Positions 1 through 64,000 of a stretch of 64,000 bases of DNA are shown here, in pieces (within the stretch, counting starts at the first letter, position 1; every line of letters begins with the position of its first letter). The notes below the pieces were generated by a model, which worked only from the letters and a program-made list of their open reading frames with translations, searched no databases and was not told the DNA's origin. Origin of the DNA: Dicyema japonicum (taxonomy: Eukaryota; Animalia; Dicyemida); NCBI GenBank assembly GCA_011109175.1, contig RDEW01000034.1, positions 455,556 through 519,555 on the forward strand, written 5' to 3'. The position numbers and the translations under genes were made by a program.

Positions 1-113
1 ATACAAGTGATTGACCTTCACTCTGTGGGTGAATCACAACTACTTTTGGAATTAGGTACGTAATCCAAGTATAGAACCAATCACCAGGCCTATATTATCA
101 GGTATAATCTTCT

Positions 114-892
114 TTGCGCTATGCTGACGATACAACCTTACTGGCTGAGACAGAGGATGGCCTCAGGGAGTTTATTCTAAGATTCCGAGAAGAGAGCGCC
201 GTCTTTGGTTTATTGCTAAATATAAAGAAGACCAAAATTATGACTACTGCTAATAATGGAATAATGGAACTAAAAATTGGGAATGAGAAAATAGAGAGTT
301 GCAATAATGATGTCCTTCTGGGATGTCTAATTAATCGGAATGGTGACGGAGGCTTGGAAATCAAGAGGCGAATTGTTATGGGACCTTCCAGAGAATGAAT
401 AGAATTTGGAAAAACAACGATATTTGCTTAAGGCCCAAATGCAGACTGGTTAATGCAATCGTGTGCCCGGTTTTTCTATACGGCGCAGAATCATGGATAC
501 TGAAAAAGGCGGATAGACGAAAAATTGATGCTTTTGAGCTGTGGTGCTGGAGGAGGTCACTAAGAATCCCTTGGACTTTTAAAATAACAAACATCGATGT
601 ACTCAAACGGGTAGAGACGGACATTTCGCTAGAAGGAAGAATCGTAAAACACAGATTGGCGTTCTTCGGGCATGTTGTCCGTTCTGATTTACTGGAAAGA
701 ACCATTATGCTGAGCAATATTACTGGAAAGAGAAGACCTGGCCGACCGAGGACTCAGTGGCTATTCACGGTGGAAGACGTCACGGGAATGCCTATATCAA
801 GGCTACTTCAAATTGCAACGGATCGGGAAGAGTGGAGGAAACTCGTTCATGAGATCTCCAAGGGTCGGACACGACTTAATTGGACAACATAA
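114..892 (+). mobile_element. RTE-clade LINE, RT C-terminal half, one frameshift near 380-395
   Basis: ORFs 114-398 and 395-892 give RYADD...LNIKKTKIM, YGAESW, IDAFELWCWRR, FFGHVVR, RRPGRPRTQW, typical of RTE RT C-termini. Confidence 0.9.
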
Positions 893-2149
893 CATAATCT
901 TAATTTTTTACAAATATATCCATTAATCAAAGTGAAGCTTTTGATTTAAAAAATTATAGACTTCATCAAAACCAGATGCCTTTCAATATGAAGCATCTTT
1001 ATAGTTTCAATAATTTCCTCATTTGTAAAATCAGCAAAAAAAATTCTCTGATCCTTTCACTCTTTTGCTAATTAAGAAATTGTTCTTTTTTCGCTTAACC
1101 ATATTCCAAATGTTACTCTAAAACGGGAAGACATTTCTCCTCATTGAAATTAAGGACCGCCTTCTTATTATCTCCATTTATATTTCTATGCAATCTCCTT
1201 CTATTCATTTCGAAGTAACAATTAGCACTCTAAATCTCTATCTCGATTCATAAACTCCCATCTTTTTAACAATCTTGATTTGATCGCGAACATAGGAAAA
1301 AACCCTCTCAAATTCTCCCCTCTTCGATTTTAAAAGCCATGTGAGCGTAAGGTATTGCGTAATTTTTTCGTCAAATATCTTCGTTCATTTCACTAGCCGT
1401 TGAATTCGCTCAAGTTGTTGCTTAAGTTTAGTGACCATGTCCATATCCAGAAATATCTATAATTTTTAAAGTCAATAAAGTGAATTTATTCAAATTTTCT
1501 AATTCATAAAGTCAAAAAATCGGTCTACTGATTATTTATTGGTAAATCGACCTATAAGTGACAATACCAACAACCCATAAAAATAATATGATTAAAGAGG
1601 TAAAAAGTCCTGAAAATTAAAAATACGTTTATTCTTTGAATAATTGATATTTTTCTTTGAGATGTTCGAATTATTTAAAAGACTAAATTTAAAATAAAAA
1701 AACCTGTTTTTCTTAATTTCCAAAAGTTCATTTTTAGTTAAATTTAATTGTTTATCAAACAAATCCAAAAAGTCACCAGTTTGTAAAGATTTTAAATCAG
1801 TTTTATTATCATCAGGTAAAACCAACAGAATAATAAAAACTCTAACCTCATCATTGAATGTAGCCATTAGTTTTTTTGCTTCTGGCTAAAACTTAAATTA
1901 TTAATTTACAGTTTTAAATTTGGAAGATATTCTTTTCGAGATATCATTGAAAATATATTCACGTGAAAAATTATCCATTAACCACAAAATTATATAGTTT
2001 TAATTATTTCTTAAAATATATTTTTAAGAAATTATATAAATTATAATTCAATTTTTTCGATTGAGCTGTTGATATTCGATTTAGAAAATCATTCGTTTGT
2101 GGTTGAACTGGTGACCTGGCTTTTAAAAAATACAGTCTAAAAAACACAA

Positions 2150-2700
2150 GACTTAGATTACTAAGGACTTACTCAGAATGTAAAACTTCATCGCTGATAT
2201 TTATTGCTGGAGACTTTAACGCAAAAGTTGGGATTCTACGTGATAAGGAGGAATCGTTCATCGGCGGACATGGACGGGGAGGAGAAACACTCCTTGAACA
2301 TTTCTGCCCAATTTCTGTCAGGTAGTTTTCTCTTCCGAGGAAACACTGCCTTTATGCATCCAGCTCGCGAGAGGAGCACATGGACTAGCCATAGAAAGAA
2401 CTAGGAAAGTGTCAATTTATGCAATCAAATTGACTACATCATTTGTCAGACTACTCACAAACCTCCTACTGCATGATGACCGTTCTTACGGAGGATCGAT
2501 GATAATAGACCATAAAATAGTTATTGGAAAGTTCTGACTAAAGAATATTGACTGACTATATTGGGAGGAAGAACCTAAGCAACGCGCCACCATCCCCATG
2601 CATATATGACTGAGTCTAAGCCGCTGATGAGGATAAATCATCACAAGCAAATTAAGAGCCACCTAAATACAGTACTGAATAATATGACTATACAAGACCT
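2150..2700 (+). mobile_element. Degenerate APE endonuclease of an RTE-like LINE
   Basis: Broken-frame motifs IFIAGDFNAKVG, NQIDYIIC, DHKIV. Confidence 0.7.
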
Positions 2701-3539
2701 ATGGGACTAGACTAGAAGCACTCCTTCAAGAAAATCATTTGTGTTCCTTCAGGAATAATCAACAGAGGATCCAATTCTTGTACCTTTGCAAGTTGTTGTC
2801 TTTCGTTCTGGAATTTTTTTCAGGACCGAGAACTGTTTTGAGATTTGAGATTTATCTCTTCTTTTTATCCAAAGAAAAAAGTTTCCAAAATTTATGATTA
2901 TTACGATAGTTTGAATGTTCTCTTTTCCATCTCTTCATTACGCTTTGATACTTCCATCAATAGCCTCTTTATCGACTTTATCCTTTCAAGGCATTAATAA
3001 TCTTACCTCTAAATTTATATTCGCTTTTTAGGAGAGTTGGCATTAACCAGGGTTATTTCTGTCTTCTATTTTAAAAGACCAGTCCAAGAAAAAGCTTGGC
3101 ATTTGTCTTTGCAATATCTTTAATCTTTTCTCTAATTTGATGAGAATCATACTCGCGACTATCAAAATTCACTTCAGAAGACACTTTTAACACTGATATT
3201 CTAAACGAACCGAAAATTTCGGTATCCTTTGTCTGGAAACCAACCTCAATAATTTCTTTACAATTGGAAAGTCCCAGCCAATTTTCTTCAAGAAACTAGA
3301 ACTCTTATTTTTTAACATTTACCGCTCTCAAGGTTGGGAGTTGTTCTTGAGAGTTTTTTCATTAATTTATTGTATTCTTCAGGTTTGGCTTCAATCGCCT
3401 TTTGACAACCCAAAAATTTGCACACCTCAACCAGACGTGTGACTAGCTATCCATGAATTTGCTGTCTGTGTCTGCATCTAAGTTTCAGTTCACCCTATTT
3501 CTACGGAGGGGAAATTTAAAGATGGACTCGAGGTATTAT

Positions 3540-4120
3540 ACGGAAATATTCCTATTCTTAATACGCGAATCCAGAAGATCCTTGGAGTGGCATTCGACTC
3601 TCTTATGACGTTCTTCAGTCACACGGAGGATGTCTTAACCAAGGGAATTCGAAAGTTGAACTTCCTAAAAGCTGTCATAAAGAAGAGCCCCTCCTCACAT
3701 ACATCTTGTATCAGCAAACTATATCTTCAAGTTATTGTGCCGACGATTGAATATGCCTGTTCTGCCTTGAGACTGGCTCTTTCCTCTTCTAGGGTCGATC
3801 TTATGAACTCTCAGGTGGAAAATCATATGCAATCAGACATCCATCCCCAGTCTCCTTTCAGAGGTGGCGACATGAGAAATGGCCTGTGCTACCTGCGTAT
3901 CTGCATGGAGTTAAAACTTTTTGCCTCCACAACGGATCAGGTTCAGAAGGGGATGCTCTACTGTGGATGTTGTCTGGTCCTACAGGTGGATTTGAGCCCA
4001 GTGTCAAATATACAAAACTAGATAACCCATTCAGAGAAAGGCGGCCCATGCAGGAATTCAAATCGATAATAGAATTTTTCTGCAGACATAAAAGACACTT
4101 CCGGAGTGCAGTCGGCTAGG
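3540..4120 (+). mobile_element. LINE (Ingi/Jockey-like) RT C-terminal remnant
   Basis: ILGVAFDSLMTFFSH...KLNFLKAV...IVPTIEYACSA resembles VLGVKYDSLLNFNSH...VEYASVAW of the element at 54288-57305. Confidence 0.7.
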
Positions 4121-5243
4121 GTTCATTTGAGAGATGTATGAGGCTGGGATAACCTATTTAGTGAGTTAATATTATTAGATATGAAAAGAGTTATTTTTTG
4201 TACTCGTATATATATTGCATTTTTCAGGTCAACACTTTGTATGCAAGGATGATACTGAAGAGAGCTAATGAATTCGTTTCGGAGTTTATCAGTAGATCAT
4301 ACAAAAAAATATTAAATATTGAAAGAGATAAGGGTAATTCCTGCGTCAAGCAATTGATAAGGAATGTTGAAAAAGAACGGCATAATCTTGTTATTACTCT
4401 TATTATCCGCTTAGGAAATCGGCTAGCCATCGTTTATTTTATTAGTCACGTTGTCGATCGTGTTGAAAGGGTTTCACTTAAAGATATGAACGAATGTGAC
4501 ACAGAACCAGTTTCTCTGGGATATTCGACATTGTGTACAATAGGGATATTGTTCTGTACGAGAAAGTAAATTTTTTTCGCTTTCTCAGTTTTAAAATAGA
4601 AAAAGTGTGCACTAACTTCCATATTGTGGGGATTGTGTTTCGATTGAGTGTGCAGAGAACAAATTTTCTTTTTTAATGGTATTTTCGATCTCTATAGGTT
4701 AGTCTGTTTTCTTACAAGATCTCCGGAAGTATTACAGCGATCATATTATGGAAAATTTTACGACGATCATGTTGACTTTGTCTCAAGTACTTCGACGTCT
4801 CCTTGAGGTAGCAAATATGCTCCTCTGGAACCCTGAACTCCATGACCATGAAGATGTGCTGAAAACTGTTTGTCACATCTAGTAATGGAGCGAGACACAC
4901 CAGCAAACATAATCATGGAATAATTTTTGGAAACATCTGAGGAAACGCTTAAGTCCTTAATGATGATTTGATTTAGTAAACAGAGGACTAAGAGAGATCC
5001 AGAGATTAGGTGGATGTGAAATATGAAATGTTTAGTAAAGTAATATTATGTTATGTTTCTTATTCTTTTTTCAGTTTGAAGTGACTCACTGAAGATTAAT
5101 TATTAAATTACTCCAATAAAGTCACTAAAAAGTTTCTCCTTGAAACAATTTCATTTTTTTGTTGAATTTGTCTGTCATTAAAGTTTAATTGTAATGATTG
5201 TTCAAGATTATATTGCATTTGTGTCAATAACAAATATTCCCGT

Positions 5244-6411
5244 CTATTTTTGAAATAATGACTTACTCCATTGTGAGTCTGCTTTCTTCAAATATATAAC
5301 CTATTCGTTTATCCACAATCTCCATCCATTCTTTCTGTAATTTGTTTTTCTTTTTGCTTTTCGGTTTTACTTTTAATTATAACTTTAATACCCTGACGAA
5401 GCATGTCTTCAGTTTTCCGTGCATTCACTTCTAGTTGGATTCTCAAATTGACAGTTTTTGTTATTTTATCATCAATCTCGTCGAGTTTAGTTTGATTATC
5501 CTTTAATAATTGACTTTGTTTGTTGGAATTATCCTCTTTTTGTCCTCTCCTTTCTTGTTGAGACATTGATGTTTCCTTAAACTCACATTATAAAATAAAC
5601 ATTTGATGACAGTTTTTCCATTTTTTTGGGCGGATCTGTGATTTCTGAGTTTTGTTCGAATTTCGCTCTCAGCATTTGAAATCTGGACTTTGAACTGAGA
5701 ATCTCTTGGCTATTGTTTTCACTTCCAACAGATTTTATTAACTCTGAGGGAAATATTCTTATGGTCCCGTCTTTTTCTTTTTTTACTGTAATGGATGGGA
5801 CGTCTGTTTTCTCAACACAAAGATTAGACACATTCCTGCATGTCCGATGTATTGAGAGTCCATCCTCCACATCCATTTCCAAAAGGTGAATCTTTTGTTT
5901 GCACTTTGAGCAAATCTTTTGTTCCAAGGTTGTCATTTTGTGGTTAACTTTGATTGTCTCCCGACTTCTACCCAAAGTCATATTATCCCCTTTTTTTGAT
6001 TTATTCAAAGGTGGAATGGGTCCTAAACATAATTATGTTATCACCAATAGGACTATTTATAAAATATTTGTAAAATTGCATTAAATATGTCATTATGCAC
6101 AATTTATCTGGATATGGCAGTATTACCATATCCTCGGGATCTAAAAATGCTGGAATTCCTAACTTCTTTTCGGCCACTGCAAAAGCAAGGTCATTGTTTT
6201 CATAAATATTCTCGGGATTCAAATTTCCAAAGTCTCTATGTATTATTATTTTTAACATTAAATCTGGTCTGAATCTATGTATTATGGCACAAAAAGCTCT
6301 CCCATCCTTCCACGACTTGTCTAGGTTTTTTATTTCAAGTCCTGGATATCCTGCACATACTTTTTTGGCCCACATTAACAATCCTTTAGAAGCCTTGGCT
6401 GTTGTCATCAT
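5244..6411 (-). CDS. CH domain + partial LIM + bMERB-like coiled-coil protein (MICAL-like/EHBP1-like); introns 6236-6256, 6023-6044, 5582-5600, 5370-5391, 5282-5300
   Basis: CH motif [22 protein letters not shown] (restored by a 21-nt GT-AG intron), CSKC-x16-HRTC, C-terminal LQKEWMEIVDKR; GT-AG introns join the ORFs in frame. Confidence 0.75.
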
Positions 6412-6459
6412 TTATTAAAATCTATTTGATTCTATTATATTATGCGGTTTTAATATTTG

Positions 6460-6790
6460 ATATCGGTAATACGTTTAACTCTGTGGTTATCAATATTCAA
6501 GGTCTTAAAGAAGAATCGAGTAGAGACCTAACAGTTTACAAGATCACATACGTAGTATCCAAGAGACTAAAGTAATGGAGGGAGTCCAGAAGAACTATGG
6601 AAATTTAGTCTTTTACTCCTAAACTCTGAATGCAAAGGGGCTTGGTTTGGCTATCCACAAAAGTCTTGATAAAAGAATATACAGAGTATGAAGAGTTAAT
6701 GACAAAATAGCTGTACTCCAGATAAAGACTGAGAAGCAATGGATATTTATTAATATGTCCTACTATGGTAAGGGTCTCTAAAAACATCAA
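6460..6790 (+). mobile_element. APE endonuclease remnant, RTE-like family
   Basis: GLGLAIHKSL...RVNDKIAVLQI resembles DRVAVLQI of the element at 24670-27850. Confidence 0.55.
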
Positions 6791-7139
6791 AGAATTTATT
6801 CAACATTAACTGACACTATCTTTTATCTCCAATCATGATATAACTGGAATACAAAGTCAAGAGGGTGAGAATATATCTGGAAAGTCAAATTGTGAGATAA
6901 AGAAAATAAAAAGAAAATATCAGGAAAATTGACGAACGTGTCTAATAAATTGAAAAGTTAAGATACGATGGTCAAATGTTCTATTTTGTTCGCCAAAGGT
7001 TATCCAACCTACAAATATTTTGTTAATAACAGGGAGTTTAATTGACAATAAAAAAAACAGATTATTTAGACCAATTCTGAAGACACTAGATCCTATCTTT
7101 GATTTTCCTCAACCGAATATCTCTTAAAGTCGAGAACTT

Positions 7140-7235
7140 TTTGACTCCGCGACGGAGCAGGTGCTCTGTGGATGTTTTCTGGTCTTACAGGTGGATTTGA
7201 GCCCAGTGTTAACTATACAAAACTGAATTCAAAAG
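7140..7235 (+). repeat. Dispersed LINE-derived repeat
   Basis: ctgtggatgttttctggtcttacaggtggatttgagcccagtgttaactatacaaaact nearly matches 3960-4020. Confidence 0.6.
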
Positions 7236-7619
7236 CCTGGAACTTGACATACATTTTTGTGTAGGTGACGGTAAAACAATCTGCGATTAAATTTAGATTA
7301 TTTTCTCTCCTTCTCTTACACCGACTTTCATGGGTATAAGTTTTATTCTATTACTCCGACTATTCCTTCTCAACTCTTTAAGATCTCAGTTAGGAACATC
7401 TCGCTGCATTACTTATGTTATTTTCCAGTGCTTCCGTCTCTGTCTCAAGCAATTTTGGTACAGATCTGCTCCAACTATTTACTGGGTTGTCTTGGCTTGT
7501 CTGTCAATTCCTCACAGGTTACTAGGGAGATGTCACCAAGTGACCCTACTTTCTTACCATCCACTTTATAATTTTTTTATTATTAATAGCAATGTCCGAC
7601 TTTTGCACTATGTTTAATA

Positions 7620-8040
7620 CACAGGCTGGAGAACCCGTGCTAATGACATTCAATGTGATAGGAATTGCGACCTCACTGCAAAGGACACAACTGACGGAGA
7701 CCTCACTCGTTATGAAATTTCTGTAGCCTGCCTTTAAAAAACCAAAGTGAAAAAAAGACTTGATGAAGTCGTGGGAGCATACAGAGTCATACTGCTAGAA
7801 CCAGAATGAAGACATTATCGACTTTATGCCAATACGATCCACAGATGCTGGAGTGTAAGTGACAGGATTTCTGTCATTCAACTGAAGTGGGCAAAACGCT
7901 GACTATCAACGCATATACTATGGGCTTAGAAATGAAATGTCCAGATGAAGTTGAAAATTTCTACACGGAACTCGCGATGACCATGGACGATATTCGTGCT
8001 TCCCCCTTCATCTCAAAAAATGAAACCGGATTGAATAATG
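7620..8040 (+). mobile_element. APE endonuclease remnant (RTE-like)
   Basis: LTINAYT...CPDEVENFY matches the RTE APE I+NxYAP...++FY pattern. Confidence 0.5.
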
Positions 8041-9328
8041 AAATAAAGGCCAAAGAGCTCGTGTGCCTACAACGATAACCTGCATCTAGTTCAAGTGGAA
8101 TCATTCGCTTGCAGCAGTAAATGGAAATCGTACCACGGGAGAAATGTGGAAAGCTATTCTAAATGTGGCATAGGCCGAGGAAATTTAGTCTAAAAAGGAT
8201 TACGTTCAAAGAGATGAGAACAACGGAATCAAGACGAGAATTCTCATTTAGTTAACGATCAGTTCAATGGGGGATCTGTGATTCTAATTACGCCAGCATT
8301 CGCTCAATTTTATGTTGAAATTCTATGGAGGACGACCACGTGACAGGGTATTTCGTGTGTAGAATCTGGTGTGACTATTGGCATGTAAACCTGTCGTTGT
8401 CGATAAAATCAATGTCTCCATCATTATAACATAATTGATAGAGAGCATCTTGGAGAGTAAGGATTGTTCTTCCCTTTTATTTTTTTCTGTTTCTGGATAC
8501 TGTTTAGGATAATCCTGTTTGCGATTAATTTTTGGCTTTCATTTTCTGCCATAACTTCCATAAGAAAAGATTGGGCTTATTTAACTTTCACAATTGAGAG
8601 TTCCACTTTCTATCATTTCAACTTTTGCTGCGTTCTAGCAATTGCTTTTGTGGGTCATTGGTTCTGTTACACACGACGCAGTATTCCTGTGGATCCAAGC
8701 AATTGATATAGTCTGCTGTTCCATAACCTAGTAGATATTCATAACACCCGCAATTAGTACAATTATACTCGAGTAGAAATATCAAATACCCAAACCTGTA
8801 ACAATAAGAGAGCCTTCTTGATGTTCTCATTACTAAATATTTCTGAGGCCATAGAGGCCCTGAGCATGTCATAAAAGTCAGAAGCTGCAAATAACAGAGA
8901 AAAGACATTTAATGAGCTTTTCTTCCTCAGCCGTGAACTCCATCGAGTTGTAAGCATGTCGCAAGTCAAAAAAGTTTTGATTTTTTACCCACGTGAGTTG
9001 TCTCCCATTGTCCCCCATCTCCGAGATCTCTGGGATCTTGTACCAGTGCCCAGAAATGATTAAAGAGGAACGTTTTTGAAATTAGCATCGAGGTCATGCC
9101 ACTTGACAGGAGGATATTGATCGAAAATTCGTCCATTAATCGGCGAGTTATGGTGTCAATTAATTTGTAAAATTTATGTTAATTGTCACGTGTTAGATTG
9201 CGTGTATAAAGTAAATTATTTAAATTTCATTATAAAAATCCAACTAATCTGGGAGTGACTTTCGACCCTTTGATGACATTCTCTCAGCATGTGAAGAACG
9301 TTATGACAAAGGGTCACAGGAAACGGGA

Positions 9329-9790
9329 ATGCGCTGTCGTCTTTTAAAACCGACGGTTGAGTATGCTTGTGCCTCATGGGCTTATGGAGTTTCAATATCA
9401 AATTTGTACAAGATCAATTCCTTAACAACTAAATTGGTACGTCTAACGAATCTTGCCGATTCCCCCCAATGCTTGACCACGCCTCAATCGAAAACAACGG
9501 AACAACTTACATCAGCAAGGATGTGATAGATGCCCAGTGGAGGCTATTTAGGCATGTACTAAGAATGAACCCGGACGCACCCGCTAACAAAGCGATGGAA
9601 GATTACTTTGACAGTTGCGACAAACCCTTCCGTGGACGACCTAGATCGACACTTCCGACTGCCTAAAACAAAAACTTAAATCGTGTGAGAAAAAATCTAA
9701 AGACGGGGGACGACCTGGACGAATTGAGATCACTCGCATTCGACAGAAAAAGATGGAAAGGACTAACTATAAATATTGTTTCTTTGAGTG
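9329..9790 (+). mobile_element. 3' end of an RTE-like LINE
   Basis: PTVEYACASW then QWRLFRHVLRM...ANKAMEDYF...FRGRPRSTLP, homologous to ORF 24716-25063. Confidence 0.75.
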
Positions 9791-9929
9791 TTGCACATGG
9801 GGGTCCATGAACATTATGGCTTTCGTGAAAGTGCCATAATATAGGAACCATAGCATCATTTGCCAGACTGTCTACTTCAGATCGTAATAAGGGAGAAAAC
9901 TAAGTGCGGGCATTGTAACTCAGCATAGA

Positions 9930-10280
9930 AGAATGTCGATCACCTTGAAACTAGGTGTGGGAGAATGCTGAATAGCTCATATCTCAGGCTGCACAACGAA
10001 GTAGTCAGATGTTTACACCTACATCTGAGCCGTCAATATGGAATAAGAAAAACTAAGAAACTGAAGACCCATTTCAGTACAAATCTGTTGTCGCAAATGA
10101 ATTTGTGGAGATTCGTGTAGACACGACGATCAGTACGTACTCTTGTTGAAATTGGGATCAATTGGCAAAACTGCTCAAGCAGGACGAGCTAGATAAGTTC
10201 CACAAGCATGACCTTCTGGAGCACAAACTTGAGATTAATCACGCAAAAGTGAAAATAATCTCTGTGGTCATCACCTGTCG
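9930..10280 (+). mobile_element. R4/Dong-like RLE-domain remnant
   Basis: HNEVVRCLHLHL...VEIRVDT...VEIGI...FHKHDLL parallels the C-terminus of the element at 32471-36064. Confidence 0.75.
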
Positions 10281-11087
10281 TTATTCACATTGAGTCTTGT
10301 GGTCCAGGATATCTTAGAACTTTGTATATATTTGTTGAAATTGGTCATAAACTTTATGATTGTATTTATTTCCGGTTATTGAAGACTTAGTGAGGATGGA
10401 AACATTTAATTTGAGACACACAATATTTTGATGATTTTATTAAACCATTATCTTTTGATATAATTATGATATCATCAGGGGGAGAGTTTTGTTAGTTGAG
10501 GACATATTCTTAAGTGATTGAAAAGTAGTGTAACTGATCTTAAGTATTCTCTTAATGAATTTTTATTTATTAATCCAAGGATTAAATTCTTTGGTAAGCC
10601 CAGACATCATAACTAATTTATCCAAATGAGAACGTCTGTTTGTGCTCACTAAACCCATCATCCAATATAGGCTTAAAAGAGGTAGAGAAATAGGTCCTAC
10701 CTCTTTCATTTTTGTCGCACATCCTACTGTCACTGACTTAACTTCATTCTTAGCGTACGAGTTTTCATAATGATAATCTTACCACTGGGAGAAGGTAGGA
10801 AGATCCTTTTCAACAACTGTGTTACCAGAAGGGCTCGTCACCTCACGGGTGTGATTTTTTTGATTCCACGGAAAGATAATGTTTTTTGTGACGAAAGAGT
10901 GGAAGTATTTTTATTGATGATTTCTTCCATTGGAGTTTATTAGGAATTCGTTCGTGACGTAGGTGGAAAATACAAAGGCCATTGAAGAACTATGTGTTAT
11001 CGTTGGTGGTCGAACCTTGTTTGTTGTGTGAAGAGTGAGAGTTGTATGGTTGTATGAGAAAAAATAATAATAAAGAGAATAATGTTT

Positions 11088-11965
11088 ATTAAACTTTAGT
11101 CCATAAGCAGAAAGACGATTATGTTTATGTGGTTTATGAGTAGTATTGTTAGAATATAATGATTGGAATACATGTTTCTTAAATTTAGAATTATTTTTGT
11201 TGATATAGTTATTGTCGTATTGTAATATCTTGTTAAGAGGTGCCCATTGATTTAATTCTTTGTTATTAGCCATTAATATTTCATCCAAGGATAGTCCGTA
11301 GTCAGATGGTGCAACCTCTCTATAAACAAATTTATCATGAGGAGGTATAATATCTACCATTTTATCATTTTTTATTTTATCTCTCCTGACTGCTCGTTTA
11401 CTGAAATAATCATAAACATCCTATTATTAATAAATAATATTACTTTGTCTGTATTTTGTTTGCTTTACTGTTTTTATTACATTCTTTTGTTTATTTTTCT
11501 TTTTGTTTTTCTTTATTACTCTCACTGACTCTATATTCCTTGGATATGATTTTATCTAATAATTATTACATTATACCTTATCTACTATACATATTCACTA
11601 TCCTCCAACAAATATTTTCTATTTAACATATAATCTCTCATAAACTTATCACTCTCATCAACACTATATATTTCATTACTCCTTTCTTTTACTTTTATTA
11701 ATTCATCATCACTCTCTTCGTTTATTAATGACTTTATATTCTCTCTCACTTTACTATCATTATCATTATATATCACTAAGGAATCCTCTCCTTTTAATAC
11801 GTATTCTCTATTCATATCCTTTATAAACAATCCCTTTCTTGACTTTTTTGAATACAAGTCCATACAATCTTCCATTAAATAACGTGCATTATCATCTTCT
11901 GACGTTGAATCAGTATTACTCACTTCCTCTTCCATTACTTTCTTTAACTTTTTCACATTTGACAT
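11088..11965 (-). CDS. KRI1: KRI1 homologue (40S biogenesis); introns 11556-11576 and 11421-11443; one frame break near 11590; 3' end approximate
   Basis: DKFMRDYMLNRKY, SYPRNIESVR, Kri1_C-type FVYREVAPSDYGLSLDEILMANNKELNQWAPL, terminal RLSAYGL. Confidence 0.8.
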
Positions 11966-12664
11966 CACCACAAAGCACGATTATATTTATTATTTTATTT
12001 ATTAAATAAAATTTTATTTAGTTTTTCTTAATAAGAAATTACAAGTCAAGCTTTCAGAGGACAGGTTATATTAAATACAATCGTCTTTCAGAAATATTCC
12101 CACAAGGATTCTGTAATCTCTGATGCTGTTAAATCTACTCATTAACCAGCCCTACTCATTAATCCTTTTGTTTAGGTTGACAAATAGTTGGAACGAGACA
12201 TGAGGAACCAAATTTGATATAGAGCCATTTTTCGGAGTCCTATCTGAACAGAATCAGACAATAAGTCCTCTCCACTTGTCCATAATGCTTTCTTAAGCAA
12301 AATATGGGCTAACTCTTCACCCTAATGATAATGTCCTGCCATGTTGGTTTCTTGTAGGTATTCTTGTGTTTTTAATGGGTTATTTATGATTGTCAAAGAG
12401 CCATTCAGGATTTCGTTTGTTATGGAGTCTCAATCGCAATGAGGATTATTTGGGCACACAATGCGGATGAATCATGTCGTTCCTGCTTACAATATTATGA
12501 AATCATTTAGAGAGAAGTCACGAACAACCTATCATCAATAATGAATATCGATCAATAATTTCTGTAACATTGTCATCCTCTAAAATGCTCTTCACTTACG
12601 AAGAGATGACCAACCATTTAAGGTCCGGTATATAGTCGGTCCATATTGATAGGAGAATGAAGGG

Positions 12665-12757
12665 TAGGAGTAAAAGGAAGAGGAGGAACAGAAAAATCAA
12701 AAAAAATCTTCAATTCATGTAGCCACATAGCATACACTAACTTTGGCGCCACGTGGC
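12665..12757 (-). repeat. Partial copy of the SINE-like family A head
   Basis: ggaagaggaggaacag...tggcgccacgtgg matches 17020-17095. Confidence 0.5.
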
Positions 12758-13049
12758 ATAGTTCATATTATGTCACAGGCGCTACGCGTTACCGAGCGCT
12801 ATCTACAGTCCACTGTATTAAAGCGGACCCTAGAGAGCCTGACACTAGAGTATAGGAGGCAGAGCCTGGAGATGACATATGGGTTCAATTGGACAAGGCA
12901 CTCTCGGAGTTGTTTCAGCAACCAGAATCGAACCTGCCTGAAGAAGCTGGCGAACAGGCAGGCGAGGAAGGTTATTTAAGCCAAAGAAACACCGTACAAG
13001 TCAATAACATATTTTCTACATGTTTTGTTAAGGTCAAGAAAATGTCAAA

Positions 13050-14100
13050 GGTAACTCCCAGGGTTTTCTGATATTTGTTTTTCGGGATATTCTTCCCATC
13101 CAGTCAATTGATACTTTCCCTAGTCTTCTGTTTGTCGTGAATAGTTCTCCAGGCTAGCAGTCAATTGATTTTCCCAAAGCCATAAACTTAGTTTATTCAG
13201 ATTGTCCTGTTTTCTTCTTGTTGTATCGGTAATACTCACATCCCTCTAAGCAATGACAATATCATCAGCATACGTTAATAATTTGTCATCGTCCCCTGTG
13301 GGAGTGGCAAGTCATTCATCATAAGGTTAAACAAGAGGGGAGATAACGGGGAGCCCTGAGAACGCCATTTGCTAATAGTCTCGATACGGAACATTGATTG
13401 CCACAGTGTACTCGTCCTCGTCGACTACTCAAGAAATTTCCCAACCATAATTTCAGGTTTGTGTCAATGTTCGAAGAATATATTTTGTTGATAATCTTTT
13501 TTGAAACAGAGTCAAAAGCCTTCTGGATATCAATTGATCATACAATCGCCTTTTTCTGTCCTGGTCTTTTGTTAAGGCCATCTGTTATGAACTCCTTTAA
13601 TGTATTTAGGTCTGATAGTATCGTCCCTCTTTGAAACCATGCTGAAATCTGGCATCTGGGAGGGAATGTTATGTGAGTGTCATAATCATCCTTTCTAGGA
13701 TTCTTGTCTGGACGCACAAGAGCGACAAAGGCCTGTAAGAAGCCGGGTCCTCCCTTGGTTTCCCAAGCTTCAGTATTGGATGAATATTCGAAAGTTCATA
13801 GCGGGAATACAGTTGAAGTTGATTGAGTAGTTGAAGATGCATGTTTGTGCTGATACGCCAGTGTGCCCATCTTTTTCAACAGAATGTGTGTTCTTTGTTC
13901 GATAGATCTCCAAAGCGACATCTCTCGGTAGAACATAAATTGTTGGATGCCTCCTTTTCGGTTTCAGTTTTTTGTGTGGAGGAATATCCATCCTTTGGAA
14001 TGGTTTGTGGCTTATTTCACACAATGTTTGATAAATTTATTCACATCCATCTCCTGTTCACGATCTCCCTCGATATTGTTTGACATTTCGCAGCATCCTC
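13050..14100 (-). mobile_element. Degenerate LINE reverse transcriptase
   Basis: Minus strand gives a G..QGSPLSPLLFNL segment and YADDIVIA. Confidence 0.75.
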
Positions 14101-14189
14101 TACATCTTGGTAAGTGAACTATTTTTTCATTGCACTAGAAATTCGGCCCAGTTTTGTTTTTTGGAGAAATTTCGTCTTTCGTTGATCTT

Positions 14190-14289
14190 AATGGTTGAAT
14201 ATTAAATGTGTACTTTTTATTGTTAAATAAAGTGGGGTTAAATTATAAAATTGTATATTTTGTAATAATAATTTAAATATATTAATAAG
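14190..14289 (+). promoter_or_regulatory. AT-rich upstream segment, putative core promoter
   Basis: Nearly GC-free 60-100 nt before the ATG; similar tracts precede RPS9 (27960-28041), UBA1 (45200-45313) and KRI1 (11975-12030). Confidence 0.35.
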
Positions 14290-16215
14290 ATGGTGCTTGA
14301 ACGAGAGTTGGGATTAGTGAATGGAGTATCCGGTCCTGTAGTAATAGCTACAAATATGAAAGGGGCTGCAATGTATGAATTGGTGAGAGTGGGACATGGT
14401 AAGTTAGTGGGAGAAATAATAAGATTGGATGGAGATACAGCGACAATTCAAGTATATGAAGAGACAGGTATAAATAAAAAGTGAATAAAAGCTGGTTTGA
14501 CGAGAAATGACCCAGTGTTCTGTACAGGGAAGCCTCTAAGTGTAGAACTTGGTCCAGGAATAATAGGAAGTATATATGATGGAATTCAAAGACCATTAAA
14601 AGCAATATCGGACATAACGAAAGATATATACATACCACGTGGAGTGACAGTGAATGCATTGGAGGTAGTGAAGAGTGGGAATACATTCCAAGGAATATTA
14701 AAGTTGGTGATCTTGTGTGTGGTGGAGATATAATTGGTGAAGTGAATGAGAGCAGTTTAGTAAAGCACAGGGTGATGCTTCCTCCAAATGCGCAAGGAAG
14801 GGTAACATATGTGTGTGAATATGGGAATTACAGAATATGTGATTCAGTAATAGAAATAGAGTTTGGGGATAGAAAGAAGGAGTACAGTATGGTTCAGACG
14901 TGGCCTGTTCGTCAACCAAGACCAGTTAGTGATAAATTGGATGCTAATTATCCTCTGTTTACTGGTCAAAGAGTATTGGATGCACTATTCCCTTGTGTAC
15001 AGGGTGGAACTACTGCTATACCTGGTGCCTTTGGATGTGGAAAGACTGTTATATCTCAATCCTTGTCAAAATACTCAAACTCTGATGTTATTGTGTATGT
15101 TGGATGTGGTGAACGGGGTAATGAAATGTCAGAAGTACTAAGAGACTTCCCTGAATTGACTATTGAAGTTGATGGGAAGGCTGAATCCATTATGAGACGT
15201 ACTCTATTAGTGGCCAATACATCAAATATGCCTGTTGCTGCCAGAGAGGCGTCTATTTACACTGGTTGTATTAATAATTATATTTTTGGGCATCACTCTC
15301 GCTGAGTACTTTAGAGATATGGGATACAATGTCGCCATGATGGCTGATTCTACTTCTAGATGGGCTGAGGCTCTTAGAGAAATTTCTGGAAGATTAGCTG
15401 AAATGCCTGCTGACTCGGGATATCCCGCATATCTAGGATCACGTTTAGCTTCATTCTATGAAAGAGCCGGACGAGCCAGATGTATTGGATCTCCTCAAAG
15501 AGTTGGTTCTGTTAGCATTGTCGGGGCGTTTGTATTTGTTTAACTGTAGTGTATCTCCCCCTGGTGGTGATTTTGCTGACCCAGTTACCACTGCTACTTT
15601 AGGAATAGTACAAGTTTTCTGGGGATTGGACAAACCATTGGCTCAAAGAAAACACTTTCCAGCCATTAATTGGTTGAATAGCTACAGCAAGTACATTCTC
15701 ATTCTCGAAGAGTTTTATGAAATCAATTACCCAGAGTTTGTTGCTCTCAGGAATAAGACTAAAATGATACTACAAAATGAGGAGGATCTCACTGAGGTTG
15801 TTCAGTTGGTTGGTAAGGTTATTTCCTTCTCCATTCTTTTTAGAGCTCTTTGGCTGAGTTTTGATAAACTCACTATGGAACTTGCTAAGATTATTAAGGA
15901 AGACTTTTTACAACAAAATAGTTATTCTGCCTATGACCGATTCTGTCCCTTCTTCAAAACTGTTGCAATGCTAAAGAATATTATACTTCTCTACGATTTG
16001 GCCTCTAAGGCTATTCTTACACAAAAGATTACTTGGAATAATATCAGAGATTCTCTTAATAGGGATGACATCATTGTCGATATCTCCAATTCTAAATTTA
16101 AGGTTATTTCTCTTTTTTATTATTGAATCCTTCCGAATTGACTGAATACCAAATTAAGACAGAATTGGATCAACTATCTGACAGAATTATTAACTGCTTT
16201 AACAATATCGACTAA
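14290..16215 (+). CDS. ATP6V1A: V-type H+-ATPase catalytic subunit A, about 601 aa; introns 14468-14491, 15265-15289, 15528-15549, 15818-15843, 16103-16125; frame breaks near 14665 and 15860
   Basis: [18 protein letters not shown]-loop [40 protein letters not shown]. Confidence 0.97.
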
Positions 16216-16773
16216 TATTTGTGGTCATTGGTTATTAATATTTTGTGGTTTAATTTTCTCCTTACAGTTTAATTCTAACTATACTTTTTCTTACACATTT
16301 TTGTTGGGAGACATATTCTCAACACATGTTCCACTCCTAGAATGGAACGATTGTTTATCCATCCGATCGCTTTCCGTCTCTCAATTCTCCCACACTTCTT
16401 TTGCAAGAGAGGGTGTTATGTCCGTAAATATCAACCAACGATGAGCCCGGCATCCAGACGGATAAAGATCCCGATACGGAGTGTCTTGTGCGTCCCAATG
16501 TTTCCAATCGGGAAAGCATCAATCCTTTACACCTCCCAGCGATCAGACAGTCGATGTTGATTCATATTTTTGAATAGTTTTTTTTAAATTTATCTTCACA
16601 TATAGTCTTTTCGTTTCATCTTGGTTTCCGATTTCTCGTCAATTCTTGCTGCTAAGCTTCTCTATACTCCGTTTCAATTGTAGACGATTCATAGGGAAAT
16701 TAAGAATCATCTTGACCAACGGTTGGTTGAAGTATAGAGAGAAATATGGGGCGTGCTATAAATGTCGGGGAAT

Positions 16774-17105
16774 TATTTATTTATTAACCCTGGATACACC
16801 GAGAAAGAAGTTAAAGTAAACAAATGATTAAATGTATCGAGTTTCCACTTCTACAGAAACAGAGTCCATCCGGAATCAACATAAAGGTAAGACGTTCATT
16901 ACATGCAGTTGTGGAAACCCCTCCAGTGGAGTGGGGAGAGCAAATGATCCTTTTTCGTGCTACATGTGGATCACTTGACGGCGCCACCTAGACAGGTGGA
17001 TCACATGACGCCACTCTAATAGGAAGAGAGAGGAGGAACAGATAAGCAAGCAGAAAACTTTAATTAATTTACCATGCAGCACCACATGGCGCCATCCGGC
17101 TAATC
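16774..17105 (-). mobile_element. SINE-like element family A, 332 bp
   Basis: 12-bp direct repeat ATGTCGGGGAAT at 16762-16773 and 17106-17117; (TAAA)n tail; inverted near-identical copy at 29555-29869. Confidence 0.85.
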
Positions 17106-17119
17106 ATGTCGGGGAATAA

Positions 17120-17900
17120 ATGCCAAAACCTACGAAGCGGACGGGTAGGATTGCCTTGAGTAGGTTAGACGGTCGATAGTAGAACACAATAGCGAATTCA
17201 TCGATTCTAGCTGTTGTATTCTCAGGAAACAAAGTACATCACCAAATACGTGGTTCAGCTTAGATGTTGTCAGGGCATCTTCAGAATACAGACGTATGTG
17301 AGTCAAGCATTTCCAGCAGTGTGAAAGTTGGCTTTAACTGTTGTTTTCTTGTTATAAGAGCATCGTCGAATCTTCTCTTTGTTAGGGGTCCAAATATTTT
17401 TAGCTGGTTGGCTGGGGTCTCATGGCCATAGGAATTATTTCATATATTATCGATTTCCATTCTGGGAATGGGCATGCGAAATTACTAATTTTGCAGAGTT
17501 GTGCATTAGTCCTAGGTCTTCGAGTTGGGATATTAGTCTTCTTAGACTATCCAGTACACTATTCGATTGTCTTCCCGTGGTGTAGTTGTCCAAGTACCAC
17601 ACGTTTAATGGTGTATAAACACATCTTGTTACACAGCCGATTCTAAGGCTTAACAGAGCAGTCTCCAAAGGCTCTCCTTGTTAGACTCCTGTAGACAGGG
17701 AATGAGACTTAATTTTTTCCGTAGGAGGAGTATACCTAGCGTGAAGCAATCCTCCAAGATTACATTACAAAGTAAGGTTTAAACGCATTTTTGATGTCGA
17801 TGTTGAGGATAATATACGAGATACTCTTGTAGTGTGCAAAAGTCCGTATACCAGTGAATTGCTGCTTCACAACCTCCAGGAGCTGATGAGAACTATCCTG
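17120..17900 (-). mobile_element. Degenerate LINE RT C-terminal region
   Basis: KISNFACPF resembles the LxYACPxW motif; multiple stops. Confidence 0.4.
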
Positions 17901-18555
17901 AAAGCTAATTTTGACGCTAAGAGACGAAAAGAGAAACCCACCGCAATGGGTCGAACTCCTCCTTTTTTCCGAAAGTCAATATTTTGGCAGATTACATGAT
18001 GTGGAGAATCGATTCTAGGAGTTCCCGGAGAGCATTCTGTTCATTAGTTTGGTGGTTCTTTGAAGAGTAACAAAGGAATTATTAGTTATGCTGAGGATAT
18101 AATAGCGGCTTTCCACGTGGAGGGCTGTGATTTGTCTTTGTATTTCCAGTTTACTAAGAATTGACTGTTAAAGATGGACCCCAATGATGACTCCATGGCC
18201 TTCGAAAAGGATCCATGTTATTTCAACGTTCCCTTATCTTTAAAGAGAAATAAAAAGTAATAATTAAATGCTAAATTCTACCACTTTCGGCCTTACACAA
18301 ATATGAGAATTGGCCAATTTTATAGACTTTTTTATTTGAGAGTCACAAGGAAGGTTTTTAACTCAGATATTCTAAGAAAATGAAATAGATGGATTGTGAA
18401 TCTTCTCAGTTGTGAATGGTCGTATCTTTGTGAAATTCATAGTGAAATGTCTATTAAAAAATATTTGCCTGGTAAAGTGATAAGGAGAGTGTTTAATGTT
18501 GTCTGTTTAATTGTATAAAGTGTAAAACTAAGATGTGTTAATTAAAAGTCCAAGA

Positions 18556-20274
18556 TTATTCTAGTAGAGAGATATAACTTCCTGGAACATATCCCTCAGT
18601 ATTGTCATCCTTTCTGACGTAGCACCAATCATGTTCATTGTGTTCTCCAATAATATAAACAATTTCGTTTTCATTGATGGAAATGTCATTATTTCCTAGT
18701 GCCTGTAGTGAATATAAATAATAAACATTGTATTGGTATAGTACTTGAGCCTTCATTATTGTAATCTATATAGAATATATAATGAATACATCATCGGAAA
18801 TCTATAATATATTAAAGTGATACCAAATCTTGACTTGTTGTTGAGTAAATATTACAAAATTCCTATATTTAATATATTCAATACTTCTTCCAAGTAATTT
18901 TGTGATTGATTAACACTATCCTCTACAATATTAATAAATAAATACCATCACATTCAAGTAATTTTAACACACTCTTTGCGATCTCTGTTCTAATCTTAAA
19001 CAAGTCACAAAGACTTACCCTAGCCTTTTGCATTAAAATTTTCATTGAACAAGTCATTTTTTTCTTAAATTAACTTAAAAATATACATCATCCACCAATT
19101 TATTACCCATTGTCTCCAATTGTAATAACTTTCCTTTACTCTGAGTGTGCACTGCAAGCCATCTCTCTTTGAGTTCGTTGATGTGTGATTCTGTGCCTTC
19201 CTGTTTGTCAATTTCCAGTGAATCTGTGGGATTATATTGCTGTATTTGTCCATTCATATATTTGTGAACGAATGTCTGAGCCTTACTGTAAATATCCAAC
19301 TTTAATTTTTAATTATAAATACATTTTTAAATTTATATATTAAATTATTAATTGTTTTTATATTGTTTTCAAAACTATTCTTAATAGATTCTGGGAATTC
19401 CATTATCTTTTCACATACAACTAAATCCTCTTCAAACATAAACTAACAATTATAATATCACTACATTTAATGTCTCAATAAGACTATCCTTATAACAGTC
19501 AATATGACTATTTAGGGCCTTCTTGTTACATATGTACTCATTTTTAGCATTACAGACTGCCATTTGAGAATCCTGGGCCTCTTTTACTCGCTTTTATTAT
19601 TACTTTTAATACCTTTAATTGTTGCCTCGCCTTCTTTCCCACTGTCAGAGTACCCTCTATTCCAGACATTCTATTATTATTATTATACAACTTGTCCATT
19701 TTATTCACTTTATGCTCCCTCTTCTTATTCAACATGTTGTGATTCTTTTCATTAGTTGTTACATGCTTCATTGCCAATCGTAAGTCTCTGTGTTGTTCAT
19801 TCAGACATGTTAGATACTATCTATTACTATCATTTACCTCTTTTCTGTTTTCCATATGTGATTTACTAATTGTCTTCAATTCCTCTTTATTTGTGTATGT
19901 AATTCTATCATTTTTTGACCATCACATAACATTTCATTCACTCCCTCAATAATATCATTGGTGATTGTTGACAAATAACTTTATTCAATATACTTTATAC
20001 GTGCCACTTTCAAAATCATTCATCTTTTTTGATAATTTTATAGTATTCTCTATTAATTCCTAATTTTATTATAATCATCACCTTCATTGTGCTTTTCCAT
20101 AAATTTGAACAATTTGTTATATAATTCCTTTTTATACTAATCACATTACCTTAAATGCCCCATCAAGGATATTGACATTTGAAATTCTGTATCACTTGTC
20201 TTCTCCACTTGCTCAAATATAATATGCGCTTTCTTCATATTTTTATCCTACATAATTCTAACCAATACATTCAT
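18556..20274 (-). CDS. F-BAR (FCH) + C-terminal SH3 protein with at least 11 introns of 21-24 nt; start approximate
   Basis: SH3: KAQVLYQYNALGNNDISINENE...DWCYVR...EGYVPGSYI; F-BAR-like CNAKNEYICNKKALN; introns at 18703-18726, 18766-18789, 18802-18823, 18834-18855, 18923-18945, 19064-19086, 19300-19322, 19443-19464, 19591-19612, 19815-19835. Confidence 0.7.
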
Positions 20275-20739
20275 TATATGCTAATTTATTTATTTTATTT
20301 ATAATATTTAATTATTTATTATTTTTTATTTATATAATTATTTTTACAAATTATTATTTTATTCCCTCATTACTGCACTTTTTGTATTTTTTGTTAGTTT
20401 CCAATCATAGGCGCTTGCTAGGCAAATCCATATGAATACGGAAACAATCTATTTTATATGCTAATGTATGTAAATTAAGGTTTAATTGTTTTCAGTCAAG
20501 ATTATATGTGAGAGGTTCATACAAAGCATCAAATCTATTCGAAATGTCATTACTATTGAAAAACAGAGAATACGTTATTCATAAGTACAAAATATACTTA
20601 AATGTAACCTCTATAGTGCTATTCCTTATTGATTTTAATTATTATGAAGATTACATTGAGTGACTCGTAATCACAGTCATTCCCTCATTTAAGACTGGAC
20701 TTGTGTGCTACTAAAAGGTAGTTAGTGGATGTTAGAGTC

Positions 20740-21000
20740 ACAATAGAGACAATACAAGGGGGCACAATTACGTCGTGAATGCATTTGTGCAGAGTGTATG
20801 GTTAAAGAGATTGTATTCAGTGTTAATCTTGTTGGGCACTTCAATAATGACAGAATCATTGAATCAGTACAATATACTTGATATTTGTATATGACAAAAT
20901 GAAGAGTGAGGTTGTAATCATTGAATTTGATATCACTTCCTAGGAATTACTAAAACTCATAAAGTAATGACTGGAGAACTAAAGCTAATACTTTAACGTG
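20740..21000 (+). mobile_element. R4/Dong-like RLE remnant
   Basis: QYNILDI-VYDKMKSEVVIIEFDITS parallels QYNKPDIFVYDKIRKEITLIEVGITS. Confidence 0.6.
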
Positions 21001-21399
21001 GAATAATTTCCAATGTTATAAAATATGGGAGTTGTTTCAATTGTGATTTCTGTTTTCACAATAATTATGTTTTATTAAGGAACCCAATTTGATAGTAAGA
21101 AAATACATTGACAATTGCTAGGATAAAAAACTGTAGGAATAATGCCTGAACCGTTGAATTAAGACATCAATTTATCACCCTTTTTTGGATTTTTTGTACT
21201 CTGTTGACAGAATTGAGAGACAGACATTGACAAACAAGGGCTTACTTGGTTAATTGCTGTTTAAATGAATATTTTATACATTCCTGTTCGAATGCCTTCT
21301 TTGGCCCAAAGAATAATTTTTCAGTATGCTAATTTTTTGTGGTTTATTCTCCGTTTGTTTCTAGAAGGATAGTAGTTAACTGAATTTAACTCCATGTTT

Positions 21400-22100
21400 C
21401 GTGACGGAAAGTCTTTTTCTAAAAATAGTGATTATTGGGAGGAAATTTAGTTGATGACAATCGGTCTCTTATACGGTATCCCCTCATCGGGTGTTGTTCC
21501 AATACAATAATGCTGCACTAAGGAACACGTTGAACAGTTTTGTAAATAACGGGGATACTTGTGGTAATCCATCTGAAAAGTGGTTGATATTACATTCCCC
21601 AGTATATAATATTAAAAAAACCAACCGTGAGTTTTGGGTAAAATAGAGTCGTAGGGTTTTCTTCGATAATCAAATATTTTGTTTTTATTAACTAAGACCT
21701 AATCAGTTTTTTTAATATTTAGTCCGTCGGGAATGAAGTGGGCTACATTGTCCGTGATAAGTGACAATGTTTCTTAGAGTATGAGTTAACACTTGTGGAA
21801 TTCTCATGATGATTGGATCGATAAGATAATCTGAATCTATTAGCTTAGTGTCTTATGGTTCACCTGAAAGGAAACAAAAAGAGTCATTATCTTTTCCCCA
21901 TCGCATTAGATCATCACTTGTAATGGTTCCCTCAATCAATGTGCTTCCGATTCCGTATGGTGTCATCATTGTTCTTATTAATTCTCGTATGTGCTGACAT
22001 CGAAACCCTGGCCCACATGGAGACTTATTACAACTAAATAGAATTAGAAAAAACCAAATTGACCTCGCTATAAAGGAATCTAAGTTCTCATCCATCACGC
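21400..22100 (-). mobile_element. Degenerate LINE RT
   Basis: DGLPQVSPLFTKLFNVFL (GxPQGSxLSP motif) and KSPCGPG (KxPGPD motif). Confidence 0.55.
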
Positions 22101-23420
22101 CAACACCTTCTATCCCGGATACATAATAATCCGTAAAAAATCATCAGATAGGCCATGGTGGTGACCTACTCACTATTTGTAAAGAACGATATATAATTCC
22201 ACGAACCTCAAAGATTTAGATCTTGACTACTATGGAGCAGACTACAATCAAACTCAACTGTTTCCATCCTTTGGATTACATTGGTCAACTTTTACATTCC
22301 TCCACAAGGATCCTGTCCAACGTCTTACAATCTATTCCATCTAAAACAATGAAGAACTTACTAATAAGCGGAAACTTCAATGCGAGGGTTGTTTTGATTT
22401 TCTTCATAGTCCTCTGACAACAGAGGCGAGCTCAAGTTCTTGCTGATGTGATTGACTTGAATGACCATAATTTGAAAACAAAAACCAAATTAAGGAGTAT
22501 TTATAACTGCACATCTCCCGATCTAACCTTATGTTTCCTTTCTTTAGCAGGACTTGCTTCATGGAATGTGTATTGTCGTTTCTCAAACGAGCACAATCCT
22601 ATTCTTCTTTAGAGGATTTCGACGATGGCGGACACACTGAAGTCAAGAGATTCAAGAACTATTGAAAGGAGATTGGTTTAACTAATTTCGTTTGATAAAG
22701 AATTGCCAGAGACGAGGACACGAAAATGACCAATGCAGCCATTCAAAATGCAAACAATGTATTCCTCTCTCATCATATACAAATTTATACACTCAACACT
22801 TACCCTCAAAGGAATAAACCTTATGAAAAGATGTCATCCTATGGACTTAGGTCTATGAAAACCATCAGACAATTAAAAAATCAGTTTTAGTTATCAGAAA
22901 ACCAGGATCACCGAGTCAATCGCCTCAACAAGAAAAGTTCATTAATTCTGAAAACACTAAAACAAGTTAAATCTGAGGTGGAAGATGCAAACAGAAGCAG
23001 AAAGCCTTCTCCAGAATACACGTGTCATATACACCCTAACTTATGCTGTGATCAGTTTCAAAACATTAGCACTTGGACAGTACCTATTTTCAGATAAGCA
23101 AAAGATCACGATTACTACCAAACGGAATGCCCCAGGGTTCTCCGACACTTTTCAACATATTCCTTCACGAGTTAACGACGGGTTTCGGACACAAAATCGA
23201 TATAAACTTTATTCACTTCAGACCTTCGTTCTAAAAAAATGACCGGGAATTTTTATCAAGTTTGTTCATAAAAATTTTCAATTCTTGGAGTAACGTACGA
23301 CAGACTGTAGAATTTCAACTCCCATGTGAAACAAATCTTTACCAAAGGCTTCCTAAAGTTGAACCTTGTGCATGCAATTGTTCAGAGGACTTTTTAAATT
23401 TATGATTATATTGTAACACT
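22100..23420 (+). mobile_element. Degenerate APE-RT LINE, Ingi/Vingi-like family
   Basis: HGGDLL, LISGNFNAR, ILGVTYDRL*NFNSHVKQI. Confidence 0.55.
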
Positions 23421-24669
23421 ACAAGCACCCATCTGTAGAGTATTCCTCTGTTGTGTGGAGATTATTGCTTTCGGAGACTATTCTCCACAGACTCATCTCA
23501 ATTTACTGAACAACCATTCTTATGTTGGCCCCTCAAACTGGACCATCAGTCACTCTCATACTAAGCTACAAACCGTAGTTGTGGATTTGGATTCTTCCAC
23601 TTTTGTGAGGAAGATGGAAACACACTTAACTTGTCAATATACAAAGCAAAATAAAATCAAAAGTTTTTATCTTTAATCGGATTCTTTTGCAGGAATAAAA
23701 GAAGGCTCTTTCGTACTGAAGTGTTGACAATGGATGGTGATGTTGATTGTGGGAACTGTGATCACCTAACTTTTTGACTTTATTTCTTTCCCAGTAATCC
23801 CGGAGTTCTAAATAAATAAGTCATATATAACATCCCATTACAATCGCAAGAGAAGGAGTGCCACAAAACATGTCCGGTGAGATAGGGGAGTCACCTCATC
23901 GGGAAGGGGTCCTTGTGTGTTCAATTGGATCATTAAGGATAATAAAATCGTTAAAACTGTCTAACATGAGAGCTCCTCGTTGATTCAGTTGTTTGGTAGC
24001 ATACATTTTTGCTTTTAGGTTACAGCTTATTAACGCATTTTCCATAGGAAACATCGGTGGAAGGTATGTTTACGATTGTCAATCGGAGAGACCATAGACG
24101 CAGTTTTTCGTGTAGATAGATTTTAAGGGGAAGGGGTCTGATAAGTTATCCAAAATATTCATGGACAAGATATGATTCTTGACAAGTGCGATGGGGCCTC
24201 CACCCTTCCATGTTTTCTATCCAGTCTGAAAGCTGAGTATACTGGGAGTATTAGTTAGTTATTTAGGTTAGTTAAGTAACCCCGGCCTCACTAACTTGTA
24301 AGAGGCCAGCAGCTACTAAATGGGACTCAGCAAATGTTGGTCGATCCCATAGATTGGTCAGTCCAGGCATTGTAGTTGAACGTTGTGCTAATTATGGGAA
24401 GATGTTGTTTGGATAACGTCTTTATCTCTCGAAAAGATAACCAGGAAATATTTTAAGAGAAAGCGTTGTAGTTATGTAATTTTCGTCAGCATTCAATTAA
24501 TGTTCAATTATGGTAAGATCCGATCCAGGAATTCTCTCGACGTCCCTGCAGGAGATAAGCAAAATATGGCGACATCTCTATGTTTGCGTGATAGGGAGTT
24601 TGTAACTCTTTTTAACACTTAAAGTGGGCAATACCACCACGTGTGTGAGTCATGTGGCATTGTCTAACA

Positions 24670-27600
24670 TTTACTTATTATTTATTATTAAAAAGCACTC
24701 CTGAGAAAACATAAATTAGTTAAGTTTCCCTTGTGCCGTATTCCTAATCATCCTCTCCGTCAGCCTCAACCATGATCTTCTGTTGCGCACTAGTTCTCTT
24801 AGGTAGTCCAGATCGTCCGCCGAAGTTAGTCTCATACCAACCGCCAATAGGTCTTCAATAAAGATATTTGGAAGTGTCGTTCTTGTCCTTCCACGGAATC
24901 CGGCTCCTATTTGTGCGAAGTAGTTTTCCATTGCGACATTTGCGGAGATCTGGTCGTTTAAACGAAACACATGGCCAAAGAGGCTCCATCTTGATTTGAA
25001 AATATCATCTGACAGCACGCCAGATTTCCATTTATAAAAAATTGCATTAGAGATCATAGGCAATTTGATCTTATTGTCTATTTGAGCTGAACTCTTTGGA
25101 AAGAGTCAAGACGGTCTATTTCCTGTTTAGATATTTCTAAGTCCCAGAGTTGTAGGTTAGTACCGGAATGAATAAAGCTATTGTGGCTCCATTTTGACGA
25201 TGTTTTTTTCAGTGCACTCATAACAAGATCTTCCTACGAGTAACATCGTCAGAGTTTCCTGGAAGCGAACCAACATTCTTTTGCCTTCTCCATGACTCGA
25301 CTGATCTCCAATAATTACAAGTAAGCATTGTAAACTTCGTTTTACCGGGATTCATGGTTAAGAACCATTTCGAAAATATGTGTGGGAGTACGCTGAGCAT
25401 TGCTGAAGTGTTTGAGTATCCTCAGAAACAAAATCCAGATCGTCCGCATAAATTATTGTTGTTTCCATCAGGGCCCTGAACTCTCTTAGTGCAGCTTCAA
25501 GGTAAACAATGAAGAGGACTGTAAATAGGGAGTCCCTCTGTGGAACTCCACGTTTTTTTTTAAAGCCTTTTCACGAGAGCCATAGTATTTATAGCTCCGC
25601 ATAGGCAGGACACACTTTATTTAAGTAAAGAACAGTTAATTTTAACTAATCGTAGAACCAAGGAATGATCTTCACTTCTTTTTTTTCTTTTTTTTGTGTG
25701 AGTGTCCTTTCTAGACAATCCAGTTCCGCAGTGAGTATCCACTGATGACGGCGTCACTCGTCAAACCCTTTCTGCATCGTAGATGCGTGGAACCTTCCAC
25801 CAGGAGAACAGCAGCGAGATTCGAACCCGTAGCCTAAGCCACTTAAGCCCGACACCTAACCACTAAGCCACCCGGAACTCCACGTGAGGTCGGAAAAAAG
25901 TTGGAGGTATTTGCCAATTTTGACAGAAAGATAAGTGTTCTGCATGAGAAGGCGTATTATTTTAACGTCGTCTGGTTAAAGTAAGCTCTTCAGAACTTCC
26001 ATAAGTTTTCCTCGATGTACAGAATCGAATGCACAGAAGATATCATTGCCAAGTATTTCAATAGATTTTTTATACTTTTGGCATATAGCAAAATACCATC
26101 TGTGCCCCCACACTACATCGGCTGTAGACCTGCCTGTCCGAAATCCACTTTGGCTGGGGGATAGGAATTTGTTCACTTTGTTTTTTATCAGGTGTAATGC
26201 AATGAGAGAGCATGTTTTGCGTATGGAAGTTAGTAGAATTATTGGTCTAAGGTTTCAAAAAAGCCTTTAGCTTTCCCGGGTTTTAGTAGAGGTGCTAGCC
26301 ACCCTTTTTCTCATTTCCAACGCATTGTCTTCCTGGAAAGACCGATTGAAAACATTGGTGATCATTTTGGATGTTTTAAAAGTTCTTCTGGGATACTGTC
26401 TGACCCTGCAGATCTTCTGGTGTTCAGTTTTTTAATTGCATGAAGAGTTTCCGAAATGCTTAATGGGTGCAATAATGTGGATTTGTCAGGGTTCAATGGT
26501 TTCATTGTGTAGTTAATTTCGCTGTGTGAGTTGAATAGATGATCAAAATCCGAAGCTATTGTAGTAGCTTTGTTAACGTCTCCAATGACAGTACGGCCGA
26601 GGTTATCGTGGACAGAGATCGGAGCCGAACTCCTCCCTCTGTTAAGGAGGCGAATTGCATTGAACATCCTTGGTCCGTCTTTATATTTCGTTATTTCGGA
26701 CATTTGATTTTCTGCTTCACTTCTGGCTAGGAATTTTTGTATTTGTTTGATCTTTATTAGGGCTCTGCCTCTCTGGGTGCAGAGCTCGTTGATTTTTTCC
26801 GATGCACTTGTATTTTCGGATCGGAATCTGAGCTTTTTGTTGTATTACAGAAAGTCGTCTTATATCCGGACTGCTTTGTTTGTGACTGGGTTTGGGGGTG
26901 GGACCCAAAACACTAGAGACTGCTTTTTGTATAGCAACGATAATTTCCTCCCATACTTAATGGAGTTAATGCCATTCCTCATAGTTGTACTATATCTAAG
27001 ACTGATAGATTCTTCATAACGTAGCCTCTCCGTGTCGTACTGAGGCGATACCTTTGAGTTTTCCATGTATGCATGAATTCTGTACTAACTGAGCCACAAC
27101 AATTCTGTGATGGCTGCTAGTTTCAAGTCCGCCATATGATCTCGAATTTTGCATGAGTGCCTTCTGATGTGCTTGCAGAGAATATAGTGAATTTGGTTGT
27201 ATATTCGGATTGTGTTGCCTGATTTGTATTTTCTGGTGTCAACCCAAGTGGTCTAGTGTCTCTGCTGAGTGCTTAAACCAAGTAATGCATAAGAGTAGGT
27301 TGAACGCCGTGCAAAATTGTATCAGTTACTCTCCAGGAAGGTTGCGACGATTTCTTCGTGTGCTCCAATGCACGTTTCCCCTGGTTTAGCTTTTCCATCC
27401 CTGACGTTCCAGTCCCCGGCGACAAGAAGAATGTAAGAGGACGAAAGCGAGATGTATGCACTCGTGAGATGAGTAAAATGCGTCCAGCTCTTCGATATTT
27501 GTTGAGACTCGCGCTACGATTGTAGCATATACATTTATAATGGAAATGACTGAGTTGATTTTATTTCCGCATTTGATTTGCAACACTGCGACACGGTCAG

Positions 27601-27850
27601 ATGCTACCACACTCTTGTAACACAGTGAATCAGTTCCTGATGGACTGCAAATCCGAGATCATAATGTCGACAGGCCGATGTGAGGGTAAATAGTGGAATT
27701 TGCTATACAGTTCTGTATATTGTACGGTTGTTTTTGTCTCTTGTAGACAGCAGACTGAGATGTTGTATTTTGCTAGATCACATGCCAGTTGGTGTTTCTT
27801 GTGAGGTTTTTTAAGTCCTCTGCAATTGAAAGTTCTCCAGAGTGAGCGGA
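24670..27850 (-). mobile_element. Near full-length RTE-like LINE (APE + RT), degraded and interrupted by a SINE
   Basis: FNCRGL...VCCLQETK, SGFRTGRSTADVVW, GVPQ, YADDL, RWSLFGHVFRL...FRGRTRTTLP, (TAA)n tail at 24670-24690. Confidence 0.9.
25554..25873 (-). mobile_element. tRNA-derived SINE family B, 320 bp
   Basis: 12-bp TSD GGAACTCCACGT at 25542-25553 and 25874-25885; A box TGGCTTAGTGG and B box GGTTCGAATC on the minus strand; poly(A) end. Confidence 0.9.
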
Positions 27851-28041
27851 GAAGTCGGTAAAGAATACGAATAAGACATAGTGCAATAAAGATGTCGTCA
27901 TCACCTCAACCAAAAATATTATTATTTAAAGTGGCATTTTCTAATATTTACTTAACAAAAGGAATTAATTCCTATATAAATAAATAATATATTTTTATAA
28001 TAAAATATAATAAAGTAATAATTTAAAAATCTCGTGTATTC

Positions 28042-28648
28042 ATGGTGAACGGTCGTATACCTCGTAATTATCGTAAAACATATTCTACTCCTCGTCGACC
28101 ATATGAGAAGACTCGTTTGGATGATGAAATGAAATTAGTTGGAGAGTTTGGTCTTCGTAACAAAAGGGAGTTATGGCGAGTGAAGTTTGGTTTGGCGAAA
28201 ATACGTTCAGTTGCTCGTATCCTGTTGACTCTGGAAGGCAACGACCCAAGACGTGTGTTTCAAGGTATAAATAAAATAATGTAAGGAAATGCACTTCTTC
28301 GACGACTTTATCATTTGGGACTCCTTTCCGTTGATAAGATGACATTGGACTATGTATTATCCCTTACACTCCATGATATGCTTAATAGACGACTTCAGTC
28401 TGTTATATGCAATCAACTTGATCTTACAACCTCAATACACATGGCCAGGACACTAATCAGACAAAAACACATTCAGTTTATTTTATTTATTACTTAGAAT
28501 TGGCAAACAAATTGTTGATTCTCCTTCCTTTTTGGTAAAAGGACTTCAGAGGGTTAATTACTTTGCTGATAATTCTCCATTCAACAATAATTCTAATAAA
28601 CTAGGACGGGCGAGGAGGAAAAAATTAGTCTCTGTTGATGAGGATTAA
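28042..28648 (+). CDS. RPS9: 40S ribosomal protein S9 (uS4), about 187 aa; introns 28265-28285 and 28476-28497
   Basis: [32 protein letters not shown]; [10 protein letters not shown] restored by splicing; RRLQS; [14 protein letters not shown]. Confidence 0.97.
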
Positions 28649-29554
28649 TTCTTGGTTTTCATTATCATTATTTCCTTTCAATACTCCACTATATACTATA
28701 GACTCACACTTGCATGGGTTTTAGTCAGGGATAGTCTATCAAAATTCAAGTCCATTCTCCTCACGATTTGTAAGGAAATACGCTCAATAAGTCAGCTTCT
28801 TCTCACAATAAGCTATCCAATATGGATCAGCAGGGTTATGACCTTATTTTAAAAACCATCCACGCAGTACGTCATAGGCGAGGTATCTATTACCTTTCCA
28901 CAAAAAGACAGTTGTCCCGTCGATCTTTTCTATGCAATTCCAAAAAGACTCCAGTTGAATCAGGAATCCAGCCGTTTCCAGTCCCACGCAAAACTCTGTT
29001 GATGGCTCTATGCCTAAGACTCCTTCCAGTATTCCTACGGAAAGAGAAGGCATGAAGACCTTTCATATCATTATTCCGGAATTAACTCAAGCAAAGAAAA
29101 TATCCAATTCGTAGAAGACACATATCCCTATGGAGTCGTCATATAATAGTGAACCCAGTAGAACTCTGAGCTAACCACTGCTTTTATTCGTCGATGGAGA
29201 ATCAAAGCATGCAAGATGATTTGGGTTCGTTTGATATCTTTGGTTTACATCGTAGCGGCATTTGTAACTCCAAACTATATTTGTCGTTGATCTCTTTGTC
29301 CTTAATCTACTATGACTTGGTGCCAGATAGTCGTCCACTTGATCCCTGAAACGATTCAATGCGACTAAAGCCAAGACTTCAGTAGAATATTAAGAATAAT
29401 TATTGGGCATAGGTTTTCAACTGTGTCAACTGCCTTGATAGGTTTCTCGATATTTATTTAAATCCAAGATTCACCGACAAAATAATAGAGTATGGGTGAC
29501 CGTCAGGTGATTTTTACCTCTTTGACCAGCCGTCTAATCCTTACTCGGTGTTCC

Positions 29555-29869
29555 CGCGTGGCGCCATGTGGTGCTTCGTGGCTAATTAATTAAAGTTTCA
29601 GTTTTGTTCGTCTGTTCCTCCTCTCTTCCTATTAGAGTGGCGTCATGTGATCCACCTGTCTAGGTGGCCCAGTGCCAGGCTGGCACGAAAAAGGATCATT
29701 TGCTCTCCCCTACTCCACTGGATGGGTTTCCACAACTGCAACTATGGACGTCTTTTACCCTTTATGTTGATTTCGGATGGACTCCGTTTCTGTAGAAGTG
29801 GAAACTCGATACACTTAATTAGTTGTTTACTATAACTTCTTTCTCAGTGTATCCGGGTTAATAAATAAA
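29555..29869 (+). mobile_element. SINE-like element family A, second copy
   Basis: 13-bp direct repeat TACTCGGTGTTCC at 29542-29554 and 29870-29882; reverse complement of 16774-17105. Confidence 0.85.
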
Positions 29870-32201
29870 TACTCGGTGTTCCTCCCGAAAGTCAAAGCAC
29901 TTCCTGTATGAATAAGACACTTTTCGGTATTTTGGAGATTTCAATCGGGCTCTCGTTCTCCTCATAAGTTCATCAAACGGAGATGGCCGTAGTGGCAAGA
30001 GGAGAATCTTTGTAGGGCCCTCGTGACTGTTTCTTGGAAGACATTGATTTTATTTATGTTCTTATATGACAGTTTGTGCCTCACGTGGCATAGTATTAGC
30101 TGTTTTTCGATTGAATGTATTGCGTATAAAGGTGGCTTAATGTTGAGTAGAAACATCCTTTGTAGCCAAGAAGTGTTTTTACAAAATTTAGTTTCGTTGG
30201 GAAATGGAAATGACGTTTCTGACATGTTTGCTGAAAGTCATAAGGGAGTCTTATCCCAGTATTTTGATAGAGTTAGTGGAGGGGATTGAAATTCGATTAA
30301 GGGTAAAAAAGGTGCCGAGTTATTAGTCTTCTGTTTAAGTAAAATAGGTACCCGTAAGCATTACGCATGCCATAACACTGTATTAACTATTTATTTAATA
30401 AAGTTCACTGACCCTGTTAAACAGAATCCGATCCCTGATCGCGAAGAGGAAAAATGATGGAAGAGAATGGATTTGGCTAATTGAACATATTTCATGCAAA
30501 TTGTCAGGGAAAATCCGTTCTCAAGAGCAGTCAGTAATTGCTAACTGTCTTTAATTGGCTTGATAAATTGAAAATTCGTTTGTGGGCTGTGATAGCATAA
30601 GGGCCTATCTTCTTCAATACTATTGTAGTCATCAAGACCACTGAATAGGACGATTATTAATTTTGAAGGGTCTTCCGAACGTCATTCATAGAAAGATTAT
30701 TTGTGGTTGCGTCACGTTTAGGTTTTACGGAAGAAATGGAAGGACCTTCAAATTTATGGTGAGGGATAAAACTCACGGAAGAATACACCTCCATGATCTT
30801 GTTTAAAAATTCTTGTTCTCCAGGTCTTGCAAAAAAAAGTTCTCACAGAGTTTTTGAAGCCCAAAAGTATTCCACATCTTCATGAGGAAGTAAAGTTTTC
30901 TTAGAGTGAGGTTATTCCTGTTTCACCTTGGCCTTGTTCCTGATCTCTTTGTAAGACTCGAATCCTCATCCTGATTTCCCAAGATTGAATCTGTTAACTT
31001 TGTAAGCAATCTCTTTTCTTGTAAATGAATGGTTGAGTGGAAGGCTTTTTCGTGAATTATATTGGCTTTCTTTGATAAAAGTCCTCATACCCTCACGCAC
31101 TACACTATTGCAGTAGTAGAAGTTGTTTGAGTTAAAGTCATACAAGTTGTAGTCGACGAAGTATGAAAACAATCTCTAGTCGACGTTTTTGTAGTTTAGG
31201 AGTTAAAAAAACTTTCTTTCGATGGACACTCTTCTTTGAAAGTAGTGAGAATGGTGTTATGGTCACGTGTAGTATCGTAAAACACTGACCAATTGGGTAG
31301 AGAGGCGATTTTTGAGGAAAGTCTGGAAGGGACGTCCTGTCGTTTGCTCTGTAGGGAGTATTTGTATTGATATAGGGTTGTCTTATATCACTAGATTATT
31401 CAGGTTATATAGTAAGTGGATTCCCCTGGCGTCTTCCTACTGGCTTTTTAACCACATAATCGGGTTCAGGTCTCCACATAACAACAGGTTATTTGTATAG
31501 TCGACATCTGGCATTGGGAAACTGAATCCTTTTAGGCAGGAATTGAGAGGGGTATACACGTGTTCAATACATTTAGGTATTCAATGTTTATTGAGATGCT
31601 TTCAACGGGAGGAGGAAAATATATATGTACTTATTCCGTGAAGGAAATTTCCGTGTAATGAGTCGTGCAATGAGTCCACCACCGCGGCCAGAAAGGTGTC
31701 ACGTCGAATAATAGCCTAGGATGGATGGAGTGGATGTGGAAAAAGACAGTCTTGTTTCTTTAAGTAAGCAAAGGTCTGCGTCCTGTTTTTCAGAAGGTTC
31801 CTGAGCTCAAGAAACCTCCCTCTGATTCCGTTTATGTTTAATTGTAAAAGGAAAATGCTTTGGATGGTCTAGGATTGGTTTTATATCTCCATAGAGCATC
31901 AGGCGAGTTTCAATCAAGTTAGTTGAGGCAGACCAGGAAGGTCAATCATCTTGGATTGGAAGAATAAGAAGTCATTTCGTTTGTGAAGTAGATTCCACAA
32001 CTTGCGCCACCAGAAAGGGCAAACCACATGACACGTGCATTATCGATTCTGTTTCTGTATTGGTATTAGTTATTATTTTCTAGCATTTAGAAGTGTAATT
32101 TTATCAATTAATATGGGGGTCCATATTTAGAAATTCTGGGTTGATGTTGTGGGTCTGTAGAACGACAGATTGACTATTTCCCTGTGACGTTCCCAGTTTA
32201 T

Positions 32202-32426
32202 TCATTTATCTATTTCTGCAGTGTCCACGTACAAATCGGATATTTCTCCGGGAACATTAAACAAATTTTCAAAGTAGGTTATGTATTTAACTCGATCCAT
32301 AGAATTTATCAAAAGTTTTCCATTTACGTCTTGAAGTTTTATATTTGATTTTTGTTTCTTTCTGTTGATCAATGTACATTCTTTAGGAATTTTTCTGTTC
32401 TTCACCTTAACAATTTTTACCTCCAA
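32202..32426 (-). mobile_element. RTE APE-RT linker remnant
   Basis: LQDVNGKLL...YFENLFN matches the RTE linker pattern. Confidence 0.5.
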
Positions 32427-32470
32427 TAAATTTTTTTATTATATTTCCTATTGTCTTTATTCTGAATAGA

Positions 32471-35400
32471 GGTTGTTGTGGTGTTGACATGTCCGTTTCT
32501 AATCATACCGAGAAATCGAATCCTATGGGCCTTCCTGCAAAATCAAATAAAGAAGATAGTTTAGTAGAAGCAGGACCGTCGTCTGTGGGGCTGGATAATG
32601 TCACAAGAACTAATATCAACATCGCTGGGAATATTGGTGCCAAAACCAACTTGCATTCATTATCTGCCATTATTGAAGAGGTCGACTGTGTCTCTGAAGC
32701 TGAGTGGGTATCTCAGATTTTTCTTGCCGCGAAACAAAGATTTGGAAGGATACCTAGAGGTGGCTGGAACCTCGTACTCAAAAAGTTCAATGAAAAGTAC
32801 TCCAAGAGTTCCAGTCTATGTCAACTAAAAAAGATGCTGAAACCTGAAAATCGGAATAACAATGTAAAAGGAGACGAATGTTTCAAAGTGCAAAATAATA
32901 CTAATGTGGAAATTTCCACCTTCAGAAATTGCCTTGAGGAACTAAAAGTACAAATTGAGAAAATTAAGTCAATTCCGAGGGATACTCGAAAACCAACACC
33001 CAAAATTCAGAGAAAGTATGTCAGAGTTAATGTTTTGTCGGGACTAAATTCTGCAATATATTATATTACGAAAGATAATCCGCCTCAAGATATCAATCAA
33101 ATTACTGATATTCTATATGCTGCACAGTGTGCTTATATGACTTTAACTGCGAAGGTTAAACCGCAAAGTACGTGGTTGGAGAACACTGAAAAGAAAATCT
33201 CAAAGCTGATGGCAGAACTAGAACTTGTCAATCGCTTTTCCAGACAAGCTCTCCCTGTGTATGAAAAACAAAAGGTTATGGATGTTCTTTGTGCCTATGG
33301 ATACAAAAGGGCCAAAAAGGGGAGGTTGCCAGGATTGAGGCTCTACTATGTGACCTTGTCAGAATTAAGAAAAGCAAATAGCTGTACATCATTCGAGGAA
33401 GGACTTTCGCAAGGACAACTGTTGTTTTGAATTAAATCGAAGAAGATTTTATCGGAACCTATCAGCAAGCAATGAAGTAACGTTATATGGTTTCGATGAT
33501 GAGGATTGTATGTCGTTTTGGGAAAAAGTGTGGTCTAAAAGAAAAGAGATGAACGTGCCATATGACAGTGTGGGTAAAGTAAATACTGGTATTGAAGGCA
33601 TGTTGCCAGAGTTCACAAATGAGTTTATCCTGGATGTTATTAAATGGCTCCCTGATTGGAAGGCGTGTGGATGCGATGGCTCATATAACTTCTTTATTAA
33701 GAAAATGGAATCTTTACATGGCTTTTTATGTACTGAGATTAACCGAATTATTAATGGGGAATATATGCCTGAAAGTTGGTTTTATACTGGAATAACCTAT
33801 TTAATTCCTAAAAAGGATGATTGTGAGACTCCTAATGACTTACGTCCTATCACGTGTATGCCAACTTTATATAAACTTATTACCAAATGTGTTAATTCCA
33901 AACTCTCAGATTTTGTGGATTCGTTTGGGCTATTATCTGACAATCAGCTGGGAACGAGGAAACATTGTCAGGGCGCTAAGGAACAGGCCCTTATTAATCA
34001 ATGCTTAAATAAGGAGTATGGAAACGCCCTTTATTCTGCTTGGGTGGATGTGAAGAAGGCCTTTGATTCTGTTGACCATGAATTTTTATTTCATGTATTG
34101 GACTGCTCAGGAATACCCCGTTGGATTGTAAACTTTGTAAAGACCATAGTCAAGAAGTGGACTGTAAATCTCCACTTAGATGGAAGAAGAATTGGTTCTG
34201 TAAAACTGGGACGGGGAATTTTGCAAGGAGATTCATTATCCCCTCAACTATTTGTTATGGTAATGGAACCCTTGAGCAGGACCCTTAACTTTATGTTCCC
34301 AAGACTCCAAATTAATCAGGAGGATCCTAATACACTGACTTATTCTACAAATCATTTGTTATTCATTGATGACCTAAAGATATTTGGGCTAAAAGAAGAT
34401 ACTGTTATTAAAATGATGGAAGTTGTTCGCGATTTCTTTCATGTTGCCGGCTTGGAGATGAATTCGGAAAAGTCACTGTCTAATGTTAAATCGTTATCAT
34501 GTTGTGAGAATCTGGAAGGAGTCAGTGGATATCGATATTTGGGTGTTTTTGAAGATGAGGGAAGTAATGTTCTTAAAAGCAAAGTTATGGAGTCCATACT
34601 TGAAAATGTTAAGAAGAGAATAACCATGCTTTCAAAAACAAAGTTAAATTCTGTGAACTTATTTCGCGCAATAAATGAATACGCAATGTCCCTATATAAC
34701 TATTATATAGGATTAATTAATATTGAACCATACGAATTTGATGATATTGACCAACAAATACGGCAACTGCTTACGTCACTCAAGTTGCACCTCAAACCTG
34801 CAAATAAAGAGAGGCTGTATTTGGACAGGAAGACTTTTGGAAGAGGACTTTCCTCGATTTCATTAAAGAGCGAATTAATACTTTTCCAGTTTTTTAAAAG
34901 TTTGGAAAAACAATCGACTGTGTGTTTGCGAAGGTCGGGGATTCTGCGAGTAATAAAAACAAAAAAATGGCACTTGGCTACAATCGCAGGATTTCTTGCC
35001 TCTAAATATGCAATTGCCGACAGGGAAAGCATGGATATTAAGTCCCTCAAGGACACTCAGAAAAAATATTTATTAAATAAAATTTATTGCAGAACACTAC
35101 ACTCAATTATGTTCAAATGTATTGATGAAACAAATGTCGACCTATATACTTCCTCAGAATGGTTATCCAAAGGAAATAACGGCCCACGGAGCGAAGCATT
35201 GTATGTCTTTTGCAAGATAGGAATTTGTTTTTTGCACACACGGGGTCATTATGCCAACCATTGTAAAAAAAGCAAGACTGTTGATCATTTGGCCACTCAG
35301 TGTGGAAAAATGCTAAATAGTGATTATCTCCGAAGACATAATGAAGTGGTAAAGTGCATCCATCTTCATCTTTGTCGAATTTATGGAATCAAAAGAAGCA

Positions 35401-36064
35401 GGAAATTGAAAGGACATTCGGTTCAGTCAATATTGACGAATCAAAATGTCGAAATTAGAGTTGACACGTCGATTTTGACAGAAACAAAAGTCCAATACAA
35501 TAAACCTGATATTTTCGTGTATGACAAAATAAGGAAGGAAATAACGTTAATTGAAGTGGGGATTACCTCACAAGATCGACTAAAGCAAGTTGAAGTTGAG
35601 AAACTTCACAAATATGACTTGCTAGCAAATGAACTTTCGCTGCTCTATGAATGCCAAGTGAAGATTATCCAGTGGTTTTGACATGGATGGAGTTGTCTCA
35701 AGATGCTTCAAGAATCATATGGATAAATTATCTATTGAAGAATCAACGAGGACTTACATCCAATCGGTTGTACTGAAGAGAACGCTCGAAAGTATGCTCA
35801 TTGAACATAAGCATGGATGAAGGTATACGATGAAGAGTACGCCTCTGCTACCTCCCAACTTGTGGAACTGGCATGCCGTGGAGACAGCCCACTGGACTCT
35901 AACGGAGATATTTTGACTGAATATGATGTGGAGATGCGGAGTAACAGGGAGGTTATGGCACACTCTTCTTCTAAGAGAAGAAGAGGGATTACCAACAATC
36001 TGGATCAAAATACGCTTAATTAATTAATTAGTTATAATTAAACTTTGAATGTCGTTAATAAAAT
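32471..36064 (+). mobile_element. Full-length R4/Dong-like non-LTR retrotransposon (RT, CCHC knuckle, PD-(D/E)xK endonuclease); single ORF with a few frameshifts
   Basis: ORFs 32489-33430 and 33510-35681: LRPITCMPTLYKL, WVDVKKAFDSV, GILQGDSLSP, LFIDDL, HLATQC...RRHNEVV, KPDI...IEVG...EKLHKY; 11-bp direct repeat TTCTGAATAGA at 32460-32470 and 36065-36075. Confidence 0.95.
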
Positions 36065-36158
36065 TTCTGAATAGACGTTCGGTTTAACATAATTAATAGG
36101 GTACTCTCATGATCAAAGGTATTTACTATAAGCTATTTAATTAACCAAATAACAGCAA

Positions 36159-36258
36159 TCATGGTCGAGGCTGACGGAGAGGATGATTCGGAATACGACA
36201 CAAGAGACTTAATTAACTTTATGTTTTCTCGGGAGTGCTTTTTAATAATAAAATAATT
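36159..36258 (+). mobile_element. 5'-truncated 3' end of the RTE-like family
   Basis: Matches the reverse complement of 24680-24775, including the TAA tail. Confidence 0.75.
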
Positions 36259-36460
36259 AATCAAATGTTCTACGCCGACATAATCGACATAGCGTTGTCT
36301 CTCATGATTGCAACAGAGATCAACTGGAGAAGCAATTTCATCTCACATGCGTCGTGACTTTCGAATGTAGCCAGATGTCACTGCTTCTTGAGGAAACAAA
36401 ACGATTTCCCTCTTATTCCTCATGTTGTCTCACCCATGAAAGCCAGTAACGTGAATCTGT

Positions 36461-36919
36461 CTAACAATTTGTATTTTTCCTTAGCCTTCTCAGCTTCCTA
36501 CCGCGCGTATCTACGTCCCCCGACGATGTTGGAGAAACAAAAAGTGATTCGATACACGTGACATACCAATGGCTTCCTATCCTTGAATAGAAAGAATGTA
36601 ATTTGTCTCTTATGTCATGACCAACCGGTTCCAATATGGAGGGGTATCCAACAGACTCCAGACTCCATTTTGAGGATAACGTGACGAATATTACTGTTGT
36701 TTGCGTGAATGTCAACACATCCTGTACTTCTGCTTCACAACCACAGGGAGTGACGAATCCCTTTTGAGAAGAGTAAAAAGGATTCATCTGCACGCGAGTT
36801 TTTGACGTTAACCTGCAGAAAACAAATCCTACAGCAATTGAGCGTATTCCACCTCCCCTTTTATCGAATATGATTAGCTTGGGTGAGAACATGATGTGAC
36901 GAAGACACAAGCCGGACAT
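36461..36919 (-). mobile_element. CRE-clade RT fragment
   Basis: GGIRSIAVGFVFCRLTSK...QKGFVTPCGCEA resembles CRE-type IRPIAVGExxRR...QxGVG...GxEA. Confidence 0.65.
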
Positions 36920-37209
36920 CAGAGCTGCCTGTGTTTCTGAGAAATGAGGTCTTTGAAATGTCCCGGACAGATACCATTAATTCCTCCACTGCTGTATGAG
37001 ACGAAAGAGAGAATCCCATTTTATACTTTGTAGATTATATATTTATCCATGGAAAGGTAGGATCCACTGGTCGTCTTATCCTCATCTTTTAAAAGCTTTG
37101 GTACATAAGGGGAAGCTTTGTTTGCAATTCACAATTTTGCTTATTTGTGAAAAGATAAAGGCATTTAGTGGCAACAAACATTTTAAATTTGTAGTACTTT
37201 TTATTCTAA

Positions 37210-37450
37210 GAACAGCACAGGCGGAGGCCAAGAAGATCCGTAAATACGAATCCTTCGGAGACCAATACCATTTCACCCCCATTGCTGTGGAGACAACTGG
37301 AACCGTGGGAGCAAAGACGGACGCCTTTCTCTCCAGCATTGGAAGCAAACTCGCCTCATAAAGGTGTGAGCCACGGGAGAGGCTCTGGTTGAAGCAGAGG
37401 CTCGAAATGGCGATTATCAGAGGTAATTCCTTCGCCATTTTGTCGTCCTA
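37210..37450 (+). mobile_element. CRE-clade RLE C-terminal fragment
   Basis: AEAKKIRKY...FTPIAVETTG...LKQRLEMAIIRGNS. Confidence 0.8.
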
Positions 37451-38533
37451 GTTATTTATAATTAGGTTGTTTTGACATTATTTAAACTTAAATAAATTGT
37501 TACCAATTTAGAACAGCACATAAAAATTTTTGTTAGATTTGAGACACAAAAATTTACCCATTGCTTCATTATGATGATAGCTTTTGTATATTCTTGTGAC
37601 GTGAGATTGAAGATGCGCTTTCTATTCAATAGAGTTCGCCAATGTTCCCCACATTATCGACATTCTTAAACCATGACACTACCTATCGACAAAAACTGCC
37701 TTCTCATACATCGACGATATCCTCTTCTTTGCCAGAGACTATCGAACCTCCACTTTAATTGTACAAAAAACTGAACATCTTGACTCCATGATTTATCCAA
37801 TTACGCATCCAAGTATGTTCAATTCTTCACGTCCTTCCACAGCAGTTAATGATTGTACGTCAATCTGATAACTTCAATGACAACAAAGAAGCCCTCAATT
37901 AATTTATGGAAATTACAAACTATTCCCTTTTGACTGCAGCATTATGAAAAGGGTTTTGCAGTGTATAAGAACATGAACATAGTGCTTCTGGATGATTAAT
38001 GAACGAAAAGTAATGAAAGGTATTCTGTGAAATTATAGAAAAGATATCTGTGTTCCTAAGACTATAGAAAAAGTATTTATGTCACAGTGGATTAGAAAAA
38101 TTGTGACGGATCTCTTCCCAGGTTCACATAATTCGTCAAATTGTTGAAGAATTGTGGGTTTCCCATACATAAGGGATTTTGCATTGTAAGAGTACAGGAC
38201 TCCTAAGTGGTGTGTACTCAGGTTACAACCAGTATTTGATCGCAAGCTCACATTTTGAATTCTTTGAAATTTTAGTGAATTTAAGGAAACACGACTAGAC
38301 CAGCTGTAAATCAAAGCAGTTGAGGACGGTTCGGAGAGGTGGTTACTAAATTCATATGTGATAAAGTCACTTAGTTAGGTGGATAATAGTGGAATATTGT
38401 GGATTAAAGACATTTTGTAATTTTGATAGGTTTATAAATGGGTAGATGTGGTTAACCACAAATCTATTTAAAATTTAGGTGGCACAAAGAAGGCAAAAGA
38501 AGAGAGATACCGTTACACTGCTCCACTAGGAGA

Positions 38534-38863
38534 AATTATTATTAAAAAGCACTCATGAGAAAACATAAAATTAGTCAAGTTTCCCTTCTGCCGTATATCC
38601 TCTCTGTCAGTCTCGACTATGATCTTCTGTTGCGCGCTAGTTCTCTTAGGTAGTCAGGTCGTCCGCCGAAGGATAGGAATTTGTTCACTTTATTTTATCA
38701 GGTGTAATGCAATGAGAAACAGTGTTTTGCGTATGGAAGTTAGTAGAATTATTGGTCTAAGGTTGCAAGGGGACCTTTGGCTTTCCCGGATTTTTGTAGT
38801 GGTATTAGCCACCCTTTTCCCAATTCCAACGTATTTCTTCCGATTAAAAACATTGGTGATCAA
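38534..38863 (-). mobile_element. Internally deleted RTE-like copy
   Basis: 38534-38670 matches 24680-24823 and is joined directly to 38671-38863, which matches 26158-26365. Confidence 0.85.
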
Positions 38864-40472
38864 TTCTTAAGATGATAATTACAAATTCAAAAGACTCAAG
38901 TCCCCATAGATTCCTAATGGATGAAAGTCATACAAGATTGGGGAGTGGAAATGTATAAATTGACGAGGGTGTATGCAGTTATGACAATTGATATTAATAA
39001 AAGTTCAAGTGGCTGTCAATGTTGCACATGTAGTGTCTTTGGTGAAGGGAATGGTTACCCGCATTATTATCAGCACATCTCCACCATTTTAACAATTCGT
39101 TTGGTCAGCATGTATACAAAGGAATCCAGAGGAGTTCCCCCTGGACGGCACTTCCTTCACGTTCAGAATACAAAGAGGGAGGCCTGGATCAACTGAATTT
39201 TTTTCATTTTGGATATGACGGTGTTTTTCTGCTTCAATAAATTTAATTTAAATTTTGTGGTCGATTGTGAGGGATTGAAACGAGTTTCTTGAAAAAAGCA
39301 GTTGTCTACTCTGTACGTAGTCAGAAACAGCTAAGTTCGTCTTGTTTACAGATGAAGGTTTATAAATGGACCCAGGTACTTTTCTACGTCTTAATCATAG
39401 AGATTTCCTGATAAAAAGAGTCCTGTAGAAAGAAAAGATGGTATTTTAGTTGGTATGAAGATATCAGCTAACTTTCATCAGGAGGATGTGACCACAAATA
39501 GTCTATCATTAGTCAAGGACGTTGTTGTTAGAAGTTAAACATAATGTCCTTGTACAATAAATGTATAGTGGTGCCATGTGGCTAGTTGGACAAAAATTAT
39601 TTTTCCCTCCGATGGCGTCATTGGATGCACCTTACTGAGGAGACGCCCAATACCTGGCCGACATCAGGAGGATCCAACTATTCTTTCCCCCTAGACAATG
39701 TCGTTACTTGGAGACAAGTTTTGGAACGCTGGAACGAGTCAGGATCAAGGAGTTAGTTTGATTACCTTGGTTATTGTAATAATTTTAATTTTGTTTAATA
39801 ATTGTTCACTTTACACACTTAAATACAATTGACCTGTATTTTAATCAAATTTGATAATCCATTGTTGTAGATGGAACGATAGGTCTAGTCACAATTAGAT
39901 GACGTAAACCAATTTATTGATATTATGATAGACAACACCATGGTTGTTAAAGGATTGATAATTAAACCTCCCAAACTGCAACACAAATAAACCAATATTG
40001 TGAGTACTTAACTGATATATTGATTATAATCACAACAATATACTTTTATAATCACAAAGTGATCAATTGTGATATATTCAAATTATAAGATAATTTCATA
40101 AGGTTGTTCATGAATGACAAATTTGACAGACATTGAAAGCTGAAAACCAAATAGTCATCGAAAAAACCACAATAATATCAGTCTTTCAAATTGTATCAGA
40201 ATGAGACATTATTTTCAATATAATCAATTTTATTCGATTGAAGCAACTAAAAGTGCATTTTTTAATAAAAATTATATTCATTCACAATTGGTAGTATTAT
40301 CTTTAAATTAGTTAAGTAACCCCACTAACTTGTAGGATACCATCCACTATTAAGTATATGATAGAAAGTCTTAATTAAAATATAAAAATATTATTAATAA
40401 ATTAAAAAATAATAAATAATGAATGGTTAGCCTTAAAATATTAATAATGAATAGAACGTAGTTAGTATCGTA

Positions 40473-41146
40473 ATGAGTTCAAGGTCTAAGAACGATTCAC
40501 CAAATAGTAGAATATTTGTTAGTTCTCCATTAATACCGGTATTAAAGTAAAGTAAATCTAAGACTGACCTGGAATCGTCAATATTATCAAGTTTGAATAT
40601 TATTAAATATTAGACGAAGGTTCCAACTCTTCACGCAAGAGTACAAACTATCACTCAAAGGTAAGGAGCTATGTTGGTGAGTTATAATTATAATAATATA
40701 GAGAATAAATATAACTCTGACGTAAATGAACTGAATATGTGGTCTCAAATAGGGAGAATGAGGAATAATAGTCAATGTTCTGTTGATGACCACAAACCAA
40801 ATGATAAAAAAGGAGATAATGATTCAGATCAAATTCAGTTTGATATGGATTGTAATCCAATAATTAATAAGGATTTATGGTTGTACATTGATGAGAGTGG
40901 GATTACTCAGGGTTTATTATTTTATTAATTTAAGGTCCTTTTAATACATCAAAGATGAGTTTGTGGTACAATAAACAATTATTATCTCCTCAATTGAAAG
41001 TTAAGAGGACAGACATGAGTGGGTTCATTATTTTGGGTTTATTTTTATTATTATCAGATGATCTTTACAAACTCATTGGGAGGAATCCCTTTGATGAGGA
41101 CTCAAGATCAAAGGTTTTCTACTCTTTATTTTAGTACAAAAGATAA
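40473..41146 (+). CDS. Small GYF-domain protein, 178 aa; introns 40539-40562, 40591-40613, 40677-40701, 40912-40934, 41037-41057, 41114-41134
   Basis: Six GT-AG introns give an uninterrupted frame; LWLYIDESGITQGPFNTSKMSLWY...LKVKR fits the GYF WxYxDxxGxxQGPF...MxxW pattern. Confidence 0.8.
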
Positions 41147-41689
41147 TTTTTGATATTTTTGGCTTAATCATTACTTTTATTACTCATAACTAGGCAACAA
41201 TGACTCATCTGACCTTTCATTAATTGATGCTAAATTTATCACACAATGAGGTAACCGATCATTAATACATTGATGATATTCACTAGTTGTTTATAATTGA
41301 TTGTACCTCGTGGTCTTACTAATATGTCATCATGCAAATAGTTTATCAATGATTACAATGATTTTATTAAAAGTTGACTGAGTAGAAATGGAAGAGCAGA
41401 CAAAGCGAAATATTCAACCAATTGGCCACATAGCAGCACATGGCGCCACGCGGCCTAATTTTTTGTCCTTAATAGAATGCCATTTAATTACCGTGAAGGT
41501 GAACAACATCGAAAATTCAGTTTTTGTATTATTTGTGGTTGTCCATAATTATTTTAAATATTTATTGAATCAGAGCCAATGCCTTCGAAATTCTCTTAAC
41601 TAAACGACTTTAATTTTTTTCATTTCTTTAATTTTAATCTTTAATTATTTTTTCATTTTCTATTATAAGACATATTTAATTGAAAATGA

Positions 41690-41860
41690 CGTAAGTGATG
41701 AGTCATGGTTTGGCTTTCTGGTTGACGACTGATGACATCGCATCTGAAGGTCGTGGGTTCGAACTCGAAAGATGGAGTTTTCAGCAAGGTCAATTCTTAT
41801 CAAACAGATTCCACACGTGAGGCGACGAGTCCTTCTGGCACGACACAGTTGTTAACCTTT
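41690..41860 (+). repeat. Dispersed SINE-like repeat with a B-box-like GGTTCGAACTC
   Basis: 41812-41853 matches the reverse complement of 10811-10853; head resembles the reverse complement of 32000-32040. Confidence 0.4.
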
Positions 41861-43119
41861 CTCTCTGATCAAATCCTGCATTATGAAAACTATTCCGCTA
41901 AAGAATGAAGTGATGTCCGCGACGGTAGGACGTCAGAGACCTGCTAACTATCGTTCTTGACGTTTCCACGATGACTGGCTCAAAAATGTCAATCGAGAAA
42001 TTCGTATTTCTCAATCATTAGAGCATCAGTTTTTTTCCGAGTTGCAGTCATAGCAAAGTTGAAGGGAAAGAGGGTATCCACACAGGTGGCGTTCCAGGCG
42101 AGGTACCTACCACTTTCCTATTGGAAGAGAGCTGTCTCGTCAGGTCTTTTGCTGGGTGGGCTAGTCCGAGAGACTTCATCTGTACAGGGAATCCGGTCGC
42201 TTCTAGTCCCCACAAAATAACTCAGTTGATTCCACTGTGTCAAAGTTAGGAGCATGTGTCATGCCAATGCTATCTCGGGCATCATAACAATTTCTGGATT
42301 AAGTACATGTTTGGCTCAACGACAACCCACTACTATCAACTAGAATAGTCTATCACTTCACTAGCTTAACAGCTAGCAAATGCAAACTTTGAGCAAAGTA
42401 AATTTTTTATCTTAGCTTTTTCTGCAGCTTTTCATCAAGAAAGGAAACAATGCCCATATGGATCGACGGTTCTAGTGCATTGATGTGCTTATTTTCAATA
42501 TCAGTAGGAAAGTTTAATTCGGACTGTCTAATTATCGAGGTGTGCCCAAACACTTTCGACAAGGAAGATGCGTCGCTCTCCTCTAATCTCTTATCAACCA
42601 GACAGATGTCATTTTTAGTTATTTTAGAAAAATAGTTACATATTCAATTGAAATCTATTCAACTTAATTAATAAAAATGGTATATTCAAGGAGAGTACGA
42701 GAGATATTGGAAGCTGGGATAATTAGTGGGTTTAGTTGTTTGAACATCATCATATTGTCCCCTGTGTTTATCTCTCGAGACCATACAAACCAGTACTTAC
42801 AGTTTTTACAAATCACGGATTTCAGAAGAGCTTGTGAGTAGCAAATCTTTCCAAATGTCTCAGTTACAATTCTTTTTTGGATAACTATGATCTCAGCATT
42901 TGTCTAGAAGTTGATGACTCGATGTACTGCTTATGCACTGATTCTAAATAAGTTTGATCCTATTTTCCATAAGGGACTATATTCCATAGCCATATAAACC
43001 AATAAGCACAGTCTATATCTATGCGGACATTGAATTGAACCCGTGGCCTATGACAATTATACAACAAAATATTAATGAATTCAAAATCATTGAACTAAGA
43101 AACTTCGAAAAGACATATC

Positions 43120-43430
43120 TTACAAGAGTCCAAACTCTGGAGTGGAGACATATTCACCAAAGTTCCATATTCGGTAATTAGATATGACAGGAAAGGAAAA
43201 GCTCGGGGGTGGGCTACTGTTGTATGTAATAGAATCCCCTACGAGGACTATGCTTAAAAACCACTTCACAGATAAAAGCAGTCTTGAACTTCTGACAACA
43301 GAAATTTGTCTTCCTCCGACTCTCTTTAACACATACATCATGCCTTCAAACTCATGTTCAACATTATCAAGAATTTATTCCCCTATCACACTCAAAACCC
43401 AACAATATGTGAAGATTTTAATATGAAACA
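43120..43430 (+). mobile_element. APE endonuclease remnant
   Basis: KLGGGLLLYV...LELLTTEI. Confidence 0.55.
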
Positions 43431-44129
43431 TCCTCTTTGGTTTATGGGGTGAGCTCATAATAAGTGGGGGAAATTGCTAGTTGAAGATCTGGACAAATTT
43501 TGCATTTCAAACAATCCAACTTTTTATACAAGAACCTCCACAGAGATTTCAGAGTAGCCACTGGGTCATATAAGAAATGTTTAACATTGTGACCTACGGT
43601 TCGCTCAACTATGGGTTGAGATTTCCCCAACCAAGTCATTTGTACCACATGTAAAAGGGACTACAATGAATTACCATAATCATTTTAACAATACAATTAT
43701 TCCAGTTAATACCACAACAAACATCCCAGGAGTTTGACTAGGGATTTTAACAAAACGTGTGGAAATTGTGTGACAACAGCGATTATGAGTAACAAAAGTT
43801 TTTGGAAACAATAATTGATCCCCCTCCACTATCTACAGACAATTAGTCATGACAGTATTGACATATGCGAGTACAACGTGGTCAATGGTCATTTCCTCAA
43901 TGAATAAATTGACAAAAAACCATTAAGATGCCAACAGAATCATAGGACACAATTCTTAATCTCTCAAAGCATTCCTATTTTAACAATTACGAAAATTCAT
44001 GAGGGGAGACAAATAACAAAACATTCACCTCTACGACATTTTGGTCAAATACCTGAGAAAATCATCAGAGATATGAGAAGACTGTCATCAATAGCGGTTC
44101 AAAATGCTCACCCATGCAGTTTCCGACCT

Positions 44130-44205
44130 CCCTTTAGTTCTGGGATCACTTATAAAACATTCTTTCTCTTTTAACCCAATGTTCCTGGGGCAATAATAAA
44201 TACAG
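44130..44205 (+). repeat. LINE 3' tail remnant (hairpin + TAA)
   Basis: CTGGGATCACTTA...TTCTTTCTC...CCCAATGTTCCTGGG-AATAATAAA. Confidence 0.65.
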
Positions 44206-45313
44206 TCCATAGATCTCCCATTTTGTCAACACCTTTGACATGTAAAAAAAGTACATGTTTATGTCTGAGATTTGTTGTATGGATTTTTGCCATTATCATC
44301 AATTTTACTATTTTTAATATCTGTAAGGTATAACTGATTTTACGGACTCCATAAACCAGACTATAGTCGGTTCTTAGGGGACAACATTAGTTGCATACCC
44401 AAGACAGACAAGTCCCCTCCGACTGATGAGAAAGTTAGTCAACCAGAGTTTGAGTCTTCCAGAAATTTCCGTTTGAAAGATCATTCGAATGAGAATCCTT
44501 CTTGAAAGTTAAATGCCTTGAGTAAATGAGTTTTGGAATGTGCTAGAAGCCAAAGTAACTGAAGTCTGTTAGAGGCTAAATAAGTAGATAGTGACTTTTC
44601 TATCCTTAAAACATTCATAACAATAACATCTTTCATTTTTAAAGGAAAAATCCCTCTCGAACTACAACAAAGTGAGACTGTTCTTCCAGAGTTTCAGATA
44701 GATCATTGGAATCCCATAGGGTCCATGGAGTAAGCTGTTTTGTATCACTCTGAATATCTCTCACGTTGTTGTCAATAAAAGAATCGATTCTAGTTATTTT
44801 TTCAGTTTATTTAGCTACAATGAATATGATTATGACTTATGATCTTTGTATACGATCTTTTCATCATATTATTCAAACAAAGTATAGCATAATCATTGCA
44901 TCAATAGTAGGTCATTATTACATCAATAATAGGTCATACACCATTCCTTTAATTATGGATATCCAACATGTCTATTGGGGCAGTTGGAATTGTGTTTAGA
45001 TTAGAATATTTATAAGAACCATCTGAGATTTTTAGGCAGCAGTGAGTGTTAGTGTATCCAAGTTTGTAATTGTAAAACCATGAACTTTTTCTCTTAATAA
45101 AAGTGTCCTTATTGGTTACAATAGTATAGACTTATGATCATGTTTGTGTGGTGAATGACTGACCGGGTAGTGATCGACTGTGTCTGGAGAGTTTGGATAA
45201 GATGACCTATTTAAAAAAAATATTGATGTATGATAATAATATAATAATAAAAAAAAAAAAAAAATAATAAAAGAACGTTAATGTGTAAGTTAGGTGGTGT
45301 ATTATGATGTTAG

Positions 45314-48300
45314 ATGAATGCTAAGAGAATGAAGAGGGATATTGATGAAGGATTATATTCAAGACAACTGTAATGAAAAAATGATGACAAATAGATATGT
45401 ACTAGGACATAGTGCAATGAATAAGATGTGTGAATCAAGTGTATTAATATGCGGATTGGGAGGATTAGGTGTGGAGATAGCCAAGAATCTAATATTAAGT
45501 GGAATTGGAGAAGTATGTTTGCAGGATACAGTAAATACAAGAATGTTAGACTTATCAGGACAGGTATATTATAAAAGTAAAGTAGTATTACTTAAATGAA
45601 TCAAAATTGGGAATGAACAGAGCATTATGTAGTTATGAAAAGTTAAGTGAATTGAATGAGTATGTGAGAGTGAGAGTAATGACGAGTGAATTGAGTGAAA
45701 ATGAATTGGATAAATTCAATGTAGTAGTAATGACAGAGAGACATGGAAGTGAATGTATATGGATAGACAAATACTGTAGACTGAATGGAATAAAGTTTAT
45801 AATGGCAAACTCATATGGAGTATTTGGGTTATGATGATGATTATTATAGTCAAATATTTGTAGATTTTGGTGATAACTATGAAGTATTGGATATTAATGG
45901 AGTTGTTGGAGAGAGATTAATAGTTACGAATATTGATAGGTCAACAGGAGTAGTATTAGTATTGGAGGAGCATAAATTAGAGGATGGAGAATATGTTAAA
46001 TTTAGTAAAGTAAGAGGGATGACAGAGATAAACACAGGTGGACCATTTATAATAAAAGTGATAAGTATATATAATATATAAATTAAAGGTCGAATGTCAT
46101 TTAGTATTGGTGATATATCATCATTTAGTGAATATGATGGAGGGGGAATTGTACAATTAGTAAAAATACCAGTAATCATGCATTTTGAATCATTGGAGGA
46201 TAATATTGATAATCCAACTTTAGTAGATAGTGATGCAAAAGAATTACATAAAGGATTTCAAAGATTAGACTGTTTTGTTGTGACGAATGGTCGATTCCCA
46301 GATGTTAGTGATGAAGAGTTTAGTAAATATTGTGGGAATTTATGCCCAATGAATGGAATAATAGGAAGTCTTTCAGCACAAGAAGTAATAAAAGTAATAT
46401 ATTTTATATAACAAGGGATGTACTGGTAAATTTACTCCAATAATCCAATGGTTATACTTTGATGCAGTTTTATGTCTTCCTAAAGTGATAGAACCACAAA
46501 GATTACAAAATAATAGATATGTAGGCCAGACTGTACTATTTGGACAAGAATATCAAACCAAACTAGAGTCTCTCAACACATTTATTGTATTATTATTATT
46601 AATACAGGTTGGAATGGGTGCTATTGGATGTGAATTATTAAAGAATTTGTCTATGATGGGGGTTAGTTGTGGAAGTGGTAAAACTGTTATTACTGATATG
46701 GACACTATTGAAAAGTCTAATCTAAATAGACAGTTTTTATTTAGACATTCGGATATTATGGTACATTTATTACTTATTACAGAAATCAAAGTCTTTTACT
46801 GCTGCTAAAGCTGTTCAATCTTTTAATAATATTAATATTACATCTTACGATTATGAGGTTGGTCCATCCACTGATCACTTCTTTAATGATTACTTTTATA
46901 ATTCCCTTAATGTTATATTTACTGCACTTGACAAAGTTGATGCAAGTTCTTTTACTTTTTTACTTTAGGACGATTTGTGGATTCTAAATGCTTATATTAT
47001 AGAATCCCTATGATTGATTCTGGTACACAAGGTACTAAGGGACATTGTCAACCAGTCATACCCTTCTTAACTGAATCTATTCTTCCACTACTGATCCTAT
47101 TACTCCTGACTTTCCTTTCTGTACTGTCAAACATTTCCCTTATACTATTGAACATTGTATTCAATATGCTTGTGATTTATTCTCACAATTATTCTATAAT
47201 GATTCTAATGCTGCTAATCAATATTTAAAACATCATACTCTATCTGATGATCTTATTCCTTCAATACTTTCTGTTTTTGGAGATAATGGTACTTTTGACT
47301 ATCCTTCTTGTGTTTTATGGGCTCTCAATCAGTTTACCAATGATTATAGGAATAATATTTTACAATTACTGCATAATTTCCCTCATGATTCAGTTACTTT
47401 TATATATATATTAGACTACTACCAATGGATTACCATTCTGGTCTCCACCAAAGATATGTCCCAAAGCTATCCACTTTGACTCCTTTAATGTTTATATTAT
47501 ATTATTATAGACTCTACATACAAGATATGTCACACTTGCTGCCAAATTAAGGGCACAGTCCCTAGGAATTGATATTATTGAAGGATATATTGAGAATGTT
47601 ATAGATAAATTAGAAATAAAAGAATTTGTACCAAAAAAAGATAATCAAGAGTCTATAAAAGAATTATCAATAAATGATGTTGTTGTAACTCCTAATCCAT
47701 TGGAATATGATAAGGATAATGAAATACATTCAGAGTTTGTGACTTTAGTCTCTAATCTACGAGCTGAAAACTATGGAATAGAGCCATCATCAATATATGA
47801 GGTTAATATTATAATTATATTAGACTAAACGAATATCCGGTAATATTATCCCTGCTATGGCCACAACTACATCACTTGTTGTTGGATTAGTCTGCTTGGA
47901 ATTGTATAAAATAGTTAATAATGAAAATAATATTGACTCATATCGTACTACATATGCTGATACTGCCTTATCACAAATACTTACATGCTCTCCCATTCAA
48001 TGCTCTATTAATAACTATCTCAATCATCAGTGGTCAATGTGGGATAGAATTGATATTAATGAACCAATGACACTTGACACGTTTATTAAATATATTCAAC
48101 ATCACTATCATACTCATATTGATATTATTTCACATTCTTCTATTACTATTTACTCATCATTTATGGATAAAAAGAAGAAAAAAGATAGACTCAATATGCT
48201 GTACTTTTTTATTTATTCTAGAATTACCGATATTATTACATCTATTACTAATCAACCCATTCCTCCACATTTAAATTATATAATACTTGATATCATTGTC

Positions 48301-48366
48301 TCACCAATTGATGGAGACTACGACCTTGATCTTCCCTATATTAATTATAAAGTTCACAGGAATTAA
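45314..48366 (+). CDS. UBA1: Ubiquitin-activating enzyme E1, about 928 aa; 12 introns of 21-25 nt; one frame break near 47079
   Basis: [53 protein letters not shown], catalytic [20 protein letters not shown]; introns 45370-45394, 45564-45585, 45828-45849, 46065-46088, 46394-46415, 46587-46607, 46761-46782, 46946-46968, 47393-47414, 47490-47510, 47802-47823, 48201-48221. Confidence 0.97.
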
Positions 48367-48759
48367 TTTCTTTTCCCTTTATTCACTCTAGTCATCAATA
48401 ACCACAATCTGTTGATACACATGTTCTTCTGTAGTTAAGTACAAAACACTACCTCTTATATAATCCTGGTGGTGTCGTTTGTTTTGAAATTTATCAAGGA
48501 CTGTTTGGAAAAGTTCTATATATTTGGCTACTTCATTTGCATGCAAAATAGGTAAGAAAAAATCTCTTGCTGAACAAAGTTCTCGCTCGGCCGACAGAAT
48601 TCCTGACGCGAGGAGCTTTTTATTAAATTAGAAGCAACAATAAATATACCTCATGATTGAAGACTCCCGATTAAGGAAATTCATAATAAGTATATTAATC
48701 GGAAGATTACTAAACACAGTTGTGACATAACACACTGTATGCTGTTCAATGCGAAAGGT

Positions 48760-49900
48760 CATTAACTAGCTCCTTTCATCAGAGAATTGCGGGCAATTGT
48801 CAAATCAAAGGAAATTATGAGCGCATGCAACAAACTAAAGAATCACAGGGACGCTGAACCGGATAGTATCTTCCTGAACTGCTGAAATATAGACATATAA
48901 GTTTCTTCGAAACCATTGCGACATTATTTAATAGAATGTTTAAATCTAACTCAATCCTACTCCTGGGAAAAAGGGATATTGATACTTATGGATGTCCTAC
49001 ATCAATATGTGGATTAATCGTTGCAAAGGAATATCCGAGTACTGCTCTCTAGTACTGAACTCTAATCGCCACTCCTCAGGGAGATTCTCTCCCTTAATAT
49101 TTGTGATATATCTTAAACCCGCACTAAAACATCCAAAAACGTGTTACGAAGAAAAAATAGAAGTCGTGTACGCGGATGATGTGGATTTTATATCCGAGGA
49201 TACAGAAGCTCTCTTACATCTACTGAAAAATATACCGGAAAATTTTTGGTGAATGGTTCCTAATCGTAAACTGGGACAAACCCGAAATAACCGAAATCAA
49301 AAAAATGGAAATCATTCTTGATGAAGTTGCCGACATGTTAATAAGATTGGATCCCTACTGGGGACACAGAAGACATCAAATGGAAAACATTTGCAGGAGT
49401 AGCAATGGAAAATTTCAAAAAGTGATGTCTGAAAGGACTTGATGTTAATCTACGGATGTTTAATGCATTTGTGAAACCAATACTCACATATAATGCTGGT
49501 ACTTTGGCCTATTCGATTGCGGAATATTCCTAGACAGCATAGAGTGTTATTTTTCATACATTGGCTTGCAAGGATCTCGAACTGGAATTCTAAAAATGCA
49601 AGAGTAGGCCTCTAAGCCTGGACATGACTGACGCCCGGTGGAGACTGTTTGAAGACATCCTGCGTATGTATCCCGCTGCCCTAGCGAATGTGGCGACGGA
49701 AGATCACTTTATGTTCGATGGGAAATGCTTCCGTGGCCGATCAAGAATAACAAGCCCTATCATACTCGCAAAGACTTCCACAGAATGAGGAAATACCCAA
49801 AGAAGGGAGACAATCTGGATGAGATCGATTGTATGTAACCGTGAAGAATGGAATAACATTGTTATACTATAACCATTATGGCAAGGAGATAAGTGTTTAT
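48760..49900 (+). mobile_element. Degenerate RTE-like LINE RT
   Basis: FSPLIFVIYL, VVYADDVDFI, RWRLF...FRGRSR; same family as 24670-27850. Confidence 0.75.
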
Positions 49901-50149
49901 AATAATTATGAATCCTTAGAAACAAAGTACTAGTCTAAATACAAAAATCGAATTAATTTTGTTCCTTCAAATATTTGAAAAAGGGGTTTGACTTAGTGGA
50001 CTACAACTTCCTAAAGGATATATTAATGAATTCTGGTTCCCCATTACAGAATTTGTATTTTTGACCATTCAAAATTGGAGAGTTAAACTTGAAAAAAGAA
50101 TTTGGAATGTCAAATAGGGGTATACTTTAAGGAGATTCACCATCCATAC

Positions 50150-50560
50150 TTATTTGTGTTGGTGATTGGCCACCACTTGTATGCCCAACTTATATAAATT
50201 GATGACGAAATGTTTTAACAGGAAATTTAGTTATTTCGTTGAAACATGGATCCTCTAAACAGGCTGTAGAGTGGAAAATACCCAAAAGTGTATATTAGTC
50301 AACTCTTGCCACGAGTCATTTGCTTTTTATGGATGATTTGAAAATATAATCTCAAGAATATATAACAATTATTAGGATTATGGAAGACATTTAAGTATTT
50401 TTTAAATGGACTTGAGAATAACACTGACAAGACAGCTACTAATCTATAATGTTAGGCACATATGAAGCTGAATGCAGGGAATATATTCAAACAATAAATG
50501 AATACGCACTCTAACTTTGCTATATTGGACCGATCAACATTGAGTTTGAGGATGTCAAGG
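50150..50560 (+). mobile_element. R4-like RT remnant
   Basis: CMPNLYKLMTKC and HLLFMDDLKI. Confidence 0.55.
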
Positions 50561-50833
50561 TTTATTGTATTCTCTGAAACCCGCGAGGAAAGAAAGGCCT
50601 TCCCAGAGATAAACATCAGTTGTATTCAAAAGTGAATATTTAAATTTCCCCATGATTAGGAGAGAAAATCTATTTTGTGTCTAAGGAAAGCTTTAATTCA
50701 AGAATGGGGAGGATCGCATGATTCCTAGCGTATAATCTGAATTATTAAAAAGTTCAAACTGATTGGTTATTAAAAATAATTATTATGGCTAAAAGATGGG
50801 AGATGTGTAAATGTAAACAGATTATTAAAAAAG

Positions 50834-51890
50834 TTAATGAATATTATGGCATTTGTGTCCAAATTTACATTTACCAGCCAAATAGAATGAACAAACATGA
50901 TTTTGTTTATATAATTGAATATATGTGGGAATATAAGGAATATTCTAAATATAATAAAATATAAACATTTGGAATATAATATGTTGGTTTATATGGAATA
51001 TCTATTACTTCATTTAATGGAATTATAGGACATTGTTTAGATGATATTTCAATAATATAGGGATCACTTGGGGAGAATATGTTTGGAGTACATTCTACTT
51101 CATTCTCTTTAACATATTCTTTACTAATAACTCCTTCTATAAGTTGTGGTGTTGTCCAATAATTCCCCAATTCATGAGTGGGTACTTTAAACTCACGAAC
51201 ATCCTCCAATTGTTGAGCCCATGTAACTGCTTTAGTAGGTTTTACTGGTGGACTATTCAATTTAGGTAACTTTGGTTGAACGTGAGGAGTAAATTTATGT
51301 CGTTTAATGCCAAACTGTTGTAAATCAAATCCTTCCCTAAAATGTGCCTGTTTGAGAAGAGTTTTCCATTTATGAACAATATGAGCAGCCAATAGTGAAA
51401 TATCTAAATATAAAGGACAAATACCCTTATCTCCTTTAATAAGTGATTTAATTAATTTAGGTGAATTATTATCCTTTAATAGTGATATATTAACAGGTAT
51501 ATGCTTGTATATTACAAGTAATACTCTCATTAAATCATCACATTTGCATTCATTTAGTAATTTGTTTAGTACTCCCCATATCTTTTCAGACAAACTCCTA
51601 CAACTCTATTATTATTTATTACTTTAATATATCCATTCTACTTGTCCTTAATATTATTTCACACACAAAACATATTGTAAAAACATCACCTCCCTTTAAC
51701 AATCTTAATTATCTCTCATTATACTTTGATATTCCAATACATGATTCAACATCTATTATCTCTCCTTTATTATTTACCAAACGTGTGCATTCCCTTAATA
51801 TTCCCACTATATTACTTGGAAATACTACAAGTGATTTAAATACTCTTTCATTCGCTGAGTCTAATACTATCTTTACACTAACTAACCAAT
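50834..51890 (-). CDS. PPP1R10: PP1 nuclear targeting subunit (PNUTS), miniaturised; at least 5 tiny introns (e.g. 51404-51424, 50945-50966); start approximate
   Basis: TFIIS-N-like region ending IVHKWK, RVxF-type KAVTW, SPSDP...IIPLNE, and terminal CCCH finger CSFYLAGKCKFGHKCHNIH after splicing. Confidence 0.8.
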
Positions 51891-52589
51891 CATCAATATT
51901 ATTATTATTATATTTATTTTTTATTTTATAATTTAATATAATATATTTTACGATTCATCATCTATACAGTACATATATGCCAAAATAAATATTCTTCAGA
52001 AGACGGCTTAATTATCCCAACCTGGAGCGATATCACTCACAAAACCTACAATTAGAGAAACACTTGAAATCTATAACGTGCTATTTAACTATCCCTATTA
52101 AGCATCTATACCTGAAGATGAAGATCCTTACATCGGGTGATCACTCGAAATGCTGAATTTATAATATTTCCAATGATCATTTGAGTCTAATTATCTAACC
52201 TTACCATCTCCTATGACAGTAAACACGTCTAGGATTCTCATTTACCTCCATTTACCAAAAACCGAACTTGGAAAGAATTCACGACATTATATCCACCTGT
52301 AACACGAATGCCCTTGAAAACGGTAAAATAATCGGGGACTGGATAAAAAAGGTTTTTGCCATGAATCACCATTGTTCTTCAATGAATAAATACTCCAAAA
52401 TTTAGGAAACCACTAACAAAATCGTCAAATCTAACTCCGAGTCTATTACTCTTGAAGCATTCCTACTTGAAAACAGCTCCCTTTACGTCATTTTTATCAT
52501 TAACCTCCAAAATAACCCGATATATGAAAAGACATGAGTCTGTTGTGGAGGGCGTTTCAAGGTCACCATCCCAACCGATTTCGACGTCC

Positions 52590-52670
52590 CACTTATCGGT
52601 CTAAGATCACTTAGTTAGGTGGGACATTCTTTCTCTTTAACCCAGTGGTCGTGGGGCAATAATAATGAAT
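52590..52670 (+). repeat. LINE 3' tail remnant
   Basis: GATCACTTAGTTAG...TTCTTTCTC...CCCAGTGGTCGTGGG-AATAATAAT. Confidence 0.65.
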
Positions 52671-54287
52671 CACCAGGACTCAAAATAAAATTGGAGGATC
52701 TATGAGAGGACCTAACATAACTGAATAATCCACAATGGTTGCCAGCTTCCTACATAACCTTTAGTTGACAATTTAATAGAGCAAATAATTAATGTAATTG
52801 TCTGTTAAAATACAGTGGTGTGGGTTTATTAAGTATGACGTTGCCACAATGAGTTTGGCTCTGTGTTTTCCTATTGATTAAACACATCAATTTTACGGTT
52901 ATGATGTAACACTCCACTCTTTAAATTAATTTACATAAAAATTAATGACAGACATATCTGATGTTTTGTTATTCTGTACTCTTTTTGGATAGTTATATTT
53001 TCAGCAATTGTATAGACATGAATGAATACAACGAAACCAATGTTGAACACGTTCCCATCATTGTCAATTGATTCCCACTGGAACAGGACGCCCCTCGGCA
53101 TGGGATATCAATCCGTCTCGGGATCTAACTGTGCCTGCTTCATCCATTTCGTTGTGGACTGCAAAAAACTTCACTTGCTATCTTCCCGTTCCTGAGGCGT
53201 GCAGCTATCACTGGGGTTGTGAAGCGCTCTCTTGAGACGACTGAATTCCCATTGTCTCTGGAACCGATGGGCCTGGATCGTTGAGATGGAAAGCGCCCGA
53301 TGGGGTAACTATCTTCCCCTTCTCTCGGGGGAGTGCTTGATTTGGGATGGGGCCTACTGGTTTCGCATTTAAAGCTGAGGAGGCTGCTCGGACTTTCGAG
53401 AATTTCAAGATAAAAAATAAGCCAGCCTCTCCACAAGATTCCATGTACAGCCCGTTTTTGTCGAGACGAATGGAGTCTTCGGGCCCAAGACGACTTCTTT
53501 TCTAAGATCGTTTGGGTCAATGATTTCGAAAGTGAGTAATGAGCGTCGGGAAACCGAATGGTTGTTCCAAAAGATTTCTTTGGCAGTTGTCAAGGAAAAC
53601 AGGCATTCCATCCTATGGATTATTTAGATTGTCTTGTTACGTAATAAATTGTTTAAATGCGTGTACTGTTTGCTTAATGTTTATGATAATAATGCTTTAT
53701 TTACATAAAATGTAAAGAGGGTATATTGGAGCCTTTTTATTTTATCTCCTGGGCGAGGAAATTTCGTCTAAGGAGGATTACGTTAATGAGATGTGAATAA
53801 CTTTATAAAATTATACACGAAATTTTCACACAATGAGCACAGGAAGTCAGACGTACTCTTATCACGCAAAAAACTGAAAAGAGTGTCAGATATCGGAGAA
53901 GGATCTGAAGGATACACTACATTTCACAAGAACAACATTCTCTCACCGACTTGATAACATTCGAGTCATCCTATTAAATAATCTTGGAAACGTGGGAGTT
54001 ACCTTCCTAACGTCGATCTTCAACTATTCGATTAATTAAATGTGATACCGTTAATCTGGAAACAGGCACATATTCGGCAAATACTAAAACCTGGAAGACC
54101 AAAAGACGACCCATCGTCATTTATACTTGGAGAGGCTTGTAATCAGGGGAATAAAAGAGTTCTTACCAGATAGGCCTTTTCAGCATTGATTCATGAATGA
54201 GAGATCCACGTCTACATACAAACATTGACCGACTTTATTCGAGATGGATTTGCAAATAAGCCGAGATACTTGAAAACAGTTCTCTAT

Positions 54288-57200
54288 TTATTTTATAACC
54301 CCGGGAACACCGAGAAAGAAAGACAAAAGAGTCAAACAGTTAGGTGATCCCAGTCCTCGCAATCAATTGTGCCATTCGACGTCTGTGATCTTCCATTGTC
54401 CCCACTACTTTCCGGAAGAGCCTTCTCTCGGTCTTGCAGAGGAATCCGATCGGGGAGGGGAATTTCTTATCCAATCGGTTTTCTCTTGCCATGGAAAGGA
54501 TCAGGCGAAGCGGATTTCCATCTTCCTCACAGACGCGAAGAAATCCGGAGCCACGACTACGGATCTTAGCTTCCATGAGTAGTGGGTCGACTGTTGATCC
54601 ATTACGTGGGCAAAGCATACTGATTGTTTTCCTGGTGTATCGAGTTGACTCTTTGGACCATGACTCCGATAGCGCGAATCTCCATGCAACGGAGGCATAC
54701 TCAACGGCAGGCGCGATTGTTTGTTGGTAGAGGGTAGAAACGGAAAAGTCCATGTTCCTCGTGGTCCTCCGGACAAGGGCGCGTAAAACGTTAATTTTCT
54801 GGAGGCCCCTGGTAATCATGTCTTTTGCGTGGGAGTTGAAATTGAGTAGACTGTCGTACTTGACTCCAAGGACAGTGGGGGACCTTGTCACTGGAATCCG
54901 AGTGGGACCAATAAAGATACTCGGTTCATCCTTGGAACGACGGTCCGAAGTGAAAGTGAACAGATGGACTTGGTTGCAGAAATCGTAAGTCGATTGCCAA
55001 CAATCCAATCGTGGAGAGTGTTCAATTTTGTCTGAGTTTTAAGGGATGCGACTTGCGTCGAGCGGTTCCGTATTACAATGACTACATCGTCTGCGTAGGA
55101 TAATAGCAGGGAATCTTCGTCTCCATCATTAGGTAGGTCGTGTAGGAATAGGTTGAATAGAATTGGTGAAAGTGGAGACCCTTGGGGTACCCCGTTCGGT
55201 AGTAATCGTGATCTAGATCTGAGATCACCACTGACTACTCTTCCACGTCTTCCAGACAAAAAGTTGGCCAGCCATAATTTCACATTCGGACGAATATTAG
55301 TAGAAAATATTTTTCCAACCAGGATTTTCCTCGAAACAGTGTCAAAGGCTTTGTTGATGTCAATAGAAACCAAGTTGTGCGTTTGTGAGGCGGGGATGGG
55401 TGTTAAAATCATCGGCAATGAACTGCGATAAAGTTGCCAAGTATGTAGCGGTGGACCTACCGCGGAGGAAACCATGTTGAAATATAGGACGCGGAAGATA
55501 CGGAATAATGACTGATAATACAAGTTTCTCCATAATTTTTGACAGTGTGCTGGTAACGGAAATAGGCCTGTAGGATGCAGGTTCTGTCTCTGGTTTCCCA
55601 GCCTTCAATATCGGTCTGATGATAGAATTCTTCTAAATCTTGGGAATAATATTATAGTTAATAGACAGGTTGTATATATGCGTGAGGTAGCCAATTGCGT
55701 AGTGGCTTAGGTGTTTTGGTGAATAGAAGATACTTTGTCAGGCCCGCACGCCCGTGAGCTCTTTAATCTGGTGATCACATCCAAGACTTGGTCATCTGTG
55801 AATAGTTCGTGGTAAGGTTCCTTCTTCGGTTTATGGGCACGTACCTTAATGTCCAGGTGTTTCGAGAATGGTTTGAAGCTAATTCCATCGTAATGTTTCA
55901 TAAGGGTGTTAGGATGTAGGTGGCATAAGTGTTCAGGAGAAGACTTTCCGGTTCCGTCTGCATCATCCAGCTCCAACTTGACTTGTTTAAGAGTTTTCCA
56001 GAAATGTCGGGATGTACTTTTCCTGTCGAGGTGGTTAACTAGATGCTGCCATCTCTTGTCCTTGTGTTCTTTTATGCTCTGACAGATCCTTTTATTCAGT
56101 TGTCTGAGGGCTGTCAAAGACTTCATGTCCAACAGATGGCATCTCTTCAGCCGGTCTCTTTGTTTTATAAGACTTATTGTATAAGAGCTGAGGGTAGGAA
56201 TAAACTTCTTGTATGACGATATAGGAATAAAAATATGGTCAGCTTTCTGAATGGCAGCGCTGATAATTTCTGCGGCTCATCAATAGAGCGTATTGGGAGG
56301 ATAATCTCCGGGTCAAGAATTTATCCACAAGGTTACTGAAACCAGACCAGTCAACCTTCGTATAATCCTTGAATCTTTTTGATTCCGCCGGCCGTTCCTG
56401 TATCGTCGAAGACCTCTCAGTTTTAGAAGGATTGGATTGTGGTCACTGGAGAAGCCGTAAAAGACGTTCCAGGAAATAAGTCCAGCCAGAGAAGGTGCGA
56501 TAGTGTTAAGTCGAGGGATGTGCAGCTATCAGTCATCCTTAATGGGGTCCTCGTATGTGAGTTAGGGTTGTTCAGTATAATCAGGTCAGGAAGATAATTT
56601 GCAATGAGTTCTCCTCGGTTATCAGAGGATTGGGAAGTGAGCCAAACTGGATGTCGTGCATTAAGATACCCACATAACAGTAGATTTTTCAATGTTGAAT
56701 TGCGTGATAAATCAGGGGTGTAAGATGACGGAACAAGATCCTTGTGGAGGAATATATATTAGCCAAATGGATCCAAAAGGACGGGAATAACTCCATTTTG
56801 ACAGTAATCTGCTCCAAAGTCTTGTCGGAGCCAAGAAGCTCTGAGGTTCGTTGAGTTGTATCCATAAAAGGAATATCGTTCTTTATAATAGTAAGTAGTC
56901 CTCCTCCGCGTCCTCCTGACGATCTTTACGGATCACTGTGTATCCGGGAAAAGAGGGTGTTGGTATGGAGGGAGATAGCTTGGACTCCTGTATTAAAGCG
57001 AGGTCAGCCTCATTTTCGCGGAGGAGTGCCCGGAGTTCAAAGATTTTCTTCCTGATCCCATTCGTATTCAGTTGTATAATTGTAAAACCTTTCCATAGAC
57101 CAGGATTGGTTTCGACGTCTCCACATAGAAGAATCAAAAGTCTGGATAAATGGGGACACCAGACAGGGTCGAAGACACAGGAGATGAAAGGACCATCGGA

Positions 57201-57305
57201 CGGTGGGGAGAAGCTGTTGGCTCTTTTCGTTCCTTTTTGGAATGGGTTACACCATTTCTGGTGAGCCACATGACACCACGCTAACAACATATCGTTCATA
57301 GGCAA
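54288..57305 (-). mobile_element. Ingi/Vingi-like LINE (2A-like peptide, APE, RT; no RNase H seen), frameshifted
   Basis: LLILLCGDVETNPGL, QLNTNG, LIQESKL, GYLNARHPVW, SYRPISVTS, DINKAFDTV, GVPQGSPLSP, YADD; hairpin and TAAA tail at 54288-54314. Confidence 0.9.
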
Positions 57306-57479
57306 GATTGCTTTGTTTGATTGACATTCACAAAGCGTTGACTTAATTTTGAGAAAAAACTATCGAGAAAAATATTCCAATCGGAGATCCCAGGAAAACT
57401 CAAGTTTTGGATAACCAACTTCCTAAGTGGACGAAGAGGACGTGTATGCTTCGGAAGTCTGAAATCAATTTCACGTCTA

Positions 57480-58300
57480 CTCCCCAACGGTGACCCTTAA
57501 TGATCTCCTTTATCCCCTGCTCTGTTTAATCTTTTTCTGACCGAGCTTCCAAATCTGGAATCCAATAATAATGTTCTTATCTCTTATGCGGACAATATTG
57601 TTTTGGCTTCGCGAGATCGGGACATTCCGAAGGCCATGGTAATAATACAAATTAACCTGGACCAGCTAAACGCCGTATAATGGAGAACAAGCTCATGGTG
57701 AATGCAAAAAAGTCGACCACGTCCCTTTTTACCTCGGACAAAAATTTTGAAGACAGTCACCATGAAGTTAAACAATGTCGACATCCCTTTCAACAGATGT
57801 CAAAGATCATGATTTGCATATTTGTATATAACCACACGTAGAAAACATTCTTGTCAAATGTGAAGAGAAACTGAACATACTAAAATGTTTATCCGGAAGA
57901 TTGGTACTCAACCGGTCAGTACATTGAGCCATATTTCTCATATGCATGCGCCTTGTTGGGACCGTCAATATCTTGGACAAATATGAAGAAGATCGAGGAA
58001 ATGCAAAAGTGGGCTTTCAGAGTAACGGAGCATTAGATTTGTGGAGATCACCGAACCAGTCTGACGCATCTTGAGGCCCTTATGAGACTAGACTTCAGAA
58101 TGCGGGAATGTGACCTCATATATTTAGTCAGTCGTCCTGTACGATCATGCGCGAGAACGATGAAAGAACATCGGGCAAAGATGAGGTCACTGTTGGAAAT
58201 TAGTTCGGTTTTAGCGTGGTATTGGGATGGTAAATGAATAACCCCCTGCCATAGAATGGACTTTTCTTTAAGTATCCTCCCCCTCAATAAAAAGATGTTA
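57480..58300 (+). mobile_element. Degenerate LINE RT (Jockey/I-like)
   Basis: YADNIVLASR and FSYACAL motifs in broken frames. Confidence 0.55.
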
Positions 58301-59499
58301 ATTTAAATGTATGAATTGAAGACCTTATTTCCTCTCAACGGCTCTAATGGGTATTAGTATACAATCTTCGTCATCCTCTAAGCTTCATTCATTTGTTTTT
58401 GTATAGCAATTGCTGCTCTCCTTAACTTTTTCCAACAGTTAACCAATTTGGTGCTTGTTTTTTGAAAAAAATTTATTATCTCCCAAGACTATAAATAAAA
58501 GAAGGAATCACGTTCTTGTTTGTAGAAAATATAAATTTACGTCAAATTTAAGTTTCCTCATACAGAGGAGTGCCTCTCAAAAACAAAACCCAACTATTTT
58601 AAAGTCAACATGATTGGCTCCACACAAAGAGCATATCTACTAAAATTTAATTTGTTTTTTTGTCGAAAAGTTTGAGCCCCTGTGAGATACTAACTCCTGA
58701 TTTATTTCATTGTCAGCATATATTAACAGTCTTGTAGACATTTAGGAAGAGGGAAGGTTTTTATGATAATAATAAAGAGCAGAGGGCTGAGAATATACCT
58801 TTGTTGGACTCCTCTCTTTATTTCTACTTCATTGTAAGGTAGCGTACATGTCTCGCATAGGAGTTCCCCTTGCACAAGTATCCCCTAATCCAATTCATCA
58901 ATTCTAGCGAGATTACGTCCTTATGACTCATGATTCAAAACGTTTAGACATAATAAATTCAAGAGGCACTTGGAATTCTTGTCCTTAGCTATCTGTGAAC
59001 TGAAGTGAACAAAAAATCTAATTCAGGAAAAAAAATTCCTGAATTCAGGAAAAACCAAATTGATGCTCTTCCACCAACTTTGAAATTTTTTTGAAAATAA
59101 TTAGTTCAATTTTCTTCGATGTTGAGCATATGAGTCGGTTTTTAACAACATTACGCACCACATTATGCATCATTACGCAACAGTTATTCGCACTTTCCTG
59201 GATAGCACAAACAAAATACCCGAAACCTTTTCCTAGGTAGAGTAGGAAACACACGCTCGGAAGACACGACGCGACTGATTTAAAAAAAATATGTTTACCC
59301 CGTCCCAGCTAGAACATCAGGGATTACCTTCCTTCCTACGTGCCATTGGATTGTTGACAACCATAATGGGAGTTGATTAAGGATAAATCCATACAAATGG
59401 TAAGGGAGAATGGGCTCTCAATAATGAGGACTACTTAGTAATTTATGACACTTAGAAATTTAATAAATCATTCCGTGATAAGCACGTGAACACATCGAA

Positions 59500-59950
59500 G
59501 GTTACTCCATGATGTTTTGGGATTTGAAGGGAATATTGATGTTGTCCGTCTTCCCAGTCTTTTGTCAGAAAATGAACAAATAGACTATACTGGTCAAGTT
59601 GATGGTCAGTCGTTTTTTGTTAAACATGTGGTCTATTAAAGTGATTATGTATTGAAGGACTGAATGTCACGAGGGCAGGAAGATGTCATCAGTATGATAT
59701 TGTTTTCATTTCGTAGTATATGAACAAAAAATAGATATCGACGATCCCTTCGAACAAAACATTTAAGTAAAAGTTAATAAACTTTGGATCAATAATTAGA
59801 GCACTTGGGTGTCTATTGACCAAAGCCTCGAGGAGCGTCGGGAAACCGAGTGGCTTTTCCAAAGGATATCCCTGGCAGTAGTCAGAGGTAACAGTTACTC
59901 GATCATATCCGCTGGACTTTAGAACGATTTTATTGTTATAAATAAATTTC

Positions 59951-59952
<2 letters not shown>
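59500..59952 (-). mobile_element. Possible Penelope-like RT remnant
   Basis: Weak GYPLEKPLG (GxPMGSPLS-like) and TDDIF motifs only. Confidence 0.2.
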
Positions 59953-59982
<30 letters not shown>

Positions 59983-60331
59983 TTAGTAACTAAGCAACAG
60001 AATAGTTAAATGCACTCCCTCGTTACGCATAAGTATATGAATACTTAGGGTTCTACTTGTTCCTTGCACTTCACTATCCGTTCTAACAGTTTTCTACATG
60101 TAACTTCTTTCCTAAGGTCGCTGTTCTCATTTTCCCATCAATATGAGCATACTATTGATCCAGAGAGGAAGCCTGGTTCTCTATCGTCCACCAAAGCCCC
60201 CAGTTAAAAAATCCTCGATAATGAGGTTAATAGTGTCAGCATGCGAACAGTTGACATAATGTCTAAGAGAATGAAAATATCTAACTTAATAAATCAATAA
60301 AGTCCTATTAGAAATATTAATCAATAACTAA

Positions 60332-60766
60332 TTAAGGTTTCTCACCACGTATTCTACGGGCAAGTTGTATATCTGAGACCATAATTGTAACACGTTTGGC
60401 ATGAATAGCACACATATTAGTGTCCTCAAACAAACTCACTAAAAAGGCCTCACAGGCTTCCTAACACTTAGTGTAACTTAGAACCTGAAGAGCACCAATT
60501 GCTGTACTTTGAAAACGAAGATCAGTTTTGTAGTGCTGAGCAGTCTCTCTCACAAGTCTTTGAAAGGGGAGTTTACGGATAAGCAGATCTGTGCTCTTCT
60601 GATATCTACGGATCTCCTTCATTGCCAGTGCTCCAGGGCGGTAGCGACGAATTCGTTTCAAACCAGCAGAAGAAGTAGCACTCTTACGGGCCGTCTTTAC
60701 TGACAGTTGCTTTCTTGGTACTTTCGCTCCTGATGACTTTCGTGCTGTATGTTTCGTTCGAGCCAT
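60332..60766 (-). CDS. H3: Divergent histone H3 (H3.3-like), 136 aa, one 24-nt intron at 60461-60484
   Basis: MARTK...RYRPG...[20 protein letters not shown]; splicing restores [27 protein letters not shown]. Confidence 0.97.
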
Positions 60767-61314
60767 TAACTAAACGTAAGATTTATATTACAAAAATAAA
60801 AAAAGAGATACATACAACAAAAAACACTAAATGGTGTACACCCGATTTACATAAAAATACTATTTTAATGGGTTTGACAGCAAAAATAGTGAAAATATAA
60901 GAACTATAGAAGAAATAATATATCTAAAATAAATAAAAATCATAGTTATGGTAAAAAATATAATAATATAATATCAAAATTACAATCCTACCTAACAAAT
61001 GTAGTAGTGAGGATTGATTAACTGTTCATTTCCTTCAAGTTAAAGTTACTTTATAATAGTTTCGTCACTAACATAAACCACACATTGACTGTCGTCATTC
61101 AAACTTAATCTGTTATTTATTTTATTTTAAACCATTTTTGAGTATTTATTATTATTTTTATTTATTAAATTTATATCGACTTGTTGTTCAATTTTTATTC
61201 TTTCACTTTTCTTTGCAAATGTTATAACTTTCACATTTTATTAATATTTATTATATAAAATAATTCATTATACAAAATTCACTATTCTTGACTCCGCCGG
61301 ACTCGTCCTCTCTT

Positions 61315-61395
61315 TGTCGGTCTGGGATCACTTAGTTAGATGAGAACTTTTATTTCTTTCTCTTTGACCCAGTGATCCTGGGGGTAATAATAATT
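61315..61395 (+). repeat. LINE 3' tail remnant with a perfect hairpin
   Basis: CTGGGATCACTTAG...TTCTTTCTC...CCCAG-TGATC-CTGGG-GGTAATAATAAT. Confidence 0.7.
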
Positions 61396-61899
61396 ATACA
61401 AAATAGAAAAATCACATAAACTCAAGTTGCTTCGTGCATTGATTGATAAGCCTCTTGGTTAGAGCAACGAGAACCTTAAAATTATCTGGGAAGGAAGACA
61501 TTCACCTGGAAGTGGGAGAACTTAACAACAGTCCTCACTTTTATTCACCTTTTCAGTGCCATTTGTTACTGTTCGTCCAAGCTGGTTTTCAGGCCTTTTC
61601 CTTTTGTTAATAATCCGGATGGATTTGAACATTTTGGTTCCATCTTTATACCTCTCATTTCCTCAATCTGTTTGTCCACTTTCTTTTTCACTATTTTTCT
61701 AAGTTTTTTGATTTTCGTCAAAATAGTGAACTACCCTTAACTCTCGGTTCATTCTCTGTATATTTGAATTTTCATTTCTGATCCTCAATTCTTTTGTTTT
61801 GCAGATAAGGATGATATTTCTTTATTTTCATGGAGTCCCAAAAGTAAGAGGTATTCTTAGTGCGACTTCAACGTCACTCCATAAATCCTGTGCACTATT

Positions 61900-62300
61900 T
61901 TCTGCATGTATCTTAATATCTCCTCTCTGAGTTGTTCTCCGTACTTTTTCATATTTGTTTTACTTAATAGTTTTTCTATATCTCTCAAGCTATGGTTTAC
62001 ACGTCTCGCAGGTTTATACGAACGTTTTTTAAAAAGAATATAGTGATCACTGGTTGTGTTCGGTATATTCTGACCAGGTTCCCATTTTTATCTTTTCTTA
62101 AACTAGTTTTATGTAATGTTGGATGATCAAAATAGTATTCGTAATAAACATGCGATCCAATACAGGTCTCTTCATTCCTCGTTTCACCAACTCTAGAATC
62201 CCAGTCACCACCAATGAACCTCAGAAATGATGACGAAAGTTAGTCATATTTCCAAGTAAAACATGAGTAGAGCACATCGAGCTCTTTAGGATCGGCATCA
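61900..62300 (-). mobile_element. APE endonuclease remnant
   Basis: GGDWDSRVG (GDFNAxVG-like) and TSDH. Confidence 0.5.
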
Positions 62301-62448
62301 ACCCGGACAGCGGTCTGAGCATAGACATTGACGATAGAGATGACAGAATTAGATTTCGTTCAGAACTTGAGTTGCATGATTGTAATACGACTCGAGACAG
62401 CCATAAACGTGTCAAATAGTAAAAGATCTCATCAAATCCAAGATTATA

Positions 62449-62511
62449 AGCAGCGAGATTCGAACCCGTAGCCTAAGCCATTTAAGCCCGACATCTAACC
62501 ACTATGCCACC
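62449..62511 (-). repeat. Isolated head of SINE family B
   Basis: Near-identical to 25811-25872, including A and B boxes. Confidence 0.75.
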
Positions 62512-63199
62512 TTGTTTCATGAAGACAGTAAATACTGACCCATGAATTGATAAATCACGTCCAAGTTGATGTTATTTTGGTAATGAACTTCAAACCACGA
62601 ATGTTGAAAGTACTGAGGGAGAAATAGACAACGGGTAATCAAACGCGAAGAAGACAAGATTTCAAAAAAGGTACGTCCATCACCAACCACACCCTTATCC
62701 ACGGAAAATATGTCATGCAGACCCAGTGTCTATGTTGAATGGACCTAGTAATTAGTTATTTTAATGGCAGTATAAGTGTTATCAATCACCTAAACAACAG
62801 TTGGAAACAGTAGATGCTGGCCTAATACTGAAAAATTAAGTGCCGTTTAATGACTTTAAACACAACGTTTTTGACTAAAAAGGTAATAGATTAACTCGTA
62901 TGCCCAGTAACGATGGCAACAAAAGTGGAGTGTTTATTAGAAATATGAGTGTGCGTAAAATGTGAATTGTTCAAAGACTGTGAAGAAATGGTTTTTAAAC
63001 TACGCAAGCAAACAAGTAGGTTAACTATGAGATTAGAATACCGGATAACTTATCTCAAATGTGATATCAAAAGTTTTGGTGAAGTCTTTGCTAAGATGTC
63101 ACTAGAAGAATATAGGGATGTTAATGAACTCATTAGAGTCAAGTCAGAAGTTAGAAGATTCAATATTGGTATAAAATTGTCACTGATGAAGCTCGATGC

Positions 63200-63330
63200 T
63201 CATACAGATGAGAAATAAAAGAAAAAAGGTTTAAATGCAAGATCGGCAAACATAGACCGACTGTACATTCCAAAGTCTAGGTTAGGTGATGGTCTACGCG
63301 ATGTAGTCAAAATGAGGGAGAGGCCGTTGT
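63200..63330 (+). mobile_element. R4-like remnant
   Basis: ANIDRLYIPKSRLGDGL parallels ANKERLYLDRKTFGRGL. Confidence 0.45.
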
Positions 63331-64000
63331 TGGGCTTAAATTAGAGTGTGAAACAATAATATCTGAGAGGAAGATGGTATTCTTTACTGTTGAGTAGTCA
63401 AACTAACTAATGTACGTATCCAATCTCTAAATATGACCTTATACAAGAACACCAGGGAAGTACAGTGTCATTTAACGTTTTTTAGGTCGCCTGTTTGGGG
63501 GAAAATGCCTATAACTGTAGCCAACAGACACAACTTTTCCCAATAACATAGTTTGTTTTGTAGTGGCTACGAGTACCGTTCCCAGTAGGAAATTAACTAG
63601 ATTAACAAAAAGTGTTTGACATACAACTTTCTGAGCAACAATTCACTAGACTCTTATTAAATAAACAAAGATTACAATATTATAGGCAACTATCGTAGGT
63701 ACATAATTGTTATATTTCCACACGTGCACTTAAAGCGATTTTTCAGAAGTTTACATCAAAGTTCCAAATTTCACACATCAGGGGCTACTAGGTTATCAGT
63801 TCCGACAACTCTTTATGCACACGATGAGCTTACCTGTAAAGCCTTCTGCAAGCTCACCAATATACAACTTATAAATTTTTTTCATTTCTACTCAGAATAA
63901 CTACATGGTGACTCCACTTGTTGGAATTATGATATAAAGTTAAAGAGCGTCTGGATAACATTAGAACTGCTACTTTGTAAAGCACGAACACCCTAAATAT

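Follow-up and report, generated by a model that had tools for sequence, protein, structure and literature searches.

The 64,000-nt window of Dicyema japonicum DNA analyzed here raises the question of what process can reverse the strand composition of a gene halfway along its length. On the coding strand of the host genes, the first half is rich in G and A and the second half in C and T, silent sites and introns included. This mid-gene skew flip is real and exceeds its preliminary description, whose six tallies of G and C per 60 nt were all recovered exactly on recount. On the + strand, UBA1 carries G21:C2 at 45421-45480 and G2:C14 at 48241-48300, KRI1 carries G11:C1 at 11041-11100 and G2:C15 at 11701-11760, and the PNUTS-like gene carries G14:C2 at 50761-50820 and G2:C13 at 51721-51780. 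The + strand is G-rich and then C-rich across each unit, regardless of which strand is coding. In 300-nt windows, its skew reaches +0.67 in the 5' part of UBA1 and −0.81 in the 5' part of KRI1. An absolute skew of at least 0.4 occurs in 24 such windows, 23 of which fall inside five host genes, and one of at least 0.5 occurs in 12, while shuffles within 3-kb blocks give expectations of 0.74 and 0.04, respectively. None of the dicyemid papers located mentions skew.

Polarity along individual host genes

Nine host genes were compared at neutral sites, defined as fourfold-degenerate sites together with intron interiors. UBA1, on the + strand, has E1 domains in its first half and E1_UFD in its second (Pfam on exons). 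From 44970 to 46720, an interval comprising the 5' flank, the 5' UTR and the first half of the gene, the coding strand is rich in G and in purines (G396:C139, GC skew +0.48, AT skew +0.09); exon skews run +0.51, +0.63, +0.67, +0.40 and +0.24 in order, and introns 1-3 (45564-46088) contain no C. From 46730 to 48470, the second half with about 100 nt of 3' UTR, the same strand is rich in C and in pyrimidines (G210:C306, skew −0.19), with exon skews of −0.14, −0.26, −0.14, −0.41, +0.22 and −0.26 and an intron at 46946-46968 composed of G2 C3 A3 T15. Across the switch, neutral sites go from G17:C1 to G13:C41 (p=0.0002).

Two genes on the − strand present the mirror image on the + strand and the same polarity on their own. 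The 5' part of KRI1 with its upstream flank (11390-12100) has G42:C138 on the + strand (skew −0.53), making the coding strand G-rich and nearly C-free; the gene's first quarter has G39:C1 at codon position 1. The 3' part, which holds the Kri1_C domain in the exon at 11016-11390 (Pfam), and the 3' flank (10800-11250) have G103:C44 (skew +0.40), a C-rich and G-poor coding strand, and neutral sites shift from G18:C1 to G2:C5 (p=0.01). The PNUTS-like gene has G119:C240 on the + strand across its 5' part and upstream sequence (51300-52500; skew −0.34), where its introns contain no C and the coding strand is G-rich, and G105:C65 across its 3' part and 3' UTR (50550-51150; skew +0.24), where the coding strand is C-rich. 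Its neutral sites are G11:C0 and then G1:C6 (p=0.0006). The polarity first described for this gene stands. Its naming as PNUTS is tentative and comes from a weak Atlas lead to TFIIS-N / PPP1R10 clusters, with scores of 0.77-0.83.

V-ATPase subunit A (14100-16450, + strand; ATP-synt_ab domains by Pfam) had been described as weakly polarized, which is wrong. Its overall skew passes from G-rich (+0.38 at 14100-15200) to neutral or C-rich (−0.01 at 15201-16450), and its neutral sites go from G41:C5 to G9:C27 (p=0.0002), with the switch at 0.49 of the gene and the strongest trend of purine content with position among the host genes (rho −0.42). The same polarity had been ascribed by eye to the F-BAR, RPS9 and GYF genes, and the first two bear it out. 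The F-BAR/SH3 gene (18300-20400, − strand; SH3 match by Pfam) has + strand skews of −0.37 at 18851-20400 and +0.18 at 18300-18850, with a coding strand that is mostly G-rich and becomes C-rich at the 3' end. The first ten of its thirteen introns, all 19-26 nt long, have at most one C and the last three have at least as much C as G; its neutral sites change from G33:C10 to G0:C11 (p=0.0006). RPS9 (27950-28750, + strand), identified by motifs in its translation, has the polarity of the other host genes in weaker form (+0.21, then −0.11), with neutral sites of G7:C1 followed by G2:C10 (p=0.008). The GYF-domain gene (40473-41134, + strand), whose Pfam match lies under the curated cut-off, has a weak trend (rho −0.16, p=0.06), and the CH-domain gene (5046-6411, − strand; CH domain by Pfam) shares its sign without significance (rho −0.07, change-point p=0.79). 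The ninth member of the set is a histone-fold gene on the − strand (Pfam on exons); like the GYF and CH-domain genes, it is not individually significant in the change-point test.

Neutral sites and coding consequences

Pooled over the nine genes, coding-strand GC skew at neutral sites runs from start to stop as +0.70, +0.59, +0.68, +0.16, −0.22, −0.27, −0.50 and −0.59, and AT skew flips alongside it from +0.36 to −0.15. Fourfold sites have G80:C35 and A274:T147 in 5' halves and G32:C78 and A194:T237 in 3' halves (Fisher p ~1e-9 each). Intron interiors, which had been said to share the skew, do so with G65:C9 in 5' halves and G18:C27 in 3' halves; the difference between halves has p from 1e-7 to 1e-9 for fourfold sites and intron interiors separately. 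The correlation of purine content with position is negative in all nine genes, at p < 1e-3 in six, and permutation likewise makes six of the nine significant. The profile, strongest for G versus C, is approximately antisymmetric and crosses zero close to the middle of genes that are 0.6-3 kb long; a linear gradient was indistinguishable from a step. This near-antisymmetry at neutral sites places the cause in the class first proposed, a process that works on nucleic acid at the scale of the gene.

Fourfold sites, the introns of 19-26 nt and the short UTRs all carry the skew, which also upholds the earlier argument that selection on protein cannot explain it. Lys and Glu, two residues with purine codons, are abundant in KRI1 and PNUTS-type proteins, so that charged N-termini combined with an unrelated C-terminal composition, or chance, might have produced an artefact. 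The effect, however, is equal or greater at fourfold sites and in introns, conserved globular enzymes such as UBA1 and V-ATPase A are affected too, the block shuffle yields 0.74 windows at the 0.4 level where 24 are seen, and independent short-read contigs agree with the window sequence. The neutral-site tests refute this explanation, whose probability is negligible.

The proteins themselves carry the imprint. Serine codons AGY:TCN change from 50:79 in first halves to 27:103 in second halves, and leucine codons TTR:CTN from 115:50 to 87:88. N-terminal halves are enriched in Gly (1.9-fold), Val, Cys and Met and C-terminal halves in Gln (2.2-fold), Tyr, His and Phe. We read the bias as having the strength to change which synonymous codon family is used and to alter amino-acid composition between protein halves.

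Limits of the skewed domain

The purine-to-pyrimidine gradient on the coding strand of host genes is limited to the transcription unit, with its flip near mid-gene. The skewed domain begins about 200 nt upstream of the ATG, where the promoter has an AT-rich block, and extends about 100 nt past the stop. The earlier statement that flanks follow the skew holds over about 200-400 nt upstream and about 100 nt downstream and fails farther out, where skew is near zero with no mirrored sign. Two reverse-transcriptase ORFs in the window, both RVT_1 by Pfam, served as controls and lack the flip of the host genes. At neutral sites, no inversion appears in the R4-type non-LTR retrotransposon ORF (32281-35681, + strand; rho +0.12, change-point p=0.99), where none had been obvious by eye, or in the second ORF (54180-55533, − strand; rho +0.07, p=0.23, change-point p=0.58). 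A transcription-linked cause is favored by the match to the transcription unit and by flanks that are flat rather than mirrored. The flanking DNA is mostly of TE origin, however, and its youth may have kept it from recording a process that reaches beyond the genes; sequence age could then account for part of this apparent match.

These limits bear on replication as a cause. If both ends of a gene lay in open chromatin and served as initiation sites, with forks meeting mid-gene, differing leading- and lagging-strand errors could yield the antisymmetric neutral profile with its central zero crossing in genes of 0.6-3 kb, and a + strand that is G-rich and then C-rich irrespective of the coding strand. 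Replication skew domains of bacterial chromosomes and mammalian N-domains likewise pass from positive to negative + strand skew per unit and rise between units in any gene orientation, but they span hundreds of kilobases or more, whereas the units here span 1-3 kb and would need origins at that spacing. Beyond an origin the skew should take the mirrored sign, which the flanks do not show, for example at 44250-44900 upstream of UBA1, where GC is low and skew flat, and the convergent UBA1 and PNUTS-like genes have two full skew cycles between them rather than one. Furthermore, G co-varies with A here, whereas in the replication skews reported for mammals G is paired with T on the same strand. 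Replication is thus quite an unlikely source.

Recombination, which ranks as less likely still, meets the same difficulty at the flanks. Double-strand breaks in nucleosome-free regions at both gene ends would be resected 5', leaving 3' single-stranded tails whose purines might be oxidized, or depurinated with A inserted opposite, the damage then being fixed. The geometry would fit: rightward of a break it is the − strand that is left single, and its purine loss would render the + strand purine-rich, with the mirror image at the other end. The scale of about 1 kb seen here is similar to that of resection tracts, and the predicted transversions toward A and T are in line with the composition. 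The model nevertheless predicts mirrored skew beyond gene ends, which is not observed, and the amplitude demands very frequent breaks at every gene.

The preliminary description also raised gene-sized DNA units, in which at least some cells would hold genes as linear or circular excised molecules, resected at their ends or replicated from them, as in ciliate nanochromosomes. Dicyemids are said to eliminate and amplify somatic DNA. The gene-sized macronuclear chromosomes of Nyctotherus ovalis, and also of Sterkiella, have a symmetric subtelomeric purine skew (PMC2633312), so that each strand is purine-rich at its 5' start and the coding strand finishes poor in G and rich in pyrimidines. The analogy holds in form and fails in extent, since the ciliate skew lies within ~70-130 nt of telomeres and its 3' pyrimidine skew stays outside the coding region (PMC2633312), while in the present genes the reversal takes in about half the length. 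To the extent that contigs can show it, the Dicyema DNA is chromosomal. In a check of one island, UBA1, based on assembler contigs rather than raw reads, contigs from three DNA libraries run across the 5' edge (44834-45668 and 44834-45884) and the switch point, with no loose ends or junction reads at the island edges. Contig depth is even over UBA1 and its 5' flank, without a copy-number step, and falls to about 0.55-0.65x in the 3' flank, where the haplotypes come apart at heterozygous SNPs and a 15-nt indel. The window contains no telomere-type repeats. Bridged edges, even depth and the lack of free ends and telomere repeats leave gene-sized units unsupported and highly improbable.

A proposed transcription-anchored mutation bias and its precedents

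The explanation favored here, at about an even chance, is a very strong strand-asymmetric mutation bias, near equilibrium and anchored at both ends of the transcription unit. What is directly observed is the pattern and its limits, the fact that neutral sites have it and TE ORFs do not, and the lack of a DNA copy-number step; from this we infer a mutational origin, a coupling to transcription and a type of substitution. In the first ~1 kb after the start, the non-template strand would shed pyrimidines, C above all, or, seen from the other side, the template strand would shed purines, G above all. Toward the 3' end, an asymmetry of the same kind would act on the opposite strand; this reversal could stem from antisense initiation at the gene 3' end or, alternatively, from a differing mutation and repair regime late in transcription. 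Because GC and AT skew flip together purine-ward, the dominant change would have to be a pyrimidine-to-purine transversion (from C or T to A or G) rather than C-to-T deamination, a deduction from composition that assumes equilibrium and does not draw on polarized substitutions. A constant flux of sense transcription alone leaves the mid-gene flip unexplained, and the AT-rich block present at promoters is absent from 3' flanks; both observations weigh against this explanation, whose scope is nine genes in one window.

The closest precedent comes from unicellular fungi, whose genes have opposite GC skews at their two ends, at fourfold sites and in UTRs, tied to mutation regimes of transcription phases (PMC3315797). 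Both systems share a sign change of coding-strand GC skew along the gene, extending to promoter and UTR regions, amino-acid usage that differs between gene ends, assignment to the transcription unit, and GC and AT skews that depart from the prediction for C-to-T deamination, which furnishes a shared argument against it. The differences are equally clear. Fungal genes favor C at the 5' end and G at the 3' end, whereas Dicyema genes are G-rich and then C-rich, and fungal AT skew is flat along genes, whereas here it flips with GC skew. Fungal skews are described as weak to moderate, with 33% of genes individually significant in C. albicans, the strongest of three model yeasts analyzed per gene (PMC3315797); here skew reaches about ±0.6-0.7 at neutral sites, with six of nine genes significant. 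The present host is also an animal, and its 19-26 nt introns share the skew. The Dicyema pattern points to a strand-specific mutation bias of unusual strength, tied to the gene as a unit.

For the fungal pattern, McLean and Tirosh put forward an adaptive model based on NTP supply (PMC3315797), and selection on RNA or transcription may be considered here as well. A pre-mRNA with a C-poor, purine-rich first half and a G-poor, pyrimidine-rich second half might be favored for the stability of RNA:DNA hybrids (R-loops), for polymerase pacing with unequal NTP pools, or for locally unstructured RNA, local G-C pairing being presumably impossible in a purine-only or pyrimidine-only neighborhood. The domain does match the transcription unit, UTRs and introns included. 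Such selection does not require a mid-gene flip, however, since a uniformly purine-rich transcript would do as well, and its strength per silent site would need to be high in an animal of small effective population. The 19-26 nt introns, moreover, have the strongest skew (their G65:C9 in 5' halves) and yet are removed. Selection of this type is accordingly unlikely.

Mammals, with their transcription-associated strand asymmetry, offer another comparison; their coding strand is G-biased near the transcription start (PMC3315797). As in mammalian promoter-proximal skew, G exceeds C on the coding strand from near the transcription start, most strongly in the first ~1 kb. Mammalian promoters with this property are R-loop-prone CpG-island promoters, their coding-strand G excess is paired with a T excess, and their skew at gene ends keeps the sign it has at the 5' side; here, in contrast, an excess of G over C goes with an excess of A over T, and the 3' half shows the reverse. 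The mammalian amplitude is many times smaller than that of these dicyemid genes.

Skew reversal along host genes

The preliminary description of this DNA held that host genes are G-rich in the 5' part of the coding strand and C-rich in the 3' part. Its six 60-nt hand counts were all reproduced exactly, and the polarity does track the coding strand, running from G-rich to C-rich in + and - genes alike. In 300-nt windows the GC skew of the + strand peaks at +0.67 in the 5' part of UBA1 (45345-48366, +) and at -0.81 in the 5' part of KRI1 (about 10911-11965, -). Absolute skew of at least 0.4 is reached in 24 windows, against 0.74 expected from shuffles inside 3-kb blocks, and 23 of these fall in KRI1, V-ATPase A (14290-16126, +), the F-BAR/SH3 gene (18556-20238, -), UBA1, and a PNUTS-like gene (50834-51893, -), all of which, read along the + strand, start G-rich and end C-rich. 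Two full skew cycles lie between the convergent promoters of UBA1 and the PNUTS-like gene. The sole extreme window outside these five genes lies in a transposable element (TE) at 1-1350, where a C-rich tail (900-1350, skew about -0.4) follows a non-LTR retrotransposon ORF represented by its 3' part (114-892, +, YADD motif); TE 3' tails can therefore be locally skewed as well.

Spliced gene models were built with a small dynamic-programming finder allowing introns of 18-30 nt at a higher penalty, and were retained only where single exons had Pfam or motif support. An intron setting of 17-60 nt in an earlier spliced-ORF finder strung spurious ORFs together and was rejected. The resulting dataset comprises nine genes from one 64-kb window, with self-built models in which some splice sites are imperfect. 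Besides V-ATPase A and UBA1 (Pfam), KRI1 (Pfam Kri1_C), F-BAR/SH3 (Pfam SH3), and the PNUTS-like gene, for which there is a weak Atlas lead only, it holds a CH-domain gene (5046-6411, -, Pfam), RPS9 (28042-28648, +, motifs), a GYF gene (40473-41134, +, Pfam, below cut-off), and a histone-fold gene (60332-60943, -, Pfam). Two reverse-transcriptase (RT) ORFs with Pfam RVT_1 matches, at 32281-35681 (+) and 54180-55533 (-), served as controls. The G+C content of 36% and the spliceosomal introns of about 19-26 nt match the figures published for Dicyema japonicum, namely a GC of 36.7% and ultra-short introns similar in size to those of myxobolid myxozoans, whose medians are 22 bp. Published heterozygosity is about 1.24%, and the same paper describes a directional RNA library (PMC6736024).

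Individual models carry features of their own. The F-BAR/SH3 model requires microexons of 12 nt and 10 nt between introns of 22-24 nt (18766-18855). UBA1 lacks one base at 47076-47077 relative to the reads: a T or C is inserted there in all three DNA libraries and restores the conserved E1 frame (TESYSS...). The missing base splits the frame and may be an assembly indel or a polymorphism. Searching for further loci of this genome or other dicyemids with the ORF of the last UBA1 exon gave no exact match, and a homology search with that exon returned identities of at most 59%, none from the Dicyema japonicum genome or a close relative. The search for other loci of the PNUTS-like exon was likewise without a match. 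Orthologues of V-ATPase A among 50%-identity representatives are mostly fragments, intein-bearing or archaeal-type proteins, a set underpowered for polarising amino-acid substitutions.

The flip is present both at fourfold-degenerate sites and in intron interiors, which excludes an effect of protein sequence; the preliminary description had argued that protein selection alone cannot account for it. Pooled over the nine host genes, fourfold sites shift from G80:C35 and A274:T147 in the 5' halves to G32:C78 and A194:T237 in the 3' halves (Fisher p about 1e-9 for each pair). Intron interiors, counted with GT and AG excluded, shift from G65:C9 and A207:T162 to G18:C27 and A136:T189. When these neutral sites are divided into eight bins of relative position, GC skew runs +0.70, +0.59, +0.68, +0.16, -0.22, -0.27, -0.50, -0.59 and AT skew +0.36, +0.23, +0.19, +0.02, -0.15, -0.16, -0.10, -0.15. 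Position correlates negatively with purine content at neutral sites in all nine genes, with p < 1e-3 in six. A permutation change-point test is significant in six of the nine (p <= 0.01), with the flip falling between 0.27 and 0.78 of gene length (mean near 0.5), and every significant gene has G bias on the 5' side of its coding strand and C bias on the 3' side. The reversed 3' domain takes in about 1.7 kb of coding sequence in UBA1, and in most genes about half the length.

Neither control ORF shows the flip. The R4-type non-LTR retrotransposon ORF, where it had already been noted as not obvious, gives a change-point p of 0.99, and the second RT ORF a p of 0.58. V-ATPase A had been called weakly polar, which applies only when all sites are counted: at neutral sites it has the strongest trend of position against purine content of any gene (rho -0.42; G41:C5, then G9:C27). 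At its constrained positions the bias is hidden by the conservation of the protein. Counted over all sites, profiles seem polar, the 5' domain being longer and stronger; neutral-site composition is nearly mirror-image between gene halves, and the purine-to-pyrimidine profile is nearly antisymmetric. The all-site polarity may be largely the usual coding-strand purine excess superimposed on an almost antisymmetric neutral-site signal. A step and a linear gradient differ little by AIC, and in both directions.

Extent of the skewed domain

Cumulative walks over all sites, taken with 1 kb of flank, placed the domain limits only noisily, and extent was taken instead from the neutral-site analysis and from a metagene in which the ATG and stop codon of the nine genes were the anchor points. 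Relative to the ATG, the skew of the coding strand is near zero from -1000 to -500, turns positive from about -200, stands at +0.31 in the very AT-rich block from -100 to 0, and holds +0.23 to +0.41 across about 600 nt. In the first 100 nt past the stop it is -0.33, negative in eight of the nine genes, and beyond this it returns to about zero (about -0.05 in the downstream flanks). In the 100 nt upstream, most host genes have a near-pure A/T block (for example 45210-45290, 20240-20340, and 40380-40470) with a GC of about 0.18, A-rich on the coding strand and containing AATAAATAA-type repeats and TATA-like words. No comparable A-rich, nearly G+C-free block was found past gene 3' ends. Given these limits and a promoter block at the 5' side only, the skewed domain, with bounds measured against ATG and stop, looks like a transcription unit with short UTRs. 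As in transcription-coupled strand asymmetry, the skew is oriented by the coding strand in + and - genes, and its limits fit ATG and stop plus short UTRs.

The flanks bear directly on two other explanations. Replication forks converging inside each gene, or resection from breaks at both gene ends, would each reproduce the symmetry, and each predicts flanks of mirrored sign. Mirrored sign was not found in the aligned flanks of the nine genes, which are flat, unlike the borders of replication skew domains; these flanks are largely young TE sequence and may be too young to record the process, a caveat that applies to the transcription-unit fit as well. Converging forks would further need origins at the two ends of each gene of 1-3 kb, and we regard them as unlikely. 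Break-resection needs hotspots at those same ends, and is very unlikely.

A third proposal, that the genes exist as gene-sized DNA units, finds no support in contigs of four public runs compared over 44700-50699, a contig-level view of one island, that of UBA1. The 5' edge of the island is bridged by contigs 44834-45668 and 44834-45884, and the point of sign change by contigs 45639-48227, 45855-48394, and 45054-47987 (three DNA libraries from one sample). Going from the 5' flank into the gene, depth stays even (705-880 against 860, 50-74 against 48, and 58-74 against 66), and no loose ends or junctions occur at the island edges in these contigs. Telomere-type repeats are absent from the 64-kb window. 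Directly 3' of UBA1 depth falls to about 0.55-0.65x, and at 48700-48900 a cluster of heterozygous SNPs with a 15-nt indel (48789) stands at about half depth; the fall looks like haplotype splitting in a heterozygous sample rather than a copy-number step. In ciliate nanochromosomes, as in Dicyema, both strands have a purine skew at their 5' end (PMC2633312). They differ, as far as the UBA1 contigs show, in being telomere-capped, gene-sized molecules; they differ also in confining the skew to a stretch of about 70-130 nt next to the telomeres, and in having the 3' pyrimidine skew outside the coding region (PMC2633312).

Repeats were seen around this island. The only common edge motif of UBA1 and the PNUTS-like gene is a TE-like direct repeat of about 43 nt at 44157-44199 and 52624-52665, about 90% identical, whose copies lie 8.47 kb apart, flank the block of both genes, and are probably ends or fragments from one repeat family. 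Between the two genes, 49100-49700 is a very high-copy repeat with many loose ends around it, at a contig word depth of 28,700-79,600 in run X2 against about 860 in the unique gene (about 33-93x). Run X5 (2017, 12 million letters) holds of UBA1 only a 150-nt exon piece (45395-45545) at a depth of 170-600 in both orientations, and otherwise thin coverage over repeats.

Precedents and possible processes

Neutral-site GC skews as large as about +/-0.6-0.7 are familiar in mitochondria and some bacteria and are not known from animal nuclear genes, and a within-gene sign flip is known only from yeasts, in a weak form with opposite polarity. The literature searched contains no mention of GC skew in dicyemids; skew is mentioned neither in the Dicyema japonicum genome paper, which is also silent on asymmetry and codon usage, nor in the ultra-short-intron paper. 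The nearest precedent is the gene-end GC skew of unicellular fungi, which changes sign along genes and extends to fourfold sites, UTRs, and amino-acid usage (PMC3315797). Dicyema resembles these fungi in that coding-strand skew reverses from 5' to 3' (+0.70 to -0.59, six of nine genes significant), is present at fourfold sites, and reaches into promoter and UTR, from about 200 nt before the ATG to about 100 nt past the stop. Yet fungal genes are C-biased 5' and G-biased 3', the opposite order, and their AT skew is roughly uniform and positive (PMC3315797), while that of Dicyema neutral sites goes from +0.36 to -0.15. The amplitude also differs, and Dicyema is an animal whose tiny introns bear the skew.

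The joint flip of GC and AT skews toward purine argues against excess C-to-T change, which would give opposite signs, an argument also made for fungi by McLean and Tirosh (PMC3315797). If composition is taken to be at mutation equilibrium, an excess of both purines on one strand requires asymmetric pyrimidine-to-purine transversions there, which is equivalent to purine loss on the partner. A neutral-site G:C ratio near 5 implies a roughly five-fold difference in the rate of C loss between strands. Such a difference far exceeds the known nuclear asymmetries of transcription and replication and is nearer mitochondrial values.

The best-supported class of explanation is a transcription-anchored cause, in which a regime close to the 5' end is mirrored by another toward the 3' end; it is favored because the skew fits the transcription unit and the flanks are not mirrored. 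The 3' regime could arise from antisense initiation at gene 3' ends, or, as has been suggested for fungi, from a different state of polymerase and repair over the late part of the gene (PMC3315797). A more specific reading, doubtful but worth stating, is that a lineage-specific, gene-autonomous mutational regime pushes nuclear genes to mitochondrion-like asymmetry, with C disappearing from the coding strand of the 5' half about five times as fast as from the template strand, and the reverse in the 3' half. In one possible loop, purine-rich nascent RNA would form stable hybrids with the template and shield its lesions from repair, making the coding strand yet more purine-rich, and the hybrid-free 3' half would drift the opposite way. 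Alternatively, each gene might be its own replication or break-repair unit. Were such a gene-autonomous regime real, the amino-acid make-up of N- and C-terminal regions would be reshaped proteome-wide in an animal.

Codons, proteins, and use as a marker

Codon choice shifts along the genes. Ser AGY:TCN goes from 50:79 in 5' halves to 27:103 in 3' halves (p = 0.002), and Leu TTR:CTN from 115:50 to 87:88 (p = 0.0003). Amino acids shift in the same direction as the codon bias: N-terminal halves are enriched in Gly (1.87-fold), Cys (1.97-fold), Met (1.53-fold), and Val (1.48-fold), and C-terminal halves in Gln, His, Tyr, and Phe (N/C ratios 0.46, 0.63, 0.64, and 0.70). Selection on RNA composition is a possible cause, but it gives no reason for the sign flip. 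If the cause is mutational, dicyemids are a natural system in which to separate 5'-proximal from 3'-proximal mutation regimes of transcription, or to study gene-scale replication or repair, and the pattern shows the reach of mutation bias alone over codon choice and protein composition.

The skew will bias codon-usage, dN/dS, and phylogenetic analyses of the long-branch dicyemids. It can also serve as a marker of gene strand, gene extent, and host versus TE status in the Dicyema genome. Upstream of the F-BAR gene, 20550-23400 carries one more + to - cycle of skew, about 2.9 kb long, with a GC of 0.30-0.38 and no verified gene; a - strand gene that has escaped recognition, or a non-coding transcript, may lie there.
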